Shown here: piece by piece, positions 1 to 64,000 of the stretch | How positions within the stretch are numbered: position 1 is the stretch's first letter | How the letters are laid out: every line of letters begins with the position of its first letter | Assembly: GCA_001001705.1 (NCBI GenBank) | Contig: LCOG01000002.1 | Span: 20,056-84,055 of the forward strand | Origin: Parcubacteria group bacterium GW2011_GWA2_47_26 | Lineage (GTDB): Bacteria > Patescibacteriota > Patescibacteriia > GWA2-47-26 | Direction: 5' to 3' | DNA length: 64,000 nt | Position numbers and translations under genes: made by a program | Notes under the pieces: generated by a model | The model's input: the letters and a program-made list of their open reading frames with translations, nothing else | What the model was told of the DNA's origin: nothing | Databases searched by the model: none

Positions 1-12
1 GACAATTATAAA

Positions 13-1482
<1,470 letters not shown>

Positions 1483-1521
1483 ATTGTTGATGTAAATTTA
1501 AATATTTAAATATCCAAAAAT

Positions 1522-1923
1522 ATGCCCAACAATAAAACTAGAATTCTCTTGGTTGAGGACGATACATTTCTCGCCGGAATTTACGCTCATAAATTTGAGG
1601 CCGAGGGCTTTGAAGTTCTCCTTGCCACGGATGGCGAGGCGGGCGCTAAAGTCGCCGCCAAAGAATTGCCCAATATAATTCTACTGGATATTCTTCTGCC
1701 TAAAATGGACGGTTTTGAAGTTTTGGAAAAGGTTAAAGGCGATGCAAAAACCAAAAATATACCCGTAATCCTGCTTACTAATCTTGGCCAGAAAGAAGAC
1801 GTTGATAAGGGATTGAAATTAGGGGCTTCAGATTACTTAATTAAGGCACATTTTATGCCCCAGGAAACCGTGGAGAAGGTTAAGAAGGTTCTAGCTGCTA
1901 ATCCTGCAAGGTCTGGGAAATAG
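1522..1923 (+). CDS. CheY-like response regulator receiver domain protein
   Basis: ILLVEDD...LLDILLPKMDGFEV receiver-domain signature (acid pocket D, phospho-accepting D, K near C-terminus); sits between pilB and pilC. Confidence 0.8.
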   Translation: MPNNKTRILLVEDDTFLAGIYAHKFEAEGFEVLLATDGEAGAKVAAKELPNIILLDILLPKMDGFEVLEKVKGDAKTKNIPVILLTNLGQKEDVDKGLKLGASDYLIKAHFMPQETVEKVKKVLAANPARSGK

Positions 1924-1929
1924 ACGGGT

Positions 1930-3126
1930 ATGCCGCTTTTTCGTTATCGCGCGAAAGATGCTCAAGGCAGGATGGTTGAAGGCCGCGTAGAGGCGTCGAC
2001 CCTCATTCTAGCCGAGGCTGCGCTTAAAGATCGCGGTTATGAGATTGTTTTACTTGGAGAGGTAAAACGCAAATTCAGTCTTCCGACTTGGGAGCGGGTT
2101 AAAACCCGCGACCTTGTTATTTTTGCGCGGCAGTTGTCCGTGCTCATTGGGGCTAATGTTCCAATCGTGCAGTCGTTGCGTACAGTTGTGCGTCAAACGC
2201 CCAGCCCAGTTTTAAATAAAATATTGCATCAAGTTGCTGATGAGGTTGAGGCAGGAGCGCGACTGTCGCTTGCCTTTGCTAAACACCCCAAGATTTTTGA
2301 TGAATTTTTTGTGAACATGATAAAAGCGGGCGAGACTGCCGGCCGTTTGAACGAAGTTCTGGGTTATCTTGCTGATCAAAAAGAAAAAGACTACGATCTC
2401 AATTCAAAAATTCGCGGGGCCATGATGTATCCTGCCTTCATAATATTCGGCATGATTGTGGTCGGGATTATCCTGCTGGTTTATATTATTCCGCAATTGA
2501 CCTCCACGCTTCAGGAAGCTGGAGTGGAGCTTCCTTTGACTACGCGGCTTTTAATTGGGGCTTCCAGGGCCGTGAAAGAATACGGCTGGTTAATGCTTAT
2601 TGGTCTTATAGCTCTAGTCGCTGGTCTTCGTTACGGTTTGCGCAATCCTGAATTCCGCGCGGGCTGGGATAAAAATAAACTGCGCTTGCCCGTTGTCGGT
2701 GCGCTGTTTCAGCGCATTTATTTAGCGCGTTTTTCACGCAGTTTGAATACTCTGCTTGCCGGCGGTGTTGACATTGTTGCCAGTTTGAAAGGCGTGGGCA
2801 AGGTTATTGGCAATGCGCACTATGAACGGCTCGTGCGACAAACTGTGCGCGAGGTAGAAGACGGCAATTCAATCATTACCGTATTTAAAGACGATCCTTT
2901 AGTGCCCGCCATGATCTCGCAAATGCTTTCGGTTGGCGAGGAAACTGGCCAGCTTTCCGGAATTTTGGAAAAGCTCACGAATTTTTATACGCGCGAAGTT
3001 GATAATGCCGTTACTGATCTAGTGTCCGTTATTGAACCACTGCTTATGATTGCAATTGGCGTGGGGGTCGGCATGATTGTGGCTTCAATAATTTTGCCCA
3101 TGTACCGTTTGTCCGGACAGTTTTAG
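1930..3126 (+). CDS. pilC: Type IV pilus inner-membrane platform protein PilC (GspF family)
   Basis: GspF-family duplicated domain architecture with TM segments; position after pilB. Confidence 0.9.
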   Translation: MPLFRYRAKDAQGRMVEGRVEASTLILAEAALKDRGYEIVLLGEVKRKFSLPTWERVKTRDLVIFARQLSVLIGANVPIVQSLRTVVRQTPSPVLNKILHQVADEVEAGARLSLAFAKHPKIFDEFFVNMIKAGETAGRLNEVLGYLADQKEKDYDLNSKIRGAMMYPAFIIFGMIVVGIILLVYIIPQLTSTLQEAGVELPLTTRLLIGASRAVKEYGWLMLIGLIALVAGLRYGLRNPEFRAGWDKNKLRLPVVGALFQRIYLARFSRSLNTLLAGGVDIVASLKGVGKVIGNAHYERLVRQTVREVEDGNSIITVFKDDPLVPAMISQMLSVGEETGQLSGILEKLTNFYTREVDNAVTDLVSVIEPLLMIAIGVGVGMIVASIILPMYRLSGQF

Positions 3127-3130
3127 TCTA

Positions 3131-3170
3131 TTTGTGACCTAGTCACATTTTTATGTGGCTAGGTCACAAA
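3131..3170. promoter_or_regulatory. Inverted repeat TTTGTGACCTAGTCACAT-tttt-ATGTGGCTAGGTCACAAA between pilC and the first pilin gene
   Basis: Near-perfect dyad; half-site repeated at 8309. Confidence 0.45.
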
Positions 3171-3258
3171 TCACATCACAAAGGGTCTATCGTAAGTCCA
3201 CTAGATTATGTTATACTAAATATATTCAAGCTATGTGGATAACTGACACCGAAGGTGT

Positions 3259-3335
3259 CAGCCTGACCCCGCCAAAGCGGGGGAAGGATCCCCAGCATAC
3301 AAGAATGAGATTCTTCACTATGTTCAGAATGACAC
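3259..3335. repeat. Family A palindromic element (degenerate copy) upstream of pilin gene
   Basis: GTCAGCCTGA...GGAAGGATCCCC...GATTCTTCACTATGTTCAGAATGACA. Confidence 0.5.
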
Positions 3336-3388
3336 TATCAAAGCGCGGGCCTGCCCACCGAGTGTTACGGGGCGAAGCGCCGAACGGT

Positions 3389-3868
3389 ATGTGCGGCGGG
3401 ACGAGAGGCGGGTTTACTTTAGTGGAGCTCCTTATTGCTATCGCGATTATTGGAATTCTCTCCACCGTGGCAACCGTGTCCTTGACCAAAGCCCGTCGTC
3501 ATGCGCGGGATACAAAACGGGCTTCGGATATCCAGCAGATGCGCAATGCTTTGCTGATTTATTCTAATCAAAAGGCGGGTTATCCAGATGGGTCGGTTAC
3601 AGAATGTACTACTATAGGATGTGTTTTGGGCGAGGGGCAGGCACAATGTCTTGATGATTCCGTGGCCGGATTACATGCGTCCGGTACTTGCGACGGCCTA
3701 ATCATTATGCAGCGGGTTCCTAAAGAAATAGTGGCTACCCACCCGCCATATCGTTATCTGAAAACGGCGACAGGATATACGATTAGTTTTACATTGGAAG
3801 GTGCGGTTGGAGATTTATCGGGCGGCAATTGTATTGCGAAACCGGAAAATATAACATGTAGTCCGTAA
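3389..3868 (+). CDS. Type IV pilin (prepilin with class III signal)
   Basis: Leader MCGGTRGG then mature end FTLVELLIAIAIIGILSTV; ORF track extends 5' to 3155 but the pilin leader starts at ATG 3389. Confidence 0.75.
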   Translation: MCGGTRGGFTLVELLIAIAIIGILSTVATVSLTKARRHARDTKRASDIQQMRNALLIYSNQKAGYPDGSVTECTTIGCVLGEGQAQCLDDSVAGLHASGTCDGLIIMQRVPKEIVATHPPYRYLKTATGYTISFTLEGAVGDLSGGNCIAKPENITCSP

Positions 3869-3942
3869 AGGTCTTTATGTTCTGGCAAAAATTCATGGCT
3901 TAAGCCGATTTTTGCTAGAACAATCAGAAAGGGGGTGAGATA

Positions 3943-4476
3943 ATGAAGAAACAAACATACAAGAAAGGGTTTACTTTGATCGAGCTATTGGTGGTAATTG
4001 CCATTATCGGAATCTTATCAACCTTAGCCGTTATCTCACTGGGTAACGCCAGAACAAAAGCACGTGATTCCAAGAGACTTTCGGATATGCGCAGTGTAGA
4101 GAGTGCTTTGGAAATTTATTACACGGATCAGCAGGCGTATCCAGTAGCCGCCACTACCAATCCATGTCTTATAGCCACGAGCATTGAGAATTGTTGTTTG
4201 AATAATATTTCCGGGGCAGAAGGTGGTTGGAAAACCGCCGGCAACTGCACAGGGGGTTCTACCCTGATAACAGTTCCGAACGATCCTAGAAACACAGGGA
4301 CATGGGATAACTACGTTTATTTGCGACCAGATGCCAATACTTATTCTGTTGAATTTGCTCTAGAAGCGGATCCTGATAGCACTGGTCCACTTGTGATTAC
4401 GTCATCTACCACAACGACAAACTGTCTCTCATCAGGAGGTATGACTGCAAATACAGGCGCGGCAGGATGTCCGTAG
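3943..4476 (+). CDS. Type IV pilin (major pilin candidate)
   Basis: MKKQTYKKG|FTLIELLVVIAIIGILSTLAV classic prepilin N-terminus with Glu at +5; strong GGGTGAG RBS upstream. Confidence 0.85.
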   Translation: MKKQTYKKGFTLIELLVVIAIIGILSTLAVISLGNARTKARDSKRLSDMRSVESALEIYYTDQQAYPVAATTNPCLIATSIENCCLNNISGAEGGWKTAGNCTGGSTLITVPNDPRNTGTWDNYVYLRPDANTYSVEFALEADPDSTGPLVITSSTTTTNCLSSGGMTANTGAAGCP

Positions 4477-4568
4477 TCAGAGTCATAAGATGTATATGTG
4501 AAAGTAAAGGATCGCCCATACACAGGGGCGGTCCTTTTGTGGTACACTACAGATGTAGAACAACTGTT

Positions 4569-5504
4569 ATGAATATAATTTTTGTCATAATACTTGGCCT
4601 TGTCGTGGGCAGTTTTTTGAATGCCTATATTTTTCGTTTGCATAGAAGTACAACTCTTAACCCTTCCCTGCATAACCCCCTCCAACTCCCCCTTATCTTA
4701 AGGGGGAGAGATCGATCACCCCCCCCTCTTAGGATAAGAGGGGGTGAGGGGGAGTTACGAAGTGTCTGGCGCGGCAGGTCATACTGTCCAAAATGTAAAA
4801 AACCCTTAGCCTGGTATGAACTGATTCCAGTTCTGTCGTTTATTTTACAGTTGCGCCGTTGTCGCGGCTGTAAGCAAAGGATTGATTGGCAGTACCCGGT
4901 GGTGGAGTTGAGTACGGCAGTTCTGTTTGTGCTGGCTTATCTAGCACAAAGAATTATGAATCAGGCCGTAATTCATGATTTCCTATTCCTGATTCAACAA
5001 CTGGTAGCCTGGTACTTGCTTTCCGTCCTTGTCATCCTTTTCGTTTTTGATCTCCGCTATGGCCTAGTGCCGGATAGAATGGTGTTGCCTGCGATTGTGA
5101 TAGCGTTTTTTAGCATGGTCATCCTAAATGCAGTGAAGGATCCCATGATTCCCGATATAGACGGGATTCTTCGCTTCGCTCAGAATGGCACAAACCTCTA
5201 CGTTCTCTTAGCCATCGCTGTCGGCGCCGGATTTTTTGCTTTACAATACTACGCTTCAAAAGGCCGCTGGCTTGGCGCTGGCGATATTCGTATTGGCGCT
5301 TTAATGGGAGCAATGTTGGGCTGGCCGCTGATTATTGAGGCACTGGTTCTATCCTACATGATCGGCGGAGTCGTTGGACTGCTATTGATTGCAACAGGTA
5401 AAAAGCGTTTTGGCCAAACTGTGCCTTTAGGAACATTTTTAACTCTGGGCACAGCAATAACTTTTTTATATGGCGAACAAATTTGGCATTGGTATTGGGG
5501 ATAA
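4569..5504 (+). CDS. pilD: Prepilin peptidase PilD (A24 family); carries an in-frame family E palindromic element
   Basis: CPKC...CRGC tetracysteine motif before multiple TM helices, A24 peptidase core; ORF track starts at 4467 but hydrophobic N-terminus MNIIFVIILGLVVGSF starts at ATG 4569. Confidence 0.8.
   Translation: MNIIFVIILGLVVGSFLNAYIFRLHRSTTLNPSLHNPLQLPLILRGRDRSPPPLRIRGGEGELRSVWRGRSYCPKCKKPLAWYELIPVLSFILQLRRCRGCKQRIDWQYPVVELSTAVLFVLAYLAQRIMNQAVIHDFLFLIQQLVAWYLLSVLVILFVFDLRYGLVPDRMVLPAIVIAFFSMVILNAVKDPMIPDIDGILRFAQNGTNLYVLLAIAVGAGFFALQYYASKGRWLGAGDIRIGALMGAMLGWPLIIEALVLSYMIGGVVGLLLIATGKKRFGQTVPLGTFLTLGTAITFLYGEQIWHWYWG
4671..4766. repeat. Family E element (two hairpin units) within pilD
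   Basis: CATAACCCCCTCCAACTCCCCCTTATCTTAAGGGGGAGAG...CCCCCCCTCTTAGGATAAGAGGGGGTGAGGGGGAGTTACGAAGTG. Confidence 0.8.
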
Positions 5505-6144
5505 TGGGCGCGGGCCTGCCCGACTGAAATTTCTGCCGTGCAAAAATTTGGGTGGTTTTACTTTGGCAGAAGTTTTAGTAGCGATGTTTATTTTTACTGT
5601 TATCACAACAGCGGTGGTTGTTAATTATCGAGTGGGCGATCGCAATACTGAATTACGTCTTGCCGCAGAAGAAGTCGCCTCGTTTATTCGCAATGCGCAA
5701 ATTATGGCCCAAGCCGGGCGGACGATAAAATTATGCGTAAGCGGTGGTGTTCAGGACAGAGTATGCGAAGGAGCCGTGGGAGTTTGTAGTGGTGGAACAA
5801 CCTGCAGTGATCAAACGCCACGCGGCGGTTATGGAATATTTTTGCAGGCTGCTAGTACCCCCCCGATATTTTTTGCAAATAGCATAAATCCAGACGAAAG
5901 AAGTTATAATGAAGGCGAAAATGTACCGACTATTAGACTACAACTTCCTTCAAAAATTAGCATCGCATCAATTAATCCGTCGTTACCGCTCACGATCGTC
6001 TTTGCACCGCCACGGCCGCGGACCTGGATAAATAATAACAGTGACATTGTAGAGGCACGCATCATCTTACAGCATGCCGATACTGGTGCGACACGTACCG
6101 TAATTATCAAAAGCGTGAGCGGCAGAATAGAAGTTAATCCGTAA
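5470..6144 (+). CDS. Pseudopilin / minor pilin (GspH/FimT-like); true start possibly TTG at 5539 giving leader MGG|FTLAEVL
   Basis: GGFTLAEVLVAMFIFTVITTAVV prepilin motif. Confidence 0.65.
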   Translation: MANKFGIGIGDNGRGPARLKFLPCKNLGGFTLAEVLVAMFIFTVITTAVVVNYRVGDRNTELRLAAEEVASFIRNAQIMAQAGRTIKLCVSGGVQDRVCEGAVGVCSGGTTCSDQTPRGGYGIFLQAASTPPIFFANSINPDERSYNEGENVPTIRLQLPSKISIASINPSLPLTIVFAPPRPRTWINNNSDIVEARIILQHADTGATRTVIIKSVSGRIEVNP

Positions 6145-6262
6145 TCCCGTTAGAAGCCGCGGTCGCGTTATTATCTGGCACAATATTTATGCAGAGGGTC
6201 AATTTTACCAAAATAAATCTAACCGGCAGGGCGGAGAGACCGCAACCTGCTTCTCACGGGAT
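6144..6262. repeat. Family B hairpin element filling the intergenic junction and ending on the AT of the next start codon
   Basis: ATCCCGTTAGAAGCCGCGGTCGCG ... GAGACCGCAACCTGCTTCTCACGGGAT|G. Confidence 0.75.
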
Positions 6263-6848
6263 GAAAAAAGGACAAGGACTGTTGGAAACCATTGTCGCGC
6301 TTGGCATTATTATGACCGGGCTTATGGCTACGATTACTCTTGTGATTTCTAATTTGCGCGCGCAGCGCGATAGCGCGAGCCGGCTTGTTGCGGTAAATTT
6401 GGCGCGCGAGGGTGTTGAGGTCGTGCGAGCAATTCGGGATACGAATTGGCTTGCTGGGAGTGATACTTGGGCAGGTATTCTGCGGGGTAGCGACACCACG
6501 GCCGTGCTCCAGTTTGAGCCATCGACCTTGAGCTACGAGCTCAACTATGACCCGTCCGGTATAGACAATGTGCAAGCGCAAATTTGTAAATCCAGCGTCG
6601 AAGACCACAGAGGAGTGTATGTTCAGCCGGGGCCATGTGGTCGTCCTGGTTTAGAACCTACGCGATTTCGGCGCCTTCTTAATGTAACGAGTATAAAGTG
6701 CCGTGACGATGGCGCTTTGAGTGTCGCATGTGTTGAACTGGGGTCTGATACTGTAGTGGGTATAACAGTGAATTCTGCTGTGCGATGGGACGAAGGCGGA
6801 CAAACAAAAAATGTGGAAATTATAGAAAAGCTATATGACTGGCGGTAA
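6261..6848 (+). CDS. Pseudopilin (PilV/PilW-like minor pilin)
   Basis: MKKGQG|LLETIVALGIIMTGL prepilin-like N-terminus with Glu+5; ORF track start 6189 lies inside the repeat element, ATG 6261 is the likely start. Confidence 0.6.
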   Translation: MKKGQGLLETIVALGIIMTGLMATITLVISNLRAQRDSASRLVAVNLAREGVEVVRAIRDTNWLAGSDTWAGILRGSDTTAVLQFEPSTLSYELNYDPSGIDNVQAQICKSSVEDHRGVYVQPGPCGRPGLEPTRFRRLLNVTSIKCRDDGALSVACVELGSDTVVGITVNSAVRWDEGGQTKNVEIIEKLYDWR

Positions 6849-7416
6849 AAAAGGATTCACTTTAATGGAGATGCTTGTGGCTTTGGCGATATTTTCTACG
6901 GTGGTGACGATCACTACGGACATCTTTTTTTCCTATCAACGCACCCAGCGCAAAACCGAGGAGCTGCAAAAAGTTGTCAGTACGGCGCGTTTTGTTTCTG
7001 AAGCCATCGTGCGCGAGGTTAAGGAAGGCACGATTGATTATGGATACACCAATTATGTACGTAGCGGTGATGCTCTTAGCAACCCCCAGACTGTTTTAGC
7101 GTTAAAAGACGCCGAAGGTCGCCAAGTAATATTCAGTCAATCAGGTCAGAATGGGTGTCCAGAAGGATCAGATCCATGTATTATTCTGACCCGCGATAGT
7201 GGGTCAGAAAGCATTACACCTAGAGGTGTGCGCGTGAATTCTTTGCAGTTTTATATCTCGCCAGCGCAAGACCCTTATAGTTTTGACATCGGACGCGGTG
7301 CTTTTATGAGTAATGCCCAGCCGCGCGTTACGGTTTTTATGTCGCTCATGGATAGTGAAAGACGCACGCAATACGATTTGCAAACTACAGTGGTAAGTCG
7401 GGCGTATAAACGGTGA
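6835..7416 (+). CDS. Pseudopilin (GspJ/PilW-like)
   Basis: MTGGKKG|FTLMEMLVALAIFSTVV prepilin motif. Confidence 0.7.
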   Translation: MTGGKKGFTLMEMLVALAIFSTVVTITTDIFFSYQRTQRKTEELQKVVSTARFVSEAIVREVKEGTIDYGYTNYVRSGDALSNPQTVLALKDAEGRQVIFSQSGQNGCPEGSDPCIILTRDSGSESITPRGVRVNSLQFYISPAQDPYSFDIGRGAFMSNAQPRVTVFMSLMDSERRTQYDLQTTVVSRAYKR

Positions 7417-7499
7417 GTATGAAATTTATAATGAAGAATATAGAATGTAAAATGGACGGGCCTGCCCGCCGAGTGTTATGGGGCGAAGAACCGAATGGC

Positions 7500-8294
7500 A
7501 TGCGCGGCGGGGCGAGAGGCGGGTACTCTCTGCTTTTGGCTTTGCTCATTACTGCGTCAGTCGCGGCGGCGTCTTCGGCGTTGGCGCGAATTATTGTGGC
7601 GGAAATCCGGCAGACTCGTTTTGTGGATAATGCCATTGTGGCGCAAGCCGCGGCCGAAAGCGGAGGAGAGCTGGGATTATTTCTGTTAAGAAAGACAAAC
7701 TATTTCAATAATCCACTCATTGCCGAGGCTATCTTGTCTCCCATTTCTATTGATACCGCTGGAGGTATCAGAGCAAGTGTAGTGGTTAGACCAACAGAAA
7801 CGCTACCAGTCTTTACCATTAGACAGAATGACTTCATCTCTTTTGCCATCCCTAATACTAGCCGCGCCCCACATCAAATAAACATCGCTTGGCGACCACT
7901 TGATCCAGTGGCCTGTGGTTCTAGTTGGATAGAAGTGGCACAGACGGTCTGGGATCCAGAAGATTTTTCAACTACTTACAATGCATGGCGTCAGCCGTAT
8001 TCCGCTCCTGCGAGAGCCACTGAAACTGTCGCAGTGCCTTTATTTTTAAGATCCAGAGGCGGACCGCGTGCTTTAGCGGTTGAGGAGTTGCGCATCAAGG
8101 CACTTTATTGTGATATTGCAGAATTACGTATCACCCCCTCTGAGCTATCCTCACGTGTTACTATTAATGCAATAGGCGAATATCGCGATTCAAAACAAGC
8201 CTTTAACATCGTCGCTCCCCGCAGTGCGCCTTTAGGCGGGTTGTTTGATTTTGTACTCTTTTCAGAAAGTGAGCTTAAAAAAGGAGTGGACTAA
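7500..8294 (+). CDS. Pilin-like protein with atypical N-terminus (PilX-like candidate)
   Basis: MRGGARGG|YSLLLALLITASVAAA hydrophobic helix after a leader similar to that of the 3389 pilin; conserved upstream nucleotide block. Confidence 0.5.
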   Translation: MRGGARGGYSLLLALLITASVAAASSALARIIVAEIRQTRFVDNAIVAQAAAESGGELGLFLLRKTNYFNNPLIAEAILSPISIDTAGGIRASVVVRPTETLPVFTIRQNDFISFAIPNTSRAPHQINIAWRPLDPVACGSSWIEVAQTVWDPEDFSTTYNAWRQPYSAPARATETVAVPLFLRSRGGPRALAVEELRIKALYCDIAELRITPSELSSRVTINAIGEYRDSKQAFNIVAPRSAPLGGLFDFVLFSESELKKGVD

Positions 8295-8308
8295 ATTATG
8301 GGGTAATG

Positions 8309-10469
<2,161 letters not shown>

Positions 10470-10489
10470 AGTAAGGTGAACACGTCGAA

Positions 10490-12355
10490 GTGATACATAT
10501 TATGCTTTCATCAGTTGATGAAATAAAAATACGACTGGATATTGTTGATTTTATTTCGACGTATGTGCAGTTAAAAAGAGCAGGCGCCAATTTTAAGGCG
10601 CTTTGCCCTTTTCATACTGAAAAAACGCCATCATTCATGATCTCCAAGGCAAAGCAGATGTGGTACTGTTTTGGTTGTAATGAAGGCGGGGATATTTTTA
10701 AGTTTTTAATGAAGATGGAAGGATTGGATTTTCCCGAAGCCCTAAAAATTTTAGCGGATAAGGCCGGGGTGGAGTTGCCCAAATACGACAAGCGGCTTGA
10801 AAGTCAAAAAAATACTCTACTAGAAATTCTGCGGCTAGCAGTAGAATTTTATTCAAAACAGTTGCATGCTCCGGCAGGACAGTCGGCTTTGAATTATTTG
10901 CAAAGGCGCGGTTTATCCGAAAATGTGATCAATCAGTTTGCCTTAGGTTATGCGCCGGATTCTTGGGATGCTCTTACTAACACCTTGCGTGCGCGATTTA
11001 AACCTGAAGACATATTTGCAGCCGGCCTTGTTGTGAAGAAAAATAGGGACGTTTCTAATTTTGCAAAGCAAAATTTAGAGACGTCCCATTTTTCCTCGTA
11101 CTACGACCGTTTTCGTCATCGGATTATGTTTCCCATCCGTGATGTCAACGGCAATGCAGTGGGCTTTACAAGTCGGCTTTTGGACGAGAAACGCGCTGAA
11201 GGCAAGTATATTAATACCCCCGAAACCATGCTCTACAACAAAAGCCGCGTGCTTTATGGGTTGGATTTAGCGCGCCAAGCTATGCGCCAATTGAATTACG
11301 CCGTGATTGTAGAGGGCAATATGGACGTGATTGCCTGCCATCAGTTTGGCATGTCTAATGTGGTGGCCGCCTCCGGCACTGCCATGACCATCGATCATCT
11401 TAGATTGCTCAAACGCTATACAAATAATCTTGCCATTGCCTTTGATGCTGATCCGGCTGGCGTCAGTGCCGCGAAACGCGGTATTGATCTTGCTCTGCAA
11501 GAAGGAATGAGGGTCAAGATTATTACAATTCCCAAAGATTGCGGCAAGGATCCCGATGAATGTATTCGTAAGAATAAAAAGGCTTGGGCCATTGCAGTTG
11601 GTGCGGCTCGCGAAGTCATGGATTATTATTTGGAGCGTGCAACTCGCAATTTTGATATAAAAACCGCAAAGGGTAAATCCGATTTTGCCAATCTCCTAAT
11701 GACCGAAATTAAAAAATTGCCGGATTTGATAGAACAAGATTTTTGGTTGAAAAAAGTTGCCGAGGCCTTGCGCGTTGATGATAAGTTATTGCGGGAGCAG
11801 ATGGCAAGAGTTGGTAACGCCCCTCAACCTCCTCTTAAGTTAAGAAAGGGAGTTACGCGTGAGGTGCCGGCAGAGACTAATATGCGCCCGAGGGCCGAGC
11901 TACTTTCGGAACGACTGCTTGCCCTTTTTCTGGCCGTGCCGCAATACGCGGAAAGCATCATTGAAGCTGTGCTTCCGGAGATGTTTTGTCCCGCGGGCAA
12001 TCAAGACCTTTACACCCAACTTGTGCAATGTTATACTGCTTATAATTCACAAGGCTCCGCTTCGGCGGGGGCTGATTTCAGCCAATTTTGGCATAACTGG
12101 TGCGTAAATCACGCACCAGAACTTTCATCCACAGCCGCTATTCTTGAACTTTATAAAGACAAGGAGTTTGCGGGTTGGGACGACATCCAGTTAAGGCGGG
12201 AAAAAAATTTTTTAACTAAAGAAATTCGGCGCGAATATTTACACAAGCGCCGTTTTGAGCTTACCGAAGCAATGCGCCAAGCCGAGAAAGAGGATGATAA
12301 AGCGCAGGTGGCTGAACTTACCCGCGAATTTGAGGCGCTTGCGGCGCAAGAATAG
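10490..12355 (+). CDS. dnaG: DNA primase DnaG (in-frame family F and E elements)
   Basis: CPFHTEKTPSF...CFGC zinc-binding domain, TOPRIM region. Confidence 0.9.
   Translation: MIHIMLSSVDEIKIRLDIVDFISTYVQLKRAGANFKALCPFHTEKTPSFMISKAKQMWYCFGCNEGGDIFKFLMKMEGLDFPEALKILADKAGVELPKYDKRLESQKNTLLEILRLAVEFYSKQLHAPAGQSALNYLQRRGLSENVINQFALGYAPDSWDALTNTLRARFKPEDIFAAGLVVKKNRDVSNFAKQNLETSHFSSYYDRFRHRIMFPIRDVNGNAVGFTSRLLDEKRAEGKYINTPETMLYNKSRVLYGLDLARQAMRQLNYAVIVEGNMDVIACHQFGMSNVVAASGTAMTIDHLRLLKRYTNNLAIAFDADPAGVSAAKRGIDLALQEGMRVKIITIPKDCGKDPDECIRKNKKAWAIAVGAAREVMDYYLERATRNFDIKTAKGKSDFANLLMTEIKKLPDLIEQDFWLKKVAEALRVDDKLLREQMARVGNAPQPPLKLRKGVTREVPAETNMRPRAELLSERLLALFLAVPQYAESIIEAVLPEMFCPAGNQDLYTQLVQCYTAYNSQGSASAGADFSQFWHNWCVNHAPELSSTAAILELYKDKEFAGWDDIQLRREKNFLTKEIRREYLHKRRFELTEAMRQAEKEDDKAQVAELTREFEALAAQE
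11041..11095. repeat. Family F hairpin element within dnaG
   Basis: AAATAGGGACGTTTCTAATTTTGCAAAGCAAAATTTAGAGACGTCCCATTTTTCC. Confidence 0.75.
11820..11859. repeat. Family E single unit (degenerate) within dnaG
   Basis: CCCCTCAACCTCCTCTTAAGTTAAGAAAGGGAGTTACGCGTG. Confidence 0.55.
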
Positions 12356-12382
12356 GGATGCCTATTATTAAATTCAAAGATC

Positions 12383-13552
12383 ATGCCGAAGAAAAAAATC
12401 AAAGCCAAAACCAAAGTTAAAAAAATCAAACGCAAAAAAATCGTGCGCCGTCCTAAAGTTGCGCCTCCGTCCGAAGAAGCAGTGAACGCTTTATTTCAAA
12501 AAGGGCGCATGCGCGGATTTTTTACAGAAACGGAATTGATGTACGCCTTTCCCGAAGTGGAAGAGCACTTGGATTTTTACGAAAAATTTTTAGACCGCAT
12601 TGAACAAGCTGGTTTGAATGTTGTTGAAACGCGCGAGTCAATTTTAGGGGCTCGACCGCAATATGAAGAAACCCTTAAAAAAGTTAAATCCGCAAAGGAA
12701 GAAGTAAAAAGTGTAGGCATAGGTGAAATCTCTGCGGATTCAGTGCAAATTTATTTGCGTGAGATTGGTAAGATTCCTCTTTTAACTCCGGAGGAAGAAG
12801 TGGCTTTGGCTAAGCGCAAGGAAAGGAATGACAAAGAAGCGGAGAAACGTTTGATTGAGGCAAACTTGCGGCTCGTGGTTTCTATTGCCAAAAAATTCGT
12901 GGGCAAGAGTCTTTCGCTTTTGGATCTTATCCAAGAGGGCAATATCGGGCTTTTCCGCGCTGTAAAAAAATTTGAATATCGCAAAGGGTACAAATTTTCC
13001 ACTTACGCGACATGGTGGATTAGGCAGGCCATCACCCGCGCCATTGCTGATCAGTCGCGCACTATCCGTATTCCCGTGCACATGGTTGAGACCATTAATC
13101 GGTTTCAAACGGTGGAGCGCCGGCTCATTCAAGATTTAGGACGTGAACCATTGCCTGAAGAGATTGCCGCGGAAATGGGCGAGTCGGTTGAGAAAATCAA
13201 TTATATTATCAAGATCGCCCAAGATACGGTCTCGCTAGAAACTTCCGTTGGTGAAGATGAAGAGGATTCTACGCTCATGGATTTCATCGAGGATATCCGC
13301 AGTATTCCGCCCGATCGTGCCGCGGCCCAGCAACTTTTGCGTGAATATGTGCGGGAATCTATAAAGGATCTTAGCCCGCGCGAGCAAAAAATTCTGGAAA
13401 TGCGTTTTGGGCTTGTAGATGGCATTACTCATACTCTTGAAGAAGTGGGGCGAGAATTTGACGTTACCCGCGAGCGCATTCGGCAGATTGAAGCAAAGGC
13501 CCTGGACAAAATTCGCGCCCAGGCTACTATTGAAAAATTGCGGGACTATTGA
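12383..13552 (+). CDS. rpoD: RNA polymerase sigma-70 factor RpoD
   Basis: Regions 1.2-4.2; [28 protein letters not shown] region 2.4/3.0. Confidence 0.9.
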
Positions 13553-13574
13553 TATTATAATTTCTCCGACAGAG

Positions 13575-13646
13575 CTCCGAGGTGGCGCAGCGGTAGCGCA
13601 GGGGACTGTTAATCCCTTGGTCGTGGGTTCGAATCCCACCCTCGGA
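13575..13646 (+). tRNA. tRNA-Asn (GTT)
   Basis: Cloverleaf: acceptor TCCGAGG/CCTCGGA, anticodon loop CTGTTAA, T-arm GTGGGTTCGAATCCCAC; no encoded CCA. Confidence 0.8.
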
Positions 13647-13662
13647 GCTCTGTCGGAATACT

Positions 13663-14217
13663 ATGACTATTACAATGCATCAGTTAGAAAGACTGTTTCT
13701 TTATGTTGGTTTATTTTTTTTAATTACGCCCACATACGCGCAATCTCCAACCGTCTCCATTATTTCTCCAGCTCCTGGCGAGGTTGTTTATGGCGATAGT
13801 ATCACGGCGAATGTAAGGATGCCGGATAATTTTATATTGGGGCAAGATGGTTATTTGTATTTTTGGCTTGATGCGCCGCTTGAGCGCGACAGCTCCAATG
13901 CCGTGATTGTTCCAGAGGCACAACATACTTTTGCGCAAGTTACTTCGGGCTTGCATACGCTTTGGGTTGAGCTTGTAAATCAAAACTATGCTTCTCTTTC
14001 TCCCAAAGTTGAAGCAATGGTGGAGTTTGAAACTGTGGTAGAGGGGCTTGCTGGTCCAGGCGGCGGTCCCGGGCCAGTCCCGCCCCAAACAAGTGGCGGT
14101 TTTTTATCAGTCTCTAGCAATACCGTGGCCGTAATTATTTTGATAGGGGTTGCGATTGTAGTTTTATGGTATTTGTTTGGGCGACATAAAAAGGTGTCGC
14201 CTACTAAGAAAACTTGA
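13663..14217 (+). CDS. Hypothetical cell-surface protein (signal peptide, Pro/Gly linker, C-terminal TM anchor with basic tail)
   Basis: N-terminal signal LFLYVGLFFLITPTYAQS; C-terminal GPGGGPGPVPPQTSGG + TM + GRHKK. Confidence 0.5.
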   Translation: MTITMHQLERLFLYVGLFFLITPTYAQSPTVSIISPAPGEVVYGDSITANVRMPDNFILGQDGYLYFWLDAPLERDSSNAVIVPEAQHTFAQVTSGLHTLWVELVNQNYASLSPKVEAMVEFETVVEGLAGPGGGPGPVPPQTSGGFLSVSSNTVAVIILIGVAIVVLWYLFGRHKKVSPTKKT

Positions 14218-16340
14218 GCGCAGAAGTATTGTGCATGGCAATTAATTATCAACGCGAACTAAACGCCGAGCAGTTGCGTGTAGTCAATGACGGAAACGGT
14301 CCTTGTTTAGTTTTAGCCGGAGCTGGAACAGGCAAGACGCGGACCATTGTGTACCGCGTTGCTTATTTATTGGAACAAGGCATTGATCCGGGCAAGATTT
14401 TGTTGGTTACTTTTACCAATAAAGCCAGCCGCGAGATGTTAAGAAGAGTGGAAATTTTGCTTGGCCACACGCCCGAAGGTCTTTGGGGCGGAACTTTTCA
14501 TCATGTGGGCCATGCAATTTTGCGCCGTTATGGATCGCGCATCGGACTCGCGTCCGGTTTTACTATTTTAGATCAGGATGACAGCATGGAATTGCTAAAA
14601 TCAACTATGGCAGAGCAGGGCCTGTCCACTAAAAAAGATGATAAATCTTTTCTAAAACCCGAAGTATTAGATAACTTAATTAGCTTTTCTGTAAATAGCG
14701 CGCGCGCATTGCCAGAGCTTGTTGAGGAATGGATACCTAAACATGCACATCTAACGCCGGAAATTTTACGCCTCGCAAGCGCCTACGAGCAAAAAAAGCG
14801 CGAACGTAATGTTGTAAGTTTTGATGATTTGCTTTATTTCTGGCTATGCCTTTTGCGTGAGAGGCCCGAGGTGCGCGAGAGTCTAGGCGGTAAGTTTGAT
14901 TATATATTGATTGATGAATATCAGGATACAAATCGTTTGCAAGGTATGATCGTTGAAGAACTTGCTCGTCAAAGTGAAGGCGGTGGGGCTTGTGGTAAAA
15001 ACGTTCTTGTGGTTGGCGATGATGCCCAATCAATCTACGCCTTCCGTGCCGCGACCGTTGAAAATATTATGCGTTTTCCCGAGGTATTTCCCGGCGCAAA
15101 AATTTTCCGTCTTGAACAGAATTATCGCTCTACGCAAGCAATTCTTGATCTGGCGAACGCATGCATCGCTTGCAATCGCCGGCAATTTGAAAAGGAACTT
15201 AAAAGTGCTTGTCATCCTGAGCGAAGCGAAGGATCCCGGCCTAATCGAGAATCACGGGATTCTTCGGCCTCTGGCCTCAGAATGACAGACTATGAGGGCA
15301 CTAGGCCGGAGCTTATTGGGTGCGCTGACGCTACCCAAGAGGCTAGATTTATTGCGGGCAAGGTTTTGGAGTTTCACGACGAAGGCGAATCTCTCCTTGC
15401 AAGCGCTGTACTCTTCCGTGCGGCCTATCAAGCCATGCAGCTTGAACTAGAACTTCAAAAGCGAGGGGTGCCCTATGTTGTTCGGGGCGGTATTCGTTTT
15501 TTTGAACAAGCGCATATCAAAGACGTGGTGGCGTATCTAAAAGTGGTAGCGAATCCAACTGACGAGATTGCTTGGCAGCGTGTGCTAAAAATGGAAGAGG
15601 GAATTGGTGCAAAAACTGCCGCGGTGCTTGCGCAACGCATGATTCATAACTCCCCCCAACCCTCTCTTACCTTAAGAGGTGGTGATATAGTGAATATTCC
15701 TACCCAAAGAGCGCGGGGAAGTGAGGAGGGGTTACAAAAAGTTCTTGCCCGTATTGAAAAATTAAAATCTTTAGATAAGGTCTATAGAATGATTGATTAT
15801 TTATTAGAAGCATTTTACGAAAATTATGCCGAAGCAGTTTTTGAAAACGCGCGAGAGCGGCTTGAAGATTTAAGACAACTCGCGCTTTTTGCCAAAGAGT
15901 ACCAAGAGCTAGAACAATTTTTAGCTGATGCAACCCTTTCAGAAGGCTTTCGCGGGGAAAGAAAAGGGAACGTTTCTAATTTTGTCGAGCAAAATTTAGA
16001 GACGCTCCCTTTTCTTAATGAAGATCAAGAGCATCTAGTGCTCTCTACGATTCATCAAGCTAAAGGCTTGGAGTGGAAAAATGTTTTTGTGGTGGGTCTG
16101 ATTGATGGTCAATTTCCGCATTACAAATCTCACGGTAGCCGCGCAGAGCTCGAAGAAGAACGGCGTCTTTTTTATGTGGCAGTGACGCGCGCCAAAGAGC
16201 AGCTCTTTCTAACCTATCCCGTAACCAGTATGGGCTCGCTTGGCACAGCCGTGCACCAGCCGTCTTTATTTGTCCGCGAACTCAACCCGCATTTGTTTAA
16301 GACCATGCTGGATGACGAAGAAGTCGTCGTTGAAATATAA
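14214..16340 (+). CDS. uvrD: ATP-dependent DNA helicase UvrD/PcrA family (in-frame family A, E and F elements)
   Basis: Walker A AGAGTGKT, helicase motifs through VTRAKEQLFL. Confidence 0.9.
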   Translation: MSAEVLCMAINYQRELNAEQLRVVNDGNGPCLVLAGAGTGKTRTIVYRVAYLLEQGIDPGKILLVTFTNKASREMLRRVEILLGHTPEGLWGGTFHHVGHAILRRYGSRIGLASGFTILDQDDSMELLKSTMAEQGLSTKKDDKSFLKPEVLDNLISFSVNSARALPELVEEWIPKHAHLTPEILRLASAYEQKKRERNVVSFDDLLYFWLCLLRERPEVRESLGGKFDYILIDEYQDTNRLQGMIVEELARQSEGGGACGKNVLVVGDDAQSIYAFRAATVENIMRFPEVFPGAKIFRLEQNYRSTQAILDLANACIACNRRQFEKELKSACHPERSEGSRPNRESRDSSASGLRMTDYEGTRPELIGCADATQEARFIAGKVLEFHDEGESLLASAVLFRAAYQAMQLELELQKRGVPYVVRGGIRFFEQAHIKDVVAYLKVVANPTDEIAWQRVLKMEEGIGAKTAAVLAQRMIHNSPQPSLTLRGGDIVNIPTQRARGSEEGLQKVLARIEKLKSLDKVYRMIDYLLEAFYENYAEAVFENARERLEDLRQLALFAKEYQELEQFLADATLSEGFRGERKGNVSNFVEQNLETLPFLNEDQEHLVLSTIHQAKGLEWKNVFVVGLIDGQFPHYKSHGSRAELEEERRLFYVAVTRAKEQLFLTYPVTSMGSLGTAVHQPSLFVRELNPHLFKTMLDDEEVVVEI
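15211..15287. repeat. Family A element within uvrD (encodes HPERSEGS...)
   Basis: GTCATCCTGAGCGAAGCGAAGGATCCC...GGGATTCTTCGGCCTCTGGCCTCAGAATGAC. Confidence 0.8.
15647..15692. repeat. Family E single unit within uvrD
   Basis: CATAACTCCCCCCAACCCTCTCTTACCTTAAGAGGTGGTGATATAGTG. Confidence 0.6.
15958..16016. repeat. Family F element within uvrD
   Basis: GGAAAGAAAAGGGAACGTTTCTAATTTTGTCGAGCAAAATTTAGAGACGCTCCCTTTTCT. Confidence 0.75.
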
Positions 16341-16402
16341 TGACAAGAAAATAGAGTAAACCATCGCCTCGCTTTCCTTTGATGTTTTTGACGTTAAAGA
16401 AA

Positions 16403-16440
16403 ATTATCACTTTTCATGCGGCCGCATGAAAAGTGATAAT
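16403..16440. promoter_or_regulatory. 38-bp perfect palindrome ATTATCACTTTTCATGCGGCCGCATGAAAAGTGATAAT, candidate operator for the downstream ArsR-family regulator
   Basis: Perfect dyad symmetry, 75 bp upstream of the ArsR-type gene, no T-run after it. Confidence 0.5.
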
Positions 16441-16515
16441 CATACTCAAGGTGGAGTATAGTATTTGACAAGTTTTACCGCCGCCGTTAATATAGATATA
16501 TAGACGCAAATCTAT

Positions 16516-16794
16516 ATGTTACGGAAAAAGAAGCAGTGTGTTAATTGCTTTAATGTGCTGGGCGATCCGACGCGGGCGCGGATATTGGAGGCCATTAAGC
16601 GTCGACCCTTGAATGTGCGCTCTATTTGCGCCTTATTTGATTTGCGCCAGCCAACAATTACCCATCACCTCCAGACCCTGTACGCCGCCGGCTTAATTAC
16701 CCGGCAAAAACACGGTCGAGAAGTTGAATATAGTTTTAATAAAGATTATCCCTGCGGCAAATGCAATATCTTTGCCATCCCATTGCAGTTTTAA
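16516..16794 (+). CDS. ArsR/SmtB-family HTH transcriptional regulator
   Basis: LGDPTRARILEAI...ICALFDLRQPTITHHLQTLYAAGLI winged-helix signature. Confidence 0.75.
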   Translation: MLRKKKQCVNCFNVLGDPTRARILEAIKRRPLNVRSICALFDLRQPTITHHLQTLYAAGLITRQKHGREVEYSFNKDYPCGKCNIFAIPLQF

Positions 16795-16803
16795 AGGTAT
16801 TCG

Positions 16804-16923
16804 TCCCGTTAGAAGCCGCGGTCGCGATACATTGGAGAGCTAAATATTATGCAAAAGGTCTATATTATAACAACAAACATTAACCAGCAGATCGGGAAGA
16901 CCGCGACCTGCTTCTAACGGGAT
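16804..16923. repeat. Family B element between the ArsR-family gene and nifS, ending on nifS ATG
   Basis: TCCCGTTAGAAGCCGCGGTCGCG ... GAAGACCGCGACCTGCTTCTAACGGGAT|G. Confidence 0.8.
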
Positions 16924-18331
16924 GAACGAGAAACGCACAGTATATCTTGATCATGCCGCGGCCACACCTCTTGATCCGCAAGTTAAAGAGGCTATGTTGC
17001 CATATCTGGGCGAACAATATGGCAACCCCTCGGCAATCTATGCGCCGGGGCGCATTGCTCGAGAAGCTTTGGATAATGCGCGCGAGACAGTAGCACAGGC
17101 TTTAAATTGCACCGCCGCCGAAATTATGTTTACCGGTAGCGGCACCGAGTCTGCTAATCTGGCCATTTTCGGCGTCGCACGAGGGTATCGTCGTGACCAA
17201 GTCACTGCCGCAGGCGCAACCCGTGACTTGGTCACAAAAGGCCACATCATCACCACCAACATTGAACATCATGCTGTTTTAAATTCCTGCAAAGCCCTTC
17301 AAAACGACGGTTTTGAAGTTACTTATTTGAAAGTAGATCATGACGGGCTTGTAACAGCCGAGCAATTTAAAGCCGCTATTCGGCCGGACACGATTTTAAT
17401 TTCCATCATGTACGCCAATAACGAGATTGGCACAATTGAGCCGATACATGAACTCACGCGCGCAATGCAAGAGCGCAAAAAAGAACTCGGACGCAAGCCA
17501 AATGACCCCCCATTTTTTCATACTGATGCCTGTCAGGCCGCGGGATATTTAGATATTGATGTGAAGAGCCTCGGGGTGGACCCCGTTAGAGGCAGGTCGC
17601 CCCAAGGTGACCGTAGCACTGCCTCTAGCGGGGTGGCCTCTAGCGGGGTGGATTTAATGACAATCAATGGAAGCAAGATTTATGGGCCCAAAGGCACTGG
17701 TGCTCTTTTTGTGCGCCGTGGCTTGAAACTGCAACCGCTAATTTATGGGGGCGGACAAGAAATGAAATTGCGCTCTGGAACAGAGAATGTGGCTGGTATT
17801 GTGGGGTTGGCCACGGCGCTTAAAATTGCGACGCAACTACGCGATAAAGAGGGGCAGCGCTTAATTGCACTGCGTGATCAACTGCTTACTGGCATTATGG
17901 ATCGCATTCCAAAGGTGGTATTAAATGGACACGCCACCAAACGTTTGCCGAACAATGTTGATGTGTCAATTTTAGACATTGAAGGCGAAGCCATGCTTTT
18001 GTATCTGGATGAGCATGGTATATATGTATCAACCGGCAGCGCTTGTGATTCCCAAGCTCTGGATCCCTCGCATGTGATTTTGGCTCTAGGCAAGCCCTAT
18101 GAATTCGCGCACGGCAGTATCCGGTTTACTTTGGGGCGCGCGACTAGCGCAGCAGATATTGATTATGTATTGGATGTCCTGTCGCAGATTGTAAGCACCC
18201 TGCGCAAAATATCGCCGGTGCGCATAGATGTGAATGCAACCGGTATAACTGCTAAGACCGCGTTTGTTGGGGACGGTCTGCCGCATTTCGTAAAACAGCA
18301 GAGTAATAGAGGAAAAAAGGACCGCCTCTAA
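16922..18331 (+). CDS. nifS: Cysteine desulfurase NifS/IscS (class V aminotransferase) with in-frame family D and C elements; stop codon lies inside a family F element
   Basis: PLP-binding region, TGSGTESANLAI, active-site Cys loop STGSACDS. Confidence 0.9.
   Translation: MNEKRTVYLDHAAATPLDPQVKEAMLPYLGEQYGNPSAIYAPGRIAREALDNARETVAQALNCTAAEIMFTGSGTESANLAIFGVARGYRRDQVTAAGATRDLVTKGHIITTNIEHHAVLNSCKALQNDGFEVTYLKVDHDGLVTAEQFKAAIRPDTILISIMYANNEIGTIEPIHELTRAMQERKKELGRKPNDPPFFHTDACQAAGYLDIDVKSLGVDPVRGRSPQGDRSTASSGVASSGVDLMTINGSKIYGPKGTGALFVRRGLKLQPLIYGGGQEMKLRSGTENVAGIVGLATALKIATQLRDKEGQRLIALRDQLLTGIMDRIPKVVLNGHATKRLPNNVDVSILDIEGEAMLLYLDEHGIYVSTGSACDSQALDPSHVILALGKPYEFAHGSIRFTLGRATSAADIDYVLDVLSQIVSTLRKISPVRIDVNATGITAKTAFVGDGLPHFVKQQSNRGKKDRL
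17192..17235. repeat. Family D element (GTGACCAAGTCAC doublet) within nifS
   Basis: GTGACCAAGTCACTGCCGCAGGCGCAACCCGTGACTTGGTCAC. Confidence 0.8.
17575..17657. repeat. Family C element within nifS (encodes VDPVRGRSPQGDRSTASSGVA)
   Basis: GTGGACCCCGTTAGAGGCAGGTCGCCCCAAGGTGACCGTAGCACTGCCTCTAGCGGGGTGGCC with duplicated terminal arm. Confidence 0.8.
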
Positions 18332-18369
18332 TTTTGCAGAGCAAAATTTAGAAGTGGTCCCTTTTTCCT
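18313..18369. repeat. Family F element containing the nifS stop codon and the iscU ORF 5' end
   Basis: GAAAAAAGGACCGCCTCTAATTTTGCAGAGCAAAATTTAGAAGTGGTCCCTTTTTCC. Confidence 0.8.
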
Positions 18370-19058
18370 TGAATCTGCCTAATCTGTTTATGATTATCAC
18401 ACCATCCGACCTCAAAACCTCTGATGTAGTGCATCCCACGACTGGCCAAAAGTGGGTCTATTCCGATGTTGCACGCGATCACTTTTTTAATCCGCGCAAT
18501 CTAATGCTCAAAGATCCTAAAGACGGCGAATATGACGCCGTGGGCGTAGTTGGGAGTCCGGCCTGCGGTGATGTCATGACCATGTGGCTTAAAATTGACA
18601 AAGCAGACGAGCGCATCTACAAGTTGAAATGGCGGACATTTGGCTGCGGCAGTGCGATTGCGGCAACTTCCATGTTTTCCGCCATGGTTATGGAAAATGG
18701 AGGCAGGACAATTGACGAAGCGCTTAAAATCACTCCTCAAGATATAACCGAGCGTCTTGGCGGTTTACCCGGCCGCAAAATTCATTGTTCTGTGTTGGCG
18801 GATAAGGCCTTTCGAAAAGCTATCAACAATTATTTTCGTACAACTCACCAACATCAGCGCATTGTTGTGGAGGGCGCAAAGGTGATTGATACGGTATTGA
18901 ATATAACTGACCGCGATATTGAAGAGGCTGTGCTTGAAGGCGCGACTACCCTTGAGGAAGTGCAAAATAAACTCAAGGTTGGCGTGGGCTCGCCAGAGTC
19001 AATCCCGGAGCTTGAGCAGTTAATAAGATTTTATAGCGAAAAATATTATGACGGATAG
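18354..19058 (+). CDS. iscU: IscU/NifU-type Fe-S cluster scaffold with C-terminal extension (start uncertain, possibly 18390)
   Basis: YSDVARDHFFNPRN, three conserved Cys (GSPACGD, FGCGSAIA, HCSVLA). Confidence 0.8.
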   Translation: MVPFSLNLPNLFMIITPSDLKTSDVVHPTTGQKWVYSDVARDHFFNPRNLMLKDPKDGEYDAVGVVGSPACGDVMTMWLKIDKADERIYKLKWRTFGCGSAIAATSMFSAMVMENGGRTIDEALKITPQDITERLGGLPGRKIHCSVLADKAFRKAINNYFRTTHQHQRIVVEGAKVIDTVLNITDRDIEEAVLEGATTLEEVQNKLKVGVGSPESIPELEQLIRFYSEKYYDG

Positions 19059-19096
19059 AGAAGAAAAATAATCAATAACTCAATAACTTCAACAAT

Positions 19097-19612
19097 ATGT
19101 TACAAGTCGGAAGAAAAGCCCCAGACTTTACTGCCGAAGCTCTAGTGGGCAAAGAATTTAAAACAATTAATTTAAGCGACTACAAAGGCAAGTGGATAGT
19201 TTTATTTTTCTATCCGCTGGATTTTACTTTCATCTGCCCAACCGAGATTCGTGAGTTCTCCAAAAGGCACGATGAATTTGTAAAACTCAATGGCCAGGTT
19301 ATCGGCGCTTCAACCGATAGCGTATACTCGCACTTGGCTTGGACAAAAGAGCTGGGCGAGCTTAATTATCCCTTGCTCTCCGATAACACCCATGAGATCA
19401 GCCGCAATTACGGGATTCTTCTTGAAGATAAAGGAGTTGCCTTGCGTGGAACATTTATTATTGATCCGGAAGGAGTATTGCGCTATCAATTGGTTCACGA
19501 TCTTTCTGTTGGCCGCAGCGTTTCCGAAACTCTGCGCGTATTGCAAGCTTTGCAAACCGGTGAGCTTTGCGGCATTGAATGGAAACCCGGCGAGCAAACG
19601 CTTGGGAAATAA
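19097..19612 (+). CDS. Peroxiredoxin (AhpC/TSA family)
   Basis: FYPLDFTFICPTEI peroxidatic Cys motif. Confidence 0.9.
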   Translation: MLQVGRKAPDFTAEALVGKEFKTINLSDYKGKWIVLFFYPLDFTFICPTEIREFSKRHDEFVKLNGQVIGASTDSVYSHLAWTKELGELNYPLLSDNTHEISRNYGILLEDKGVALRGTFIIDPEGVLRYQLVHDLSVGRSVSETLRVLQALQTGELCGIEWKPGEQTLGK

Positions 19613-19633
19613 CACGGCAACAGTCCCAAAATT

Positions 19634-20605
19634 ATGACAATAGGGGAGGCTTTGAAGTGGGGCATAAAAAAACTCACTGGCTCTGGGGTGGACCCCGTTA
19701 GAGGCAGGTCGCCTCAAGGTGACCGTAGCACCGCCTTTGGCGGGGCGGCCTCTAACGGGGTAGATTCTCCTGCGCTGGATGCGGAGGTTATTTTAGCGCA
19801 TGTGCTCGGTGTTCCCCGCGCCGAGCTCTATATCCACCCCTTGACCACTCTACTACCGGCAGAAGCGGCGACATATAAAATTTTGATCAAGCGGCGTTTT
19901 AAGCGCGAGCCCGTCGCCTATATTACGGGTCATAAAGAATTTTACGGCATGGATTTCATCGTGGACAAATCTACGCTTATTCCTCGACCGGAAACCGAAA
20001 TGCTCGTGGAGGAAGCGCTAAAGGCGGTTAAGGCTAGGAACACAAAGACATTGTGTGTTGTTGATGTTGGCACTGGTTCGGGTTGTATTATTGTATCCTT
20101 AACTAAAATATTAAACCAAATAAGCCGCCACAAGACCTTGCATTTTTTTGCCACAGAGATCTCACCGCAAGCTCTTAAAATAGCCAAGCTCAACGCCAAA
20201 CGCCATAGTCTTGCTGATAAAATAGTTTTTAGAAAAGGCTATTTGCTCAAACCGATCTTATCCAATCTAGAAAAAACGGTACCGCAATCAAGATTATTGA
20301 TTACGGCAAACTTGCCCTATTTGCCTACAGCCGAGTGGCGGCGCGCCATGGAAGACGTGCATTATGAACCGCGCCAAGCTCTGGATGGCGGTAAAGACGG
20401 ACTAGAATACTACCGGCATTTGTTTGAGCAATTAAAATCCTGGCGCGGCATTAAAAAATTTGCTAACGTGGCCGTGCTCGCTGAAATTGATCCGCATCAG
20501 GTTAATGAATTTACAACTCTGATAAAATCATTTTTCTCGCGAGCCAGTTTATCAATCAAAAAAGATCTGGCCAGCCTTGATCGAGTTGCGATCGCGGTAC
20601 TATGA
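19634..20605 (+). CDS. prmC: Release-factor glutamine methyltransferase PrmC/HemK (in-frame family C element)
   Basis: VVDVGTGSGCI SAM motif, NLPYLP (NPPY-type) motif. Confidence 0.8.
   Translation: MTIGEALKWGIKKLTGSGVDPVRGRSPQGDRSTAFGGAASNGVDSPALDAEVILAHVLGVPRAELYIHPLTTLLPAEAATYKILIKRRFKREPVAYITGHKEFYGMDFIVDKSTLIPRPETEMLVEEALKAVKARNTKTLCVVDVGTGSGCIIVSLTKILNQISRHKTLHFFATEISPQALKIAKLNAKRHSLADKIVFRKGYLLKPILSNLEKTVPQSRLLITANLPYLPTAEWRRAMEDVHYEPRQALDGGKDGLEYYRHLFEQLKSWRGIKKFANVAVLAEIDPHQVNEFTTLIKSFFSRASLSIKKDLASLDRVAIAVL
19687..19762. repeat. Family C element within prmC
   Basis: GGTGGACCCCGTTAGAGGCAGGTCGCCTCAAGGTGACCGTAGCACCGCCTTTGGCGGGGCGGCCTCTAACGGGGTAGA. Confidence 0.8.
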
Positions 20606-20669
20606 GAGCCAAGAGGCTCTTTTTGTTGTGGATATTTGCAGTGGTGTGCTATACTGTAGATAAACAAAT

Positions 20670-23267
20670 ATGGAGCTCCTGATGAAGTTTGTGAGCAGGG
20701 CATGGCGCAAGCTGAAACAGCCTAAGGTTTTAGGCATTGTTTTAGTTGTGGCTTTTGCGGCGTTGATTGTTGCACCAGTGTTGGCACAACCAAGAATAGA
20801 CGTCCCCACTCCCGCCGAACCAACTCTGCCGGACTTTGTTGAAAAGACTATTATAGCTTTAGCTCAAGCTTATTTGCGATTGGTTCAGCCTCTGCTGAAC
20901 TCTTTGATTAGCCAAGTAGTTTGGGTCTCTGGCTATAGCGATTTTGTCAATTCTCTGCCGGTCGTGACTGGTTGGGTAATTGTGCGCGATATTGCCAACA
21001 TGTTCTTTATTATTGTGCTTTTAATCGTGGCATTTGGCACAATTTTAGGGCAAGAACAGTACCATTACAAAAAACTTTTGCCAAAACTTTTGCTTTTGGC
21101 CATACTGGTAAATTTCTCGCGCACCATTGTCGGAGTTTTTACTGACGCGGCGCAAGTAGTCATGCTGACTTTTGTTAATGGTTATTCTGCCTCGGCCGGC
21201 GGCAATTTCGCCCAAATGTTTGGAATTACAGAACTGCTCAAAGCGGACGCCTCGTGTCTTCAGCTTACCGCGGGCGGCGCCTTGAATGTTCAAACGCAAA
21301 CAGTCGGATTTTTATTAGCCGCAATTTTGGTAACCATCTCTGTAATTACGGTATTTGTTGTTTTGGCCGTGCTGATTTTACGCGTGATAATGCTCTGGCT
21401 TTTGACTATTTTATCACCAATTGCTTTTTTAACCGGGACTTTTCCGCAAGGGCAAAAATATTATGCGCAGTGGTGGAAGGAATTTACTGATCAGGCCGTG
21501 GTTGGGCCAATGCTGGCGTTTTTCCTGTGGTTGTCTTTGGTTACGGCTGGCGGAGGAAACGCCTATACTATCATCAATACTTCCAACGCCGTGCAATTAG
21601 ATGCTGCCCAGAGCGCGCCAACCGGCTGTACTTCCGCAGGCACAGCTCCCGCCCTCGCCTCCTTTATCATCAGCATCATGATGCTTTTGGCCGGCGTGCA
21701 AATGTCCCAGCAAATGGGCGGGGCCATCTCCGGAGTCGCCGGCCGGGCCAAAGGTTTTGCCACCAAATTCGCCAAATCAGGGTTTGGAGCGCGGTACGCT
21801 TGGAAATATGGGGGCAAACAGACGGCCGGGTTCCTTGATCGCCAGCAAGGACGTTTCACCGGTATTCAGTTTGCCAAGATTCCGGGAAGATTTAAGGAAG
21901 CCTTGAAAGAAAGGCGCGAGAAAAACGAACAGGCCATAAAGGATAGGGGTTATAGATTGGCCGGAGCGGCCCAAAAATATGTGGGAGCATTACCTATTGC
22001 AGGGCGTCCTTTGGCCGGAATATATGGAGCTTTGGCAGCACCTGATGTTTTGGTCAAGAGTTTTTTGACCAGAGGAATTATGGCGCGGACGGCCCGAGGA
22101 TTACAAGGCAGCGCATTGTATAAATTCCGGCATGCTGACAAAGCAGAAAAAGAGCGGAAGCAAGCAGGGGTCATTGATGAAGGTTTGGCAACTGAAAAAA
22201 CACAATATGAAATCAATAAGTCAAATTTAGATGTGCTTGCACAAAATAGAGCTCGGTATGCGGTACTTTCTTCAAGGGCTACGGCTGGTACCGCCCTCAC
22301 CCCTGCAGAGCTAGTAGAACAAGCGGAGTTAACCGCTGCGATTACAGCGGCGGCACCTGATGAAATAAGATGGCGGACAGATACAGGCACATATGAAGAT
22401 ATTTCAGCAGAAAATAGCCGCGCCACAAGCAGGCAAAAATCAGCTCGGCTCAACGCAAGCGCTGCAAAATCAGAAGGAAAATACGCGCGCGGAGAGGTGC
22501 GCTATGATGTGGCGCGTGAAAATGTGCAGTTTCGACAAGAAAGCGAAGCGCAAAAGACCGTAGATCTTACCAGATCCACTAATGAACTGATAGGAGATCT
22601 TGAGCGTGCAGTTGCAAAACGCGACCAGGCTACTGCCGCATTGCTTTCTAAAACAATTGCCCAGCGCGGAGATACTGGAGATATGCTGAAGCGTTTTGGA
22701 ATTACCGCTACCGGCGTAGCGGGTTTGCATGAATATAAAAACAATGTTTTGCGCAAGCAAGCAGGCCTTGATCAATCATACGCTGATAAAACAGCAGTAC
22801 GTATGTCTGAACACGCCTGGAAAGCTGGGGATATGGATTATGGCAATGCCTATAGAGTTGATCCAATTACCAATGAAGTGAAAGAACAATCGGGCGATGA
22901 AGCGGCTAATATTTCTGCAAAGCGCATGGAGGGCAAGAGCATCTCGTCTATTCTTTCTTCGATTAAACCAGGAGCGTTGAGCGAAACTACTTCAGATGGC
23001 AAGGAACGCATGTCCGGAGTAGCCGCGGCATTGCTTGCGCGCACCAACTCCGAATCGCCAAGAGTCTTGGCCGATCTTTTGCGGCGCGGATTATTCCCCG
23101 CGGAAATTATGAGAGTTATGAAAGGGCAATTGGGAGTATTGGAGACATTGGCTAGCGCGGGCACGCTTAGGCCCGAAATTGTAGAGGGAATTAGAACTGC
23201 ACCGGTCGCCCCGCCTGGACTTTCAACCGAAAATATTGTATCGGAAATTTTAAGGGTAAGGTCGTGA
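20670..23267 (+). CDS. Large polytopic membrane protein with long hydrophilic C-terminal domain; VirB6/TrbL-like candidate
   Basis: Signal/TM then at least 5 TM helices, Ala/Lys-rich coiled C-terminus; neighbourhood with VirB4. Confidence 0.4.
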   Translation: MELLMKFVSRAWRKLKQPKVLGIVLVVAFAALIVAPVLAQPRIDVPTPAEPTLPDFVEKTIIALAQAYLRLVQPLLNSLISQVVWVSGYSDFVNSLPVVTGWVIVRDIANMFFIIVLLIVAFGTILGQEQYHYKKLLPKLLLLAILVNFSRTIVGVFTDAAQVVMLTFVNGYSASAGGNFAQMFGITELLKADASCLQLTAGGALNVQTQTVGFLLAAILVTISVITVFVVLAVLILRVIMLWLLTILSPIAFLTGTFPQGQKYYAQWWKEFTDQAVVGPMLAFFLWLSLVTAGGGNAYTIINTSNAVQLDAAQSAPTGCTSAGTAPALASFIISIMMLLAGVQMSQQMGGAISGVAGRAKGFATKFAKSGFGARYAWKYGGKQTAGFLDRQQGRFTGIQFAKIPGRFKEALKERREKNEQAIKDRGYRLAGAAQKYVGALPIAGRPLAGIYGALAAPDVLVKSFLTRGIMARTARGLQGSALYKFRHADKAEKERKQAGVIDEGLATEKTQYEINKSNLDVLAQNRARYAVLSSRATAGTALTPAELVEQAELTAAITAAAPDEIRWRTDTGTYEDISAENSRATSRQKSARLNASAAKSEGKYARGEVRYDVARENVQFRQESEAQKTVDLTRSTNELIGDLERAVAKRDQATAALLSKTIAQRGDTGDMLKRFGITATGVAGLHEYKNNVLRKQAGLDQSYADKTAVRMSEHAWKAGDMDYGNAYRVDPITNEVKEQSGDEAANISAKRMEGKSISSILSSIKPGALSETTSDGKERMSGVAAALLARTNSESPRVLADLLRRGLFPAEIMRVMKGQLGVLETLASAGTLRPEIVEGIRTAPVAPPGLSTENIVSEILRVRS

Positions 23268-23300
23268 TAAGGCGATCCGAAAGACGATCATATTAATTAT

Positions 23301-24512
23301 ATGCCCAACATGCAAAGAATAAATTCAAAAGAATATGCAGAACAAGTAAAAACGACGGCGCGCAACCTAGCTATATTTGGCGATCGTGCCGGCGCGTTTG
23401 AGTTTGCGCGCGCGATTCAAGAATTATTAAAAAATCCGGAGCTAAACGCGGAGGTGCGCCCACTGTACGAAGATGCGGAGCGGGACGCCTTATTTGCCGC
23501 GATTCCTGTGCTTCCGGATCGTGAAGTTTTGCAAGGGCTGGAAAAACATCTTGCGTATTATCTTGGGCAAGAAAATTATGATTTGCTCTCGGTCATAAAA
23601 AGCAAGCTTTCAGGCATTGATATTGTTGAAGAACGTGATGCGTTCCGCGCGATGTTACGCGATTCTTTAATGAACGCGGACGGCAAAATTTCCGAAAAGA
23701 TTGAGTTGCTGGATGGAAGTCAGGAGGGATCCCCGCGTAATTGGCTGTCATATTATTTGCAAACTGTTGGCGGCGTAATTCCCGACACGTTTAAGCGCAC
23801 AGAGTTTATTGCCAGCCGTCCGGTTGAGCATGCAAAACCAGTAGAACAAGCGCGGCTTAAGCGATTGATTGAGTTGTTTGATTACTTGCGGCTTTCCTCG
23901 GCTACGGGCGCGGGTTTTGAGGAGGAATTAGTGGCGGATTTTGACGAGCGGATCATGATTTTGCAAGATGGCAAAGTCACGCAAATTGATCCCAAAACCG
24001 ATGAAATTATGAGCAAGACTATGCCGGCAATGCTCACGGCGTTAAAGCAAGCATGGGCCAGACAAGCCGCGCAGCCGACTGATTTAGAAAAAGAAGCGCG
24101 GGAGCAGGCCAAAAGCCTTAATCCCGCTCAAAGCCAGCAAACAATCGCGGAGATTTTTACAGCCAAGAGTTCTAAAGATCAAAAAAACGGATTAGCGGCT
24201 TTATATGGCGCGATTGGCGGCGGTTTGGATATATTTCTCAAACAGATTTTGCCGACTTTACAAGCTCATCTTAAAGATGCGCCTGAAGCAGAGCGGAGCG
24301 CTTCGCTTTTGCAAAGCGGACTGATTACTCCAGCGGTGGCCAAAATATTCTTGCGGATTTATTTGGAAAAACTTTTGGGTTTTTCTATGGACCATGCCGC
24401 GGCTTTGGTTGGGCGCATGTTGGGCACTTTGTCTCCGGCAGAGCGCGACAAATACTTCAAGGTTGCTTATTACGATTTTGAAAAAGGCTGGTTTGTTTGG
24501 GGCGAAGTTTAA
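23301..24512 (+). CDS. Hypothetical protein
   Basis: Long ORF, no recognisable motif. Confidence 0.55.
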   Translation: MPNMQRINSKEYAEQVKTTARNLAIFGDRAGAFEFARAIQELLKNPELNAEVRPLYEDAERDALFAAIPVLPDREVLQGLEKHLAYYLGQENYDLLSVIKSKLSGIDIVEERDAFRAMLRDSLMNADGKISEKIELLDGSQEGSPRNWLSYYLQTVGGVIPDTFKRTEFIASRPVEHAKPVEQARLKRLIELFDYLRLSSATGAGFEEELVADFDERIMILQDGKVTQIDPKTDEIMSKTMPAMLTALKQAWARQAAQPTDLEKEAREQAKSLNPAQSQQTIAEIFTAKSSKDQKNGLAALYGAIGGGLDIFLKQILPTLQAHLKDAPEAERSASLLQSGLITPAVAKIFLRIYLEKLLGFSMDHAAALVGRMLGTLSPAERDKYFKVAYYDFEKGWFVWGEV

Positions 24513-24619
24513 TTCCATTCAAGGTGCCTCGTTGATTATGTCCGATGAAATTTTAATCAAAGGTACCGATGGCCCGCCTACGTTTCTGCTCCGTTTTAAT
24601 TCCGAGCAATAAAAAAAGA

Positions 24620-24643
24620 CTAGCATACTCGCTAGTATGCTAG
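24620..24643. promoter_or_regulatory. Inverted repeat CTAGCATACT-cgct-AGTATGCTAG upstream of the TrpR/YerC-like gene
   Basis: 10-bp arms; same arms recur at 25305. Confidence 0.5.
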
Positions 24644-24690
24644 GACCATATTTCTAGCGTGTCATCAGATGTGCGCTTAGACTATAGCCT

Positions 24691-25308
24691 ATGGCAAAAT
24701 TTAGTTCCCGACAAAGACTGGACCATAAACAGCGGCAAAAGGTATTGCTCGAGCTTTGCCATGCGTTAGTTGTGGTCAAGAAATTGGATGAAGCCGCTAA
24801 AGTGCTTGGCGATTTATTATCTGACCAAGAAATTGAAATGATTGCTAAGCGTTTGCAAATTGCAAAATTCTTGCTTCAGGACAAGAAGTACGAGGAAATT
24901 ATGGAGCAGTTAAAAGTTAGTGCTACTACTATTGCCCGAGTAAACCTTTGGCTCCAACAGGCCGGTGATGGGTTTCGGATGGTGATGTCCCGTGGGCTCG
25001 CTAAGAACAGTGTCAAGATTCCGGAGTGGCAGCCTCCGGCACGCAAAAGCGAAATGGCACGACGTTTCCCGCTTTATTATTGGCTGCAGGGATTGCTGGA
25101 AGGCATTATCCGCGCCGCAAATAATCGTCAGCGTGCAAAGATGCTGGAGACGCTCAAAGTGTTGAGGGTTTCTGGTAAAGGCAAGCGCGAAGTGTTTCGC
25201 TATGTGGAAGAGCTGATTCATAATCAGCAACGGAGCCCAAATCCGCGTCGTTTGCGGTCACTTGAGCTTGAAAAGGAAATGCAATTGGAGAAAGTAAAAC
25301 AATACTAG
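24691..25308 (+). CDS. TrpR/YerC/YecD-like DNA-binding protein
   Basis: LSDQEIEMIAKRLQIAKFLLQDKKYEEIMEQLKVSATTIARV helix-turn-helix resembling the Trp-repressor-like YerC family. Confidence 0.55.
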   Translation: MAKFSSRQRLDHKQRQKVLLELCHALVVVKKLDEAAKVLGDLLSDQEIEMIAKRLQIAKFLLQDKKYEEIMEQLKVSATTIARVNLWLQQAGDGFRMVMSRGLAKNSVKIPEWQPPARKSEMARRFPLYYWLQGLLEGIIRAANNRQRAKMLETLKVLRVSGKGKREVFRYVEELIHNQQRSPNPRRLRSLELEKEMQLEKVKQY

Positions 25309-25328
25309 CATACTAGCTAGTATGCTAG
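25305..25328. promoter_or_regulatory. Perfect palindrome CTAGCATACTAGCTAGTATGCTAG overlapping the stop codon of the TrpR-like gene
   Basis: Second copy of the same dyad; extends to a 30-bp perfect palindrome. Confidence 0.5.
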
Positions 25329-25472
25329 TATTAGCCAGATCAGATTCGGATCTTGCAAATCTTGTAAAAAAAGGACGGGATCACAAAAAGGCCCTTGCGG
25401 GCCCTTCGGATGAATTATCTATAATTTATAATAACACATGGGGTATAATTGTCAAGGATGGGGTGTGGATAG

Positions 25473-26807
25473 GTGAACACTATGCAAGATGAAATTTTAG
25501 TTAAAGGCACAGATGGGAAGTGGTATCTTCTGCAAGGGGAGGAGTTGGTGCCGTATGGGGCAGGTACGCAGGGACCAGATAAGCAGGCGGCAGGCGTGAA
25601 ACAAGAGTTGCCTAAAGGGGTGACAGAAGAGAGGCATAAAAAATTGGAAAAGGTGACCAAAGCGGTAGAGGAGCCACATGTGGCAAAAGAAATTTTCTTG
25701 CCAGCCGTAGCTACTCCGCCCCTTCCGGCTGTTTCTGCTCCCGCGCTTCGTGACTTGGTCACTGCCGCAGGCGCAACACGTGACCAAGTCACAGCTCCGG
25801 CCTATATTCCGCCGGAGTTGCCCGAATTAGTCGCGCCTGCTTTGGGGCCGGTAACACACGAAGGACATCCTTTATATAAGGAATTGCAGGAGCTTGTGGA
25901 TCAGGTGGTAAGTGAGAGCGCCGAAATAATTCGCGCTCAAGCGCCAGCTTGGGACGAAATTTTGCAAAAACGTTTCCGGTTCGTGATCTCGGCACGTTTG
26001 CGGGATATGCGGGACGCGGCAGAAACCAAAGCCTTGATATTGCGTGATCAGAAGATTGGTGGTTTAGGTTTGCGCGAGGCAGACGCGCAAAAGGTCACGG
26101 AGTTTACCGAGCGCGTTTTTCAAGAATTTCAAAAAAAGTGGCAAGAGTTTGAGGCAAAGCGCATTGAAGAATGGAAGCGCAAGAAGCGCGAAGAAGCGGC
26201 TCATAGCGAAGAAGTTTGCAAGAAAAAAGAAGAGCAGGAGATGGAGGAGAGATACGCCCGCCTTACAGGCGAGGTTGCAAAAGTGGCAGAGGTGGCAAAT
26301 GAGCCAAAGATTAAGGTACCCAAACCTCAAACCTCAAACCTCAAACCTCAAACAGCCCCAAATATTAAAGCTCAAAAGCCAAGGATAATAGAGCAATCCA
26401 GAACATCTGTCACTTCTGAAACATTTGCAACATCTGTGACTTTGCCGCGAAGCAGCAAAGTCACAGATGTCCGTACCCCGCCGAAACTCTTGGGACCGGT
26501 GGAGGAACTGCAAAGCATAAGCCCCCAAGATTTTAGACGGCTGGGCGCGCCTGGCGAGGCAACTGCAAAAATCAAGGCCAAAGTAGATTTTTTGGCGCAA
26601 GAATCATTTACAAAATACAGAAATGGAATCAAGGCTTGGCAAAGTTCGCCACTGCACAGACTGTATTTATTCATTAGCGGAATATCCTTACGGGAACGCA
26701 AGAGTATTGAGCAAGTTATAGGTGATTTACAGGTGCAAAACAAAGACACACTCACACCTGACGAATTTCATGCTATAATGGAGTTGAATAAACAATTGAG
26801 GTTTTAA
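25473..26807 (+). CDS. Hypothetical K/E-rich coiled-coil protein with PQTSNLK repeats
   Basis: Long ORF; contains an in-frame family D element and a 7-nt tandem repeat. Confidence 0.55.
   Translation: MNTMQDEILVKGTDGKWYLLQGEELVPYGAGTQGPDKQAAGVKQELPKGVTEERHKKLEKVTKAVEEPHVAKEIFLPAVATPPLPAVSAPALRDLVTAAGATRDQVTAPAYIPPELPELVAPALGPVTHEGHPLYKELQELVDQVVSESAEIIRAQAPAWDEILQKRFRFVISARLRDMRDAAETKALILRDQKIGGLGLREADAQKVTEFTERVFQEFQKKWQEFEAKRIEEWKRKKREEAAHSEEVCKKKEEQEMEERYARLTGEVAKVAEVANEPKIKVPKPQTSNLKPQTAPNIKAQKPRIIEQSRTSVTSETFATSVTLPRSSKVTDVRTPPKLLGPVEELQSISPQDFRRLGAPGEATAKIKAKVDFLAQESFTKYRNGIKAWQSSPLHRLYLFISGISLRERKSIEQVIGDLQVQNKDTLTPDEFHAIMELNKQLRF
25750..25791. repeat. Family D element within the 25473 gene
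   Basis: GTGACTTGGTCACTGCCGCAGGCGCAACACGTGACCAAGTCAC. Confidence 0.8.
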
Positions 26808-26816
26808 GGTATGCAA

Positions 26817-27020
26817 TCCCGTTAGAAGCCGCGGTCGTTGGTTTGTGGAGTAGATAATATTCATATGCAGAAAGGTCAAATGGTTTTAATAAATAACCTC
26901 GCAGGGCGGGCGACCGCGACCTGTCCCGTTAGAAGTGTTGTTCTAACGGGTAATCAATCAGGAGTCTGGGGAGTGTTCAGTATTATGGGCACTTCTAACG
27001 GGACCTGCTTCTAACGGGAT
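26817..27020. repeat. Family B element (expanded/composite) ending on the ATG of the PrgI-like gene
   Basis: ATCCCGTTAGAAGCCGCGGTCG ... GGCGACCGCGACCTGTCCCGTTAGAAGTGTTGTTCTAACGGG ... ACTTCTAACGGGACCTGCTTCTAACGGGAT|G. Confidence 0.75.
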
Positions 27021-27444
27021 GCAACAATTCGTCGTCCCCCAATTCATTGATGTTGAGGATAAGATCATCGGCCCGATTACCACGCGGCAGTTTATTATTA
27101 TGCTTGTCGTGGGACTGGCAATTTTTATCTTCTATAAAATACTGGCCTTTATTCCTTTTGTAATCTCGGCAATCCTTTTGTTCGGTGCCGGAGGAGTAAT
27201 TGCATTCTTGCGCATTAATGGTCAACCCTTTCATTTTTTTCTGCTTAACGTCTTTCAGACTTCGCGCCGGCCAAAATTAAAAGTTTGGAACAAAGAACTG
27301 ACTGACGCGGAATTAAGAGAAAGATTAACTGCTCCACTGCCGCCGCATCCACTGCCGCCGCCGCGCAAAGAATTGTTGACCACTTCACGGCTGAACGAGA
27401 TAGCGCTGGTCGTGGACACTGGCGGTGTTTATACGCCGGAATAA
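27019..27444 (+). CDS. PrgI/VirB3-like small membrane protein (T4SS component candidate)
   Basis: 141 aa, two hydrophobic helices, immediately upstream of and overlapping VirB4. Confidence 0.5.
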   Translation: MQQFVVPQFIDVEDKIIGPITTRQFIIMLVVGLAIFIFYKILAFIPFVISAILLFGAGGVIAFLRINGQPFHFFLLNVFQTSRRPKLKVWNKELTDAELRERLTAPLPPHPLPPPRKELLTTSRLNEIALVVDTGGVYTPE

Positions 27445-28147
27445 TATGCCCGAAATGCAATCAAAAAAATTAGCCGGAGCCAAACCCGGGCCCGCAGTCC
27501 AGCAGTATCTTGATATTGCGGAAATAAAAGAAGATGTAGTGGTTTTAAAAGATGGAACCCTGCGGGCCGTGCTCGCGGTTGCTTCAGTAAATTTCGGTTT
27601 AAAGTCCGAAGATGAACAAAATGCCACCATCTCCGCCTATGTGCAATTTATCAATGCTCTAGAGCATCCTTTGCAGATCGTGATTCAGTCCCGCAAGCTT
27701 AATATTGATGAGTATATAAATCGCCTGGAGCGCGCGGAGCATGAGCAGACCAATGATCTTCTGCGTCTGCAGATTACAAACTACCGCTCTTTTATTAAAG
27801 AATTGGTTGAACTCGGCGAAATAATGTCTAAACGTTTTTTTCTTGTTGTGCCATACTCGCCATTATCCGATAAACGCAAAGGGTTTTGGTCTAGGTTTTC
27901 AGAGCTTTTGCGTCCGCTAGTTACCGTGCGCATTCGAGAAGAGCGTTTTCGCGCTCATCGCGGAGCTCTTTTGCAAAGAGTCTCACATGTGCAAAACGGG
28001 CTGTCTTCCATTGGGCTGAAATCACAAGCGCTGGATACCCAAGCTTTGATTGAGTTGTACTACAGGGTTTATAATCCTGATATCGCTGAAGTGGAAAAAT
28101 TGCAGGATCTGGCTAAGATTAAGACTGAAGAGTCGTACGCGGTCTGA
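27425..28147 (+). CDS. virB4: VirB4/TrsE/PrgJ-family ATPase, N-terminal portion (split gene)
   Basis: N-terminal domain typical of Gram-positive VirB4 homologues; ends at TGA directly before a family G element. Confidence 0.65.
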   Translation: MFIRRNNMPEMQSKKLAGAKPGPAVQQYLDIAEIKEDVVVLKDGTLRAVLAVASVNFGLKSEDEQNATISAYVQFINALEHPLQIVIQSRKLNIDEYINRLERAEHEQTNDLLRLQITNYRSFIKELVELGEIMSKRFFLVVPYSPLSDKRKGFWSRFSELLRPLVTVRIREERFRAHRGALLQRVSHVQNGLSSIGLKSQALDTQALIELYYRVYNPDIAEVEKLQDLAKIKTEESYAV

Positions 28148-28149
28148 TT

Positions 28150-28235
28150 ATGTAGCATGTAGCCTGTAACATATAACACAAGATTGAAATTGAGTACGCT
28201 CTTGGGTTACATGCTACATGTTATAAGTTTACATG
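28150..28235. repeat. Family G hairpin element separating the two virB4 ORFs
   Basis: ATGTAGCATGTAGCCTGTAACATATAACACAAG...TTACATGCTACATGTTATAAGTTTACA. Confidence 0.7.
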
Positions 28236-28239
28236 ATTT

Positions 28240-30114
28240 ATGCCTTTACTCGGTAAGAAAAAACCCCCGATAGCTATCGGGGCGCCCCAGGTGACTGTGG
28301 CGGCGCAAAAAGCCAAAGCGGCCGAAGAGCGCATCGTGCTTGAAGAAGAGCGCGTATATCGGCGCGGTGTAGTTTCAGTGCGCGATATTATAGCGCCGGC
28401 TTCCATGCAGCTGACGCCTTCTTTTGTGAAGCTGGGCGATGTTTTTGTGCGCACCATTTTTGTCGTTTCTTATCCTCGCTATATCGCAGTGGGTTGGTTT
28501 ACGCCCATTGTTAATTTGCCGGTAACTTTGGATATTGGTATGTTTTTCTATCCGGTTAAGTCCGATGTTATTTTGAAGCAATTGAAGAAGAAAGTCGGCA
28601 CGCTTGAGGCCCAAGTTATTGCTGATTCGGAAAAAGGCGCTCCGCGCGATCCGATTCGCGAGACCGCCTTGCGCGATATTGAAAAGTTGCGCGACGATTT
28701 GACCCAAGGGACAGAAAAGTTTTTCCAGTTCGCTCTTTATGCGACAATTTACGCAAAAGACAAAGCCGAGCTGGAAAAGCTGACCGAGGATATAGAAGCG
28801 CTCTTCGGCAGCAAATTGATTTATTCTAAAAAAGTATTTTTCCAGGCGGAGCAAGGCTTTAATTCCACAATTCCGTTAGGCAATGACGAACTCATGATTG
28901 CCTTTAACATGAATTCCTCCCCGATTGCCTCTTCGTTTCCGTTTATCTCCGCGGATTTAACCTCGGATAACGGCATTCTCTACGGCATTAACCGTCACAA
29001 CAATAGCCTCATCCTGTTTGATCGTTTTTCTCTGCAGAATGCCAATTTCGTGGTCTTTGCCACCTCTGGCGCCGGTAAAAGCTATACCATGAAATTGGAA
29101 ATTTTGCGCTCTTTAATGCTTGGCACAGACGTAATTGTGATTGACCCGGAAATGGAATACAAGCATTTATCCGACGCGGTTGGCGGCACCTATATAAATA
29201 TTTCCCTGGCGGGCGAGGCCAAAGTAAATCCTTTTGATCTTTCGCGCCCGGTTGGCGAAGAGGTTAAGACCGAAGATATAATCCGTTCCGCGGTTATCAC
29301 GATTAAAGGATTGTTAAAAATAATGCTTGGTCAATTTACCCATGAAGAAGATGCCCTGATGGATCGCGCGCTTATTGAGACTTATGCGAAAAAAGACATT
29401 ACCGCCACCTCTGATCTTTCTAAAGTGGAGGCGCCAATTATGTCTGATTTGCAAGAAGTGCTGGAGGGCATGGAAGGCGGGGCTTCTTTGGCCGAGCGGC
29501 TGAAAAAATATACGACTGGAACATTTGGCAGTCTTATCAATAGCCCGACCAATGTTGATATGCGCAACCAGTTAGTGGTTTTCTCTGTTCGCGATTTGGA
29601 GGACGAGTTGCGGCCGATTGCCATTTACTCGTTAGTCAATTATATCTGGAATGTGGTGCGCTCGGAGCGCAAGAAAAGAATTTTGACCATTGATGAGGCT
29701 TGGTGGCTTATGCAAAATGAGGATTCGGCAAAATTCATTTTTGCGCTTGTTAAACGCGCGCGAAAATATTATCTTGGAGTAACAACCATTACGCAGGATG
29801 TAAACGACTTCCTGCTTAATCCTTACGGTAAAGCGATTGTAACCAACTCCGCCCTCCAGTTGCTTTTGAAGCAATCGCCCGCCGCTATCGATCTAGTCCA
29901 GCAGACCTTTATGCTTACTGAAGGGGAGAAATATTTACTTTTGGAATGTGCGGTTGGAGAAGGCATCTTTTTTGCCGGCGCAAAACACGCCGCTATAAAA
30001 GTCGTGGCTTCCTACGCCGAAGATCAGCTTGTTACGACCGACCCTCGCCAACTGCTTGAGCTGGAGGCGGCTAAGAAAGAATTTGAGGAACAAATGATGC
30101 CTAAGGGCCTATGA
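28240..30114 (+). CDS. virB4: VirB4/TrsE/PrgJ-family ATPase, C-terminal ATPase portion (split gene)
   Basis: Walker A FATSGAGKSYTM, Walker B ILTIDEAWWLM, conserved C-terminal motifs. Confidence 0.85.
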   Translation: MPLLGKKKPPIAIGAPQVTVAAQKAKAAEERIVLEEERVYRRGVVSVRDIIAPASMQLTPSFVKLGDVFVRTIFVVSYPRYIAVGWFTPIVNLPVTLDIGMFFYPVKSDVILKQLKKKVGTLEAQVIADSEKGAPRDPIRETALRDIEKLRDDLTQGTEKFFQFALYATIYAKDKAELEKLTEDIEALFGSKLIYSKKVFFQAEQGFNSTIPLGNDELMIAFNMNSSPIASSFPFISADLTSDNGILYGINRHNNSLILFDRFSLQNANFVVFATSGAGKSYTMKLEILRSLMLGTDVIVIDPEMEYKHLSDAVGGTYINISLAGEAKVNPFDLSRPVGEEVKTEDIIRSAVITIKGLLKIMLGQFTHEEDALMDRALIETYAKKDITATSDLSKVEAPIMSDLQEVLEGMEGGASLAERLKKYTTGTFGSLINSPTNVDMRNQLVVFSVRDLEDELRPIAIYSLVNYIWNVVRSERKKRILTIDEAWWLMQNEDSAKFIFALVKRARKYYLGVTTITQDVNDFLLNPYGKAIVTNSALQLLLKQSPAAIDLVQQTFMLTEGEKYLLLECAVGEGIFFAGAKHAAIKVVASYAEDQLVTTDPRQLLELEAAKKEFEEQMMPKGL

Positions 30115-30178
30115 CATGTAGCCTGTAACATGTAGCTCAAGGTCTTGTGTTATATGTTACAAGTTATAAGTTACAAAA
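30112..30178. repeat. Family G element after virB4
   Basis: ATGACATGTAGCCTGTAACATGTAGCTCAAGGTCTTGTGTTATATGTTACAAGTTATAAGTTACA. Confidence 0.7.
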
Positions 30179-30184
30179 ACCCAT

Positions 30185-30781
30185 ATGTCTCGCCGCACTA
30201 AAATAATCCTCGTAAGCGTTATAGTGATAATTATTTTGATTATACTTTTCTGGTTGATTTGGATAGGGCCGCAAATGTTGCGGCGCAATACAACAAATGT
30301 GCCCGCGCCACCACTAGAAACTCAAGGCGGGCTTGCCTTGCCTCTGTCGCCCGCAACTCCTCTCGGCGCGGCGCCGCAGACCGCCGAAGTCGGCGCGGAA
30401 GTGGCCCAGGCCTCGCTTGAAGCTTTTGCGCGCTCCTTTATTGAACGCTACGGCAGTTATTCCAACCAAAGCAATTATGACAATCTTGAAGATTTATATC
30501 CTTTTATGACTAAAAATCTTCAGCAATCAACTCAAGATTTTGTGCAAAGTGAACGGGCTAAAATGCGGACGCAAACACCAGCTTATTTTGGCATTACTAC
30601 GCGAGTATTATCTAGCATGGTGTCTCTATTGAATGATGATCGCGCCGGACTAGTTATTAAGACGCAACGGCGCGAGTCTGGCTCTGACCCGAACGCTTCG
30701 CGGCTCTATTATCAAGATGTAGAACTGAAACTAGTAATGGTGGGGGAGCAATGGAAAGTTGATGTGGCGGAATGGCAATAA
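30185..30781 (+). CDS. Bitopic membrane protein, VirB8-like (NTF2-like) candidate
   Basis: Short cytoplasmic N-term, one TM, ~150-aa external domain; position after VirB4. Confidence 0.35.
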   Translation: MSRRTKIILVSVIVIIILIILFWLIWIGPQMLRRNTTNVPAPPLETQGGLALPLSPATPLGAAPQTAEVGAEVAQASLEAFARSFIERYGSYSNQSNYDNLEDLYPFMTKNLQQSTQDFVQSERAKMRTQTPAYFGITTRVLSSMVSLLNDDRAGLVIKTQRRESGSDPNASRLYYQDVELKLVMVGEQWKVDVAEWQ

Positions 30782-31502
30782 AATGGTACGGCTTATGCTG
30801 TTTCAGAGGTGCATAAACTTTACCATTGATACCCTTTTCCCCATCGAATGCCTGGGATGTAAAAAAGAAGGCGAGTGGTTATGTCAGGACTGTTTGGCAA
30901 AAATTCCCATTGAAACCAAGGAGGACTGTTTTGTTTGCAAAAAACCGTCCGCCGGCGGTAAAACTTGTTTTTCCTGTCAACGCAATTTTTCACTTCAAAG
31001 CGTGGCATGGTTAACAGATTACGACAATGCCTTAGTGCACCGGGCGCTTCATATAGCCAAATATGGATATGTTAAGGCAGTATTAGTCGCGCTTCTCAAT
31101 AGTTTAGTGCCGCATCTATCTCATAAGTTTAGATTTTTTGATCTTGATCCGCGGGCGGTCATGTTTATACCCGTTCCCTTGCATCTGCGTCGTTTGCGGG
31201 ATCGCGGATTTAATCAGGCGCAAATTGTAGCCGAGTCATTTGCTCGCGCGACTAATGGCATTTGCGTAAACGCATTGACGCGGAGACGTTTTACAATACC
31301 GCAGGTTAAGCTTGACGAGGCGGATCGGGCGAGAAATATTAAAGGAGTTTTCAAATGCCTAGATCAAGCAACCGTCGCCGATCACTATGTGTTTATTGTA
31401 GATGATGTGGCAACAAGCGGAGCAACACTCAATGCTTGCGGCGAAGAGCTACAAAAAGCCGGAGCGCGAGGAGTATTTGGATTGGTAATTGCGAAGGGTT
31501 GA
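30759..31502 (+). CDS. comFC: Competence protein ComFC (phosphoribosyltransferase-domain DNA-uptake protein)
   Basis: N-terminal double CxxC zinc finger, C-terminal PRTase motif VFIVDDVATSGATL. Confidence 0.8.
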   Translation: MMWRNGNKMVRLMLFQRCINFTIDTLFPIECLGCKKEGEWLCQDCLAKIPIETKEDCFVCKKPSAGGKTCFSCQRNFSLQSVAWLTDYDNALVHRALHIAKYGYVKAVLVALLNSLVPHLSHKFRFFDLDPRAVMFIPVPLHLRRLRDRGFNQAQIVAESFARATNGICVNALTRRRFTIPQVKLDEADRARNIKGVFKCLDQATVADHYVFIVDDVATSGATLNACGEELQKAGARGVFGLVIAKG

Positions 31503-31513
31503 AAACAAAAAAA

Positions 31514-31597
31514 CGGAAGGGGTGGGACTCGAACCCACAAGCCCTTGCGGGCGCCGGTTTTCAAGACCGGTTCCTTAGCCATTCGGAGCACCCTTCC
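31514..31597 (-). tRNA. tRNA-Ser (TGA)
   Basis: Reverse complement folds: GGAAGGG acceptor, anticodon loop CTTGAAA, long variable arm, T-arm GTGGGTTCGAGTCCCAC. Confidence 0.75.
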
Positions 31598-31598
31598 A

Positions 31599-31685
31599 CG
31601 GAGAGGGTGGGATTTGAACCCACGAGCCCCCTTACGGGGGCAGAGTTTAGCAAACTCTTGCCTTGGACCACTCGGCCACCTCTCC
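31599..31685 (-). tRNA. tRNA-Ser (GCT)
   Basis: Reverse complement GGAGAGGTGGCCGAGTGGTCCAAGGC..., anticodon loop TTGCTAA, long variable arm, T-arm GTGGGTTCAAATCCCAC. Confidence 0.75.
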
Positions 31686-31733
31686 AATAAATCACATTTT
31701 ACCAGTAAAATACATTGTGGTCAATAATAAGCT

Positions 31734-32243
31734 GTGGTATACTTTAATACTATGCCAGAGACAGAAACTAAACAATACGGTAAAGAACTTTTATCCTGGG
31801 AAGCGGATGAATACAGTCAAGGACACAAGGGTCTTTTGTGGTATTTTATGGCGACCATCGCGGCCGTTGCTTTTCTTATCTGGGCAGTGGCCACTCGCAA
31901 TTTTTTATTCGCTTTCATCGTAATCATGTTCGCGGTAATTACCGCAACCCATGCCCTGCGTCCGCCAATGCGCTATCGTATCGGCCTTTTTGAGCGCGGA
32001 TTAGTTTTTGGAACCAGGCTCTATCTATGGAAAGATATAAAAAACTTCTGGATTGTCTACGAACCGCCAGAAGTAAAAACGCTTTACTTTGATTTTGGGG
32101 GCTTGCGTCCGCGTTTGCCTGTGCCACTTATAGACACTGACCCCAATCGCGTACGCAAAACTTTACAGGAATTTTTGATGGAAGACGTTGAACGGATCGA
32201 AGAACCTTTGTCTGATTGGGTTGCGCGGGTGCTGAAGTTATAA
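31734..32243 (+). CDS. Hypothetical membrane protein (two TM helices)
   Basis: ORF with hydrophobic segments; no motif recognised. Confidence 0.5.
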   Translation: MVYFNTMPETETKQYGKELLSWEADEYSQGHKGLLWYFMATIAAVAFLIWAVATRNFLFAFIVIMFAVITATHALRPPMRYRIGLFERGLVFGTRLYLWKDIKNFWIVYEPPEVKTLYFDFGGLRPRLPVPLIDTDPNRVRKTLQEFLMEDVERIEEPLSDWVARVLKL

Positions 32244-32408
32244 TGGGACTGTTGCTAAATACGCTTTCGTAACGAAAGGTAAGAATTTTGAGCGAGACGA
32301 AGTGAAACATTTGAAGCATATACGGCGTATATGTTGAGATCCGCAAGCTCGCATTCTATCCGTTGAACTACGGGCGCAAAAGGCGCTGGATTCTTTATTG
32401 TATTCTAC

Positions 32409-34697
32409 ATGATCCGCTATAACTTATCAAGTCCAGTAAGTGCACTATCGCATATTGGCCGCACCGTGGAGACTCAACTGCGACACCTAGGAGTTCTCAC
32501 CATACAGGATCTCCTTTTTTATTTTCCGGTTCGCTACGACGATTTGCGCAATATCACCGAGATTAAAGATTTAAAAATCGGCGAAAGGGCAGTAGTGCGT
32601 GGAAAAATTGAGCTTATTCAAAGCCGCCGCAGCAAATATAGAAAGAAACTCCTTACCGAGGCCATTGTCTCTGATGCGACGGGCAGTTTAAAAATACTTT
32701 GGTTTGGCCAGCCTTGGCTAATTAAAATGTTTAAAACCGGCGATGAGCTGTATTTGGTTGGCGAAGTTAAAGACGATGGCTCCGGCGCGTATATGTCCTC
32801 GCCAAGCTATGAGCGCGCAAGCGGGCACGCGACAATTCATACGGGCCGCATTGTGCCAGTTTACGCTTTGACCGAAAAGCTTTCTCAAAAACAAGTGCGT
32901 TTTTTAATGAGTCGCGCTTTTCCGCTCGCTTCGAGCATAGTTGATTGGCTGTCTCAAGATTTGAGGACAAGATACAAATTATTGGATTTAAAACGCGCTA
33001 TTTCTTTTGTGCATTTTCCGCCGGATAATCAAAAAATGGAAGCGGCCCGGCGGCGTTTGAAATTTGATGAATTGCTGCGCTTGCAGATTTTTGCCGCTAA
33101 AGTAAAACAGGAACTCAAAAAATTACCCGCCCCGAAAGCGGTATTTAATGAGAAGGCGACAAAGCAATTTGTACAAGGCTTGCCTTTTGAGTTAACCGAG
33201 GCGCAACGCAAAGCGGCCTGGGAAATTGTCAAAGATATTAGTCGGCCGCGCCCAATGAATCGTTTGCTGGAGGGCGATGTTGGATCGGGAAAGACTGTCG
33301 TGGTTGCGATTGCGGCATTGAATGCGGTTGGTGTTTGTGACCATGTCACCGCGGCTAGTGACCTGGTCACAAACAAAGGTCAGGTGGCCATTATGGCGCC
33401 GACCGAAATTTTGGCGCGTCAACATTTCAAAACATTTTCAAAATTACTTGGACCCCATGGTGTGCAAGTAGAGTTACGCACCAGCAGTGAAAAAGGTAAA
33501 AAGGGGATTATAGACAGCAATGTAGTTGTGGGAACACATGCTTTAATACAAGACAGTGTAAAGTTCAAAGATTTGGTGCTCGCGGTTGTTGATGAACAGC
33601 ACCGTTTTGGCGTGCGTCAACGGCAAGCGCTCAAGGATAAGCGCGAGGATGGAAAAATGCCCCATCTGCTTACTTTGACCGCCACGCCAATCCCGCGTAG
33701 TTTGGCTTTAGTATTTTATGGCGATCTTGATCTCTCCGTGCTTAATGAAATGCCCAAGGGGCGGCAGAGAATTGAAACCGTGTTGGTAAGTAACGCTTCC
33801 CAACCCCCTCCTCATAAACCCACCCACCCTCCCCTTAAGTTAAGGGGAGGAGGCGAAAAAGGGACCGCCTCTAATTTTGCAAAGCAAAACTTAGAAGTGG
33901 TCCCTTTTTCGCGGGAACAGGCCTATCAATTTATCCGTACTGAAGTTGCCGCCGGCCACCAAGTCTTTTGGACATGCCCGATTATTGATCCTTCCGACAC
34001 GCTTGGTGTAAGAGCCGCGACCGAAGTATTTGAGCATTTGCGCACCGAAATTTTTTCTGATCTGCGCATTGGACTCTTACACGGGCGCATGAAGTCAAAA
34101 GAAAGAGAAAAAGTGATGGAAGCGTTTGTAGGCCCATCTTGTCATCATGAGCGTAGCGAAGGATCTCGGGATTCTTCGCCTGCGGTTCAGAATGACAGAG
34201 GACACACGATTGATATTCTCGTAGCCACGCCGGTTATTGAAGTTGGTATTGATGTGCCTAATGCTACAGTCATGGTTATTGAAGGAGCACAGCGTTTTGG
34301 CTTAGCCCAGCTTCATCAATTTCGCGGACGCGTTGGCCGGGGCGAGGCGAAATCGTATTGTTTGTTGATGGTGGAAGAAAAAGGGACCGCCTCTAATTTT
34401 GCTGCGCAAAATTTAGAAGTGGTCCCTTTTTCTGCGCGTATCAAGGCATTTTTAGAGTGCGACAATGGTTTTGAACTCGCCGAGCGCGATTTGACGCTTC
34501 GCGGTCCTGGCGATACTTATGGCATTGCCCAATCCGGTTTTCCGGAATTCAAAATCGCGAGTTTCGCGGATGTTGAAATTGCCAAAGAGGCCAAAGAAGC
34601 GGCGGAGGTGATTTTAACGCGCGATCCGGAACTTACGAACTATTCCGAGCTCAAACAGGCGATACTTGATAAAGAAGGCCGGACGCATTTAGAATAA
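32409..34697 (+). CDS. recG: ATP-dependent DNA helicase RecG carrying five in-frame palindromic elements
   Basis: Wedge domain, Walker A GDVGSGKT, DEQH box, helicase C motifs QFRGRVGR. Confidence 0.9.
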   Translation: MIRYNLSSPVSALSHIGRTVETQLRHLGVLTIQDLLFYFPVRYDDLRNITEIKDLKIGERAVVRGKIELIQSRRSKYRKKLLTEAIVSDATGSLKILWFGQPWLIKMFKTGDELYLVGEVKDDGSGAYMSSPSYERASGHATIHTGRIVPVYALTEKLSQKQVRFLMSRAFPLASSIVDWLSQDLRTRYKLLDLKRAISFVHFPPDNQKMEAARRRLKFDELLRLQIFAAKVKQELKKLPAPKAVFNEKATKQFVQGLPFELTEAQRKAAWEIVKDISRPRPMNRLLEGDVGSGKTVVVAIAALNAVGVCDHVTAASDLVTNKGQVAIMAPTEILARQHFKTFSKLLGPHGVQVELRTSSEKGKKGIIDSNVVVGTHALIQDSVKFKDLVLAVVDEQHRFGVRQRQALKDKREDGKMPHLLTLTATPIPRSLALVFYGDLDLSVLNEMPKGRQRIETVLVSNASQPPPHKPTHPPLKLRGGGEKGTASNFAKQNLEVVPFSREQAYQFIRTEVAAGHQVFWTCPIIDPSDTLGVRAATEVFEHLRTEIFSDLRIGLLHGRMKSKEREKVMEAFVGPSCHHERSEGSRDSSPAVQNDRGHTIDILVATPVIEVGIDVPNATVMVIEGAQRFGLAQLHQFRGRVGRGEAKSYCLLMVEEKGTASNFAAQNLEVVPFSARIKAFLECDNGFELAERDLTLRGPGDTYGIAQSGFPEFKIASFADVEIAKEAKEAAEVILTRDPELTNYSELKQAILDKEGRTHLE
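33337..33370. repeat. Family D short element within recG
   Basis: GTGACCATGTCACCGCGGCTAGTGACCTGGTCAC. Confidence 0.65.
33793..33854. repeat. Family E unit within recG, directly abutting a family F element
   Basis: CCCAACCCCCTCCTCATAAACCCACCCACCCTCCCCTTAAGTTAAGGGGAGGAGGCG. Confidence 0.65.
33855..33910. repeat. Family F element within recG (copy 1)
   Basis: GAAAAAGGGACCGCCTCTAATTTTGCAAAGCAAAACTTAGAAGTGGTCCCTTTTTC. Confidence 0.8.
34141..34197. repeat. Family A element (short form) within recG
   Basis: GTCATCATGAGCGTAGCGAAGGATCTCGGGATTCTTCGCCTGCGGTTCAGAATGAC. Confidence 0.8.
34376..34432. repeat. Family F element within recG (copy 2)
   Basis: GAAAAAGGGACCGCCTCTAATTTTGCTGCGCAAAATTTAGAAGTGGTCCCTTTTTCT. 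Confidence 0.8.
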
Positions 34698-34698
34698 G

Positions 34699-34775
34699 GA
34701 AAAGAGAACGCCTCTAGTAAAAAAGAGAACGCCTCTAATTTTGCTGCGCAAAATTTAGAAGTGGTCCCTTTTTCT
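34699..34775. repeat. Family F element with partial left-arm duplication, just after recG stop
   Basis: AAAAGAGAACGCCTCTAGTAAAAAAGAGAACGCCTCTAATTTTGCTGCGCAAAATTTAGAAGTGGTCCCTTTTTC. Confidence 0.75.
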
Positions 34776-34873
34776 GCCCAGCCGGTATATATGCCCCGTG
34801 TCAAATCATCTAATCATGACACCGAACCGTACACTTGGGTATACGGAGAGTGCCACAATATGCTTTCCAAAAC

Positions 34874-34909
34874 GTCCCGTGTTTGGCTCGATCGAGCCAA
34901 ACACGGGAC
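34874..34909. repeat. 36-bp perfect palindrome GTCCCGTGTTTGGCTCGATCGAGCCAAACACGGGAC
   Basis: Direct reading; followed by tandem GAAACGTCATAGG x2 at 34922..34950. Confidence 0.7.
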
Positions 34910-35254
34910 GAGTAGCGTTAAGGAAACGTCATAGGGAAACGTCATAGGGAACTAGGGTATAATTTTAGATGATTTAATTTATGACAATTTAATTTGTGCA
35001 CTTGACGCAGGATGGCCTGCTATTGTAGTATGTCAAAATTACCGCGTTGGTCAGGGGTTTTAAGTAAATGAGCCCCCTCACTAGCGCGGTAATAAATTAG
35101 CGTAAACACAGTGAACACATGGGCTGCCCACCCAAGCCGGGTGTTGTGCCAACCTTTTGATGGAGGAGCGGGGCGAATTAGCTGACACGATCCGCCACTA
35201 CGCGGGGGGTCACGAAGTACAAGCAACCTCGGACCGAAGAGGGGATCTGCAACA

Positions 35255-35516
35255 AATGAGTACGAACAACGGCAACGGTCAGAGCGGTGGGAACGGCCAC
35301 CATGGCAAGTTCCAGTCGTGCAACAACGACTTCTGCCTCCGCAATGGAGGCGTGATCGCGCCCGGCGAGTCGTGCCAGCGCGTGGGGAGCGAGCTCTTCC
35401 ACGCGGGCTGCTACCAGCTCTGGCAGCAGCACGTGGCGGAGCGTCAACGCCGTTTCGGTGGCGACGCCTCGATCCGCCACCGCACGCGCGCGGCGGTCAA
35501 CACCCTCGTCCCGTAG
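35255..35516 (+). CDS. Small Cys-containing protein encoded in a high-GC segment (start uncertain; ORF track 35157)
   Basis: GC3 about 90% in this frame versus about 50% in flanking genes; followed by a hairpin terminator. Confidence 0.3.
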
Positions 35517-35640
35517 CCCGCCAACCCCCTCACTTTTTGCTCCTTCCGTAGGCTCCTCCGCCTAAACCGCTGGCGGAGTTCGCAGCCGCAAACCCGCCCC
35601 GACACCTCGCGTGCCGGGGCCTTTTCTTTTTTGCATACAT

Positions 35641-35667
35641 AAAAAGCTCCCACATGGGGAGCCTTTT
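35641..35667. terminator. Rho-independent terminator-like hairpin AAAAAGCTCCCACATGGGGAGCCTTTT (bidirectional)
   Basis: GC stem GCTCCC/GGGAGC flanked by A-run and T-run. Confidence 0.6.
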
Positions 35668-35752
35668 GATGGGGTCCGATCACGGTGACTCGTGAGAAGC
35701 CTTATCAACAATTTAATCGTACTTGGATTCAAAAATTTAGAGCAACAATTAT

Positions 35753-35795
35753 TTCCCCTCTTAAGATAAGAGGGGATTAAGGGGAGTTATGAAGT
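35753..35795. repeat. Family E unit, intergenic
   Basis: ATTTCCCCTCTTAAGATAAGAGGGGATTAAGGGGAGTTATGAAGT. Confidence 0.6.
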
Positions 35796-35883
35796 ATGAA
35801 GAGAGTCATATATTTAACATTAGTTTCATAACCCCTCCCGCAGCACCTCGGACGCGGGTTGTTTTTTATCTACAAGCTATACT

Positions 35884-37458
35884 TTATGGACATGGTCTGC
35901 TTTCCAGGCCTTTGATCAAATTTGTGGGATCCAGTAGTGACGGTGGTTTTGTAATTAGAAATTCTCGCGCACATTTGTTAGTGCCGATAGTACTCTGCCC
36001 CGGGGGGGGATTCCATCTAAAATTTCTTCGTGCCCGTCCTGGATAAGCTTCAAGGTGTAACATATCACAAAATGTGGCTTTTCCAAGAGTTTGTCCTTTA
36101 GTCACAGTGGCTCGCGCTCTTATACTGGATGGAACCGTTCCGCTATTTATCTCTCCGTATACTACCGTGATGTTGAGTTTTGGATGAAATACAAGTACAG
36201 CTACGCTTTGTCCCCCGCTGCATGGATAAAAATTATAAGTGTTAACAACCTCACCGCTGTCCAGCGCTACTACTTCGCCATCGCCTTGAGTATAAAGGTC
36301 AATCCCGGCGTGGCATCTCGCCCCTTGGGCACGGTCATCGCCCCAATTCCAAGAGATTTGTTGTAGACTGCCGGTCTTTATTGGGAGACATTGGTCCGTG
36401 ATGTTGTAGTTTGTAGCCCCGGTGGTCCATGTCCCAGTTTCTCGAATTTCCTCACCTGCTCCCGGGGGCTCAAGCTCTATCTTTTCTATTTGCTCTACTC
36501 GCAACGGCTGAAAAACCACCAAATCTGGATTTATAATCATCAAAATTATGTACGATCCCAAAACCAGTATAAGTCCAACCGAGGCATCCGCGATTTTGCG
36601 TTTGGCGTCGCTTATTTTATCCGGACTGCCGCCGGCGGTGAGCCATTTGAATCCGGCGTAAACAATCATTATTCCCGCGATTACCCCCACCACGGAAACC
36701 AAAAATTTATATACTGCGGCCAGGTATTGAGCGAGAAAATCAATGATCAGAAATTCTCTATCGCCTTCAGTTGTTCTAAATGGCACGGTAAAAGGTTGCA
36801 GTGTAACGAGCGGAATTTGCAAGCGGGGAAGAGCGATTTGAGCTGGGGGGAGTTCGGAGGTTGGAACGCATTGAGAGACAAATGTGCGTGTGGCCCGATG
36901 CCCCTCTTCTCTGATCTGACATCTAAACCCACTTGCGCAATCAGCATCTGTACCACACCCCTCACTTGCTGCTGTTAAAACACATCTCTCACTTTGACAT
37001 TGTAAGTTTGGCGAAGAAGAAGATACACATTGACTATTATTATTACAAGGGCATCCAATGGGCATGAACCCGTTGTGCCCCGGCCCTCTCGGCGCCATGA
37101 TGTCAGAAAAAGACATGCATGCATTGCGTGGCGAAACCCAAGCCTGACCCGCCGAGCATCGTCGATCGTTACAGTTTATAGTTTCAGCTGTTCCTTCGCC
37201 GCCTTGACATACGCGTAAACTCGTATTACATATTCCACCTCTTCCACAATCTGAATTACTTAAACATGCGCCCCCGCTATGAAAATATGCGGTTTGCATG
37301 CATTGCCTTGCGGCGAACTGGCAGAGATGGGGAGGGGCAAGACTAGCGCAATCGGAATCTTGGGTACAAGGTGTTGCTTGCGAGGTTAGCGGTAACATGA
37401 ATAATAGCAATGAAATAATGCTGAGCACTAAAAGCAATTGTTTTTGCGACCGTAACAT
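35884..37458 (-). CDS. Secreted Cys-rich protein with central TM hairpin (TrbC/VirB2-like) and C-terminal M23 (LytM) peptidase domain
   Basis: Signal peptide; repeated C-x-x-D-x-D-C motifs; two TM helices separated by a charged loop; M23 signatures HAGIDL...G.V.A...G.V and HLH (MLHLEAY). Confidence 0.7.
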   Translation of the reverse strand: MLRSQKQLLLVLSIISLLLFMLPLTSQATPCTQDSDCASLAPPHLCQFAARQCMQTAYFHSGGACLSNSDCGRGGICNTSLRVCQGGEGTAETINCNDRRCSAGQAWVSPRNACMSFSDIMAPRGPGHNGFMPIGCPCNNNSQCVSSSSPNLQCQSERCVLTAASEGCGTDADCASGFRCQIREEGHRATRTFVSQCVPTSELPPAQIALPRLQIPLVTLQPFTVPFRTTEGDREFLIIDFLAQYLAAVYKFLVSVVGVIAGIMIVYAGFKWLTAGGSPDKISDAKRKIADASVGLILVLGSYIILMIINPDLVVFQPLRVEQIEKIELEPPGAGEEIRETGTWTTGATNYNITDQCLPIKTGSLQQISWNWGDDRAQGARCHAGIDLYTQGDGEVVALDSGEVVNTYNFYPCSGGQSVAVLVFHPKLNITVVYGEINSGTVPSSIRARATVTKGQTLGKATFCDMLHLEAYPGRARRNFRWNPPPGQSTIGTNKCAREFLITKPPSLLDPTNLIKGLESRPCP

Positions 37459-37461
37459 ATT

Positions 37462-38163
37462 TTAGCGTAATAATTCCTGTATAGATTGGTTTACAGTATT
37501 TTGATCAATTGCTCCTGAAAATTTCCTCTCGCCAATGAAGAAATACGGCGTGGCGTCAACGCGCAAAAGTATGGCCTCGTTGAAGTTGCGCGCGACAAGA
37601 TCTTTGGTGCGTTCGGTTTTAAGGCAGTCTTCAAAGGTGGCTGTGTTTAAGCGAAGCTCCTGCGCTAGCGGGATAAAACTGGTTTCAGCTAATTCAGTTT
37701 GCCGTTCAAACAAAAGATCATGATATTCCCAGAATTTTCCTTGCTCCTCGGCGCATCGTGCGGCCTGCGCCGCTTTTTCCGCCAAAGGATGCAAACGCGT
37801 ATTCGGCAGATCTTTCCAAACTAATTTTACGCGGCCGCTGTACTGTTCAAGCACGCTTTTCAAAGTGGCCTCCACTTCCGCGCAAGAAGGACAGAAAAAA
37901 TCCCCGAACTCTACAATTGCAATAGCTGTGACCAAGTCACTTTCCGTTGTGGCTTGGTCACGGCCCGCGGGATCTCCGCGTACCGGATCAGTGGAGCGGA
38001 TAATGGGGCGGGAAGGCAGTGCGATCGTTGTGACCAAGTCACTTTCCGTTGTGACTTGGTCACGGTCGTCCGGCGGTATAAATGTATAATACGCCACAAT
38101 ACCAACAAAACCCGCCAAAAGTAGAGCGACAATTACGATAATGATGAAAGAAGGAGTACGCAT
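37462..38163 (-). CDS. dsbA: Membrane-anchored DsbA-like thiol:disulfide oxidoreductase (two in-frame family D elements)
   Basis: N-terminal TM, thioredoxin CPSC active site, DsbA-like helical insert. Confidence 0.7.
   Translation of the reverse strand: MRTPSFIIIVIVALLLAGFVGIVAYYTFIPPDDRDQVTTESDLVTTIALPSRPIIRSTDPVRGDPAGRDQATTESDLVTAIAIVEFGDFFCPSCAEVEATLKSVLEQYSGRVKLVWKDLPNTRLHPLAEKAAQAARCAEEQGKFWEYHDLLFERQTELAETSFIPLAQELRLNTATFEDCLKTERTKDLVARNFNEAILLRVDATPYFFIGERKFSGAIDQNTVNQSIQELLR
37928..37961. repeat. Family D variant within dsbA (copy 1)
   Basis: GTGACCAAGTCACTTTCCGTTGTGGCTTGGTCAC. Confidence 0.75.
38030..38063. repeat. Family D variant within dsbA (copy 2)
   Basis: GTGACCAAGTCACTTTCCGTTGTGACTTGGTCAC. 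Confidence 0.75.
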
Positions 38164-38187
38164 GTTGATTGGACCGTAGTCGGTAGT

Positions 38188-39405
38188 CTACCGTAAATTA
38201 ACCCTATACAACTGCCCGGAAATGCTGTCTGTAAAATAGAGAATCCGTTCGTCGTCAGATACAACAATATTATTGATGGTGTGATCTTCAGAAGGAATCG
38301 CGATTAAAGAGCGCTCGCCGGTGCGAAGATTTACGCGATAAAGATTGTCCGGGGTATTGCCGACTGCAGTCGGATACAAGCCGGCTCCGCGGGGAAGTTC
38401 AGTCGGTACGGCGCAATAGATTATTTCATCGGATCCAAAAGTGCATTTATCCACCCAAGTGTTAAGTCCGAGCGGGGTTTTGCCTTGCCCAATAGTGTCC
38501 GGCGTGGCCCCTGCAATCCAAAGCAAGGGTTTCCAATCCTCATCTCCGGAGGTAGCCGAGTAGAGTAGGCGCTCCCCGTCGGGCGAAAAGCGTCCGCGGA
38601 AACCAATGCCATTGGCGACCAAAGCGGGAAAATTTTCGCCTTGCTTTCCAACCATGAGTATTTCTTGTTCATTAAGCCCGCGCGGCGTACCCGTGCGCGA
38701 GAAGGCAATGATTTGGTCATTAGGCGACCAAGCTACCTGCACTTTATCAGCATTATTGCCCAAAGGTTCAATCGGCCTGGTACCCGAGCCGTCATTATTA
38801 GCGGTAGCCAGCCACCTGGAATCCTCATCAATACCAACAGACAAAAACGCCAAAGCCTCCGAGCGGGGAGAAAAATTAAATTGTTGCCAGTGGCTGGGAA
38901 GGGTCGTAGCCCGTTCAGTTTCAAAATTATATACGATATTTGATCCGTCAGGATATTCAAGCACAGCCTGATTGCGGTCCGGCGCCCAAGTAACATTGGA
39001 GACATTAAAGAACACGCGATCCGAAAGCGGCTCCAAAGTCCCATCAGGTCGGATGCGGTAGAACTTGCCGTCAGAACGATTGTAGTAGTTTACCGAGGAG
39101 CCGTCCGATGATATAGACGGCGTCAGTGTGGCAAAGGTGGTAAGCGCGGTGGTCTGCGTTAGTCCGCCTGTGGCAAGGGGTGAAGGCTGGAGTGTCGCGG
39201 CAGGTGTAACAACAGTTGGACGAGGTGGAGCAGGCAAGGCCGGAGGAAGCCCTACAGTAGGCGGCACAGCGGGCGGAACTGCTTCCGGTGCCGCCGGCGG
39301 CGCTATGATTGGTCTAAAAAAGAACCACCAAATGCCAAAGCCAATCGCGGTAGAGATAATTATAAAGCCTATGATGAGGATGATGCGTTTAATGCGTTCT
39401 TGCAT
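38188..39405 (-). CDS. Membrane-anchored TolB-like beta-propeller (PD40/WD40-like) protein with Pro/Ala-rich linker
   Basis: N-terminal TM, PAAPEAVPPAVPP linker, repeated SPDG/SPND beta-propeller blades. Confidence 0.5.
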   Translation of the reverse strand: MQERIKRIILIIGFIIISTAIGFGIWWFFFRPIIAPPAAPEAVPPAVPPTVGLPPALPAPPRPTVVTPAATLQPSPLATGGLTQTTALTTFATLTPSISSDGSSVNYYNRSDGKFYRIRPDGTLEPLSDRVFFNVSNVTWAPDRNQAVLEYPDGSNIVYNFETERATTLPSHWQQFNFSPRSEALAFLSVGIDEDSRWLATANNDGSGTRPIEPLGNNADKVQVAWSPNDQIIAFSRTGTPRGLNEQEILMVGKQGENFPALVANGIGFRGRFSPDGERLLYSATSGDEDWKPLLWIAGATPDTIGQGKTPLGLNTWVDKCTFGSDEIIYCAVPTELPRGAGLYPTAVGNTPDNLYRVNLRTGERSLIAIPSEDHTINNIVVSDDERILYFTDSISGQLYRVNLR

Positions 39406-39443
39406 ATTCGTCTCTATTATATTTTAACCGATTTAAGACGAAA

Positions 39444-40124
39444 TTAGAAATTACAGTCTATGCCAATTTTATAACGAGTAATATATTTGAGCGTTCCACT
39501 TACAGAAATGTCGGATTCACACAAAACAGCGATTGAAGCGGCGATAACCAAAATAGTTCCTAGGACAAATAAACCAATTCCCATAATCAATAAAAAGCGG
39601 TACAATTGCGGCGGTAATTTTATAAGTCCAAATAATTCTTTGGGTTTGTCAGCGCCTTGAAATGATTGCAAGATAGGGAGGCGTACGCCTTCTCCGCCAT
39701 GAGCCGATTCTGTTTGTGGTTTTTTTGTGCCAAGTTCTTTATGAATTGCTTTAGCTTCGCTGGAAGCGGCAACTTCTTCTCGTCTGGCTGCTAAACGAGC
39801 GGCCAGCTCTAGTGGAACGCGTATCACTTTGATTATTATGCGAGCAAGAGCAAAAAGCAAACGAAAGACAATTCCGATCCAAGGAATAGCGCCCAAGAGT
39901 GTCCCGCAACCTTTAGCCAATAGCTCGCCCTTTTTCATTATGCCGACCGAGACAGAGGGAGTCTCGGCAGTTTCCCTTTCATGCGCGCGTTTAGCTTGCT
40001 CTTCCAGGGCCTTGGCTCGTTTTTTTTTCATCTGCTGGCTTTCTTTTTCAAATTCAACTTGCCGATCCTGCTCATCCACCGATTCTTGTTCGTCATTCTC
40101 TGAAACTTGTAGAATCCAGAACAT
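39444..40124 (-). CDS. Hypothetical membrane protein with acidic N-terminus
   Basis: ORF with several hydrophobic helices. Confidence 0.5.
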   Translation of the reverse strand: MFWILQVSENDEQESVDEQDRQVEFEKESQQMKKKRAKALEEQAKRAHERETAETPSVSVGIMKKGELLAKGCGTLLGAIPWIGIVFRLLFALARIIIKVIRVPLELAARLAARREEVAASSEAKAIHKELGTKKPQTESAHGGEGVRLPILQSFQGADKPKELFGLIKLPPQLYRFLLIMGIGLFVLGTILVIAASIAVLCESDISVSGTLKYITRYKIGIDCNF

Positions 40125-40140
40125 AGTTTTTATTTAGTTC

Positions 40141-40228
40141 TCCCCCTTAGGTTAAGGGGGAGTGAAAGGGGGTTACGAGACGCTCATAACCCTCCCCAGC
40201 CCTCCCTTAACTTAAGGGAGGGAGAAAG
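40141..40228. repeat. Family E double unit, intergenic upstream of htpX
   Basis: TCCCCCTTAGGTTAAGGGGGAGTGAAAGGGGGTTACGAG...CATAACCCTCCCCAGCCCTCCCTTAACTTAAGGGAGGGAG. Confidence 0.7.
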
Positions 40229-40234
40229 ATTCAC

Positions 40235-41119
40235 CTATGCCATCGATCTCAACACCTTTATTCTATCTCCAATCGGCGGATGCGTGGAAAAAAGAGTAGT
40301 CAGCCATTTGCGCGTGCCACCAAAAGGATTGGCAATATAAAGATGGGCCGTAGCTTCATTGGCGCGGGCAAGCGGCCGGTTTTCACGGCCAATTTTTTCT
40401 AGCGCACGCGCCAGTCCTTCCGGAAAGCGCGTCATAAGCGCACCAGACGCGTCCGCCAGATATTCGCGTCGGCGCGAAACAGCAAATTGTATAAGCTGCG
40501 CGATAAGCGGCGCTAAAATCATGAGAACAATGCCGACTACTAGTAGCATGGGGTGTAGACCACGATCCCGATCATCCCGGCGGCCGCCAAAGAGGTGCGC
40601 ACGGAGCATCCAATTTGATAGCAGGGCGATGATTCCCACAAGCACAATCACCATCGTCATAATGCGAATGTCATAATTTTTTATGTGTGACAGCTCATGG
40701 GCAAGTACCCCTTCCAATTCCTCATTTTCCAGTTTTTCAATTGCGCCGGTGGTAACCGCGATTGAGGCATGTTTGGGATCTCGGCCAGTCGCAAAAGCGT
40801 TTATCGCGGGGTCTTGGATTATATGCAGGTGCGGCATGGGCATTCCCTGTGAAATGCAAAGATTTTCTATCATACGCCAAAGATACGCGTTTTGTTCTTT
40901 GTTTATTTGCTTGGCTCCCGAAACCGCAAGTGCGAGCTTATCGCCCTTATAGTATGAAATGAGCGCCATGAAAAACGATATAAAAGCCGCAAATACAAGC
41001 CCGCCCGAGCCATGACCGTATAGATAATCGTAAAGATACCCAAGGCCGAGCACTACGGCGACAAAGATTATAATAAGCGCCCATGTCCTGCGCTTATTGG
41101 CCGTGATTTGATTGTACAT
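40235..41119 (-). CDS. htpX: Zinc metalloprotease HtpX (M48 family)
   Basis: HELSH motif, TM topology. Confidence 0.85.
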   Translation of the reverse strand: MYNQITANKRRTWALIIIFVAVVLGLGYLYDYLYGHGSGGLVFAAFISFFMALISYYKGDKLALAVSGAKQINKEQNAYLWRMIENLCISQGMPMPHLHIIQDPAINAFATGRDPKHASIAVTTGAIEKLENEELEGVLAHELSHIKNYDIRIMTMVIVLVGIIALLSNWMLRAHLFGGRRDDRDRGLHPMLLVVGIVLMILAPLIAQLIQFAVSRRREYLADASGALMTRFPEGLARALEKIGRENRPLARANEATAHLYIANPFGGTRKWLTTLFSTHPPIGDRIKVLRSMA

Positions 41120-41204
41120 ACCTGTTTTGAATCACTAAGCGAATCAAACTAATTTTGTTCGAATGATTCGTTTATCATTAGTGCGAATTCGCTTAGCGAT
41201 CAAT

Positions 41205-41762
41205 TTAGAATTTCACCTTTACCGCTTCTCTCATTCTAGCCTCTTCTACCTCAAAAAATTCTCGTGCTGTAAAACTAAACATACCTGCTACTATATTAGA
41301 AGGGAAGCTCTGGATCCGGGTGTTTAAGTCCATGACATTTTGATTGTAGAAACGTCGGGCCGCTTGGATTTTATTTTCCGTGTCAGAAAGCTCATCTTGG
41401 AGTTGTAGGAAGTTCTGCGAGGCCTTTAGATCCGGATAGTTTTCCGCGACTGCGAATAGCGATTTAAGAGTTTCCGTAAGCATGTTTTCCGCTTTGGCAT
41501 GCTCGGCCATGGTTCGGGCTCCCATTGCCGCGGTGCGCGCGGCTGTGACTTTCTCCAAAGTTTCCCGCTCATGGGTCATATAGCCCTTGACTGATTCAAC
41601 TAGATTGGGGATAAGGTCGTACCGCCGCTTTAATTGTACATCAATATCGGACCATGACTCTTGCGCGCGGTTGCGGCGGACAATTAACCCGTTGTAGGTG
41701 GCAATAAGCCAAAGAATTAAGAGAGCCGCGGCGACAATAATAATCCAAGCGTAAGTAGGCAT
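41205..41762 (-). CDS. lemA: LemA family protein (ORF track extends to 41954; likely start at 41762)
   Basis: N-terminal [20 protein letters not shown] then LemA core; LemA-HtpX pairing is common. Confidence 0.75.
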
Positions 41763-41835
41763 ATGTTTGATAGTTGTTAAGTTTATGCATATATTGTACA
41801 ATAATATACCTAATAAACGCAACCACAACTTTAAT

Positions 41836-43227
41836 ATGCGTCTTGAGCCAACAATGTTTAGAAAATACGATATCCGCGGCCGGGTCTCCGATGCGGAATT
41901 TAACGAAAAAAGCGTGGAGGCTATCGCGAAAGGCTTTGGAACCATGTTGCGCAAAAGGGGAGTAGAAACTTGCGTTTGCGCTTATGATAATCGAGCCTAT
42001 TCCAAAGGGTTGACCGAAGTAGCCATGGCCGGTCTCGCTTCAACTGGTGTGTCCGTACGCAATATTGGCCTGGCCACTGTGCCAGTGGCGTACTGGGCCC
42101 AATACTTTTTAAAGATCAAGGGGGTATGTATGGGCACAGCTTCGCATAATCCCAATGGCTGGTTTGGGTTAAAACTGGGTTTTGATTATACCTCTACTCT
42201 TGTGGAAGAGGAGATTCGCGAGCTATATAGCATTATTGAGCGCGAAGAATTTCAAGTTGGTCAGGGCGCGATTGAAACTGTGGATGGCGTGATCGAGGCC
42301 TATCAGGAAGATGTGGTCGGCCGTGCCACTTTGCACCGCCCTCTGACAGTCGTAGTAAATTGCGGAAACGGCACAGCCGGCCCTATCAATGTTCCAGTCT
42401 TAGAAAAGCTAGGTGTCAAAGTCATCGGACAATTTATTGAGTCTGATCCGACCTTTCCTAATCATGAGCCTAATCCGAGTTTAGTGGAGTTTCAACGCGC
42501 GCTTTCTTCTAAAGTGCTGGAAACCAAAGCGGATTTAGGAATCGGCTTTGATGCCGATGGAGACCGCCTAGGCTTGATTGATAATTTAGGCCAATCATTT
42601 TTTTCAGATAAAGCTTTTATTCTGCTCACGCGTCTGGCTTTGGAAAAAGAACCAGGCGCTAAAATAGTCTTTGATGTCAAAAGCACGCAAGCTTTGATTG
42701 ATGACATAAAAGCCCATGGCGGCGTGCCAGTCATGTGGAAAACAGGCCATTCGTTTATCAAGGCCAAAGCCAAAGAAGTTGACGCGGCGCTCGGAGGGGA
42801 ACGCAGTGGGCATATTTTTGTGCGGCGCGGTTATTATGGCTATGATGATGCGCTTATGGCCGCTTTGAAATTTTTGGAATATGTAAGCGGACAATCCAAG
42901 ACTGTGGCGGAGCTACACGACGAGGTTTCCACTTATGCGGCTTCGCCGGAAATTAAAGCGCATTGCGCCGATGAAATCAAGGAACAAGTGGTAGCGCGCA
43001 TCGTGCAAGAATTAAAACAGGAGTTTGGGCCAGAGCGCGTCATAGATATTGATGGCGCAAGAGTAGATTTTGGAGACGGCTGGGGGCTGGTGCGCTATTC
43101 TTCCAACCTACCCGAGTTGGTACTCGTGTTTGAGGCTAAGACCAAAGAGCGGATGCGGGAAATCAAGGAATTATTTCGCGCGCGATTGCAAAAGCACCCG
43201 GAAGTCGGCCCATTTGAGAACGAATAA
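41836..43227 (+). CDS. Phosphoglucomutase/phosphomannomutase (alpha-D-phosphohexomutase family)
   Basis: Active-site GTASHNP, Mg-binding FDADGDR, sugar-binding GERSGH. Confidence 0.85.
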
Positions 43228-43303
43228 GTCTCCAATCACTAAGCGAATGTTGGCGAATGATGAACGAATAGCGCATTAGCTCTGATTAGTTTTAATTAGT
43301 TCA

Positions 43304-44140
43304 GTGATTTGTGAGAATATGACCATTGGCATTTTTGATTCAGGGCTGGGTGGGCTTACAGTAGCAAAAGAGATCATGCGGGTTTTACCCGTGCAGAAGA
43401 TCGTTTATTTTGGCGATACTGCCCGTGCGCCTTATGGCGGTAAAAGCCCGCAGGAGGTTGCCAAGTACGCCCTGGAAAATACGCAATTTTTGCTCAAGAA
43501 AAAAGCTAAGACGATTGTTATAGGTTGTAATACCGCTTCAGCCGTGGCCGGGGAGATTCTGCGCAAGAAATTTTCAGATGTTCCAATTCTTGAAGTTATA
43601 ACCCCCGCAGTGCGAGAGGCTTTGAGACTTACACGAACTGGTAGGGTTGGCGTTATCGGTACGCGCACTACAATTCAAAGCGGCGCATATCAACGCTGGT
43701 GTTCTATTTATACGCGAGCCTGTCCTTTATTTGTTCCACTGGTTGAAGCTGGTCACCTTGATCATCCGGCAACACAAAATGTAGCTTACCGGTATTTAAA
43801 ACCATTGAAAGACGCGCGTATTGATACCCTGATTCTTGGCTGTACGCATTATCCCTTTCTAAAATCCGTTATCTCGCGTATTATGGGTAGTAATGTACAA
43901 CTGGTAGATTCCGCGCAGACAGTGGCAAAGGAAGTTGTTGCGTTCATAACCCCTCCCACCTCCCCTTATCTTAAGGGGAGGAGTCTAGTTGGTTCCTCTC
44001 TTAAGTTAAGAGGGGCAGGGGGAGTTATGAAAGTGCCAAAACACGAGTTCTACGTGAGTCAAATTACGCCCAAATTCCGTGAGCTTGCGGAAAAATGGCT
44101 AGGGCAAGAGATAATGCTTAAGATTGCTAAGAGAGTGTAG
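43304..44140 (+). CDS. murI: Glutamate racemase MurI (in-frame family E element near C-terminus)
   Basis: IGIFDSGLGGLTV, GDTARAPYG, GCTHYP motifs. Confidence 0.9.
   Translation: MICENMTIGIFDSGLGGLTVAKEIMRVLPVQKIVYFGDTARAPYGGKSPQEVAKYALENTQFLLKKKAKTIVIGCNTASAVAGEILRKKFSDVPILEVITPAVREALRLTRTGRVGVIGTRTTIQSGAYQRWCSIYTRACPLFVPLVEAGHLDHPATQNVAYRYLKPLKDARIDTLILGCTHYPFLKSVISRIMGSNVQLVDSAQTVAKEVVAFITPPTSPYLKGRSLVGSSLKLRGAGGVMKVPKHEFYVSQITPKFRELAEKWLGQEIMLKIAKRV
43945..44034. repeat. Family E double unit within murI
   Basis: CATAACCCCTCCCACCTCCCCTTATCTTAAGGGGAGGAG...CCTCTCTTAAGTTAAGAGGGGCAGGGGGAGTTATGAAAGTG. Confidence 0.8.
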
Positions 44141-44218
44141 TCCATACGAAAGTACGAAATATTACGAAAGATACGAAAAATTTTCGTATCTTTCGTAGCG
44201 CAGTTTTCGTAATTTCGT

Positions 44219-45544
44219 ATGATTACTCTATTTATCTTTCTCGCCGTTCTATCTGTCCTTGTTTTTGTCCACGAATTTGGACATTTTTTTGTGGCAAAAA
44301 AGGCCCGATTGCGTGTTGATGAGTTTGGCATAGGTTTTCCTCCGCGGCTTATTGGAATCCGTAAAAAAAATGTCATCCTGAGGGAGTCCCGCGCCTGCGG
44401 GACGACGAAGGATACCGCACATAAAAGAACGGGATTCTTCACTGCGTTCAGAATGACGAATTGGGAGGTTGTTTGGGGCCACCCCGTTAGAGGTAAGACG
44501 CCAGAGGCGTCTGCCGATGCCCTCGGGCATCGGACCTCTAACGGGGTTGACCCGCACGCGGGCGGAACGCTTTATTCTATCAACCTGTTTCCTTTCGGCG
44601 GTTTTGTGAGAATCAAGGGAGAGTCTGGAAATGAGCGACTGGATCAGGATAGTTTTGCCAGCCGCGGCGCCGGAGTCAGAATTATGATTGCCGCGGCCGG
44701 AGTATTGATGAACGCGCTTTTGGCAGTGGTGCTCATTGCCGCGGGTTATAGACTAGGCTTTCCCCAAGCTATCTCGGATCAACCGTCAAAGTACGCGCAA
44801 ATCTCTGATCAGCATATTGAAGTCATGGGAGTCTTGCCAGATAGTCCCGCGGCGCAATCCGGTCTTAATGTTGGCGATCGTATTTTGGCAGTCGGTGTAG
44901 CGTCAGAGACAGCCGCTTTGCGTGAGCTTCAGAACTCCGAGGACTTTCGCAATGTTACAAAGGAGTTAGTCGGAGAGTCGGTAACGCTTGTTGTTGAATC
45001 TGATAAAGTGCGGCGAGAAATTCAAGTGACCCCTAAAATTTTAGAGCAAACTGGCAAGGCCGGAATAGGCGTGGCTATCGTTGATGCCGCAATAGTCCGC
45101 TATCCTTTATGGGTGGCATTGCCCAAAGCTTTTGAAACCGTGGGGATTTTAGCGAAAACGATTGTCGTAGCTTTTGCCGATATTGTCCGCGATGCTCTGC
45201 TTGGTCGGCCAGTTACGGCTGAACTGGCTGGTCCGGTTGGTATTGCCGTACTCACTGGTCAGGCCGCACGCATGGGTTTTGTATTTTTATTGCAATTTAT
45301 TGCGATCCTGTCCATTAACTTGGCCATTCTTAATGTTCTGCCGATTCCCGCGCTGGATGGCGGCCGCATCCTGTTTATTCTGATTGAAAAGCTAAGGCGT
45401 CGTCCTGTCGCGGTAAAAGTGGAAATGATGATTCAGCAGATCAGTTTTGTTTTGCTTCTGCTCCTGATTATTTTTGTGACCTATCGCGATCTCGGCCGCT
45501 ACGGCGGACGAATTACTGAATTTTTTAAGAACATGGTACAATAG
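44219..45544 (+). CDS. rseP: RseP-like site-2 protease (M50) with PDZ domain; adjacent in-frame family A and family C elements inside the first loop
   Basis: HEFGHF zinc motif, PDZ GLNVGDRILAVG, LDGG motif. Confidence 0.9.
   Translation: MITLFIFLAVLSVLVFVHEFGHFFVAKKARLRVDEFGIGFPPRLIGIRKKNVILRESRACGTTKDTAHKRTGFFTAFRMTNWEVVWGHPVRGKTPEASADALGHRTSNGVDPHAGGTLYSINLFPFGGFVRIKGESGNERLDQDSFASRGAGVRIMIAAAGVLMNALLAVVLIAAGYRLGFPQAISDQPSKYAQISDQHIEVMGVLPDSPAAQSGLNVGDRILAVGVASETAALRELQNSEDFRNVTKELVGESVTLVVESDKVRREIQVTPKILEQTGKAGIGVAIVDAAIVRYPLWVALPKAFETVGILAKTIVVAFADIVRDALLGRPVTAELAGPVGIAVLTGQAARMGFVFLLQFIAILSINLAILNVLPIPALDGGRILFILIEKLRRRPVAVKVEMMIQQISFVLLLLLIIFVTYRDLGRYGGRITEFFKNMVQ
44372..44457. repeat. 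Family A element within rseP (GAGGAGTCCCGC subfamily)
   Basis: GTCATCCTGAGGGAGTCCCGCGCCTGCGGGACGACGAAGGAT...GGGATTCTTCACTGCGTTCAGAATGAC. Confidence 0.8.
44478..44550. repeat. Family C-like element within rseP, directly after the family A copy
   Basis: CCACCCCGTTAGAGGTAAGACGCCAGAGGCGTCTGCCGATGCCCTCGGGCATCGGACCTCTAACGGGGTTGACC. Confidence 0.7.
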
Positions 45545-45576
45545 AATAACCATGAACCCATAGCAGGTTTTTCCGT

Positions 45577-45654
45577 TGTCATTCTGAGCGAAGCGAAGAA
45601 TCCCGTGGAAAATGAACGGGATCCTTCACTACGCTACGCTCCGTTCAGGATGAC
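45577..45654. repeat. Family A element, intergenic rseP-pheS
   Basis: GTCATTCTGAGCGAAGCGAAGAATCCCGTGG...GGGATCCTTCACTACGCTACGCTCCGTTCAGGATGAC. Confidence 0.8.
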
Positions 45655-45687
45655 AAAAAAGATTAAAGGAAATCCATCGCCAGTTTT

Positions 45688-46821
45688 ATGGAGCTATCTA
45701 AATTAAAAGATAAAGCTCTGCGCGACATTGCGAAAATAGATAGTGTTGAGCGGCTGGAGGCATTGCGCATTCACTATCTTGGCCGCAAAGGAGAAGTGAC
45801 CAAACTTTTTACAACCCTGCCTAAATTAAACGAGGAGGAGCGCAAAATACGCGGGCAAGAGTTGAATGTGCTCAAGCGGGAGATTGAAAAAGTGCTATTG
45901 GCACGTGGCAAAACCCTAGAGCATGAGAAATTAGGCACGCTTGTCAAGGCCGAAAAATTGGATGTGACGCTTCCGGGTGCGCGGCCGTCGCTCGGGCATC
46001 TGCATATTACAAGTCAAGCCATAGAAGAGATCAGCCGTATTTTTGCGCAAATTGGTTTTAACCGCGTGCGCTATCCTGAAATTGACTGGGATTATTATGC
46101 GTTTGAAAGTTTAAATATGCCCAAAGGGCATCCCGCGCGCGATGAGTGGGAGACGTTTTTCATGCCATGGGAACATCCGCGCTTGGGGCGTATGGTCTTG
46201 ACTCCGCATACATCTAATGGCCAAGTGCGTGAAATGGAGAGGAGAAAGCCGCCAATTCGCATGACCAATATTGCGAAATGCTATCGCCGCCAGTCCGATA
46301 TATCGCACGTGCCCATGTTTCATCAATTTGAAGGTTTGCTTGTAGATCGCGCGGTGTCCGTGGCTAACTTAAAGGGTACTCTTGATTACTTTGCGTGCGC
46401 GTTTTTTGGTCCGGATCGCAAAATCCGTTTGCGGCCATTTCATTTTCGTTTCACAGAACCGTCATTTGAGGTGGATGTATCGTGCGGCGTGTGCGGTGGA
46501 ACCGGATTTGTTTTTAACCCCTCCCAACCTCCCCTTAACCTAAGGGGAGAAGAGCAATCGGAACCCCCTCTTAGATTAAGAGGGGGCGTGGGGGAGTTAC
46601 AAGAGCGGTGTAGACTTTGCAAATCCGGCTGGCTTGAGCTGGGCGGCGCTGGCATGGTGCATCCCAATGTGTTAAAAGCTGGCGGGCTTGATCCTAAAGA
46701 GTGGCGCGGTTTTGCGTTTGGCTGGGGTGTGGAGCGCACTTATATGATGAAAGCGGGATTGAGGATAGATGACATTCGGGTTTTGTATAGCAATGACTTG
46801 AGTTTTTTAGAACAATTCTGA
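45688..46821 (+). CDS. pheS: Phenylalanyl-tRNA synthetase alpha subunit (in-frame family E element)
   Basis: Class II aaRS motifs 2 and 3 (FRFTEPSFEVDV, GFAFGWGVERT). Confidence 0.9.
   Translation: MELSKLKDKALRDIAKIDSVERLEALRIHYLGRKGEVTKLFTTLPKLNEEERKIRGQELNVLKREIEKVLLARGKTLEHEKLGTLVKAEKLDVTLPGARPSLGHLHITSQAIEEISRIFAQIGFNRVRYPEIDWDYYAFESLNMPKGHPARDEWETFFMPWEHPRLGRMVLTPHTSNGQVREMERRKPPIRMTNIAKCYRRQSDISHVPMFHQFEGLLVDRAVSVANLKGTLDYFACAFFGPDRKIRLRPFHFRFTEPSFEVDVSCGVCGGTGFVFNPSQPPLNLRGEEQSEPPLRLRGGVGELQERCRLCKSGWLELGGAGMVHPNVLKAGGLDPKEWRGFAFGWGVERTYMMKAGLRIDDIRVLYSNDLSFLEQF
46516..46602. repeat. Family E double unit within pheS
   Basis: AACCCCTCCCAACCTCCCCTTAACCTAAGGGGAGAAG...CCCCCTCTTAGATTAAGAGGGGGCGTGGGGGAGTTACAAGAG. 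Confidence 0.8.
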
Positions 46822-46828
46822 CACAAAG

Positions 46829-46884
46829 TGTCATCCCCGACCGCGATCGGGGATCCGTGGATTTCCGCTTTCGCGGGAATGACA
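46829..46884. repeat. Family A-like short element, intergenic pheS-pheT
   Basis: GTCATCCCCGACCGCGATCGGGGATCCGTGGATTTCCGCTTTCGCGGGAATGAC. Confidence 0.6.
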
Positions 46885-46894
46885 ATAAAGAATT

Positions 46895-49609
46895 ATGAAC
46901 TTATCGGTTTCCTACAAATGGTTAAAAGAATATTTGCCCGGACTTAAGGCTGACCCGGAAGAGGTGGCGGCCAAATTGTCCCTGCATTCTTTTTCTGTTG
47001 AACGCTGGCAGAGAACGGGAGAAGGACTTAATGAGCGTATTGTGGTTGGAAAAATTAAAAAAATCGAACAACATCCCAATGCGGATAAGTTGAAAGTTGC
47101 GCATGTGCAAGTCAGTCCACAGTCGACAATCGACAGTTCACAGAAAATTGTTTGTGGCGGTACGAATATCCGCGAGGGACAGCTCGTGGCTTTGGCATTG
47201 TCGGGCGCAAAGGTGCGTTGGCACGGGGAAGGGGAGTTGATTGAACTCAAGCCCACAGAGATTCGCGGAGTCCGAAGCGAAGGCATGATTTGCGCGGCTA
47301 ATGAAATTGGTTTATTTGAAATGTTCCCGCATAAGGAGAGGGAAATTTTGGATTTAACCGCGACCGGTGCGCAAGTTGGCGTGCCGCTTGCCAAAGCGCT
47401 TGGGTTAGATGACACGATTTTTGAGGTTGAAGTAACTACCAATCGTCCTGATGCAATGGGGATAGTGGGCTTGGCAAGAGAGGTAGGGGCGATTTTTGGC
47501 GTGCCGTTGAAGTTGCCGCAGATTAAGCAGATTAAGCAGATTAAGCAGATTAAGCAGATTAAGCAGTTGGAGGTGCGCATAGAGACTTCCAAACTTTGCC
47601 CGCGCTATATCGCCGTCATGATGGAAGGCATTAAAGTAGCGCCTTCGCCTTGGTGGCTGCAGAGAAAATTAATTGCAAGCGGAATTAGGCCGATAAATAA
47701 TTTGGTGGATATTACAAACTATGTTCTTTTAGAATATGGCCAGCCGTGTCATGCGTTTGATGCGGGGAAATTGAGCGACGGAAGTGACCATGCCACTGCC
47801 GTAGGCGCAACACGTGGCCTGGTCACGGAGAGCTGTTCCATTGTAGTCCGCATGGCTAGGAAAGGAGAAAAGATTTTAGCATTGGATGGAAATACGTATG
47901 GTCTTGACGAAAATATTTTGGTGATTGCTGATGCAAAGCGACCAGTGGCGATTGCAGGAATTATGGGAGGAGAGGAAACAGGCGTACATGCAGATACAAC
48001 GCGCATTGTGTATGAGATTGCGAATTTTGATCCGATTACGGTGCGCAAGGGTGAGCATCAATTGGCGCTTACCAGTGATTCTTCCGCGCGGTTTAATAAA
48101 GGTTTGCCAGTGAAGTTATCAGAATATGCCGCGGCGAGGTTGATTGAACTAACCAAAGAGGTGGTGGGTGGTGAAGTCATGGGTGTGGTTGACAAGAAAT
48201 CTCTACGCCGTCATCCTGAATGCAGTGAAGGATCCCGTGGAAGTAAGAACGGGATTCCTCGCGGAGTGCAACCCCGCACCGAACTCCGTTCTGGTGCGTG
48301 GGCTCGGAATGACAAGCTAGTTGTAGCTGTGTCTCCGCAAGATGTGGCGCAAAACATCGGCATTGATATTCCAAGAGCGCAAATGAAAAAATATCTTACT
48401 GCTTTAGGATTTAAGGTTAGCGGTTCAGCTAAAAAATGGTCAGTTGCGTTTCCTTACTGGCGCACAGTTGAGGCTGATGGAGTGGCTGATATCTCTGAAG
48501 AAGTAGCGCGGATGTATGGGTATCATAATCTGCCAAGTGTTTTGCCAGCAGGCACTTTGCCAGACGAGGCGCCCAATCCGGATTTTGCCCATGAGCAAAC
48601 AGTCAAAGATATACTGCGCGGCGCAGGCTTTACCGAGTTATATACTTACTCATTTGTCTCATCTGACGATATAATCAAAGCTGGCCTTGACGCAGGTGAG
48701 GACGCCGCAGCAATTGCTAATCCGCTCACTTCGGAGCTTACGCACATGCGGCCATGGCTTGGCATTTCTATATTGCGCGCGATTGAGAAAAATCAGACGA
48801 TGGCTGATGTGCTTAAGTTTTTTGAATTATCAAATGAATACCATCCCCGTCATAGCGGTCATTCCGAGCCCGCGCACCAGAGCGAAGCTCGGTGCGGGGT
48901 TTTACTCCGCGAGGAATCCCGTGCTTTACAGAACGGGATCCTTCGTCGCATTGCTCCTCAGGATGACACTGCGTGTCAACTGCCTGAAGAACGTCAAAAA
49001 CTTATCGTGGCGGGAGCGGGCAAGGAAGAACACGACGGAGAAAATTTTTATATTATAAAAGGTTTAGCCGAATATTTGGCCGTAACTCTAGGCTTGCCAA
49101 AATTGAGCTTTGTGCCAGCCCCAAAAAGCTCCGCGCTGTATAAATGGTTCCATCCGGCGCGGGTTATATGGTGTAAAGCAGGCGAAGATTTTCTGGGCCC
49201 GTTGGGCGAGGCGCACCCGACACTGCTTAAGGCCTTTGGCATCACGCGCCGTGTGGCTTTTCTAGACTGGGAAATTAAAGCGCTTTTTCCCTTGATTGGC
49301 AAAGGGCGTGTCTATAAATCTCCTCTAGCATATCCGCCAGTCAAACGCGATGTTGCGTTTATTGTGTCTAAATCTGTACAATATGCAAGTATCTTGGAGA
49401 CTATAGTAAAGCTTGATCCACTGATTTATGAAGTTGAGCTTTTTGACCAATACGAAGGCAAAGGCGTACCTGCGGATTCCAGAAGTTTAGCTTTTCACAT
49501 AACCTATGCCAGTTATGAACGCACCCTGACTGCGGAAGAAGCAGAACGTGTGCATGACAAGCTCACGAAAATTTTAAAGGAAAAATTTGACGCAAAAGTG
49601 CGCGAGTAA
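46895..49609 (+). CDS. pheT: Phenylalanyl-tRNA synthetase beta subunit (tandem QIK repeat, family D and two family A elements in frame)
   Basis: N-terminal tRNA-binding OB fold, B3/B4, FDX-ACB C-terminal domain. Confidence 0.9.
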   Translation: MNLSVSYKWLKEYLPGLKADPEEVAAKLSLHSFSVERWQRTGEGLNERIVVGKIKKIEQHPNADKLKVAHVQVSPQSTIDSSQKIVCGGTNIREGQLVALALSGAKVRWHGEGELIELKPTEIRGVRSEGMICAANEIGLFEMFPHKEREILDLTATGAQVGVPLAKALGLDDTIFEVEVTTNRPDAMGIVGLAREVGAIFGVPLKLPQIKQIKQIKQIKQIKQLEVRIETSKLCPRYIAVMMEGIKVAPSPWWLQRKLIASGIRPINNLVDITNYVLLEYGQPCHAFDAGKLSDGSDHATAVGATRGLVTESCSIVVRMARKGEKILALDGNTYGLDENILVIADAKRPVAIAGIMGGEETGVHADTTRIVYEIANFDPITVRKGEHQLALTSDSSARFNKGLPVKLSEYAAARLIELTKEVVGGEVMGVVDKKSLRRHPECSEGSRGSKNGIPRGVQPRTELRSGAWARNDKLVVAVSPQDVAQNIGIDIPRAQMKKYLTALGFKVSGSAKKWSVAFPYWRTVEADGVADISEEVARMYGYHNLPSVLPAGTLPDEAPNPDFAHEQTVKDILRGAGFTELYTYSFVSSDDIIKAGLDAGEDAAAIANPLTSELTHMRPWLGISILRAIEKNQTMADVLKFFELSNEYHPRHSGHSEPAHQSEARCGVLLREESRALQNGILRRIAPQDDTACQLPEERQKLIVAGAGKEEHDGENFYIIKGLAEYLAVTLGLPKLSFVPAPKSSALYKWFHPARVIWCKAGEDFLGPLGEAHPTLLKAFGITRRVAFLDWEIKALFPLIGKGRVYKSPLAYPPVKRDVAFIVSKSVQYASILETIVKLDPLIYEVELFDQYEGKGVPADSRSLAFHITYASYERTLTAEEAERVHDKLTKILKEKFDAKVRE
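47518..47566 (+). repeat. Tandem 9-nt repeat (CAGATTAAG x5) inside pheT encoding QIKQIKQIKQIKQIK
   Basis: Direct reading of sequence; motif shared with family H hairpins. Confidence 0.85.
47784..47826. repeat. Family D element within pheT
   Basis: GTGACCATGCCACTGCCGTAGGCGCAACACGTGGCCTGGTCAC. Confidence 0.75.
48210..48313. repeat. Family A element within pheT (copy 1)
   Basis: GTCATCCTGAATGCAGTGAAGGATCCCGTGG...GGGATTCCTCGCGGAG...CGGAATGAC. Confidence 0.75.
48859..48968. repeat. Family A element within pheT (copy 2)
   Basis: GTCATTCCGAGCCCGCGCACCAGAGCGAAGCTCGG...GGGATCCTTCGTCGCATTGCTCCTCAGGATGAC. Confidence 0.7.
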
Positions 49610-49647
49610 TATTTAACAAATGTATTTTAAAAAATTAATGCACTAAT

Positions 49648-50004
49648 ATGATCACCGAAACAAAAGATATATTTTATTTAGTACTGGCTTTTTGCGTGCT
49701 CTGGTTTACAATTTTTGTCTGCTGGCTTCTGTACTATTTTATCGCGATTATGCGGGATGCGCGCGGTATGGTTCGCGATGTGCGTGAAAAAATTAGCCGC
49801 ATTGAAGAGGTAGCCCATCTGGTTAAAGATAAAATTGAAAAGTCCCTCTCAATTTTCGTGGTTTTAGCCGATGGTTTTAAATATATCTTACAATTTCTTG
49901 GTGAGCGCGGTCGTTTTAATGGGCGTAAGACTAGAAAACGCAAAAGTGAAGAGACCAGAGATGAAGCTAGAGAAGAGCACGAAGAACACTTGACAGAAAA
50001 ATGA
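49648..50004 (+). CDS. Hypothetical small membrane protein
   Basis: One TM helix, charged C-terminus. Confidence 0.4.
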   Translation: MITETKDIFYLVLAFCVLWFTIFVCWLLYYFIAIMRDARGMVRDVREKISRIEEVAHLVKDKIEKSLSIFVVLADGFKYILQFLGERGRFNGRKTRKRKSEETRDEAREEHEEHLTEK

Positions 50005-50044
50005 TAGTAATGTTAAAGTAACATACTGCCACAGACCACAGGCA

Positions 50045-50160
50045 TATTAAGCCCTGTGCAGGCGTAATCCATGCAACTTGTAACATATAGCATGAAACCC
50101 GAGAGCATAGTCAATTGCAATCTTGTGTTTCATGTTACAGGCTACATGTTGTGTGTATCA
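50045..50160. repeat. Family G-related element upstream of rplJ
   Basis: ...CTTGTAACATATAGCATGAAAC...CTTGTGTTTCATGTTACAGGCTACATGTTGTG shares the TGTAACAT / CAGGCTACATG motifs. Confidence 0.55.
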
Positions 50161-50267
50161 TTTGTCTGTGGCCTAAAGGTCGCAGTTTTTTTGTAACTTT
50201 CCCGGAAAGTTACAACCCGCCGAGCATGCGCGATGAACCGATAGGCGGGTGTATTCACTGAAGTATT

Positions 50268-50801
50268 ATGGCTAAAACACGAGCACAAAAAGAGCAAACC
50301 GTTGCAGAGTTGACGGATAAGTTGGAAAAAATGAAGGGCGCGGTGGTTGTTGACTTTCAAGGTCTTAAAGTTAAGGATGCCCAGAAAATTCGCGTGAGGT
50401 CTTGGCAAGAAGTCGTAGATTATGAGGTTGTGAAAAAAAGCCTCTTAAAACTGGCTTTGCAAAATTCCGCGCTTGGCGGAGCAGTGGACACTAAAATGCT
50501 TCAAGGCAATATAGGTATTTTCATTGCCTACAAAGACGAGATTGAGGCCGCAAAATTTGCCGCGCAATCGGCAAAAGATTTTGATGCAGTGAAGATATTG
50601 GGCGGATTTTCAGAGGGCCGATTTGTTGATGCGTCGGCTATCAAAGCCTTGGCCAGTTTGCCGGGTCGCACTGAACTCCTAGCTAAGCTAGTTGGCTCAA
50701 TCAAATCTCCAATATCCGGTTTTGTCAATGTACTGGCTGGCAATCTGCGCGGATTAGTCCAAGTGCTTAAGGCAATAAAGGAATTTAAATCTGCAGAATA
50801 A
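50268..50801 (+). CDS. rplJ: 50S ribosomal protein L10
   Basis: MAKTRAQKEQTVAEL... L10 signature; followed by rplL. Confidence 0.9.
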   Translation: MAKTRAQKEQTVAELTDKLEKMKGAVVVDFQGLKVKDAQKIRVRSWQEVVDYEVVKKSLLKLALQNSALGGAVDTKMLQGNIGIFIAYKDEIEAAKFAAQSAKDFDAVKILGGFSEGRFVDASAIKALASLPGRTELLAKLVGSIKSPISGFVNVLAGNLRGLVQVLKAIKEFKSAE

Positions 50802-50807
50802 GCAATA

Positions 50808-50845
50808 AGCAGATTAAGCAATTGCTTACTCTGCCTAATCTGCTA
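50808..50845. repeat. Family H hairpin AAGCAGATTAAGCAATTGCTTACTCTGCCTAATCTGCT after rplJ
   Basis: AGCAGATTAG/CTAATCTGCT stem. Confidence 0.6.
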
Positions 50846-50862
50846 ATTCACTAATCAAAAGT

Positions 50863-51267
50863 ATGTCTGATGAACAAAAAAATATTGAGGTCCCTGAAAA
50901 ATTTAAGGGACTCGTAGAGCAGATTGAGAAGCTTTCCGTTCTTGATCTCTCGGAATTAGTAAAAGTTCTAGAAGATAAATTCGGAGTTTCTGCCGCAGCT
51001 CCGGTAATGGCTGTGGCCGCCGGCGCTCCAGCCGCCGCCCCCCCCGCTGAAGAGCAAACCGTCTTCAATGTGGAGCTTACGGAGTCGGGCGCCAATAAGA
51101 TCGGCGTGATTAAAGTCTTGCGCGAACTAACCCAGCTTGGCCTTAAAGATGCCAAGGACTTGGTTGATGCCGCGCCGAAGATGGTAAAGGAAGGGGTTGG
51201 CAAGGCTGAAGCCGAAACCATGAAAAAGAAGCTAGAAGAAGCCGGTGCCAAAGCGACCTTGAAGTAA
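50863..51267 (+). CDS. rplL: 50S ribosomal protein L7/L12
   Basis: Ala-rich hinge, C-terminal [23 protein letters not shown]. Confidence 0.9.
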
Positions 51268-51288
51268 AGGCCAATATAGCTAAAACTA

Positions 51289-51317
51289 AAACTCGCCGGA
51301 TACACCGGCGAGTTTTT
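51289..51317 (+). terminator. Rho-independent terminator after rplL
   Basis: CTCGCCGG-ataca-CCGGCGAG followed by TTTTT. Confidence 0.7.
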
Positions 51318-51336
51318 GATGTGTGTGTGTTGAATA

Positions 51337-52395
51337 ATGAATCTATGTAGGGTATACTGTATAACTAGTATGACTCTAGAATCGCTCGCCCCGTATTTAG
51401 TAATTGCAGGTATTATTCTGCTTCTTTTTTGGACGCAGAAAAGCAAGCTTAAGGGCGTATTCGGCGCAGGAACGCCGATTTTGAATAGTTACACCACGGA
51501 TTTTACACTGCTCGCCAAAGAAGGAAAGCTCAAACCCGTTATAGATCGGATTAATGAGCATGCGCGGATAATCCAAATTTTATCACGCAAGGAAAAGAAT
51601 AATCCGATTCTTTTAGGCGAAGCAGGCGTAGGAAAGACCGCTATTGTTGATGGGTTGGCGCAAAGCATCATTGCCAGCGAAGTGCCTTCTTCTTTACTTG
51701 ACAAGCGCGTCCTGGGCCTTAATGTTTCAGCTTTAATTGCGGGAACAAAATACCGCGGCGAATTTGAACAGCGTTTGAAAAAAATCGTGGAGGAAATTCA
51801 GCGTGCTGGCCGGAGCGTTATTTTGTTTATTGATGAGATTCATCTGCTTGTTCAGGCCAAGGGGTCAGAGGGCGCACTAGACCCGACCGATATTTTAAAA
51901 CCCGCGTTGGCTCGCGGAGATCTTCAAGCTATTGGCGCTTGCACCATGGAGGAATATAACCAGTATATCAAGCCTGATTCAGCTTTAGAACGCCGGTTTC
52001 AGCCGGTTTTTGTTGGCGAGCCTTCAGTAAAAATGACCATTGAAATTTTAAAGGGCGTGAAAAAAGTATATGAAGATCATCATCATGTGCGCATTACTGA
52101 TGAAGCCGTTAAAACCGCGGCCGAGCTTTCGCACGAATATATCAAAAAACGCTTTTTGCCGGATAAGGCCATTGATTTAATTGACGAAGCATCCGCAAAA
52201 GTGCGTTTGGAAACCATCGAGATACCTAGACGCATTGAAACGCTCAAGACTTCTTCCAATAAAAAGTTGGAAATTGTGCATCTGCAAAAAATGTGGGATG
52301 ATGATAAAAATGGCATATTGCCAGCGGTTGAACCCGAGCAAATTCGGGAAATTATCACTATGTCAACCGGTCTGCCGGTGAGGAAGTTAAAGTAG
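51337..52395 (+). CDS. Clp/Hsp100-family AAA+ ATPase, membrane-anchored, first nucleotide-binding domain only (truncated or naturally single-domain)
   Basis: N-terminal TM; Walker A GEAGVGKT, Walker B ILFIDEIH, ends at the TGLPV motif that normally precedes the second nucleotide-binding domain; stop abuts the poly-G repeat. Confidence 0.7.
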   Translation: MNLCRVYCITSMTLESLAPYLVIAGIILLLFWTQKSKLKGVFGAGTPILNSYTTDFTLLAKEGKLKPVIDRINEHARIIQILSRKEKNNPILLGEAGVGKTAIVDGLAQSIIASEVPSSLLDKRVLGLNVSALIAGTKYRGEFEQRLKKIVEEIQRAGRSVILFIDEIHLLVQAKGSEGALDPTDILKPALARGDLQAIGACTMEEYNQYIKPDSALERRFQPVFVGEPSVKMTIEILKGVKKVYEDHHHVRITDEAVKTAAELSHEYIKKRFLPDKAIDLIDEASAKVRLETIEIPRRIETLKTSSNKKLEIVHLQKMWDDDKNGILPAVEPEQIREIITMSTGLPVRKLK

Positions 52396-52396
52396 A

Positions 52397-52440
52397 AGTT
52401 ATCCACATGAGATATTGCGCAAAATCGTGGGGGGGGGGGG
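52397..52440 (+). repeat. 44-bp direct repeat AGTTATCCACATGAGATATTGCGCAAAATCGTG(G)12, copy 1, abutting the clp-like stop
   Basis: Identical to copy at 53669 including 12-G homopolymer. Confidence 0.8.
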
Positions 52441-52479
52441 AGACTAGAGGAATGACATTAGCACTTAAAAAATAAGGGT

Positions 52480-52872
52480 ATGCTAGATAACGAAGTCACC
52501 AACAATGAAATCATGGAGTTTCTAAAAGAAACAGTAGCGACCAAAGAAGATCTTAAAGCCTTCGCCACGAAAGATGATCTTAAATCTTTTGCCACCAAGG
52601 AGGATCTGAAGGCCTTTGCGACCAAAGAAGATTTGAAAGCCTTTGCCACGAAGGAGGATTTGTACAGGGCCAAAGACGAGATTTTAGCGCGTTTGGCAGA
52701 ATTTCAGTTTGAGCTTGAAGAGATTAAAAAACGGCTGGAGAAAATTGAAAAGACGCTTAAGGAAGATACAGATGCACTAGTTATGGAGGTAGAACAATTG
52801 AAAGAACGGGTTGCAGTATTAGAAGTGCATCTTGGAATTCAAAAAATGGCCGCAGTAAGCAATAATTTATAG
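52480..52872 (+). CDS. Hypothetical coiled-coil protein with five ATKEDLKAF tandem repeats
   Basis: 27-nt tandem coding repeats. Confidence 0.5.
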   Translation: MLDNEVTNNEIMEFLKETVATKEDLKAFATKDDLKSFATKEDLKAFATKEDLKAFATKEDLYRAKDEILARLAEFQFELEEIKKRLEKIEKTLKEDTDALVMEVEQLKERVAVLEVHLGIQKMAAVSNNL

Positions 52873-52900
52873 AAAACAAAAGGGCAGATTAAGCCTTGAG

Positions 52901-53641
52901 TTGTCGACTAAATATCCAAAACCTATGTTGTCGCAGACATCTAAAATAATTATTGCCATTGCTATTACGGCTATTGTCGCGGGTGGGGCAATATTTTTGT
53001 GGCAGGGCCGTATTCAACAATCAAGACAACCTGAAAATTTTCAAATAGAACAAATAGAACAATCTAAACAACTTCTTGAGACAACGCCGTCATCAGCGGC
53101 AAAACAGCAGCAATATGATTTTTTCTGCTACCCAAAAGGACAAGCGCCCCAACAGGTCAAAATTATATTAAATCCTCTTCTTGATCGCGCGGGTTGGCGT
53201 AATGCTGATGGCGGTGCAAGGGTTTGTCTTGATACAAGCGGGTCTTTTAGACGCGCACTTGTCCTGACCAATGACTGTCATCCTACCGATGATGTGGCCA
53301 ACCCCGCTGAACCATGTCGAACGACAGCTATAGTACTTATTGACCTTGTGACAGGGTCAATACGGTCTCTTGTAAGTCAAACGATTACTGATGAATTTTA
53401 TGGTACGCGTCCCTTTACCGAAATTCTAAGTTGGGCATCCGACTCTGTGGCATATCGTGCACTTCCAATACGTGGCGCTGGTGAATACGGTGATATAGAA
53501 TGTGTGCCGCAGGATATTAAAAAATATTACGCGTATCAAGACCGCGTGCTTACCATCGCCGATGGTCAATCTCGTGTTTTGCAAACGTGTTATAATGTCT
53601 CCTGTTCTGATTTGAGCGAGCTGGAATGTGTGCCACAGTGA
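52901..53641 (+). CDS. Hypothetical secreted Cys-containing protein (ECVPQ motif twice)
   Basis: N-terminal TM/signal, 8 Cys. Confidence 0.5.
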   Translation: MSTKYPKPMLSQTSKIIIAIAITAIVAGGAIFLWQGRIQQSRQPENFQIEQIEQSKQLLETTPSSAAKQQQYDFFCYPKGQAPQQVKIILNPLLDRAGWRNADGGARVCLDTSGSFRRALVLTNDCHPTDDVANPAEPCRTTAIVLIDLVTGSIRSLVSQTITDEFYGTRPFTEILSWASDSVAYRALPIRGAGEYGDIECVPQDIKKYYAYQDRVLTIADGQSRVLQTCYNVSCSDLSELECVPQ

Positions 53642-53668
53642 TAGTGGTTGAAATAGGAGAGAGGTTTC

Positions 53669-53712
53669 AGTTATCCACATGAGATATTGCGCAAAATCGT
53701 GGGGGGGGGGGG
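53669..53712 (+). repeat. 44-bp direct repeat with 12-G tract, copy 2
   Basis: Identical to 52397..52440. Confidence 0.8.
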
Positions 53713-53826
53713 TAAACTGGATGCAAACACTGTTTTGTATTGTGATGAAAGTAGGTCTAGCAATAAGCAATATCAATAATACTTAACACTAGTGAATATT
53801 TAACTAAATGATTTTTAACCCACTAT

Positions 53827-54204
53827 ATGTTAAAAAGGATCACAAAATCGGCAGTATTTGCATTATTAGGTCTTAATCTGGTAACGATTACAAATCAACT
53901 GGTTCTTGCCCAGTCAAGATGTGTTCTCAATGGACAAGAAGTCCCTTGTGAAGAATTGGCTGAATCAGCAAAAGGAATGATAGGCTGGGGCATAGGTTTA
54001 CTTGCCGTGATATTTGTTGTTGGGATAGCGGCGACAATTTTTTGGCTTTTGATGATAGTGCATGCCGCCTCTCACCCTATTGAGAATAGAGCGATGTGGA
54101 TTATCTTGATGGTGTTAACAGGCGTAGTCGGCGCGTTGATTTATTATTTTGTTGTTAAGCGAAAATTCAATGGACAACTGTCACAGCCCACTGTAACGCG
54201 GTAA
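53827..54204 (+). CDS. PLD-nuclease N-terminal (PLDc_N) domain small membrane protein
   Basis: WGIGLLAVIFVVG...WIILMVLTGVVGALIYYF pattern. Confidence 0.55.
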   Translation: MLKRITKSAVFALLGLNLVTITNQLVLAQSRCVLNGQEVPCEELAESAKGMIGWGIGLLAVIFVVGIAATIFWLLMIVHAASHPIENRAMWIILMVLTGVVGALIYYFVVKRKFNGQLSQPTVTR

Positions 54205-54231
54205 CACATAATATATATTTGCCATAATTTT

Positions 54232-55323
54232 ATGGAGACACAAAATATGCCACCCGTAACAACTCAAACCAAAACCAAAGTCGGAGTCGGAACAAAAGTC
54301 GCCGTAGCCCTGCTTATTGTAGGCGGAGCCGTAGCCGCGGCTTTTGCGATACCTAGGATTATAAACAAACCCATGTTTTTGGTACGCTTGCTAGATCTTA
54401 CCGTGACAAGTATCAGCCCGGACTTAACTACGAAGAGAACAACTGTCCGTGTGCAGAATATTGGTTCAGGACCTATCAGCAGTGCTCCGTCTGGACCTAG
54501 TGCTTCAAGATTAAAGCTAGAAGCGGTTGACGCGGATGGCATGATAATTGGATCTTCTGTAACCACAGTTGATCTTCCGCCCAGTATTGCGGCTGGATCA
54601 GAATGGGTGGCAGCGATTGACCTTTTTCCTGCCGGTTATTCTGGCCCCGAGTCTATAGTGGACTATCCTGTCGGAATGGTTGCTTTTCGTGCTACCGTAG
54701 ACTATGACAATGTCATCAGGGAAAGCAACGAAGATAATAACATTTTAAAACTGGCTTGGTCTCCACCTGCGCCTGTGGCACCCGTTGCATCCCGTTTATC
54801 ATTTACCCTTGCGCCGACATCGCCCTCTGGCGCAGGAGTCGGAGTGAATGAGGTGTTGCGATTTAATGTTACGAATGAGTCACCGGTTGATGCCGCTCTT
54901 ATAGATATGCATTTTGATGGCGCTGGCACTGATAATGCGGGGTCAAGATGGCCTGAAACCGGGCCACTAATGCGCAGTTGGAGATTATATGATCAAACGG
55001 ATTTATCTACCGCGCTCGGAGATTTACTGACAGTTCCTAGAGTACTACGCTGGGATGGTGCAAATTGGAATACTACAGATGCAGAAATAGAATTTAGTGG
55101 CCCCGGTTTCCTTTTGATATCAGCCGGCACTACTAGGACCTTGATTTTGAAAGTTGATACCATAGGAGCGAGTGCGGTTAGGGATGATCTGGTGCGCTTT
55201 GACTTAATGAGAGTAACTTGGGTGAATGCAGGCACGACGGGTCCACTGTCTGGGGCAGGTTCTCCTTTTGAACCAGGCGTAGTTGGCACACCGCTTGTGA
55301 CAGGCAATACGCTTAGCTATTAA
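54232..55323 (+). CDS. Secreted CARDB-like (cell-adhesion related) domain protein
   Basis: N-terminal anchor, CARDB-like block DLTVTSISP...VDYDNVIRESNEDNN. Confidence 0.5.
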   Translation: METQNMPPVTTQTKTKVGVGTKVAVALLIVGGAVAAAFAIPRIINKPMFLVRLLDLTVTSISPDLTTKRTTVRVQNIGSGPISSAPSGPSASRLKLEAVDADGMIIGSSVTTVDLPPSIAAGSEWVAAIDLFPAGYSGPESIVDYPVGMVAFRATVDYDNVIRESNEDNNILKLAWSPPAPVAPVASRLSFTLAPTSPSGAGVGVNEVLRFNVTNESPVDAALIDMHFDGAGTDNAGSRWPETGPLMRSWRLYDQTDLSTALGDLLTVPRVLRWDGANWNTTDAEIEFSGPGFLLISAGTTRTLILKVDTIGASAVRDDLVRFDLMRVTWVNAGTTGPLSGAGSPFEPGVVGTPLVTGNTLSY

Positions 55324-55407
55324 TTAGAGGTGGTAAAATTACACAAAAGCAGTCCCGCAACCGCGGGACTGCTTTTGTGTTGGAAGAATAAGGGACCGTT
55401 GCCGAAT

Positions 55408-55480
55408 GTCATCCTGAGCGCAGCGAAGGATCCCGAGCATCTAAAAAATAACGGGATTCTTCACTTCATTCAGAATGACA
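55408..55480. repeat. Family A element, intergenic
   Basis: GTCATCCTGAGCGCAGCGAAGGATCCCGAG...GGGATTCTTCACTTCATTCAGAATGAC. Confidence 0.8.
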
Positions 55481-55595
55481 ATGGAAAAAATTATATTCGG
55501 CAACAGTCCCATTAAGACAAGACGAAGCAAGCTCTAAAACTCTCGTTCCGAAATTGACACGATCGTGTCAATTTCGGGATAGCCTGCGGGACCGA

Positions 55596-55660
55596 AAAAG
55601 AGAACACTTCTAAATTTTGCAAAGCAAAATTAGAGGCGTTCTCTTTTTCGGCGTTCTCTT
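55596..55660. repeat. Family F element with right-arm duplication, intergenic
   Basis: GAAAAAGAGAACACTTCTAAATTTTGCAAAGCAAAATTAGAGGCGTTCTCTTTTTCGGCGTTCTCTTTTTCC. Confidence 0.7.
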
Positions 55661-55666
55661 TTTCCA

Positions 55667-57967
55667 CTATTTTTTCAGGTGGGGCATTGTGAAAGATATA
55701 ACGTCAGCGCCTCTTAGTATGTACGCGATTTTCTGCCCTTCGTTTATCGCAAAGTCTTTGAGGTTAGTGAAAGTTTGGCTTGTATATTGCGCTTTTAGTG
55801 TGCCATTATCTTTGTTAAAAACAACGAGTCGATTTCCGCTCTGGTTTAATATGTAAAGATATTGTGAGGCTTCGTTAGTCCACAGTTTCGTGGCTTGCGT
55901 AAGCACCGGGTCAATATTTTTAAGCGCAAAATTTGTTTTTAGACCTTTGCGAAATTCTGTTACATTGCCTGATTCATCAAGAACATAGGCTGTGCCGTCC
56001 ACCGTCAGCGCCAAAGCAGTGTTAATTGCGGTTCTATCTTTTATCCAGGCCGCGCCGGAGTTAAAACCCTGCGCCATGGGCTCGTACTTATAAATCTGAT
56101 TCTCACTCGGGTGCAATGTATAAAGCCGACGATTGTATATGGTCGCATCGCGCGCTCCACTGCGTAGTGTTCTAGGTTCACCTAGCTTATTCTCTGCGTA
56201 ATTATAAATATAAGCTCTGTCACTGTTAATTAATAGGAGTGCGTTACGCTGGGGATGAGCAAGCATTACGTTCAATGCGGTTATATTTTCTGGTGTAAAT
56301 TTTTGTGTTACATTATTTTGCGACCAGACTAACGCATTTGTGCTATAAGCAAAAAGCGCATTATCTTTCAAAAAAATCCCTTTGGCCTCTGGCAGTAGCT
56401 CGCGAAGATCAAGTACTGTTGTTGGATTTTCTATAACGATAATGTGGCGCAGCCGTTCTTCTACGCCCTGCAAGGCAGCAACCAACATGCTGGTTTCGTT
56501 TTCGTCTGCCGCTGATTTTAAATAACGCAAAGGAATATTTGCCGTTACTTGTCTTTTAAACGCGGATAAATTTTGCAAGCGCGCTTTTGCTTCTTCAATT
56601 TGCAAGCGCGCTTGTTCCTCGTTATTGTAAATTAGTGATGCGCTCGCCGTATCTATTAGGGTTTGTATGCCCGTAATCTCGGTTTGCAGTTGATTTTCTG
56701 CCGATCTTATTATCCCTCTGCGGTTGGCAAAAAGCACGCTCTCGCTAAAAACGAAAATTAGGGTAAGAAGGGCAATGAAGATTATTTTGCTTTTAAGCGA
56801 AAGGCCGTTGAATTTATTGGCTAGATAGTTTACTTTTGTTCTGAAAAGAAAGAGCAGTTTCTGTTTGAGCAGTTTCATGTCTGTAGCGCGCGCAAACCGC
56901 GCCAAAATTTTCTGGCGAAAACTTGTGTTGGCAATTGAAACACGTGTCCTTTGTATAATCTGCGCCGCCTTTTGCGGGTATTTGGCAAGGCGGATAAAAT
57001 ACGAAGATATTGTTCTATGTTTTAAGGGTGTCGTTGGAATAGGTGGAGCCGTTGTAGCTATGGCTTTACGCGTCTCTTTAATTGGAATGGCTATTGTGTT
57101 TTTAATAGTCTTTAATTTATTCCCGAATTTATTATTAAAGTGATCAAAAAAAACTGTCAAGGTTTTCTGGGTTTGATGTACAGAGGCTTGTATTGATTGT
57201 AGAAATGGTTTTAAAAGCGGCGGCGAGAGCATTTCTTCAGTGCGAGCTTCGGTTTTAAGCAGAGTAGCGATAGATGACCCCGTTGATTCAGTTGGGCGCA
57301 GAACTTGCGGTTTTGCCTCCAATAAAACAGCCCGGAAAATTGGCGGCTGTACATTCCGCGTTTCAATGCTTCGCCTAATAGAGGCGAGTTTATTTTCGGA
57401 ACTGCGTGAACGCGCGATCTCTTTTAAGTCGTTGGATTTTAAAAGGGGAGACAGATGTTTGGAAACCACAAGCAGATAAGCATGCGGCGCCAAAACTCCA
57501 TTATGAAAATTGCTGAAATGAAGCGGCCCGCTTGCCCCCATTTCTCCAAAATTGCTGATTGCATTGCCGCTGACGTGGAGTACGGCTATCTCGCCGGAGC
57601 TCGTGAAAAACAATTGTGTTCCCGAAACGATGCCAAGACTGGCATGGATGCGCGGCAGGTCGTGGGCTCGTTCTTTAATTTTATTTTCAAAAATGGCAAG
57701 TTTTTTTTCAAAAAATTGTTCGGCTTGTGTACGATCTACTGGAATATACTCAAAAGCCGTTGCCAGACGCAAAGCGTAGTCAAAGAGATCGTTGGCCGCT
57801 TCGCGATCTTGTGAGGATAGTGCCTCCAGCTCGGCGTCGTTGAAACCGAAAAGTCCAAAGAATTGAGTCTCCGTTGAGAATTTTCCGCGGCGCACTACCG
57901 ACGTCCACGCCGAGAAGGCGCGATGGTGTATTGTGGTCTCAATGTGGATAGTTAATCTTTGGTTCAT
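55667..57967 (-). CDS. Hypothetical bitopic membrane protein (766 aa)
   Basis: Long ORF with central TM; start codon abuts a family B element. Confidence 0.5.
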   Translation of the reverse strand: MNQRLTIHIETTIHHRAFSAWTSVVRRGKFSTETQFFGLFGFNDAELEALSSQDREAANDLFDYALRLATAFEYIPVDRTQAEQFFEKKLAIFENKIKERAHDLPRIHASLGIVSGTQLFFTSSGEIAVLHVSGNAISNFGEMGASGPLHFSNFHNGVLAPHAYLLVVSKHLSPLLKSNDLKEIARSRSSENKLASIRRSIETRNVQPPIFRAVLLEAKPQVLRPTESTGSSIATLLKTEARTEEMLSPPLLKPFLQSIQASVHQTQKTLTVFFDHFNNKFGNKLKTIKNTIAIPIKETRKAIATTAPPIPTTPLKHRTISSYFIRLAKYPQKAAQIIQRTRVSIANTSFRQKILARFARATDMKLLKQKLLFLFRTKVNYLANKFNGLSLKSKIIFIALLTLIFVFSESVLFANRRGIIRSAENQLQTEITGIQTLIDTASASLIYNNEEQARLQIEEAKARLQNLSAFKRQVTANIPLRYLKSAADENETSMLVAALQGVEERLRHIIVIENPTTVLDLRELLPEAKGIFLKDNALFAYSTNALVWSQNNVTQKFTPENITALNVMLAHPQRNALLLINSDRAYIYNYAENKLGEPRTLRSGARDATIYNRRLYTLHPSENQIYKYEPMAQGFNSGAAWIKDRTAINTALALTVDGTAYVLDESGNVTEFRKGLKTNFALKNIDPVLTQATKLWTNEASQYLYILNQSGNRLVVFNKDNGTLKAQYTSQTFTNLKDFAINEGQKIAYILRGADVISFTMPHLKK

Positions 57968-58075
57968 CCCGTTAGAAGTTTAAGAATAATTTTCTTTTAA
58001 GTACCCGCTAGACGTCAGTCGGCTTCGCCTACTGTTTTTCGTATACGAATGTCGTGCTTAAACTTCTAACGGGAT
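57966..58075. repeat. Family B-like divergent element abutting the start codon of the minus-strand 766-aa gene
   Basis: CAT|CCCGTTAGAAGTT ... CTTAAACTTCTAACGGGAT; reverse complement reads CTTCTAACGGGATGAAC exactly as at nifS. Confidence 0.6.
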
Positions 58076-58130
58076 TGACGCGACTGTATTTTTAGTATAC
58101 TATAGATGAAGATATTGTAAAGATAAGCCT

Positions 58131-58766
58131 ATGCGCAAGCGCGCGTCACTCGAACAAATTTTTGGCTCAAGGGTCCGTGTGAGACTGCTCAAGCTTTTTT
58201 TAGAGCATCCCGATGATCGTTTCTATGTCCGTGAGATAACGCGGCTGACACGGTCGCATATTCATTCAGTACGGCGCGAACTTGCGAATCTGTCCAAGGT
58301 TGGACTGGTGCGGATTTACATTGATAAAAATGCAAACGGCGGCATTACTTACAAAAACAGCGCAAATAATTTACAGCGCAAATATTATGAAGTTAATCCC
58401 GAGTGTGTAATTTTTAACGAGCTACGATTACTGTTAATCAAAGGACAGCTTTTGCTCCAAGAAGAACTTGCGAGGCAACTGTCTGCGGCGGGCGCGGTTA
58501 ATTACTTAGCCTTGACTGGATTTTTTGCCGATCTTCAAGGATTGCCAACTGATCTGCTTTTAATAGGCCGCGTTAGTAAAAAGAAATGCGCGAAATCAAT
58601 AGAAGATTTTGAAGAAGAATTCGGGCGCACCATTAATTATACGATTTTGACCTTGAAAGAATTTTTGGAGCGCAAGGAAATGACCGATCGCTTTCTTTAT
58701 ACGCTGCTGGAGTCAAAAAAAATTGTTCTTGTAGATAAACTGCCCGTCTCGTCGCGCATTGGCTGA
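58131..58766 (+). CDS. Putative winged-helix transcriptional regulator
   Basis: N-terminal wHTH-like region (VRVRLLKLFLEHPDDRFYVREITRLT). Confidence 0.4.
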   Translation: MRKRASLEQIFGSRVRVRLLKLFLEHPDDRFYVREITRLTRSHIHSVRRELANLSKVGLVRIYIDKNANGGITYKNSANNLQRKYYEVNPECVIFNELRLLLIKGQLLLQEELARQLSAAGAVNYLALTGFFADLQGLPTDLLLIGRVSKKKCAKSIEDFEEEFGRTINYTILTLKEFLERKEMTDRFLYTLLESKKIVLVDKLPVSSRIG

Positions 58767-58781
58767 TTGTGTTGAAGTGCC

Positions 58782-58933
58782 GTCATTCTGAGGAGTCCCG
58801 CAGGCGCGGGACGACGAAGAATTTCGCACGAATCCCGTTAGAGATCGCGGACGCAGTCCGCGTCCTATCTCTAAACGGGACGAATGTGCGGAATCTCGCA
58901 TACGCGAGAGATCCTTCACTGCGTTCAGGATGA
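58782..58933. repeat. Composite element: family A termini enclosing a CCGTTAGAG...CTCTAAACGG hairpin (family C-like)
   Basis: GTCATTCTGAGGAGTCCCGCAGGCGCGGGACGACGAAGAAT...CCCGTTAGAGATCGCGGACGCAGTCCGCGTCCTATCTCTAAACGGGACG...GATCCTTCACTGCGTTCAGGATGAC. Confidence 0.7.
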
Positions 58934-58942
58934 CTACTAATT

Positions 58943-59260
58943 ATGTCCACCACTACCTTACAAATTGTGATTAAAAATAAACGCGCCTTGCTTAAAAGTG
59001 GCGTAAAAAAAATAGAGTTCAACTTGGATGAGAAGCCATTGCTATGGGGTATTGCTAAAATGCTCCGCCGCCTCCGCGACTTACAAGGTTTGAGTGTAGA
59101 CATGGAAGAAACGTCTTTTAGTGGAACTCGCGAGGCAGTCGCCGTGGTTAATACCATAGCTTGGGCGCTCAAAATAAAAGTCAACGGGCAGGCGCAACTC
59201 CGACCGACTTATCAGCGTGAGCCCAATATTACCAAACCCAAACATGACACCACGCACTAA
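58943..59260 (+). CDS. Hypothetical protein
   Basis: ORF only. Confidence 0.35.
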   Translation: MSTTTLQIVIKNKRALLKSGVKKIEFNLDEKPLLWGIAKMLRRLRDLQGLSVDMEETSFSGTREAVAVVNTIAWALKIKVNGQAQLRPTYQREPNITKPKHDTTH

Positions 59261-60770
59261 ATTATATCGTTTATTAGAAATAATACCCGGAGCGCTAATC
59301 TGGACGACTTTGATCGGCGCGATTATTTTTTCAATTGTTAAACCAATTTGGGCCTTATACTTTATTTTAATCTTCGACGTTTATTGGCTGTTTCGCGTAG
59401 TTTACTTTGTTTTTTATTTGATGATTTCCTGGCGCAGGTTAAAAGTGGATTCCCGTGTTGATTGGCTTGATAAGTTAAAGCGGGAGAAACCAGATTGGAC
59501 GCGGATTTGGCATTTAATTTTTCTGCCCACTTCTAAAGAAGATATCGAAATTTTAAGAGCGACGCTTGCCTCGCTTTCTAAATCCAGATACGAGGCAAAA
59601 CGTTTTATTATTGTGCTCTCCGGAGAAGAGCGCGGCGGCGGAGAGCGATTTTTGCGCGATGCCGAAATATTGCAAACCGAATTTCAGAACTCTTTTGGCC
59701 ATTTTTTAACCATCCTGCATCCGGAAAATTTGCCGGATGAGATTCCGGGCAAAGGCTCAAATCTTAATTTTGCCGGTCATCGCGTGCGTGAGTTTATTGA
59801 CGGCTTGAAAATTCCCTATCCGGATATTATCGTTTCCGCTTTTGACATTGATACAATTACTCACCCGCAATATTTTGCCTACTTGAGTTATAAATATCTG
59901 ACCGTGCCTGATCCCTTGCATTCTTCTTATCAGCCCATTGCCTTGTATAATAATAATATCTGGGAAGCCCCGGCTTTAATCCAAATCGCTTCTTTGGGCA
60001 CTACTTTTTGGCTCATGACTGAATTACCGCGTCCCGAGCGGCTCTTTACTTTTTCCTCGCACAGCATGCCTTGGACTGCGCTCACGGAGGTTGGTTTTTG
60101 GCAAAAGGATATTGTAACTGAAGACTCCCGGATATTTTTACAATGCTTTCTTCATTACAATGGCGACTATCGGGTTACCCCGCTTTATCTGCCGGTTTCC
60201 ATGGATACGGTTACGGGCGCAAATTATCTGCAGAGCCTGGTTGCCCTTTATAAACAGCAAAGGCGCTGGGCTTGGGGCATTGAACATTTTCCGTACATGG
60301 TTTGGCATTTTTTTCAACGCCGGGCAATTCCTTTGCGCAAAAAAATCAAATTTATCTGGAATCTTGGCGAGGGGATGTATTCTTGGGCTACTGCGCCTAT
60401 CTTAATTTTTATTCTAGGACGCCTGCCTTTTATCGCCGGAGATAGTTTTCTTGGTGTCTCGGTTTTTTTTCAGCTCACGCCTCTGATGCTCCAATGGCTA
60501 ATGCGCGCCGCTATGGTTGGAATCTTAGTCTCGGCAATATTGACTTCCAAACTTTTACCGCCTCTGCCCTCGACAACTTCTTCTTATCGCCGACTGCTCG
60601 TGATACTGCAATGGCTGCTTCTTCCGCTCACGTTAATTATATTTGGTTCAATCCCAGCCTTTGACGCCCAAACTCGGCTAATGCTCGGAAAGTATTTAGG
60701 ATTTAACGTTACGGAAAAATATAGACAAAAACTATCCAGCAGGACATTGGATGTAGTGGCAAAAATATGA
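59217..60770 (+). CDS. Membrane glycosyltransferase family 2 (processive, QxxRW type)
   Basis: DxD (FDIDT), QQRRW motif, N- and C-terminal TM helices. Confidence 0.75.
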   Translation: MSPILPNPNMTPRTKLYRLLEIIPGALIWTTLIGAIIFSIVKPIWALYFILIFDVYWLFRVVYFVFYLMISWRRLKVDSRVDWLDKLKREKPDWTRIWHLIFLPTSKEDIEILRATLASLSKSRYEAKRFIIVLSGEERGGGERFLRDAEILQTEFQNSFGHFLTILHPENLPDEIPGKGSNLNFAGHRVREFIDGLKIPYPDIIVSAFDIDTITHPQYFAYLSYKYLTVPDPLHSSYQPIALYNNNIWEAPALIQIASLGTTFWLMTELPRPERLFTFSSHSMPWTALTEVGFWQKDIVTEDSRIFLQCFLHYNGDYRVTPLYLPVSMDTVTGANYLQSLVALYKQQRRWAWGIEHFPYMVWHFFQRRAIPLRKKIKFIWNLGEGMYSWATAPILIFILGRLPFIAGDSFLGVSVFFQLTPLMLQWLMRAAMVGILVSAILTSKLLPPLPSTTSSYRRLLVILQWLLLPLTLIIFGSIPAFDAQTRLMLGKYLGFNVTEKYRQKLSSRTLDVVAKI

Positions 60771-62707
60771 CAAAAGTACGTTCATCTCGGCGAAAATTAT
60801 TCTACGCCGTTATCGTATTTACGGTTTTAACTCTGTCCGTGTTAGCGGTTTTTTCTTACAGTTCGCTAAATAGCGCGCGAATAAATGTTCTCGCCGCAAA
60901 GAATGCCGCTCTGTCTGCCAAAGATGCCTTGCTTACAGAACGCGATCCCCGCGCTGCACAAAACTTTTTAAATGAGTCAAAAAAATATTTTGATGAAGCC
61001 GCGTTTAAGATACAGCGCGTGCGTTTTCTCAAATTTGTTCCATGGGTTGGTGCGCAATGGAAAGCCGTGGATGCTGGCCTGCGCGCCGCCTCAATAGCCT
61101 CGGGCGCTCTTTCCAAGGCCGCGGCTCTCGGGGCAGATATTTTAGGGCCATTGGCTCGCTTGGAAAATGTGCAGATCGGCGAGATTCCAATTGCGGAGCG
61201 CCAGCGAATTTTGAAAAATATGTTTGAAAGCGCGCCGCAGATGACTGGCATTAAAGCCGAGATTGAACTTTCCCGATATCTCATTGATTCTGCGCTGCGG
61301 CCCGGGGTTTTGCCAGTAGTCCGCGAAAATTTGGATTTACTGCGCGGCAACCTGAATACAGTGCAAACGGTTTTAGAAGACAGCGCTGCGCTTGTCCATT
61401 TCGCGCCGCTCTTTCTCGGTTATGCCAGTCCAAAAACTTATCTTTTTGTGCTTGAAAATAGCGACGAGCTTCGGCCAACAGGCGGTTTTATCGGAACCTA
61501 TGGCCTGCTCACTCTTGAAGCAGGGCATATTGCCAATTTTTTTACTGATGATGTTTACAACCTAGATCGTTTTGCGCCGGGAGCAAAACGTCCGCCGTCC
61601 CCGCCGGAATTGCAGCAATATTTGCAGCAGCCGCGTTTTTATTTGCGCGATGCCAATTGGGCGCCGGATTTTCGCGAATCAGCAAAAACAATTTTGCAAT
61701 TTTATAAAGATGAGGCGATGTATGTTAGGAACCCTCCGTCCTCCGTCCTCCGTCCTTCGTCATCCGAACTTGACGGTGTCATTGCCGTCATGCCCTCGGC
61801 TATTAAGCCGTTATTTGAATTAACAGGACCTATTACTGTAGAAGGCCAAACCTTTACCGCTCAAAATTTAACCGAGGCCCTGGAATTTGAAGTGGAGATT
61901 GGTTTTCAGGAGCGCGCTATCCCGCGGCCGCAACGCAAAGCTATAATTGCCGAGCTTACCCGCGCTTTGATTGCTAAGATTTTTGCTCTCCCATGCTCAA
62001 AGTGGCCGCAAGTCCTGCATATCTTGCGCATGGCCTTGGACGAAAAACACATTTTGCTTTATGCTAATGACCCTGTAGCCCATGGAATTATTGAGGAAGA
62101 AAATTGGGCCGGCAGTATAAGCGCGGCAGGCGGAGACTATTTGGCGATTTTTGACGCCAACATGTTTGCCCTGAAAACCGATCCTTACATTGAGCGCGCG
62201 ATTTTCTACAATGTTAGTAAAGAAAATGACGCGTTTATTGGAAACGCGGAAATAGTTTATAGTTATCCAAAAGCCGGGCCGGCTTGGAAGACCAAAGGTT
62301 ATCGAACATACACCCGCGTTTATGTGCCGCAGGGCAGTGTGCTTTTGGAATCCTCGGGCGCCATGAAAGAAGAAGGCTCGCGAGAGTCCGGTCAAGTAAA
62401 AATAGGACAGGAATACGATAAAACCGTCTTCGGCGCATTTCTGGCGGTACAAGTTGGCGAAGTTAAACGGTTGAGATTTAAATACCGCTTGCCCGATAGT
62501 GTGGCCGAGATAATTAATGCGGGCGCTTATTCCTTGCAAGTTCAAAAACAGCCCGGGACGCTCGGACACACTTTGACAACGGTAGTTGATACTGATAAGA
62601 TACCCCAGTCCTGGAGTCCGACTGGCCTTAACGTTAGTCGTGATGGCTCACGGTTGAATTGGCAGACCAGTTTGCGGAAGGATCAAGAGTTTAGAATTCA
62701 GCTCTAA
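60767..62707 (+). CDS. DUF4012-like secreted protein
   Basis: ELRPTGGFIGTYG motif characteristic of DUF4012; N-terminal TM anchor. Confidence 0.55.
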   Translation: MTKVRSSRRKLFYAVIVFTVLTLSVLAVFSYSSLNSARINVLAAKNAALSAKDALLTERDPRAAQNFLNESKKYFDEAAFKIQRVRFLKFVPWVGAQWKAVDAGLRAASIASGALSKAAALGADILGPLARLENVQIGEIPIAERQRILKNMFESAPQMTGIKAEIELSRYLIDSALRPGVLPVVRENLDLLRGNLNTVQTVLEDSAALVHFAPLFLGYASPKTYLFVLENSDELRPTGGFIGTYGLLTLEAGHIANFFTDDVYNLDRFAPGAKRPPSPPELQQYLQQPRFYLRDANWAPDFRESAKTILQFYKDEAMYVRNPPSSVLRPSSSELDGVIAVMPSAIKPLFELTGPITVEGQTFTAQNLTEALEFEVEIGFQERAIPRPQRKAIIAELTRALIAKIFALPCSKWPQVLHILRMALDEKHILLYANDPVAHGIIEEENWAGSISAAGGDYLAIFDANMFALKTDPYIERAIFYNVSKENDAFIGNAEIVYSYPKAGPAWKTKGYRTYTRVYVPQGSVLLESSGAMKEEGSRESGQVKIGQEYDKTVFGAFLAVQVGEVKRLRFKYRLPDSVAEIINAGAYSLQVQKQPGTLGHTLTTVVDTDKIPQSWSPTGLNVSRDGSRLNWQTSLRKDQEFRIQL

Positions 62708-62793
62708 GCAGATTAAGTACTAAGCAGAGTAAGCAATTGTTGATTGCCTAATCTGCTTACTCTGCCTAATCTGCTTACTCTGCCTAATCTGCT
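62706..62793. repeat. Family H repeat cluster (AGCAGATTAAG / CTTACTCTGCCTAATCTG x3) between DUF4012 gene and mreB
   Basis: Three tandem CTGCTTACTCTGCCTAAT units plus the inverted AGCAGATTAAG. Confidence 0.6.
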
Positions 62794-63801
62794 ATGTTTA
62801 TCAAAAAAATCGGCATTGATCTAGGCACGACAAATGTGCGTGTTTATGTTCCAAAAAAGGGGATTATTATCAATGAGCCCTCGGTTGTAGCCATCTCTAC
62901 CCTGGACAAGAAAATTTTAGCTGTAGGAAGGGACGCCAAAGAAATGTTGGGACGCACCCCCGATACGATTGTCGCTTCTCGGCCAATGAAAGACGGAGTC
63001 ATTGCGGATTACAAAACAACCGAGGCCATGCTCCGTTATTTCATCAACAAAGCTTTGGGTGGCGTTAAACTATTTCGCCCCGAAGTCATGGTCGCGGTTC
63101 CCGGCGGCATAACTTCAACCGAACGCCGTGCCGTTATTGACGCAACAATTGCGGCTGGCGCCAAAGCCGCCTACATTATTAAAGAGCCGATTGTCGCCGC
63201 GATTGGGGCGGATATTCCAATTGGCAGTCCTTCTGGTTATATGATTATTGAAATTGGCGGCGGAACCATGGAAGCCGCGGTGCTTTCCTTGGGTGGAATT
63301 GTCTCGTCGGCCTCGGTGCGCGTGGGCGGCAATCGTTTGGATGCGGCCATTGCTGAACATGTGCGGCGAAGGTACAATGTTGCGGTAGGTGAGCGCACGG
63401 CCGAGGATATAAAAATACAAATCGGTTCCGCGCTTTATTTAAATGATCAGCTTTCCATGGAAGTCACAGGTAGGGATATGATTCAAGGTTTGCCCAAGAG
63501 GATTACGGTTACCTCGCACGATGTTACTGAAGCCATTGGCAACGCGCTGGAGCAAATGGTTACAACCATTAAAGAAGTTTTGCACGAAACTCCGCCCGAA
63601 CTTTCCGCGGATGTCATGGAAAAAGGCATGGTCGTCTCCGGCGGAACATCCCAACTGCGCAATTTAGCCGAATTATTTTCCGAAGCAACCGGCGTTCCGG
63701 CTATGGTCGCGGAAGAACCCGCGCTATGCGTAGCAAAAGGCACCGGCGTTGCGCTTGAAAACCTGGAGTCCTACAAACGCAGCATCCTCGCCTCGCGGTA
63801 A
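62794..63801 (+). CDS. mreB: Rod shape-determining protein MreB
   Basis: IGIDLGTTN phosphate-1 motif, actin fold motifs. Confidence 0.9.
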   Translation: MFIKKIGIDLGTTNVRVYVPKKGIIINEPSVVAISTLDKKILAVGRDAKEMLGRTPDTIVASRPMKDGVIADYKTTEAMLRYFINKALGGVKLFRPEVMVAVPGGITSTERRAVIDATIAAGAKAAYIIKEPIVAAIGADIPIGSPSGYMIIEIGGGTMEAAVLSLGGIVSSASVRVGGNRLDAAIAEHVRRRYNVAVGERTAEDIKIQIGSALYLNDQLSMEVTGRDMIQGLPKRITVTSHDVTEAIGNALEQMVTTIKEVLHETPPELSADVMEKGMVVSGGTSQLRNLAELFSEATGVPAMVAEEPALCVAKGTGVALENLESYKRSILASR

Positions 63802-64000
63802 AACTAAAAGACAGTGCAATTTTCCGTTGTGGATACGTGCCGTGTCAACTCATATTAGGATGACACCGTAGCGCCCCTCGGTTGGGTCATCAAAAAAGAC
63901 ACCGTAGCGGGCATTAATTTTTTCAATGGTTTAAGCTTTGGTTCGACCTTTTGTGCTGACGTTTGTTTGGCTTGATATGCCTTGTACAGAAGATTCAATG

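Follow-up and report, generated by a model that had tools for sequence, protein, structure and literature searches.

We found that the 64,000-nt stretch of DNA analysed here (the window), from a tiny bacterium of groundwater that belongs to the candidate phyla radiation (CPR) and is related to Candidatus Uhrbacteria, carries 59 copies of short hairpin-forming repeats, which occupy 3,946 nt (6.2%) and fall into at least six sequence-unrelated families. The repeats are palindromes at the DNA level, present in many copies both in genes and between them, and about one-quarter of the genes in the window, essential genes among them, carry a repeat in frame. We consider it probable that they are selfish elements of the REPIN/MITE type, small and non-autonomous, of which several families multiplied in this Uhrbacteria-related CPR genome.

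Census and authenticity of the repeats

The window was aligned with itself by BLASTN, and the resulting 55 repeated intervals (3,611 nt) were clustered into families, whose nhmmer profiles re-found the copies with a best E-value of 4e-35. The copies belonged to families A (11), B (8), C (7), D (9), E (3), F (4), G (3), H (3), I (2), J (2) and K (2), together with five singleton palindromes, and the unit length of the elements was 36-120 nt. The fold energy of most copies lay well beyond that of shuffled sequences (z −4 to −10); compared with shuffles, strong folding was not seen for the half copy of B at 11813, the F copy at 26816, the tandem G repeat in PheT, or families I and K. A sequence-only reading of this DNA had proposed more than 50 copies in 64 kb from at least seven unrelated families, all forming hairpins. 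The copy number was borne out, the unrelated families numbered at least six, E and F share the terminus CCCGTTAGARG, and hairpin formation held for most copies, one exception being the G copy in PheT, a tandem 9-nt repeat.

The same reading had named assembly artefacts as a possible source of the repeats. Repeats can mislead short-read assemblers, and one scaffold (L007) was gapped and contained a duplicated stretch. However, positions 9,097-29,612 were the same, straight through the elements, in assemblies of other samples made with other assemblers (ENA, NCBI GCA_001001845.1, JGI and Logan). Five independent assemblies agreed in sequence, and the differences within this region consisted of scaffold gaps and four indels, all outside the elements. 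More copies were present on many other contigs, including 31 distinct full-length family C copies on contigs from the same site. These results argue so strongly against assembly or chimera artefacts that we regard this explanation as hardly credible. Among the assemblies of the population, no site was polymorphic between a filled and an empty state.

In total, 29 copies lay wholly within ORFs, 19 were intergenic and 11 crossed an ORF end; intergenic DNA makes up 11% of the window, yet it held 32-51% of the copies. The elements were not more open than random windows: of the six frames, 2.4 were open in family A, 1.1 in B, 2.0 in C and 0.5 in F, compared with 2.1-3.4 in random windows. None of the family F copies lay wholly within an ORF, three straddling ORF ends and one being intergenic.

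Family A is built from paired arm hairpins and is not confined to this lineage

Family A elements were doublets of arm hairpins that fold singly, with termini TGTCAT.../...ATGACA and the arm consensus ATYCT-GA-GCGNAGC-GA-AGRAT. The Y6-R22 pair was kept in 46 of 47 arms, and 19 of 22 elements combined one C-G arm with one T-A arm. Covariation at this pair was strict (in the phage contigs described below, T-A 58, C-G 38, T-G 1, C-A 0; Fisher p=3e-26). Within the core GA-GCGNAGC-GA, the closing pairs were conserved and the base in the middle of the loop was free (C 35, A 31, G 18, T 13), while many arms carried a longer G+C-rich hairpin in place of the mini-hairpin. Mini-hairpins of the type d(GCGNAGC), in which a GNA triloop is combined with sheared G-A pairs, were reportedly described by Hirao et al. 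in the early 1990s; in its simplest form, the family A arm resembles them in sequence alone.

Seven of the copies were located in the genes of PilD (5118..5188, aa 218-241, read as VILNAVKDP..GILRFAQNG), LigA (8847..8924, aa 171-196), UvrD/PcrA (15211..15286, aa 333-358, read in another frame as HPERSEGSR..RESRDS), RecG (a short copy at 34141..34196, aa 578-596, found by nhmmer), RseP (44372..44457, aa 52-80, with an enlarged hairpin in the left arm) and PheT (two composite copies at 48210..48313, aa 439-473, and 48858..48968, aa 655-692, the second inverted relative to the first). In PilD the Peptidase_A24 match was 20 aa longer than the profile, aa 162-210 of LigA were missing in E. coli LigA (2owo), residues 328-371 of UvrD/PcrA corresponded to 309-328 of PcrA 1pjr, and the copy at 48210 added about 31 aa relative to PheT 7n8y. 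Another copy (3257..3333; nhmmer E=7e-12) lay in the long ORF 3155-3868, 5' of a prepilin leader. The intergenic copies were at 45578..45654 between RseP and PheS (nhmmer), at 55408..55479 (nhmmer E=5e-19) and at 58782..58934, the last with nested hairpins (MFE −77 kcal/mol, z −6.3).

The short RecG copy had a predicted pLDDT below 50, and a family A element occupied the same site in an Uhrbacteria RecG. This copy was 87.5% identical to that of the relative, while the host gene was about 67-76% identical (66.6% for the whole gene against the same relative). Its conservation beyond the host gene is compatible both with recent insertion and with constraint on the hairpin.

Families A and B were also found in other genomes and in phage contigs and are thus not private to this organism, nor is family A to this lineage. 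Exact matches to the arm motif occurred in more than 120 IMG/VR phage stretches of widely different G+C content, and the arm was almost invariant between very different genomes. The phage copies were mostly solo arms in short intergenic spacers 5' of structural genes, often within a few bases of tail-sheath and portal genes; at the phage loci, arms were not paired 1-3 kb apart around a gene and no transposase cluster lay nearby. On the Planktothrix agardhii plasmid NZ_LR882951.1, an A-like palindrome lay in frame in the BREX gene pglX, whose annotated gene was intact. This palindrome and the solo phage arms share the A arms GTCATCCTGAG.GAAACGAAGGATC ... GATTCTTCG...CTCAGAATGAC, although the carriers here are Cyanobacteria and phages instead of CPR bacteria.

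Families B and C include half, nested and abutting copies

Each half of a family B element held a CCCCTTAnnTAAGGGG hairpin, the full element being a doublet with termini TCATAAC.../...GTTATGA. Doublets were found in PilD (4671..4760, aa 69-98, where the A24_N match was 36 aa longer than the profile), MurI (43944..44030, aa 214-243, the MurI profile match breaking at aa 215) and PheS (46513..46601, aa 276-305; nhmmer), and between orf226 and HtpX (40132..40231; nhmmer). The copy in UvrD/PcrA (15644..15736, aa 477-508) was likewise found by nhmmer. Half copies were present in DnaG (11813..11855, aa 442-456; nhmmer), in RecG (33812..33853, aa 468-482) and in an intergenic region (35749..35792; nhmmer). 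The RecG half copy abutted a C copy, and B-like sequence stood at this site in an Uhrbacteria RecG.

Family C elements were detected by nhmmer in DnaG (11039..11094, aa 184-202), UvrD/PcrA (15962..16013, aa 583-600) and twice in RecG (33855..33910, aa 483-501, and 34377..34432, aa 657-675, both with pLDDT below 50). Three further copies lay at gene ends. NifS ended in the copy at the NifS/NifU junction (18312..18367), which supplied its six final codons (GKKDRL) and its stop; a copy whose left arm was partly duplicated (34699..34774) directly followed the RecG stop codon; and one with a duplicated right arm (55594..55662) was co-oriented with orf766 (minus strand), 3' of which it lay. Of 12 family C copies at 3' ends, 11 were oriented like the gene upstream of them, a hint either of a role or of an orientation rule. 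A C copy nested within another C was seen in L042/L032. Together with the F copy at 26816 and the adjoining B and C in RecG, the nested, abutting and half copies are signs of repeated insertion.

Families D to K and the singletons

Families A, B and D were all inverted doublets of small hairpins, as in REPINs; family D comprised two sub-types, each arm GTGACCAAGTCAC being itself palindromic. Family D copies occurred in NifS (17191..17236, aa 90-105, read as RDQVTAAGATRDLVT, at a gap in the solved cysteine desulfurase 9wep), orf444 (25748..25793, aa 92-107, by nhmmer, and a D-like palindrome at 26430..26470, aa 320-333, by folding), RecG (33332..33375, aa 309-322, pLDDT below 50, with other palindromes at the site in relatives) and PheT (47784..47826, aa 297-311, at a 19-aa gap in PheT 7n8y and a site that varies among relatives). 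Two more were in the N-terminal region of the thioredoxin-like gene (37927..37962, minus strand, aa 68-79; 38029..38064, aa 34-45). Another lay between PilC and a pilin-like gene, 5' of the prepilin leader (3133..3168), and repeat clustering placed a partial copy 5' of LigA (8307..8330).

Families E and F, with their common terminus, have the terminal inverted repeats ATCCCGTTAGAAG / CTTCTAACGGGAT. Family E was found in NifS (17574..17652, aa 218-244, of which aa 222-241 were missing in solved homologues), in RseP (44479..44553, aa 87-112; nhmmer) and towards the N-terminus of the PrmC ORF (19686..19764, aa 18-44), where its place in the coding sequence is uncertain. The 121-nt family F copy between orf224 and orf219 (6144..6264, plus strand; nhmmer E=4e-35) had the termini ATCCCGTTAGAAG / CTTCTCACGGGAT. 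F-type ends adjoined three start codons: the right end CTTCTAACGGG of the copy at 16804..16924 (plus strand) adjoined that of NifS; the copy at 26816..27021 (plus strand), its right terminus broken by a small E/F-type hairpin, ended at the ATG of a PrgI-like gene; and an F-related copy with the same termini (57966..58075, minus strand) adjoined the ATG of orf766 (minus strand).

In PheT, family G consisted of five tandem 9-nt units (47518..47566, plus strand, PQIKQIKQ...) and formed no hairpin; a 99%-identical PheT variant protein had two units fewer. Folding identified the other two G copies as palindromes, one at the 3' end of the L10 gene (50793..50849) and one between a DUF4012 gene and mreB (62708..62794). 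Family H palindromes lay between the two ORFs into which a VirB4-like gene is split (28156..28245), at the VirB4 3' end (30114..30171) and, intergenic and inverted relative to the copy at 28156, at 50060..50148. Family J palindromes were found by folding in an intergenic region (24610..24643) and at the 3' end of a YerC-like gene (25295..25332). Family I is probably a paralogous leader and not a palindromic element: a 68-nt copy with a weak hairpin covered the 5' region and prepilin leader of the pilin-like gene (3346..3413, plus strand), and the second, 88% identical, lay at the 5' end of orf293 (7457..7524, plus strand). Four of the singletons were perfect intergenic palindromes (16403..16440, between UvrD and NifS; 34873..34910; 55341..55380; 55548..55577), and the fifth was a 79-nt palindrome between MurI and RseP that reached the RseP start codon (44143..44221).

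In-gene copies keep the frame and lie at variable sites of their hosts

All 29 copies wholly within ORFs were in a stop-free frame of their family and preserved the frame of the host, whose ORF was unbroken on either side; the inserts are thus presumably translated and filtered by selection. The sequence-only reading had stated that most copies in genes spare the ORF, and this held for these 29, except that a few probably precede the true start. The copies at 3133, 3257 and 3346, although within a long ORF, stood upstream of the prepilin leader MCGGTRGG|FTLVELL and are therefore probably 5' of the true start; for the PrmC copy and the two thioredoxin-like copies, all in N-terminal regions, profile support on both sides was not found. 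The hosts listed in that reading were correct: RecG (5), PheT (4), UvrD/PcrA (3), DnaG, RseP and the thioredoxin-like gene (2 each), NifS (2 internal, plus the start and stop junctions), and LigA, MurI, PheS and PrmC (1 each); for pilD, named there with no count, we found two. The five peptides quoted there were all present in the translations as given. Its view that unrelated proteins share a peptide because they share the palindrome DNA also agreed with our results, as family A was translated in two frames (VILSEAKDP... and HPERSEGSR...) and occurred in intergenic copies too.

We aligned RecG and PheT with their orthologues, and distant orthologues lacked the element-coded segments, as did solved structures of NifS, LigA, PcrA and PheT. 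An AlphaFold model of RecG showed each of the five element segments as coil with pLDDT below 50, in line with the loop insertions proposed earlier. The PheT copy at 48858 was missing in 10 of 10 other distinct PheT sequences, 61%-identical relatives included, and at the site of the copy at 48210 relatives carried only a remnant or another element. Related Uhrbacteria RecG proteins had other palindromes in the same loops, and some inserts were at the same site in related Uhrbacteria. These comparisons show that in-gene copies lie at hot spots for indels, in parts of the host proteins that are predicted as surface coil. The lineage specificity expected earlier applies to some of the inserts; relatives share others. 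Inserts common to Uhrbacteria at one site are either old or mark sites that are hot spots.

An alternative is that the inserts are true protein modules, that is, lineage-specific functional loops selected as protein, with the DNA similarity being secondary. Some inserts were indeed kept at one site in host proteins that are about 63% identical (EGSRDSS..QND in RecG). However, one DNA was read in different frames in different hosts, intergenic copies existed, the symmetry lay at the DNA level, the segments were predicted to be disordered coil, and relatives held different families in the same loop. We consider protein modules very unlikely on these grounds. Slightly less probable still is that intron-like excision, RNA processing or translational bypass keeps the elements out of the proteins. 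CPR bacteria are known for insertions in rRNA genes, as reportedly described by Brown et al. 2015, and strong hairpins could in principle promote bypassing; removal, however, needs no filter on frame or stops, yet all 29 in-ORF copies passed one, and no ribozyme or intron family matched.

Do the hairpins act as cis signals?

The hairpins could instead be functional cis-acting RNA or single-stranded DNA signals for termination, mRNA processing or stability, replication or recombination, which selection maintains in place and which are tolerated, or put to use, where they fall in coding sequence. The near-invariant, covarying family A arm and its frequent position upstream of phage structural genes, the conservation of the RecG copy above its host gene, the co-orientation of 3'-end C copies and the F-type ends at start codons all speak for such a role. 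On the other hand, Rfam 15 gave no match to the elements, with tRNAs alone reaching the gathering score in the window, and four phage loci with many A arms, searched permissively against Rfam, gave only chance matches to miRNA-like hairpins. A simple terminator scan missed the elements and barely exceeded shuffles, and the sense-strand RNA hairpin was the more stable one in only 8 of 27 cases. Cis-acting signals would also leave unexplained the 29 copies at permissive loops of unrelated ORFs, as well as the half and nested copies. We therefore regard this explanation as unlikely, though well ahead of protein modules.

Possible mobility of the repeats

Under selfish repeats of the REPIN/MITE type, the copies would have spread through single-stranded hairpin intermediates. 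The mover may be a trans-acting enzyme encoded outside the window, perhaps a RAYT or other Y1/HUH transposase, or copying may proceed by hairpin-driven template switching. Insertion could occur anywhere, and selection would purge copies that break the frame, add stop codons or hit structured regions; the surviving in-gene copies would be translated as disordered loops or would provide new C-termini and stop codons, as in NifS. Intergenic copies would be better tolerated and may double as 3'-end hairpins.

Family and profile searches of the window found no transposase, and phmmer searches with approximate TnpA queries, a weak test, found no IS200/IS608-like Y1 transposase in 1,614 ORFs (280 kb). 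No RAYT was recovered by this search either, though RAYTs are divergent. No target-site duplication or common target was seen at the flanks of full-length copies (26 of A, 31 of C and 4 of B), the only regularity being that family A copies were preceded by a T and followed by an A or G. In neither the window nor the other loci examined (280 kb) was there a parent insertion sequence whose termini matched. As transposase, target duplication and empty-site polymorphism were not found in these searches, the mobility of the repeats is an inference.

Discussion

Ten families of Rickettsia palindromic elements (RPE-1 to RPE-10), 100-150 bp long, were described by Ogata et al. (2000, 2002), and related protein-coding palindromes are known in Wolbachia, according to the accounts in PMC10969869 and PMC1779305. 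As with RPEs, several palindrome families here occupy both intergenic DNA (19 copies) and, in frame, unrelated housekeeping genes (29 copies in ORFs); the inserts are compatible with the protein fold, some are ancient and shared and others lineage-specific, and PheT is a host in both systems. Unlike RPEs, the window elements are only 36-120 bp long, small hairpins are paired as doublets in families A, B and D, and the host belongs to the CPR and not to Rickettsiales. The R. conorii genome is about 1.27 Mb. Its 44 reported gene insertions correspond to an in-ORF density of about 0.035/kb, compared with about 0.45/kb here. By analogy, as a phenomenon only and not by sequence, the repeats can be likened to RPEs in a new phylum, with smaller elements and a density higher by roughly tenfold; the sequence-only reading had suggested just such a denser and more diverse counterpart, and our results support it.

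REP sequences and their REPIN doublets are reportedly mobilised by RAYT (Y1/HUH) transposases (Nunvar et al. 2010; Bertels and Rainey 2011), and the cognate RAYT gene is usually flanked by REPs in the same genome. The repeats in the window resemble REPINs in being short, many-copy hairpins, two of them inverted with a spacer, with singlet remnants, no target duplication and arm hairpins conserved one by one. Unlike REPs, which are extragenic by definition, about half of the copies lie in ORFs, and a conserved GTAG-type head was absent from the window elements. Bacterial MITEs with occasional in-frame insertion include Correia, ERIC, Coxiella QMITE1/2 and cyanobacterial elements, as listed in PMC10969869 and PMC5896051. 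Like these, the window elements have terminal inverted repeats, clearest in E/F (ATCCCGTTAGAAG...CTTCTAACGGGAT) and also present in A and B; they are non-autonomous, nest in each other and can supply C-termini and stop codons. Most MITEs, however, are 100-400 bp long with target-site duplications, which were not seen here, and in-ORF insertion, exceptional among them, accounts for about half of our copies.

Palindromes in housekeeping genes were once thought a peculiarity of Rickettsia, and here they are denser and more varied in a CPR bacterium. A broader reading, which we offer tentatively and with low confidence, is that phages, cyanobacteria and CPR bacteria may share an undescribed hairpin module under structural constraint, the family A arm (ATYCT-GA-[GCGNAGC or longer hairpin]-GA-AGRAT), that a putative conserved protein recognises it either as the end of a mobile element or as a signal in regulation or processing, and that CPR hairpins in essential genes are under constraint. 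If so, the RecG copy would be more conserved than RecG itself because in-gene hairpins are kept under constraint. In-gene copies would then have a function at the nucleic-acid level, the load in CPR genomes would be more than tolerated selfish DNA, and hairpin insertion would be a regular route to new loops in CPR proteins.

Results

We compared the window with itself, and the results showed 55 repeated intervals that sort into families, in line with the sequence-only reading. Copies were recovered by profile searches with E-values down to 4e-35, and the total came to 59 copies covering 3,946 nt (6.2% of the window). They comprised family A (~72 nt, GTCATCCTGAGCGAAGCGAAGGATCCCG...CGGGATTCTTC...CTCAGAATGAC; 11 copies), family B (~88 nt, with half copies of 43 nt, TCATAACCCCTCCC..CCCCTTAnnTAAGGGG..; 8 copies), family C (56 nt; 7 copies), family D (36-46 nt, inverted pairs of GTGACCAAGTCAC; 9 copies), family E (~79 nt; 3 copies), family F (~121 nt; 4 copies), families G and H (3 copies each), families I, J and K (2 copies each), and five singleton palindromes. 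Most copies folded into much more stable hairpins than shuffled sequence (z -4 to -10). Wholly within ORFs lay 29 copies, while 19 were intergenic and 11 ran across an ORF end. The peptides and host genes listed from the sequence were all recovered, with some corrections to the copies. Those at 3133, 3257 and 3346, taken to be in a gene, are probably outside the coding sequence, 5' of the real start, because they precede the prepilin leader of a pilin-like gene, and the coding status of the copies in the N-terminal regions of PrmC and of the thioredoxin-like gene is less certain. The family G copy in PheT is a repeat but forms no hairpin, being a tandem 9-nt repeat. At this tract (47518-47566), a 99%-identical PheT from another assembly (P0121) lacks two 9-nt GCAGATTAA units (QIKQIK), the only population-level length variation seen among the repeats.

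The window has a G+C content of 42-50% and matches exactly several public assemblies from Rifle aquifer groundwater, for example NCBI GCA_001001845.1, contig LCLE01000030. Its nearest RecG and PheT orthologues belong to Candidatus Uhrbacteria (59-65% identity), and profile searches showed genes of the kind usual in a CPR bacterium, namely a type IV pilus cluster (PilB, PilC, pilins, PilD); LigA, DnaG, RpoD, UvrD/PcrA, NifS, NifU, peroxiredoxin and PrmC; a VirB4-type secretion module, ComF and RecG; and HtpX, MurI, RseP, PheS, PheT, L10 and MreB. The region 9,097-29,612, which carries copies of families A to F, was identical across independent assemblies of other samples, the differences being scaffold gaps and four indels that lie outside the elements. 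The repeats are real sequence, and the assembly artefact that had been raised as a possible cause is thereby ruled out. Other repeats were also observed. The tRNA-Asn gene at 13576-13648 lies inside a perfect inverted repeat with 18-nt arms (13565-13582 / 13640-13657), which reaches ~10 nt past either end of the tRNA. A 1.27-kb two-ORF cassette is flanked by identical 44-nt direct repeats (52397-52440 and 53669-53712), each consisting of AGTTATCCACATGAGATATTGCGCAAAATCGTG followed by 11 further G (a run of 12) and each holding a perfect DnaA-box-like TTATCCACA; the cassette ORF 52480-52872 contains 27-nt tandem repeats at 52537-52659.

In families A, B and D, two small hairpins are joined as an inverted doublet. 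The family A arm has the form ATYCT-GA-[hairpin]-GA-AGRAT, with GCGNAGC as the simplest inner hairpin and a longer G+C-rich hairpin in many arms. Among arms found by profile search in the window's organism, the pair Y6-R22 within the arm was T-A in 23, C-G in 21, T-G in two and C-A in one, and 19 of the 22 family A elements combined unlike arms, one of the C-G and one of the T-A type. Pairing is thus kept while the two arms differ, indicating that the arms are conserved as individual hairpins and that the element has polarity. The A arm's CUGA...GAA recalls a hammerhead, a reading rejected on inspection because the core UGA and G8 are missing. The families had been described as mutually unrelated; several are, but E and F have the termini ATCCCGTTAGAAG / CTTCTAACGGGAT in common, with unrelated interiors, and the terminus of one F copy encloses a small E/F hairpin. 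The F-type right end CTTCTAACGGG directly abuts the ATG of NifS (16911-16924), of a PrgI-like gene (27008-27021) and of orf766 (57965-57978, minus strand). A Shine-Dalgarno-like motif is missing from most genes. The flanks of 61 full-length copies showed neither a target duplication nor a common target.

Alignments, solved structures and an AlphaFold2 model demonstrated that the element-coded segments are lineage-specific loop insertions, in keeping with the earlier reading of the peptides as loop insertions. All five such segments of RecG were missing from distant Parcubacteria sequences in an alignment with 18 homologues. In the AlphaFold2 model of RecG, residues 311-321, 466-495, 577-596 and 658-672 were coil with pLDDT < 50, lay between helicase secondary-structure elements, and coincided exactly with the D, B+C, A and C copies. 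For PheT, distant orthologues likewise lacked the D copy and both A copies, and the second A copy was missing even from 61%-identical relatives. Solved homologues lacked NifS 94-106 and 222-241, LigA 162-210, ~26 residues of UvrD and three segments of PheT. At the 3' end of nifS, a C copy provides the final six codons and the stop codon. The VirB4-like ATPase is encoded by two ORFs in different frames, 27425-28147 (N-terminal, TraC-like) and 28240-30114 (ATPase); a family H palindrome (28156-28245) exactly fills the gap between them, and a second H copy lies at the 3' end (to 30171). It is possible that an element split this gene, or that the gene is naturally bipartite.

We considered whether the elements are protein modules and rejected this, since hosts read family A in different frames (VILSEAKDP...GILRFAQND in PilD, LigA and RseP; HPERSEGSR...RESRDSS in UvrD and RecG), family A is also present between genes, and the symmetry of the elements is at the nucleotide level. 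The elements have no unusual freedom from stop codons: open frames out of six averaged 2.4 per copy for A, 1.1 for B, 2.0 for C and 0.5 for F, compared with 2.1-3.4 in random windows of the same length. The family C consensus, inspected by eye, has one open frame only, and family F is almost never open and has no copy wholly in an ORF. Every in-ORF copy uses an open frame, which bears out the earlier observation that most of them leave the ORF intact. Intergenic DNA makes up 11% of the window, yet it holds 32-51% of the copies. Judged from sequence, this frame usage and intergenic excess bear the mark of selection filtering what is translated, and this argues against any removal of the elements before translation.

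A genome scan for relatives found two Uhrbacteria loci, both with families A and B and without C to F. Their RecG genes (L016 10001-12394 and L017 3576-5981) carried palindromes in the same loops as the window RecG, and where D and B+C stand in the window, a different family was present, the CCCTCTCCC...GGGAGAGGG doublets, read as PSPTRGEGVKTNPPPLVGGVRGGG. The CCCTCTCCCAC..GGGGAGAGGGA doublet family of these two genes, in frame, read as PSPTRGEGVKTNPPPLVGGVRGGG and present twice in the L017 gene, was not seen in the window. The A site of RecG is occupied by an A copy in L016 and by another hairpin in L017. The shared loops indicate that these sites are permissive hot spots and that some inserts are old, and the further in-frame palindromes extend the phenomenon across the clade. 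Unexpectedly, the RecG A copies of the window and L016 were 87.5% identical, against 66.6% for the whole genes and 76% for the adjacent flanks; this could reflect hairpin constraint, gene conversion from other copies, or repeated insertion. Within the population, loci L001-L015 from other assemblies and the contig pair L020/L037 were 99-100% identical, and their indels were all scaffold gaps or outside the elements, so no filled/empty polymorphism was seen among them. One 45-nt in-frame indel in an ORF (L037 2497-2541 vs L020 2073, two assemblies of the same region of a related contig) lies outside all repeat families.

The families differed in distribution. The family C core pattern was restricted to 24 metagenome stretches and was found in no viral contig. 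These stretches come from a few JGI groundwater metagenomes, two of which also hold window sequence; they also carry A, B, E and F, and with the window they yielded 31 distinct full-length C copies. Full B doublets occurred in 'viral' contigs of 55-62% G+C, and of the three metagenomes that these contigs came from, 3300025309 holds window sequence as well. The family A arm pattern was present in at least 120 IMG/VR stretches of very different G+C, where we estimate a chance expectation of ~0.01. Among the IMG/VR arms listed, Y6-R22 was T-A in 58, C-G in 38, T-G in one and C-A in none (Fisher p=3e-26), and the inner loop base was free to vary among the matches listed. The arm TGTCATYCTGAGCGNAGCGAAGRATCT occurred as a solo hairpin in IMG/VR loci L044-L123 (e.g. 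L098 4231 and 7560, L065, L107, and L079 2006), where it frequently precedes tail-sheath, portal and other structural genes by 2-60 nt, and a contig often has several such arms in one orientation. In the phage loci, family A had no apparent autonomous partner, the arms being mostly solo and not paired around a gene; the recurrent neighbours were tail sheath, portal and other phage proteins, and did not include transposases or nucleases. Outside viruses, a full A-like palindrome lies within an intact annotated 4.6-kb BREX pglX on the Planktothrix agardhii plasmid NZ_LR882951.1 (16968-17044; locus L019 301-377). Another weak hit falls under an MmeI-type restriction-modification gene. No Rfam family matched any element.

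This conservation of the A arm across phyla and the over-conserved RecG A copy favour the main rival explanation, as does the finding that in 11 of 12 cases a C copy at a 3' end runs in the same orientation as its gene. On this explanation, which we regard as unlikely, selection maintains at least some families, chiefly A, as functional nucleic-acid signals. Sense hairpins were no more stable than antisense ones, leaving RNA-level stabilising selection unsupported. Terminator and promoter scans were uninformative. We think it probable that the elements are non-autonomous, selfish hairpin repeats of a REPIN/MITE-like type, in several families. Their mobility we infer from copy number, presence/absence among species, nesting, half copies, and the same families in other genomes. 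NCBIfam and Pfam profiles found no transposase in the window, and phmmer, a weak test here, found no IS200/IS608 TnpA homologues in 280 kb of related sequence. Under the selfish-repeat model, in-gene insertions would persist only with an open frame, the host frame kept and a surface-loop position, and the survivors would then be translated as disordered loops.

Discussion

In-frame palindromic repeats in essential genes have hitherto been regarded as a near-unique oddity of Rickettsia (PMC10969869). The elements described here resemble Rickettsia palindromic elements (RPEs) as a phenomenon: there are several families, both intergenic copies and in-frame copies in housekeeping genes occur, they are partly ancient and partly lineage-specific, and PheT is a host in Rickettsia too. 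They differ in lineage (a CPR bacterium vs Rickettsiales), in size (36-120 nt vs 100-150 bp), in their architecture of hairpin doublets, and in density, with 0.45 in-ORF copies per kb vs ~0.035 per kb in R. conorii (44 gene insertions in a genome of ~1.27 Mb). The suggestion of a denser RPE-like phenomenon thus holds, at roughly tenfold the in-ORF density. A Rickettsia guanylate kinase is reported to have been compared with and without its insert (Abergel et al. 2006). REP/REPIN sequences have the same architecture but are extragenic, and MITEs have terminal repeats in common with these elements but carry target duplications. In the literature covered, which was incomplete, we found no description of such elements in CPR/Patescibacteria, nor of the arm sequence or the peptides; the absence of reports is therefore no proof of novelty.

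These repeats also matter in practice: proteins that share a peptide such as SNFAKQNLEVVPF or HPERSEGSR may be wrongly linked as one family, assemblies can break at the repeats, and the repeats could act as lineage markers or phage-host links. The widely conserved family A arm, not in Rfam, is a separate lead, pointing to an uncharacterised hairpin signal in many phages. The phenomenon is probably convergent, the same outcome having arisen in an unrelated, ultra-small, streamlined CPR genome with different, smaller elements, and genome reduction is no protection against them. These findings suggest that CPR proteins may owe a large share of their lineage-specific loops to hairpin repeats.

Follow-up and report, generated by a model that had tools for sequence, protein, structure and literature searches.

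The stretch of DNA analysed here (the window, 64,000 nucleotides from Parcubacteria group bacterium GW2011_GWA2_47_26, contig LCOG01000002.1) comes from a Rifle aquifer metagenome scaffold. It carries three copies of a hairpin element, family B, plus a fourth element whose outer arms are the same; all four end in ...CTTCTAACGGG flush on an ATG. All four copies reported in a preliminary description of this DNA are present. The window contains 16 occurrences of the CCCGTTAGAAG motif (11-mer core, at most one mismatch), where 0.95 would be expected; the further occurrences are relatives of the same superfamily, found within coding sequences, nested in another copy or as a mini-hairpin. The features are as follows.

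6145..6260, + strand: family B copy 1, T-CCCGTTAGAAGCCGCGGTCG...GACCGCAACCTGCTTCTCACGGG, ATG at 6261 (nhmmer E=1e-17, fold)
6261..6848, + strand: ORF downstream of copy 1, pilin-like N-terminus MKKGQGLLETIVAL, its ATG directly after the element's last G
16804..16921, + strand: family B copy 2, ATG of the nifS-like gene at 16922 (nhmmer E=7e-21)
17581..17647, + strand: relative within the coding sequence of the nifS-like gene, C-CCCGTTAGAGG..., flanks GTGGA/GTGGA
19693..19759, + strand: relative within the coding sequence of a PrmC/HemK-like gene, flanks GTGGA/GTAGA, adding 72 nt in frame
26811..26816, + strand: left target-duplication copy (ATGCAA) of copy 3, the duplicated start of the PrgI-family gene
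26817..27018, + strand: family B copy 3, ATG at 27019 (nhmmer E=4e-12)
26924-27002: superfamily element nested within copy 3, with its own 5-bp duplication ACCTG (26919-26923, 27003-27007)
27019..27444, + strand: PrgI-family gene (PF12666), its ATG being the right ATGCAA copy, flush with copy 3
44482..44545, + strand: relative within the coding sequence of an M50 (RseP-like) protease gene, adding 69 nt in frame, flanking repeat decayed
57968..58074, - strand: copy 4, sister subfamily, outer arms CCCGTTAGAAG / CTTCTAACGGG, flush with the ATG (57967) of a 766-aa ORF
58833..58879, + strand: minimal 47-nt hairpin, CCCGTTAGAGAT...ATCTCTAAACGGG, with a perfect ACGAA duplication on both sides

Copies 1-3 have a common left arm, T-CCCGTTAGAAGCCGCGGTCG, and a common right arm, GACCGCGACCTGCTTCTAACGGG, and all three were recovered by an nhmmer family profile. 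The earlier assignment of four copies to one family holds for these three but not for copy 4, which belongs to a sister subfamily and has in common with family B only the outer 12-13 nt, its interior being unrelated. The junction CTTCTAACGGGATGAAC is, as had been noted, identical at the nifS-like gene and at copy 4. Copy 1 carries a single arm mismatch (CTTCTCACGGG). It abuts the TAA stop (6142-6144) of an upstream pilin-like ORF that matches N_methyl, and its left start-codon copy is not recognisable; the ORF that follows it (6261..6848) has no Pfam match. Copy 2, which has a predicted fold of -50.4 kcal/mol (z -4.6), lies between an ArsR-type ORF (stop at 16792-16794) and a nifS-like, class-V aminotransferase gene (Pfam Aminotran_5), and its left start-codon copy is decayed (ATTCG vs ATGAA). 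At copy 3 the duplication is intact, with ggtATGCAAt-CCCG... on the left and ...CGGG-ATGCAAcaa on the right (26811-26816 vs 27019-27024). The far-side 5-mer of copy 4, GTCAA, equals ATGAA at 3/5 positions. The closeness of the left end to an upstream stop codon, remarked on previously, is true of copies 1-3 (0, 9 and 9 nt) but is not general; the general feature is a second copy of the start codon. The string TTTTAA(A)GGTAT to the left of two copies is indeed there, at copies 2 and 3, but it consists of the upstream stop and the (decayed) duplicated start, and across 107 copies nothing is conserved upstream of position -6.

The census beyond the window used two independent samples. In the first, the exact 20-mer of the left arm, with the right flank not used, matched more than 108 stretches among one-genome-per-species bacterial contigs, from which 107 complete copies were scored; in the second, a right-arm 23-mer yielded 118 copies from metagenome contigs. 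An ATG directly follows the element in 103/107 copies of the left-arm sample and 115/118 of the right-arm sample (two others there being GTG), against a chance expectation of 1/64. Together, the 225 copies, drawn from more than 200 loci in many Patescibacteria MAGs with one perfect arm required, such that fully decayed copies would be missed, include 218 followed by ATG and three more by GTG. The claim that the element always abuts an ATG is thus borne out almost throughout, and the counter-evidence named in advance, copies far from starts, did not turn up, 97% of copies being at start codons. At least 206 of 226 start-flush codons open ORFs of at least 60 aa, and several of the shorter ORFs are real small ribosomal proteins. 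The downstream genes have canonical N-termini and are mostly housekeeping and mutually unrelated, among them ssb, topA, murG, dnaA, secY, tig (trigger factor), frr and pgk, aminoacyl-tRNA synthetases and ribosomal proteins. Orientation is nearly uniform, with the start codon on the IRR side in 218 copies and on the IRL side in 2. In 53% of copies the end of an upstream ORF is no more than 45 nt away from the element, and in 23/194 the stop of the upstream ORF lies 1-2 nt from the stem. Labels in the first sample are mostly Patescibacteria (Paceibacterota, Nomura-, Taylor-, Giovannoni-, Komeili-, Lipton- and Yanofskybacteria), with a minority of stretches auto-labelled as other taxa; the family is widespread in ultra-small CPR (Paceibacteria-type) bacteria of groundwater, across many lineages.

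The preliminary description had the element supply the start codon. Instead, the ATG (at the least, its TG) belongs to the gene, whose start codon has been duplicated. The common left-flank pattern is ATGNN-T-[CCCG...CGGG]-ATGNN, in which NN follows the individual gene, giving duplications such as ATGGA, ATGCAA, ATGTA, ATGGG and GTGGA that are the same on both sides. Exact duplications of 4-6 nt (mode 5) are present in 80/107 and 66/107 copies, a total of 146/214 scorable flanks (about 68%), and many copies without an exact duplication differ by one base. Empty orthologous sites complete the picture: at rpsR, L032 is occupied and reads ATGAA-T-element-ATGAAACAAG, and the empty L009, L053 and L104 read ATGAAACAAG; further empty sites are those of secY in L021 (vs occupied L086) and of L060 (vs occupied L100). 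In tandem arrays and nested insertions, every copy has a duplication of its own (L172, L027, L061 and window copy 3), as in the L172 array ATGGAT-B-ATGGAT-B-ATGGAT. Duplications and empty sites of this kind are the signature of transposition with a staggered cut; they support the suggestion that the element is mobile and identify it as a MITE-like foldback element with a roughly 5-bp target duplication at ATG-R-A. The terminal T...A may lie in the element (a 4-bp TGNN duplication) or outside it (5-bp ATGNN), and L022 and L057 favour opposite readings.

The left copy of the ATG has mismatches at a similar rate to the two bases that follow it and is lost in about 30% of copies. As it decays like its neighbours, the upstream ATG is not needed, and a function that requires it was rejected on these grounds. 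Distances from ATG to ATG are evenly spread among the three frames (21, 32 and 30 copies modulo 3), and the frame opened by the left ATG meets scattered stops in all three frames, 16 of 83 ending at a UAA in the arm. Even frames and scattered stops also led us to reject a small ORF from the interior ATGCARARGGTC motif and a uORF or leader peptide from the left ATG.

No autonomous element or transposase with the same ends was found in the 1.72 Mb of flanking loci, where TIR pairs 400-5000 bp apart were just neighbouring small elements or chance matches, and viral contigs held neither copies of the element nor an autonomous partner. A duplication length that varies over 4-6 bp is unusual for a single transposase, and elements whose outer ends are symmetric do not usually combine an asymmetric target with a fixed orientation. 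Integron attC sites, IS200/605-type ends and REP elements were considered and rejected, as core-motif order or the true duplication does not fit.

The superfamily that includes family B as a subfamily has the terminal core (T)CCCGTTAGA...TCTAACGGG. The elements are small and non-coding, measure 45, about 79-82 or 110-125 nt, and fall into subfamilies with matched changes in both arms (AGAAG/CTTCT, AGAGAT/ATCTCT, AGAAAT/ATTTCT and AGAGG/CCTCT). Of 46 members that belong to other subfamilies, 36 abut a start codon with one of their sides and 7 have a clear duplication elsewhere, several of these duplications being near-matches to ATGAA (ACGAA, ATTGA, ACTGA). The 47-nt mini-hairpin of the window sits away from a start codon, nested in another repeat. 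The relative within the nifS-like gene adds 72 nt as 24 in-frame codons with no stop, and a PDB homologue of the NifS-like protein aligns across the duplicated 'GVD', leaving window residues 222-241 unaligned as the insert; the relative in the PrmC/HemK-like gene is 91% identical to the one in the nifS-like gene. Such in-CDS relatives carry the terminal core and must be translated through, an observation that tells against a factor cleaving every core-bearing RNA. Compared by architecture, the three in-CDS relatives resemble Rickettsia palindromic elements (RPEs), mobile palindromes of a reduced genome that can insert in frame within genes and encode a peptide there; unlike RPEs, family B lies outside the ORF, with lengths in all three frames and many stops. 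Other palindromic repeat families in the same window occupy both intergenic and coding DNA, which indicates that hairpin inserts are tolerated there.

We think it probable that family B belongs to a non-autonomous foldback (MITE-like) superfamily of Paceibacteria-type CPR bacteria that inserts at start codons and whose transcribed arms are functionally kept. The element integrates at the start codon, duplicating the first five bp of the ORF (consensus A-T-G-R-A), with its orientation fixed and its arms almost invariant. After insertion, one copy of the start codon lies beside the native promoter or upstream gene, and the other, flush on the 3' arm, opens the gene. Integration would proceed through a transposase-type staggered cut made by a putative enzyme. 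A rival that we judge unlikely is a purely selfish MITE with no host role: an ATGRA-preferring transposase would insert, genic insertions would be lethal and others deleted, start insertions would survive since the duplication restores the ORF, and arm conservation would reflect recent spread and ascertainment. Target duplication and empty sites are as such an element would leave them, and the decay of the left ATG at the pace of the next two bases suggests neutrality.

Target choice bears on both accounts. Compared with unoccupied starts that have a well-placed -10 box, occupied starts more often have R at +4 (88% vs 66%) and A at +5 (80% vs 54%; Fisher p about 1e-9). An intrinsic preference for ATG-R-A exists, in line with a selfish element, and it is seen at non-start sites too, yet it is insufficient to explain why copies are confined to start codons. 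Across the loci, 1.72 Mb in all, ATGRA occurs at about 470 unoccupied starts, about 1,500 times outside long ORFs and about 7,200 times inside them. As the non-ORF sites outnumber unoccupied starts about 3:1 and hardly any are occupied, the pentamer alone cannot explain the pattern; preference combined with lethal genic insertion predicts that roughly a third of copies would lie at starts, against the 97% found. The orientation ratio of 218:2 and the tolerance of other palindromic repeats in intergenic and coding DNA of the window likewise count against the selfish account. Either an extra targeting determinant would operate, or copies may persist only where they work.

The arms can also be compared with the interior. 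IRL is about 21 nt and IRR about 24 nt; they pair through a perfect outer 12 bp and then an inner arm of 6-7 bp, with an asymmetric CC / GACCTG internal loop. Each sample was selected on one perfect arm, which lends the selfish account some force, but the arm that played no part in the selection differs by less than 1% among more than 200 copies, and as each sample fixed one arm only, conservation of the other is not an ascertainment effect. The interior, by contrast, is 26% GC, differs widely among copies and is unalignable between subfamilies. Orthologous copies at ssb, topA and murG have interior identities of 0.46-0.97, whereas the 43 arm bases are identical at 0.98-1.0 (ssb), 1.0 (murG) and 0.91-1.0 (topA). 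At ssb, which has the most copies (9 genomes), the more alike the first 240 nt of ssb are, the more alike the interiors; this tracking of flanking coding identity indicates one old insertion, vertically inherited, and is at odds with recent spread. That the non-ascertained arm is about 99% conserved where interiors have diverged by 30-50% is the main weakness of the selfish account. A dead MITE should decay uniformly, and pairing alone would permit wobble and compensation; the arms therefore appear, from these comparisons of sequence, to be read sequence-specifically and to be functional where they sit.

How the arms might function depends on the transcript in which they lie. In the census loci, -10-like hexamers peak 6-8 nt upstream of the first ORF ATG (141, 58 and 54 vs a background of about 20), and about 12% of ORFs have an SD-like core; a -10 peak so close to the ATG together with scarce SD sequences implies that leaderless or otherwise SD-independent initiation is used widely. 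In 26/83 elements a -10 hexamer stands at this distance from the left ATG copy, and at the elements themselves no Shine-Dalgarno sequence was seen, in agreement with the first account. A 16S rRNA gene, sought in the loci for comparison with the arms, was absent. An outward promoter giving a TSS at the second ATG was rejected, as positions -12 to -7 (GCTTCT) are unlike the TATAAT boxes of these genomes. In the predicted RNA fold, as had been proposed, a single long stem takes in the A and U of the start AUG, with a median MFE of -42 kcal/mol. About 95% of predicted folds pair these two bases of the second AUG, and a transcript beginning at the left ATG would have a predicted free 5' tail of 4 nt in 105/159 copies. 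By the established behaviour of 5' stem-loops, a structure of this kind would shield the transcript from 5'-end-dependent decay.

Under the mobile-element reading that we prefer, the element would be transcribed at the very 5' end of mRNAs that are mostly leaderless and lack an SD sequence. Pairing of the arms would close about 115 nt into a hairpin of about -42 kcal/mol and leave about 4 nucleotides free at the 5' end. This hairpin would pack the insert away and probably shield the 5' end, and the downstream AUG would serve as an SD-independent start. Selection might keep the arm sequence by way of a trans-acting reader, be it the mobilising enzyme, an RNA-binding or processing protein, or the ribosome. 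The predicted pairing of the A and U of the flush AUG at the foot of a very stable stem, where a ribosome would have to reach it, counts against this reading.

The preliminary description had also raised the possibility of a regulatory RNA switch. This did not survive scrutiny as a riboswitch-like RNA, since the interior is AT-rich and variable, has no conserved pairing and no tie to a gene family, and matches nothing in Rfam, either at gathering score across the whole window or at E up to 10 for the element. A known Rfam-type RNA family or riboswitch was rejected for want of a model match or covarying core and because the downstream genes are unrelated. The element may still occlude or regulate the start, as the preliminary description suggested, and the strong conservation of the arms in place argues that something reads the hairpin or its DNA. 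A related proposal, that the element is a mobile translational operator, with an RNA-binding protein or the ribosome binding the stem by the AUG and setting the initiation rate so that many housekeeping genes come under common control, strikes us as quite unlikely. It would account for the fixed orientation, for arm sequence kept beyond the needs of pairing, for the A and U within the predicted stem and for the many core genes among the targets, and on the sense strand 168/192 copies have a purine-rich interior. However, the target genes have no common functional theme, no candidate binding protein was identified, and interior pairing beyond the arms is not above the shuffle control and shows no covariation. 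A test of G·U compatibility on the sense strand gave 25 compatible vs 13 disruptive transitions, but the arms disagree, the right favouring a sense RNA and the left not. Further, a stem of about -42 kcal/mol is too stable for a simple thermosensor or breathing switch.

A further alternative, very unlikely in our estimation, would neutralise the insert at the RNA level, either by endonucleolytic trimming at the 3' foot to yield a 5'-AUG leaderless mRNA or by a ribosome shunt or hop that starts from the upstream AUG or an upstream stop codon, crosses at the foot of the stem and lands on the identical AUG beyond it. Parallels to such a hop or shunt are T4 gene 60, the mitochondrial byps and CaMV shunting. 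In T4 gene 60 and in the 'byp' elements of Magnusiomyces mitochondria, hairpin inserts lie between identical take-off and landing triplets, and the byps are thought to be mobile, GC-cluster-like elements. Family B resembles these in placing a hairpin between matched ATGNN copies, which could act as 'take-off' and 'landing' sites, and the leaderless architecture of the genomes, the conserved arm sequence, the rule of exact flushness and the upstream stops that lie 1-2 nt from the stem (the 23/194 copies noted above) would all suit this idea. Unlike bypass elements, which act in elongation inside ORFs, family B repeats the start codon itself, its upstream copy is dispensable and its in-CDS relatives look translated. 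The loss of the upstream ATG in about 30% of copies, with neutral decay, means that a hop from there is not essential; uORF frames and stop positions are random; the in-CDS relatives with the same core, in frame and stop-free, point to reading through and not to cutting or skipping; and flushness follows automatically from the duplication.

A broader idea, for which we hold out tentative hope although we lean against it, is a new mechanism linking a mobile hairpin to translation initiation, with the arms as the signal of a dedicated, undescribed system. In one version, the initiation complex (the ribosome, or RNA polymerase on leaderless genes), and not DNA sequence, would direct integration. 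In a second, the transcribed hairpin would be recognised, letting the flush AUG work without an SD sequence or a free 5' end; recognition could mean that the RNA is trimmed to expose a new 5'-AUG, that ribosomes are shunted past the stem or that the hairpin is bound as an enhancer of initiation. If such a system were real, the element would be a 'start-codon cassette' on which CPR bacteria depend to express core genes.

A full-text literature search that included the arm sequences returned no description of the element. The general features of MITEs are set out in a 2024 review of prokaryotic MITEs (PMC10969869), in which the words 'start codon' are absent. The element has those features, being small and non-coding, with terminal inverted repeats and a target duplication seen at occupied and empty sites.

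Several known elements invite comparison with the MITE-like superfamily that we favour. Correia elements (CREE) of Neisseria are non-coding repeats of about 100-150 bp with terminal inverted repeats, a target duplication and many dispersed copies; they are co-transcribed with neighbouring genes as a long hairpin and can alter mRNA fate. Their duplication is TA, and they occupy varied intergenic positions in either orientation. Family B is Correia-like in its size, terminal inverted repeats, target duplication, dispersal and lack of coding capacity, and differs in its ATGNN duplication, its 97% occurrence at start codons, its orientation (218:2) and the conservation of its arms in orthologous copies. 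REP/BIME elements and PATEs have no target duplication and insert 3' of a fixed tetranucleotide or in extragenic 3' regions; unlike REP/BIME (RAYT-mobilised) and the IS200/IS605-derived PATEs, family B has gene-specific duplications on both sides and lies at the 5' end of ORFs. At the RNA level, 5' stem-loops of the ompA and ermC type stabilise mRNA, a hairpin in T4 gene 38 bridges initiation signals, and CaMV shunts ribosomes. The element is like these stabilising and bridging hairpins in its predicted very stable stem, about 4 nt from the predicted 5' end, with flanks that meet at the foot, but those hairpins are fixed in single genes and family B is a mobile cassette. We know of no described bacterial MITE or repeat element that targets start codons and keeps its arms unchanged over the long term; the novelty, as judged from sequence, would probably lie in a MITE that combines start-codon targeting with host-level constraint.

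Few transposable elements find a functional landmark of genes with single-base precision. In the present case, a predicted hairpin of about -42 kcal/mol lies flush on the AUG of hundreds of essential genes (ssb, topA, dnaA, secY, murG and ribosomal protein genes among them), in many lineages of a bacterial radiation that ranks among the largest and the least understood, and the hairpin arms are more conserved than the proteins. This raises a testable question about initiation in SD-poor, leaderless-type CPR bacteria, and the arms offer a way to track down the enzyme or RNA-binding factor that would read them. A compact cassette tolerated at any start codon could be a natural tool. Finally, the element offers a clean marker of true start codons for the annotation of CPR genomes; for the PrgI-family gene, public gene calls on two contigs begin at the ATG flush with the element.

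Elements of the superfamily, which share one terminal core and differ between subfamilies in their inner arms and interior, are also found inside and beside one another. At 26919-27007 of the window, a second superfamily element is nested within the right arm of family B, the MITE-like hairpin that ends flush with a gene's ATG, right before ACCTG-CTTCTAACGGG. In the sampled locus L098 (about 4009-4240), which comes from an unrelated genome, a superfamily element occupies the same right-arm point of family B. As the nested element of the window is flanked by its own duplication, ACCTG, this point looks, from sequence, like a recurrent secondary target. Tandem arrays, with two elements at one start codon, are present in L172 (two B copies), L027, L061, L025 and L221; the partners belong to the same or different subfamilies, with an additional copy of the ATGNN start-codon duplication between each.

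Relatives of the element also lie inside coding sequences of the window:

17581-17647, element relative inside the nifS-like gene
19693-19759, element relative inside the PrmC-like gene
44482-44545, element relative inside the M50 protease gene

All three are inserts of 69-72 nt with the ends C-CCCGTTAGAGG...CCTCTAACGGG-G that keep the reading frame, contain no stop codon and have GTGGA-type repeats on both sides, encoding peptides such as DPVRGRSPQGDRSTA...SNGV. A cysteine desulfurase of solved structure lacks the insert of the nifS-like gene, and its alignment runs straight over the site. A second extra segment in the PDB alignment, residues about 91-104 of the nifS-like protein, falls at 17191-17236, a palindromic repeat of another family within the same gene. 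The window holds at least four such further families besides the element's own, several copies of which are inside ORFs:

family 1, GTCATCCTGAGCG...CGCTCAGGATGAC
family 2, GGGACCGCCTCTAATTTTGC...
family 3, TAACCCC..CTTAAG..GGGGAG
family 4, GTGACCAAGTCAC
example sites: 3283-3333, 5117-5190, 11038-11118, 15210-15265, 18311-18391, 33815-33934, 34376-34456, 40141-40224, 46515-46605, 55407-55480

Further repeats at 47509-47575, 62745-62798 and 52537-52659 of the window have no relation to the hairpin family: they are 9-bp tandem repeats, either GCAGATTAA or of the type CTGCCTAAT/CTGCTTACT, and, within an ORF, an ATKEDLKAF-like coding repeat of 27 nt.

Across loci L001-L228 and the window, TATAAT-like hexamers peak sharply 6-8 nt 5' of ORF start codons and SD-like cores precede only about 12% of ORFs, which suggests that leaderless or SD-independent initiation is dominant in these Paceibacteria-type genomes. 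At L111 (minus strand), a TATAAT box directly adjoins the element's left end and the left ATG copy is absent. Transcription would then begin within the left arm, so that the complete hairpin could not form, and this copy may be an escape variant. Among the very few copies located elsewhere than a protein start is a 45-nt minimal element, arms only, in L024 (minus strand, around 5406). It lies between two candidate tRNA genes, called tRNA-like from sequence by eye, with no gap to the 3' end of the first and a 2-nt gap to the 5' end of the second, and has no flanking duplication.

Copy 3, the family B element before the PrgI-family gene, heads a conjugation/type IV secretion-like cluster (27019-30114; also L229), in the order PrgI family, TraC-like, DUF87/AAA_10/TraG P-loop ATPase. 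Next to copy 4, a minus-strand element of a sister subfamily, a good sigma-70-type promoter (58075-58130; TTGACG-17 nt-TATACT) is directed at the plus-strand gene at 58131. Because its TTGAC is contributed by the far end of copy 4, that end may have been recruited as the -35 box of the predicted promoter.

Follow-up and report, generated by a model that had tools for sequence, protein, structure and literature searches.

Tagged-hairpin dimers in frame within essential genes of a Parcubacteria genome, and gene-bearing units with the same ends around GIY-YIG nuclease genes in other genomes

The window analysed here, a stretch of 64,000 nucleotides (64 kb) from the uncultured groundwater Parcubacteria bacterium GW2011_GWA2_47_26, contains 11 palindromic elements of 56-153 nt each, grouped as family A, whose ends read (T)GTCATYCTGAG...CTCAGRATGAC(A). 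The repeat family with inverted ends proposed by the first-pass annotation is real, as the arm GTCATCCTGAGCGAAGCGAAGGATC has seven matches at no more than three mismatches in the window and none in 100 dinucleotide-preserving shuffles. A two-half-site search gave 26 hits in the window, 22 of them genuine arms forming 11 inverted doublets, the remaining four or so being chance-like, with an average of 4.9 hits in Markov-simulated controls. The total of 11 copies given earlier is upheld, but its list had missed the copy in the prepilin peptidase gene and included an element at 46829 that belongs to a sister family; similarly, the five copies counted in ORFs have to be replaced by seven in-frame intragenic copies (64%), distributed over six ORFs (pilD, ligA, uvrD, recG, rseP and, twice, pheT).

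The copy initially flagged keeps the reading frame of the UvrD/PcrA helicase gene (ORF 14214-16340), in which it covers 78 nt (15210-15287, plus strand), that is, the doublet 15211-15286 and its flanking T and A. Upstream of it, a 72-nt doublet (5118-5189, plus) lies in frame in the gene of a pilD-like prepilin peptidase (ORF 4467-5504) and encodes VILNAVKDPMIPDIDGILRFAQNG, and a 78-nt doublet (8847-8924, plus) encodes 26 residues in frame in ligA, the gene of the NAD-dependent DNA ligase (ORF 8337-10469). The smallest copy, a minimal doublet of 56 nt whose centre spans about 4 nt (34141-34196, plus), lies in frame in recG (ORF 32409-34697), where it encodes CHHERSEGSRDSSPAVQND, and an 86-nt doublet (44372-44457, plus) lies in frame in the gene of an RseP-like M50 protease (ORF 44219-45544), with an expanded hairpin tip, GTCCCGC GCCT GCGGGAC, in its left arm. 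Two copies share pheT (ORF 46895-49609), both in frame: a 104-nt doublet with a long right arm of 61 nt (48210-48313, plus), in the linker that joins the B3_4 and B5 domains, and a 110-nt doublet of the same long-arm subfamily in the opposite orientation (48858-48967, minus).

Outside these genes, a doublet with degenerate arms (GTCAGCCTGACC...GAAGGATC / GATTCTTC...TCAGAATGAC; 3257-3333, plus) begins 131 nt past the stop of ORF 1930-3126, within the 5' extension of a pilin ORF, and is probably intergenic because the pilin's N-methylation motif comes only after it. A 77-nt doublet (45578-45654, minus), with its ATTCT arm first, is intergenic, 34 nt past the rseP-like stop, and a 72-nt doublet (55408-55479, plus) occupies the space between the convergent ORFs 54232-55323 (plus) and 55667-57967 (minus), nested within another inverted repeat (55392-55412 / 55490-55510). 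The largest copy is a composite intergenic doublet of 153 nt (58782-58934, minus), 16 nt past the stop of ORF 58131-58766, and its centre is a nested palindrome from another family (CCCGTTAGAG...CTCTAAACGGG). Regarding the sister-family doublet TGTCATCCCCGACCGCGATCGGGGATCC ... CCGCTTTCGCGGGAATGACA (46829-46884, no strand assigned), situated between a pheS-like ORF (45688-46821) and pheT, it has only the TGTCAT...ATGACA ends in common with family A and is CGTC-1/NTS-like, with stems ATCCCCGA / ATTCCCGCG that resemble Neisseria dRS3/NTS.

Each family-A arm is itself a tagged hairpin, GTC + ATYCT-GA-GC(GAA)GC-GA-AGRAT + C. Its unpaired tag, (Y)T-GTC, leads into the stem ATYCT, a tandem G.A/A.G mismatch and a GC-closed tip, and a C directly follows the stem; these make up the five parts of the arm. 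The nine stacked stem positions (ATYCT-GA-GC / GC-GA-AGRAT) comprise seven Watson-Crick pairs and two G.A mismatches, and the tip is either a GAA loop or an expanded hairpin, with a basic loop of 3 nt (GAA, GCA) and, in many arms, an enlargement of up to about 40 nt. The first-pass annotation described conserved terminal inverted repeats around a variable centre; the centre does vary, from about 4 to about 86 nt between arms, but the arms vary as well, through the hairpin tip, from 25 to 61 nt, and the window copies differ considerably in loops and tips.

The hairpin is borne out by covariation. Across 131 distinct arms, 98.5% of the cells are paired and five of the seven stem pairs change on both sides, and pairing falls to 16-54% when the stem partners are slid. 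In none of 500 shuffles were the observed values reached for paired cells, for cells with both sides changed, for further pair types or for the covariation score; the number of pairs with changes on both sides was reached in two of 500. As GTCAT served as the search anchor, the GTC tag and the AT start of the stem are present in all arms by selection; the C after the stem, which was not forced by the search, is invariant (131/131) and opens a C-Y-C tail with C or T in 129/131 and C in 116/131 arms at its second and third positions. Of the 131 arms, 101 have T and 22 have C before GTC (T or C in 123), and at doublet ends the base in this position is T in 87 and C in 20 of 114 cases.

Every one of the 11 window copies is a head-to-head dimer, its tags outward, and each is a heterodimer that joins an ATCCT/AGGAT arm to an ATTCT/AGAAT arm, a composition that fits descent from a dimeric master copy. 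Family-A arms occur singly too, with no orientation bias relative to the coding strand (50 versus 47). Among the 15 sources with at least three single arms (14 loci and the window), the single arms point in one common direction in 10. No Rfam family matched at gathering or permissive thresholds, where only chance miRNA-like hairpin matches were obtained, and a literature search with sequence and peptide strings yielded nothing but primers and other accidental matches. In comparisons by eye, neither a hammerhead ribozyme core (CUGANGA...GAAA) nor an integron attC site fitted the sequences.

All host ORFs retain their Pfam domains. The seven intragenic copies are without exception stop-free in the host frame, which is regained downstream; two of the three arm frames are free of stops in either orientation, and the third, which contains TGA, is never used by the intragenic copies. 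The peptides encoded by family A include VILSEAKD, HPERSEGS and ILRFAQND. Strongly structured elements inside essential genes might also be intervening sequences, removed before or during translation as intron-like or intein-like segments or by translational bypass; yet stop-free, frame-restoring copies that leave the TGA frame unused speak against removal, because removed sequence is under no such constraint, Rfam contains no matching intron or ribozyme, and an intein would have to be far longer than the inserts, so that this reading has next to no probability.

The uvrD insert accounts for 26 extra residues, 334-359 (HPERSEGSRPNRESRDSSASGLRMT and altered junction codons), and the removal of T+76+A (78 nt) leaves ELKSADYEGTRPEL, equal in length to the ELHAVRGKGSKPEL of the orthologue. 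It is missing from all 20 aligned UvrD homologues, is present in two near-identical cluster members, and the UvrD orthologue P0003 carries the same repeat at a different site. The AlphaFold model of UvrD has a confident fold (mean pLDDT 78.8) with residues 334-360 below 50, and the insert is accordingly predicted to be a disordered loop. The LigA segment holding the insert is about 44 residues longer than the matching loop of E. coli LigA (2OWO), and the pheT insert at 48858 is missing from 14 of 15 aligned homologues, the carrier being the near-identical P0141. At the position of the 48210 copy, the linker of PheT orthologues holds a single arm (EILRSAQND) in P0142 and a different repeat in P0143; the B3_4-B5 linker has received a single arm and a repeat of another family in independent events. 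Neither PheT insert occurs in the other homologues. Positional polymorphism, one of the checks proposed with the first-pass annotation, is thereby found in UvrD and PheT orthologues, which lack the inserts or have the repeat elsewhere. At strain level, the corresponding check gave the opposite outcome, as cluster members of at least 90% identity all carry the inserts, and no ongoing movement was seen among near-identical strains, which share them all.

The first-pass annotation had read the elements as MITE-like, and a classical MITE would be a deletion derivative of an IS, moved by a DDE transposase of that IS that uses the 25-nt terminal inverted repeats as its recognition sites and inserts the element into double-stranded DNA. 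Inverted ends, a variable centre, many dispersed copies and the missing transposase in the window agree with such an origin. The boundaries do not, since a target-site duplication, which was to be looked for at each copy, is lacking in 105 of 115 non-redundant copies, and boundary shifts of -6 to +4 gave no better pattern. The ends are also found as single copies and form hairpins of their own that show covariation, and a transposase or IS with matching ends, which the annotation had suggested seeking, did not emerge: the roughly 1.5 Mb surrounding 375 arms contained no recurrent transposase-like ORF, and the gene found between arms in other genomes encodes a GIY-YIG nuclease of 95 residues. 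The classical MITE is therefore largely refuted and is given a very small probability, although the elements are MITE-like in being non-autonomous and in having a gene-bearing counterpart with the same ends in other genomes. The TIR-to-TIR lengths of the intragenic copies (72, 78, 76, 56, 86, 104 and 110 nt) follow no single boundary rule that makes all of them multiples of three, and insertion may be imprecise, or adjusted afterwards. When empty sites were considered as hairpin loops, only a weak effect was obtained (8.9 versus 7.6 junction-crossing pairs, p about 0.01), which is not relied on.

Two routes to a partner gene led nowhere: clustering all ORFs near the 375 arms for a linked transposase yielded only phage structural proteins and common housekeeping families, and the ORFs between distant arm pairs were ordinary genes. 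Loci selected by their arms contained four GIY-YIG ORFs between arms (PF01541, E 1e-16 to 1e-18). A further 80 metagenome loci were chosen by protein homology alone, with arms ignored, and in 48 of them outward-tagged arms lie within 200 nt on both sides of the gene and in 75 at least one arm is present, against an expectation of about 0.5 from the arm density in the far flanks; the apparent negatives have variant arms, some with compensated stems. The unit, arm / GIY-YIG gene / inverted arm, measures 357-489 bp and ends in (Y)TGTCAT...ATGACA(R), matching the window copies, and the same arrangement occurs in the cultured Thermodesulfovibrio yellowstonii and in a Patescibacteria contig. The partner proteins have 93-109 residues and a single domain, PF01541 only, and belong to a family of more than 8000 members; the nearest solved chain is UPF0213 protein BH0048 (1ZG2, E 1.8e-5). 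UPF0213 (cd10456) is the clade next to the Ssn clade cd10448, and the partner proteins may belong to either. The partner gene encodes a GIY-YIG nuclease of a single domain, similar to the ssDNA nucleases of the Ssn type, and not a transposase of any known IS family. Neither the 64 kb window nor the upstream 8 kb contains a GIY-YIG gene of this family. Family-A arms were found in more than 20 phyla and in 69 viral contigs; a BLAST search with the consensus dimer, a short query of poor sensitivity, gave one PLSDB plasmid hit (Calothrix) and none in GenBank phages.

Among the closest known systems is that of SsnA of Neisseria, a GIY-YIG nuclease of 94 residues that binds and cuts Ssn-related motifs as ssDNA (Chenal et al. 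2025, Nat Commun 16:2388, PMC11893778). [quoted passage not shown] Among SRM-rich genomes (more than 200 SRMs), 81% encode the nuclease, and Rickettsia is one of the SRM-rich genera (PMC11893778). Family A resembles SRM/NTS in being an oriented hairpin with an unpaired (C/T)GTC tag, a stem that starts with AT and a conserved C after the stem, in its hundreds of dispersed copies with wide phylogenetic spread, and in the IS-like placement, in other genomes, of repeats on both sides of a single-domain GIY-YIG gene of about 94 codons. It differs in that none of the 131 arms fits the published pattern HGTCWYN(0-2)YYVSBRHN(0-5)WNVSBRGN(0-2)RNCYNB, whose sole match in the window is the sister-family arm 46829-46858, and in having a stem with a conserved tandem G.A mismatch and a tip that is a 3-nt loop or an expanded hairpin. 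Moreover, 2% of NTS in N. meningitidis are intragenic (PMC11893778) compared with 64% of family A in the window, and the host here is a CPR bacterium instead of a proteobacterial symbiont.

The same grammar is found in the CGTC-tagged REP superfamily described by Di Nocera, De Gregorio & Rocco (2013, BMC Genomics 14:522, PMC3733652), which includes Neisseria dRS3/NTS as well as Rickettsia RPE-4 and RPE-6, the former equal to CGTC-4 (VIPWLDHGI) and the latter to CGTC-1 (VIPAKAGI). Intragenic copies of these REPs concentrate in genes for tRNA synthetases and for the replication and repair of DNA, with uvrD, ligase and tRNA synthetases named as examples (PMC3733652). Family A shares with them a TGTC/CGTC tag, CCTC being the third form of the tag in the superfamily, a stem of 8-9 bp whose first pairs are A-T and T-A, a short unpaired C-rich tail of 3 nt (consensus CCA in CGTC, C-Y-C in family A) and a predominance of head-to-head dimers with tags outward, often heterodimers. 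The differences concern the loop, of 3 nt or long expansions in family A and of 4-5 nt in CGTC, the peptides, as those of family A are absent from the CGTC-1, -3 and -4 peptides in Additional file 3 of that study, and the gene associated with the arms, a GIY-YIG gene in family A and none in CGTC (PMC3733652).

Family A also behaves like RPEs in adding short in-frame peptide loops that orthologues lack, leaving the host protein undisrupted. RPEs are reportedly palindromic repeats lying in frame in many unrelated essential genes of Rickettsia, a bacterium with a small genome, and RPE-1 is said to be about 100-150 bp long and not a tagged-hairpin dimer. Sequence, stems, peptides and host phylum set family A apart from RPE-4 and RPE-6, only the superfamily grammar being in common, and RPEs have no partner gene assigned in the cited REP/SRM literature, whereas family A has a GIY-YIG partner.

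A further possibility is that the doublets are REPINs, that is, REP dimers moved by a REP-associated HUH tyrosine transposase (RAYT) of the IS200/IS605 family. Both are non-autonomous inverted hairpin dimers with an unpaired 5' tag and no target duplication, for both, replication in trans is presumed to be the work of a protein encoded between copies of the repeat itself, and family A has a frequent CT just upstream of the tag, a feature that TnpA-REP substrates (REP/BIME) reportedly have as well. The tag of family A is GTC and not GTAG, and the arms bracket 48 of 80 GIY-YIG genes instead of an HUH tyrosine transposase gene. A RAYT/TIRYT HMM built from published sequences retrieved one ORF in 190 loci (L107), a fortuitous hit with its own unrelated hairpins, and for CGTC repeats no flanked tyrosine transposase has been found, nor any associated gene (PMC3733652). 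REPINs are in addition extragenic, vertically inherited and lineage-specific (Bertels & Rainey 2011, PMC3116915), while family A is spread over more than 20 phyla and viral contigs. Movement by a RAYT is consequently rated as improbable.

A host function has to be weighed as well, where the repeats would be sites of a domesticated ssDNA nuclease, or mRNA or terminator hairpins, spreading mainly by recombination or gene conversion, with the intragenic copies as by-products. Type IV pili are commonly linked to DNA uptake, and type IV pilus genes are encoded in the window; of the four intergenic copies, three follow a stop codon at a distance of 16-85 nt, which is REP-typical, and the arm sequence is conserved across the phyla mentioned above. 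SsnA limits transformation in Neisseria, where NTS/SsnA modulates the integration of transforming DNA (PMC11893778). Against this, essential genes hold seven of the 11 copies, and a terminator or cleavage site would bring them no obvious advantage; an insertion mechanism is still needed for the new sites in orthologues, and compact arm-gene-arm units with conserved ends, as well as arms in 69 viral contigs, are more in line with a mobile unit. A purely host-serving origin is thus considered unlikely, but less so than the readings above.

The preferred explanation is that family A consists of tagged-hairpin dimers, the gene-less form of the GIY-YIG unit, mobilised in trans by the nuclease, and as a whole it is held to be probable. 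Its parts carry different weights: that family A is an Ssn/SRM-type tagged-hairpin dimer and a gene-less derivative is very likely, and that the arms are mobilised by the GIY-YIG nuclease stands at an even balance. We infer that the nuclease cuts family-A arms and that the encoded peptides are present in the host proteins, and a trans-acting nuclease is assumed for GW2011_GWA2_47_26. The arms would fold once the DNA is single-stranded, the nuclease, acting in trans, would recognise hairpin and tag and nick alongside, and the excised or copied segment would go back in without a target duplication. Survivors in this genome would be only those insertions that keep the frame in tolerant surface loops, and since two of the three arm frames are stop-free in either orientation, they would be translated as disordered loops of 19-37 residues in LigA, UvrD, RecG, PheT, RseP and PilD.

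Family A brings together CGTC REP hairpins, Ssn ssDNA nucleases and an RPE-like in-frame colonisation of genes, which are separate in the cited literature, and does so in a candidate-phyla-radiation genome, a kind usually described as streamlined. As the published SRM pattern misses family A, pattern-based surveys undercount such systems. These repeats also inflate and distort protein predictions in metagenome-assembled genomes, through spurious peptides (VILSEAKD, HPERSEGS, ILRFAQND) and low-confidence loops in structure models, and the arm-nuclease pairs may bring new specificities to the proposed ssDNA toolbox. More tentatively, and with some doubt, the arm / GIY-YIG gene / arm unit of about 370 bp might be an autonomous transposable element with a 95-residue ssDNA nuclease as its only 'transposase', moving by a hairpin-guided, duplication-free route unlike any described IS family, while its gene-less dimers actively remodel essential proteins of CPR bacteria at their surface loops. 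If the nuclease does mobilise the arms, a new transposition mechanism would be defined, and if the unit is autonomous, it would be the smallest known transposable element in bacteria.

The window comes from an 84-kb metagenome scaffold of the Rifle aquifer (ANAN16-1 scaffold_613), whose proteins are on record under Parcubacteria group bacterium GW2011_GWA2_47_26, from the candidate phyla radiation (CPR); it has a GC content of about 47% and nearly all genes on the + strand. The repeat family flagged by the first-pass annotation, family A, is real: its 25-nt arm (GTCATCCTGAGCGAAGCGAAGGATC) has seven matches in the window at up to 3 mismatches, against 0 in 100 shuffles. A search with two conserved half-sites and a variable spacer between them gives 26 hits, 22 of them genuine arms that form 11 inverted doublets of 56-153 nt, i.e., head-to-head dimers with their tags outward; the remaining hits, about four, are chance-like, with simulated controls averaging 4.9. 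The earlier list of copies was otherwise right, besides omitting the copy at 5118-5189 and including one at 46829 that belongs to a sister family. Seven copies, rather than the five first counted in ORFs, are intragenic (pilD, ligA, uvrD, recG, an rseP-like protease gene and two in pheT), and all the host ORFs are intact with their full Pfam architecture. Of the four intergenic copies, three follow a stop codon at a distance of 16-85 nt.

What had been described as terminal inverted repeats are hairpins by themselves, as each arm self-folds in the order GTC, ATYCT, GA, GC, GAA loop, GC, GA, AGRAT and C. The window and 190 fetched loci supply 131 distinct 25-nt arms, in which 98.5% of the cells are paired and five of the seven stem pairs are changed on both sides (U-A, C-G or G-C at one, G-C or A-U at another). 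On four measures (cells paired, cells changed on both sides, further pair types, covariation score) none of 500 shuffles comes up to the arms, and on a fifth, how many pairs change on both sides, 2 of the 500 do; slid partners, as a control, are only 16-54% paired. The hairpin tip is expandable, resulting in arms as long as 61 nt, and the C after the stem is invariant even though the search had not forced it. Moreover, the palindrome reaches one base further out, with T before it in 87 and A after it in 88 of 114 copies, and folding of the entire dimer gives a long, branched hairpin (z-scores -2.2 to -5.8). All 11 window dimers join one ATCCT/AGGAT arm to one ATTCT/AGAAT arm, while outside the window 38 heterodimers and 28 homodimers occur, suggesting that the dimer is the unit copied in this genome.

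Regarding the host proteins, two arm frames are open in either orientation and the third carries a TGA, and the intragenic copies occupy open frames only. The LigA and UvrD inserts map to short loops of solved homologues. AlphaFold2 models UvrD with good overall confidence (mean pLDDT 78.8, pTM 0.72), with pLDDT falling below 50 at the insert (residues 334-360), and likewise at residues 480-499, an extra stretch (SPQPSLTLRGG...) found in some homologues only, and 575-603, which correspond to a palindrome at window 15959-16016.

The 26-residue UvrD insert is missing from all 20 aligned homologues (best 69% identity), and the uvrD site is empty in the locus L191, from a relative at 67% UvrD identity: the window gene minus T+76+A (78 nt) reads ELKSADYEGTRPEL and L191 has ELHAVRGKGSKPEL, of equal length. 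Another UvrD, P0003, has a family-A repeat (HPERSEGS...SSLRSASFRMT) at a different position. Both PheT inserts are missing from 14 of 15 aligned homologues, and the near-identical P0141 has both; in the B3_4-B5 linker, the homologue P0142 carries a single arm (EILRSAQND) and P0143 a different repeat. Family-A peptides are carried by 2/120 UvrD and 2/120 PheT homologues. The positional polymorphism between related genomes that the first-pass annotation proposed to look for is seen among homologues but not among near-identical strains, all of which keep the inserts, so that no current movement is visible. Its other suggested sign of mobility, target-site duplication, is lacking: 105 of 115 non-redundant dimers have no flanking direct repeat and shifted boundaries perform no better. 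Separately, a QIKQIKQIK... tandem peptide at pheT residues ~225-245 (window ~47560-47640) differs in length between the window PheT and the 99%-identical P0141 (904 vs 898 aa), a strain-level repeat polymorphism.

Other repeats share this window. A second palindromic family (GAAAAAGGGACCGCCTCTAATTTT / AAAYTTAGAAGTGGTCCCTTTTTC, 8-nt centre) lies in frame in uvrD (15959-16016), where it coincides with a segment missing from homologues, in frame in recG (33853-33912 and 34365-34444) and between genes at 55592-55651. A third (CCCGTTAGAGG...CCTCTAACGGGG) occurs at 44475-44553 in the rseP-like ORF, 16800-16926, 17580-17634 (aminotransferase ORF) and 57966-58075, and also nested in the centre of the family-A doublet 58782-58934; therefore, repeat families insert into one another. 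A C-rich/G-rich palindrome (CCCCTCCCAACCTCCCCTTAACCTAAGGGGAG...), scoring as a hairpin on both strands in a permissive Rfam scan, is found at 46511-46603, inside the ORF 45688-46821, and at uvrD residues ~479-505. Peptides akin to it (PPQPSLTLRGG, PLPRGEGEGG, PPLTVRGGEG) appear at varied sites of UvrD and PheT orthologues from related Parcubacteria, so that the insertion of repeats in frame seems to be a general trait of the clade. In addition, a perfect 18-nt inverted repeat (13565-13582 / 13640-13657) overlaps both ends of the tRNA gene 13576-13647, prolonging the acceptor stem well past the mature tRNA.

Of published repeats, the CGTC-tagged REP superfamily (Di Nocera et al., PMC3733652) comes nearest to family A, with a CGTC/TGTC tag, an AT-starting stem and a short C-rich tail, forming head-to-head dimers that are often heterodimers; its intragenic members cluster in replication/repair and tRNA synthetase genes, and no transposase is associated with it. 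Family A follows this grammar; its peptides differ from those given for CGTC-1, -3 and -4, and its loop falls outside the superfamily range. SsnA, a 94-aa single-domain GIY-YIG nuclease, binds and cuts the Neisseria member, NTS (dRS3 included), only as single-stranded DNA, and NTS repeats flank the ssnA gene much as in an IS (Chenal et al. 2025, PMC11893778). The C after the NTS palindrome is critical for binding and three upstream nucleotides for cleavage, and SsnA homologues number thousands, mostly with flanking hairpin repeats (PMC11893778). The published pattern of Ssn-related motifs (SRM) matches 0 of the 131 family-A arms.

In the arm-selected loci, four short ORFs, each lying between family-A arms, encode GIY-YIG proteins (PF01541). 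When 80 metagenome loci were fetched solely by alignment of these arm-bracketed proteins, the gene had an outward-tagged arm no more than 200 nt away on each side in 48 and on at least one side in 75, compared to ~0.5 expected from the far-flank arm density; the few apparently arm-less loci bear variant arms, some with compensated stems (ATTGC/GCAAT, others). The units measure 357-489 bp and end in (Y)TGTCAT...ATGACA(R), as the window doublets do. The first-pass annotation proposed a search for a transposase or IS with matching ends; other genomes have a gene-bearing unit with window-type ends. These proteins form a very large family (of 8000 scored candidates, 7999 pass at E <= 1e-5), which includes a member on a Patescibacteria contig and an arm-bracketed gene in the cultured Thermodesulfovibrio yellowstonii, with 18 arms within 3.3 kb. 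A search of 72 kb of the host genome did not find the nuclease gene, and around the arms no further gene family turns up repeatedly. A partner of the RAYT/TIRYT type (HUH Y1 transposases tied to REP hairpins) is unlikely, as a RAYT/TIRYT profile picks up a single ORF across 190 loci, and the hairpins around it are unrelated to family A. This Acidobacteriales TIRYT-like Y1 transposase gene (L107, 3727-4345) sits within two nested hairpin repeats, GGCACGG..CCGTGCC and GGGGCTAAAGCCCC, a separate hairpin-transposase pairing. As a further observation, L191 has an uncalled ORF (1609-1857) for a UPF0213-like small GIY-YIG protein (CVYVIRS...YIGSAES...RREKFLKSGQGRK), without flanking family-A arms. 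It has tRNA genes on one side and a methyltransferase gene on the other, and borders an inserted restriction-modification block missing from the window.

The arm pattern is also found in 69 viral contigs, and the genome-collection matches listed include Acidobacteriota, Patescibacteria, Chloroflexota, Verrucomicrobiota, Bacillota, Bacteroidota, several proteobacterial classes, Omnitrophota, Elusimicrobiota, Armatimonadota and others. Many loci have single arms, some in frame within phage proteins; a large ORF of the viral contig L011 (2128-4323) holds at least three (ILRSAQDD, ILRSAQDD, ISRSARDD), therefore phage genes are colonised too. Fifteen sources, the window and 14 loci, have at least three single arms each, and in 10 of these all arms point the same way (e.g., 5/5, 5/5, 4/4), the loci noted being the viral contigs L003, L011, L018, L026, L028, L041, L059 and L064, and L074 and L076. 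A bias of replication strand or insertion strand may be the cause, and measured against the inferred coding strand the arms are balanced overall (50 vs 47).

The reading that suits the window copies best is a gene-less, non-autonomous version of the arm/GIY-YIG/arm unit, of the Ssn/SRM kind, where the clade of the partner protein may be cd10448 or UPF0213. The original MITE proposal is partly supported, by their non-autonomous nature and the existence of a matching gene-bearing element, but they are not IS-type MITEs, having no target duplication. Considering the IS-like architecture, the reported specificity of SsnA for single-stranded hairpins and the lack of target duplication, we infer that the GIY-YIG nuclease mobilises them. 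A serious, partial rival is a host function, in which the arms would be sites of a domesticated nuclease controlling the integration of incoming single-stranded DNA. Family A is notable for being undetected by the published SRM pattern, for its unusually broad phylogenetic spread and for being intragenic unusually often, here in a CPR genome.

Follow-up and report, generated by a model that had tools for sequence, protein, structure and literature searches.

A short palindromic segment lies in frame within the nifS gene of the Parcubacteria DNA analysed here (64,000 nucleotides, referred to below as the window). The locus raises the question of whether this segment is a native part of the gene or an inserted element and, if inserted, how it is related to the other palindromic repeats nearby. 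The first-pass annotation had placed it in a family C of in-frame elements, whose termini resembled those of a second group, family B. We found the feature to be real and non-random, and this earlier interpretation to be largely right: the nifS segment is most probably a copy of a MITE, from a superfamily of non-autonomous transposons that behave much like Rickettsia palindromic elements (RPEs).

The insertion in nifS

The nifS locus reads ..CTCGGGG TGGA CCCCGTTAGAGGCAGGTCGCCCCAAGGTGACCGTAGCACTGCCTCTAGCGGGGTGGCCTCTAGCGGGG TGGA TTTAATG.., where CCCCGTTAGAGGCAGGTCGCCCCAAGGTGACCGTAGCACTGCCTCTAGCGGGGTGGCCTCTAGCGGGG is the 68-nt element, named C1. Its inverted termini are 12-13 nt long and form a terminal stem of 13-14 bp, and it contains an internal hairpin (GGTCGCC/GGTGACC). 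The gene gained 72 nt (68 + 4), i.e. 24 codons, and the element is read in frame as PVRGRSPQGDRSTASSGVASSG. LGVDPVR and GDRSTASSGVASSGVDLMTINGSK would be peptides spanning the junctions of the insert, and DPVRGRSPQGDR would be a further spanning peptide.

The product was assigned by Pfam to Aminotran_5 (cysteine desulfurase). The insert was missing in 59 out of the 59 closest NifS homologues (58-75% identity), all of which read L-GVDLMT at this point. Alignment of a PDB cysteine desulfurase with NifS was split into two blocks, each claiming the duplicated GVD. In an AlphaFold (AF2) model built from 61 sequences (mean pLDDT 86.6), residues 221-240 appeared as coil with a pLDDT of about 53, within an otherwise confident structure; the insert is thus modelled as a disordered loop. 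The NifS protein of the window is 100% identical to that of Parcubacteria group bacterium GW2011_GWC2_45_7, and the identical nifS allele is found in independent ENA (ANAN16) and JGI assemblies, so that the insertion is not an artefact of one assembly.

The nifS copy had been described as having a duplicated right arm. The tandem units of GCCTCTAGCGGGGTG are indeed present (17621-17635 and 17636-17650), but they occupy the hairpin-2 columns of the family alignment (A3) and leave its length unchanged. They are therefore the result of local rearrangement or homogenisation, and not an extra arm.

Related elements in the window

The window contains nine copies in 64 kb, ranging from 48 to 119 nt, with a composite of 203 nt in the case of B3 (Table 1). 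Perfect 4-bp direct repeats were observed around 3 of the 9 copies, with a 3-of-4 match around two more; several copies, among them C2, B1 and B2, had no recognisable target-site duplication (TSD).

Table 1. Position of the elements and of their associated repeats in the window.
Feature	Position	Strand	Remarks
C1 element in nifS	17581..17648	+	68 nt; absent from homologues, PDB alignment split, AF2 coil
TSD left copy TGGA (nifS)	17577..17580	+	4-bp target-site duplication
TSD right copy TGGA (nifS)	17649..17652	+	4-bp target-site duplication
Perfect 15-nt tandem repeat GCCTCTAGCGGGGTG x2 (nifS copy)	17621..17650	+	stands in for family hairpin 2
C1 element in prmC N-terminal region	19693..19760	+	68 nt; 91% identical to nifS copy; flanks TGGA/TAGA
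C2 element in rseP	44482..44546	+	65 nt; 65 + 4 = 69; flanks GCCA/TTGA
C3 element	58833..58880	+	48 nt; CGAA/CGAA at 58829-58832 and 58881-58884, perfect
B1 element	6145..6261	+	117 nt; end = A of downstream gene's ATG
B2 element	16804..16922	+	119 nt; last base = A of nifS ATG
B3 element	26817..27019	+	ends on ATG; flanks TGCAA/TGCAA; second element nested within
Bn element nested in right arm of B3	26924..27003	+	80 nt; same termini; CCTG/CCTG perfect
B4 element	57967..58074	+	108 nt; interior unrelated; flanks TTCA/TTGA

The copies reported earlier in nifS, prmC, rseP and the composite at 58782 were all present, and their host genes were backed by Pfam (PrmC_N and methyltransferase for prmC; Peptidase_M50 and PDZ for rseP). 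The rseP copy has the same termini and other interior hairpins (AAGACGCC...GGCGTCT and GCCGATGCC...GGCATCGG). It is read in frame as PVRGKTPEASADALGHRTSNG and is part of a 68-residue stretch without counterpart in solved RseP structures. The host site of C3 is the hairpin loop of a GTCATTCTGAGG...CAGGATGAC element (58782-58934). The four B elements, as well as the 80-nt Bn, bear TCCCGTTAGAAG...CTTCTAACGGGA, and the first base of B4 is the complement of the A in the start codon ATG of a minus-strand gene (55667-57967).

The termini were strongly enriched in the window. CCCCGTTAGAGG and its complement occurred 7 times in the window (at most one mismatch), versus 0.11 expected from shuffled sequence, and CCCGTTAGAAG occurred 16 times, versus 0.95 expected.

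Support for a common origin of the B and C elements

The two ends of the B elements, read inward, are TCCCGTTAGAAGCCGCGGTCGCG and TCCCGTTAGAAGCAGGTCGCGGTC, so that one arm has an extra AGGT; those of C1 are CCCCGTTAGAGGCCGCC and CCCCGTTAGAGGCAGGTCGCC, with the same 4-nt asymmetry (AGGT/ACCT, one arm only). A consensus of 39 metagenomic C1 copies matched the right end of B2 at 19 out of 19 positions and the left ends of B1-B3 at 15 out of 15. The proposed kinship of B and C is borne out by these matches and by the shared asymmetry: a common origin is supported by similarity reaching well past the 11-12-nt motif first noticed. B-type elements with these ends are found in many CPR genomes (alignment A1).

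Family C did not hold together as a single family. All four copies share termini, but full-length homology is limited to those in nifS and prmC, and the rseP copy, the nested C3, B4 and Bn have only about 12-13 nt per terminus in common. C1 in particular is related to B and has a short interior, and family C as listed is a mixture of at least three unrelated interiors. Moreover, alignment of C1 copies from beyond the window revealed that most of them carry the B-type terminus AGAAG/CTTCT exactly, whereas the window has AGAGG/CCTCT, a local variant in which both sides have changed in compensation (A3, columns 11/64). The AAG/AGG difference does not separate a B from a C lineage.

Target sites across genomes

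A scan of one genome per species with the pattern CCCGTTAGA-N41..101-TCTAACGGG returned at least 120 loci, and the matches listed yielded 137 distinct elements, window copies included. With 18 specified bases in 596 Gb, several hundred chance matches are expected. The bases at -1/+1, just outside the CCCG...CGGG core, were nevertheless complementary (C/G or T/A) in 131 of the 137 listed elements, and a perfect 4-bp direct repeat flanked 76 of them, versus 8.9 (maximum 16) in partner shuffles; the listed elements are therefore not random. The terminal inverted repeats (TIRs) define the superfamily as YCCCGTTAGA(nnn)...(nnn)TCTAACGGGR, and the target tetramer is TNNA (TGAA/TTCA, TAAA/TTTA, TTGA/TCAA, TGGA/TCCA). 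Overall, these data show that members of the superfamily insert at TNNA and duplicate those 4 bp. A 6-bp duplication was ruled out, positions -6/+1 agreeing in only 68 out of 137 elements, against 131 with complementary -1/+1.

The matches listed came mostly from Patescibacteria (Saccharibacteria, Nomura-, Kerfeld-, Kaiser- and Uhr-bacteria, Paceibacterota), with about 30 loci from Omnitrophota, Planctomycetota, Desulfobacterota and others. One and the same 9-nt core, imposed by the search pattern, recurred at the termini in at least four phyla, and interiors were highly diverse. Thirteen of the 137 listed elements were located in ORFs, and 12 of these 13 add a multiple of 3 nt. Seventeen matching loci were found in viral contigs, convincing only in part. 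The GTCATCCTGAG family showed no comparable 4-bp flanking repeat and has not obviously moved in the same way as the YCCCGTTAGA superfamily.

C1 copies in metagenomes and the empty rsmH site

An exact-pattern metagenome scan for hairpin 1, whose matches came for the most part from the Rifle and Hainich aquifers, identified 51 C1 loci, corresponding to 40 distinct insertions. Out of these 40, 30 copies were 71 nt long and 7 were 68 nt long; element plus TSD was divisible by 3 in 38; and the TSD was perfect in 25 and matched at 3 of 4 positions in 11, versus 3.8 in shuffles.

Thirty of 39 C1 copies were located in ORFs, which run through the element in both orientations and in two frames. Three peptides result: ..DPVRSRSPQGDRST..AASNGVD.., ..DPVRSRPLEHESATVTLGRPASNGID.. 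and ..PLEAGRPKVTVAL..LLTG... Since the same DNA is read as different peptides, conservation is at the level of DNA and not of peptide. Four of the six frames of the consensus are stop-free, the closed ones holding the TAG and TAA of the termini. This multiple-of-3, stop-free design argues for translation over removal: on the basis of the insertion length, the stop-free frames and the predicted structure, we infer that the insert is probably translated and that the resulting loop is probably tolerated by the host protein.

Direct evidence of insertion came from rsmH, which carries a C1 copy in a Nomurabacteria genome (L012). RsmH homologues 100% and 99.6% identical outside the site were without the 25 residues, which were present in homologues at 100%, 86% and 83%. 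Over about 186 nt on either side of the site taken together, the empty allele (L192) and the occupied one showed 2 differences. The empty site reads GAGAATATTGATGG and the occupied site GAGAATATTGA[T-CCCG...CGGG-A]TTGATGG or, in short form, GAATATTGATGG versus GAATATTGA[T..71 nt..A]TTGATGG. The difference is the 71-nt element plus a duplicated TTGA, and these near-identical strains with empty and occupied alleles show the insertion directly.

That the B/C similarity or the insert itself reflects chance, low complexity or a native coding loop under peptide selection is a negligible prospect. The motif first noticed was only 11-12 nt long and the insert is in frame and stop-free; however, this reading is refuted by the C1-B end matches, the reading of one DNA as three peptides and the empty rsmH site, and it is further contradicted by the enrichment over shuffles and the absence of the insert from NifS and RsmH orthologues.

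Copies at the same site in diverged orthologues were 86-100% identical, compared with 63-86% for the host flanks, an excess that stems in part from how the copies were selected. Purifying selection was set aside as the reading of this excess, re-insertion being at least as likely in view of the RsmH survey. Because occupancy of RsmH is patchy, repeated insertion at one tolerated TTGA site is plausible, with selection or gene conversion as alternatives.

Elements at start codons

In 59 of the 137 listed elements (43%), an ORF of at least 60 codons starts exactly on the terminal base of the element (ATG in 48, GTG in 11), versus a start-codon rate of 0.9% per side at nearby control positions. 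All four B copies of the window end in this way. B-type elements were preferentially oriented with the ACCTGC arm adjoining the ATG (12:3). After insertion at A|TGAA|T, the last A of the element and the duplicated TGAA rebuild ATGAA; more generally, a terminal A or G followed by the duplicated TG.. restores ATG or GTG. This offers a simple explanation of why such insertions do no harm in genomes where genes are separated by hardly any DNA. A promoter role of the B elements is unproven, a promoter scan of B2 having yielded no plus-strand match above background.

The two habits distinguished in the earlier proposal, insertion in coding sequence and at start codons, are real: C1 lies in ORFs and has a multiple-of-3 length, and B docks at start codons. 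Survival is the simplest explanation of the division into coding and intergenic copies, since genes can retain only those elements that have a stop-free frame and lengthen them by a multiple of 3 nt; no difference in insertion preference is required. C1 keeps about 17-20 nt of each B end around a short, GC-rich interior with two hairpins, and element plus duplication comes to 72 or 75 nt. Insertion in a gene thus keeps the frame and adds a loop of 24-25 residues (..DPVR...SNGVD..), surviving where the protein tolerates a surface loop. The B copies, whose interiors are AT-rich and contain stops, survive in intergenic positions only, as a rule at start codons of the A|TGAA type.

Fold and covariation

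C1 and C2 are predicted to fold into a 13-14-bp terminal stem and two hairpins, with DNA z-scores of -3.2 to -9.7, and this architecture, built from other hairpin sequences, recurs in many short, GC-rich members elsewhere. In the 39-copy C1 alignment, 97.8% of cells pair, and 11 pairs have changed on both sides, a number reached in 0 out of 500 shuffles. Hairpin 1, fixed by the search pattern, is uninformative on covariation. Hairpin 2 is hypervariable but complementary, one of its pairs occurring as GC (14), UA (14), CG (5) and AU (3), and the terminal pair occurs as CG (20) and UA (18). The covariation of the stems suggests a role in mobility for a folded single strand or a cruciform. Such strong compensatory covariation in hairpin 2 and the terminal pair is unexpected for a plain relic of a DDE transposon and counts against the MITE explanation.

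A structured functional RNA (a regulatory RNA, a ribozyme or a removed intervening sequence), kept for its three-way-junction fold, could account for the stable folds, for the two-sided changes, with a pair of four Watson-Crick types, for the excess of same-site conservation over the host flanks and for the orientation bias of the B-type elements. We nevertheless consider it quite improbable. No Rfam family (Rfam 15) was found on the elements, even at E <= 1, and only tRNAs reached the gathering score. C1 lies in ORFs both ways round, so that no single RNA strand is conserved, and an excised segment would need neither insertion lengths in multiples of 3 nor stop-free frames. Moreover, the TSDs and the empty/occupied allele pair indicate a DNA insertion, and occupancy of RsmH is patchy.

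MITE characteristics and search for a transposase

The elements are all shorter than about 500 bp and devoid of a transposase ORF; they have TIRs and a TSD of fixed length, and they occur as dispersed copies with insertion polymorphism. The MITE explanation is further supported by the nested insertions with perfect TSDs (C3 and Bn). Besides the covariation, the copies lacking a recognisable TSD, the closer resemblance of same-site copies than of their host flanks and the negative search for a transposase described below count against it. The enzyme would presumably be a DDE-type transposase acting in trans.

We searched for an autonomous partner among the loci and the window as paired orphan termini 400-6000 bp apart (with or without TSD, 1 mismatch) and obtained chance pairs only. 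The 1.3 Mb of flanking DNA yielded neither an autonomous element nor a transposase bearing these termini. When 606 long ORFs from the loci were compared with one another, only housekeeping clusters emerged, and a Pfam search of ten otherwise uncharacterised ORFs of the window found no transposase. The largest ORF cluster consisted of release factors, reflecting the prmC neighbourhood and the C1 copies inside prfA. One composite locus (L038) encodes a 686-aa protein without evident transposase features by eye.

Hairpins of the REP/REPIN or IS200/IS605 type, transferred as a single strand by a Y1 (HUH) transposase such as RAYT, were also considered. REPINs are short palindromes with covarying hairpins, and the superfamily resembles REPINs and REPs in its short hairpin repeats and in stems that evolve by compensatory change; in addition, a DDE transposase was not found in the loci or the window. 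However, systems of this type do not duplicate their target site, and REPs are extragenic, lack a TSD and TIR-type ends and are linked to RAYT, none of which applies here. Perfect 4-bp TSDs flank 76 of the 137 listed elements and 25 of the 40 C1 insertions, comparison with the empty rsmH site reveals that TTGA was genuinely duplicated, the ends of the elements are true inverted repeats, and many copies are intragenic. A conserved GTAG-type head was not seen in the loci, nor, in a weak test, was a RAYT gene. Overall, this origin seems highly improbable.

In a further reading, the superfamily is more than plain junk. The three-way-junction fold would itself be under selection, and the elements would move by way of a structure-specific intermediate, single-stranded or cruciform, with the help of an enzyme whose gene lies elsewhere. 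The B elements would act as portable 5' cassettes that provide hundreds of genes in various phyla with the initial base of their start codon and perhaps with a promoter, and C1 would constantly supply the essential proteins of ultra-small bacteria with new surface loops. We regard this as speculative and rather unlikely.

Comparison with known systems

Rickettsia palindromic elements are in-frame palindromic repeats of about 100-150 bp in Rickettsia and relatives (RPEs; Ogata et al. 2000, as summarised in PMC10969869). RPEs and C1 are alike in being hairpin-forming palindromes located in frame in unrelated housekeeping genes of a small-genome bacterium, in adding a peptide that the fold tolerates and in forming several families per genome; C1 differs in its length (68-71 nt) and in its hosts, Patescibacteria, within a superfamily present in several phyla. 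The clear 4-bp TSDs, the empty/occupied allele pair and the start-codon-docking sister lineage shown here are also distinct from RPEs. The likeness is one of behaviour, namely tolerated in-frame insertion; the host here is a Parcubacteria MAG, and membership is not claimed.

With bacterial MITEs (Correia/CREE, ERIC, RUP, BOX, Nezha, cyanobacterial small dispersed repeats), the elements share small size, the lack of an ORF, TIRs, a TSD, many copies, nesting in other repeats and occasional in-frame intragenic copies. Their behaviour matches that of this known kind, with several unusual properties. Unlike MITEs in general, they combine one 9-nt core (imposed by the pattern) in at least four phyla with unrelated interiors; C1 has a multiple-of-3 insertion length (38/40); 43% of the listed elements end on a start codon; and the parent IS was not found in the 1.3 Mb of flanks. 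Searches of the literature by sequence motif, and by MITE together with CPR taxon names, found no description of a superfamily with these ends across many phyla.

As candidate movers we take the IS1380 family and the piggyBac superfamily (also IS5 and IS701), whose transposases generate 4-bp duplications and whose ends begin with CC(C). The target of piggyBac is TTAA and its TIR is CCCTAGAAAG; IS1380 is named alongside it. The resemblance, no more than a lead, lies in a 4-bp TSD with T...A ends and in termini with CCC followed by TAGAA-like bases. Unlike piggyBac, the superfamily has TNNA and not strictly TTAA as target, and an extra complementary Y/R base lies between TSD and CCC; no transposase of these groups was found near any copy.

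Integron attC sites, with the consensus 5'-RYYYAAC...GTTRRRY-3', are located at the 3' ends of arrayed cassettes next to an integrase. They were rejected as a match: the polarity is reversed here (GTTAGA 5' and TCTAAC 3', outside the CCC/GGG clamp), and the copies lie in genes and at start codons, not in arrays.

The usual picture of CPR bacteria is one of streamlined genomes, about 1 Mb in size, with little mobile DNA. Here, mobile palindromes have recently entered essential genes (cysteine desulfurase, release-factor methylase, site-2 protease, RsmH), making this a second independent system, beside the RPEs of Rickettsia, for how proteins absorb random loop insertions. That Patescibacteria, Omnitrophota, Planctomycetota and Desulfobacterota have these 9-nt termini in common implies either a widespread unknown transposase or frequent horizontal spread. 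Gene calling and alignments in CPR are affected as well, through spurious "lineage-specific insertions" and mis-set start codons. Finally, the palindromes differ between near-identical strains and thus provide a natural marker for strain-level population dynamics.

Insertions in protein-coding genes

Alignments of orthologues showed that identical surface loops of RsmH and NifS were occupied by differing repeat families across lineages of the Candidate Phyla Radiation (CPR), and about 40% of RsmH orthologues carried some insertion ahead of the IDGIIFDLG motif. In nifS of the window, a second in-frame palindrome was present, CGTGACCAAGTCAC..GTGACTTGGTCACA, which encodes residues ~90-105 (peptide RRDQVTAAGATRDLVT; pLDDT ~61). 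Other repeat-derived peptides occupied the same loop in further CPR NifS orthologues. The surface loops of RsmH and NifS are thus insertion hot-spots. Copies of C1, the short subfamily of the MITE-like CCCGTTAGA superfamily, were also found inside the open reading frame of a class-1 peptide-chain release factor in two groundwater contigs, which represents a further essential translation gene hit by C1.

Elements flanking genes

At two loci outside the window, genes lay between element termini or copies of an element. In the first (L118), a complete tRNA-Thr(CGU) gene was bracketed by the termini CCCGTTAGA and TCTAACGGG, and was followed by a partial second tRNA copy, closed by the same terminus; this arrangement could be due to cargo capture or to coincidence. 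In the second (L038), a 2.7-kb segment was located between two inverted copies of one element, whose flanks were inverted too. Its product is a protein of 686 aa, whose N-terminus includes a hydrophobic stretch that by eye resembled a signal peptide. The layout, an inverted element pair around a coding segment, is similar to that of a composite transposon.

Other repeats and features of the window

Two other palindrome families were observed. One copy of GAAAAAGGGACCGCCTCTAATTTTGC..GCAAAATTTAGAAGTGGTCCCTTTTTC bridges the junction between nifS and nifU, covering the stop of the former and the start of the latter, while other copies were intragenic; the only Rfam match of this family was a weak one to a miRNA model, below threshold. 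Among the 11 window copies of GTCATCCTGAGCGAAGCGAAGGATC...CTCAGGATGAC, no 4-bp flanking repeat of the CCCGTTAGA-superfamily kind was seen. In-frame copies were present in rseP and in a UvrD-like helicase gene (peptide ..HPERSEGS.. in the latter). Moreover, tandem 9-nt repeats and, 15 kb away, their near-complement were both located within open reading frames, and the run of plus-strand genes was broken by a minus-strand block.

Location of the elements, repeats and gene block
Feature	Position	Detail
CGTGACCAAGTCAC..GTGACTTGGTCACA	17191-17236 (nifS), 25748-25793, 47782-47827	nifS copy in frame
GAAAAAGGGACCGCCTCTAATTTTGC..GCAAAATTTAGAAGTGGTCCCTTTTTC	11038, 15959, 18311, 33854, 34376, 34718, 55594	7 copies; nifS/nifU copy 18312-18367
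GTCATCCTGAGCGAAGCGAAGGATC...CTCAGGATGAC	3257-58934	helicase copy 15211-15286; rseP copy 44372-44457
GCAGATTAA tandem repeats	47509-47575	x6
Near-complement of GCAGATTAA repeats	62745-62798	
Minus-strand block	35884-41954 (-)	T4SS-pilin-domain protein, DsbA-like thioredoxin, PD40 repeat protein, M48 peptidase, LemA
tRNA-Thr(CGU) unit	L118 4972-5120	
Inverted element pair	L038 2167-5033	
C1, release factor	L151 1350-1418	
C1, release factor	L165
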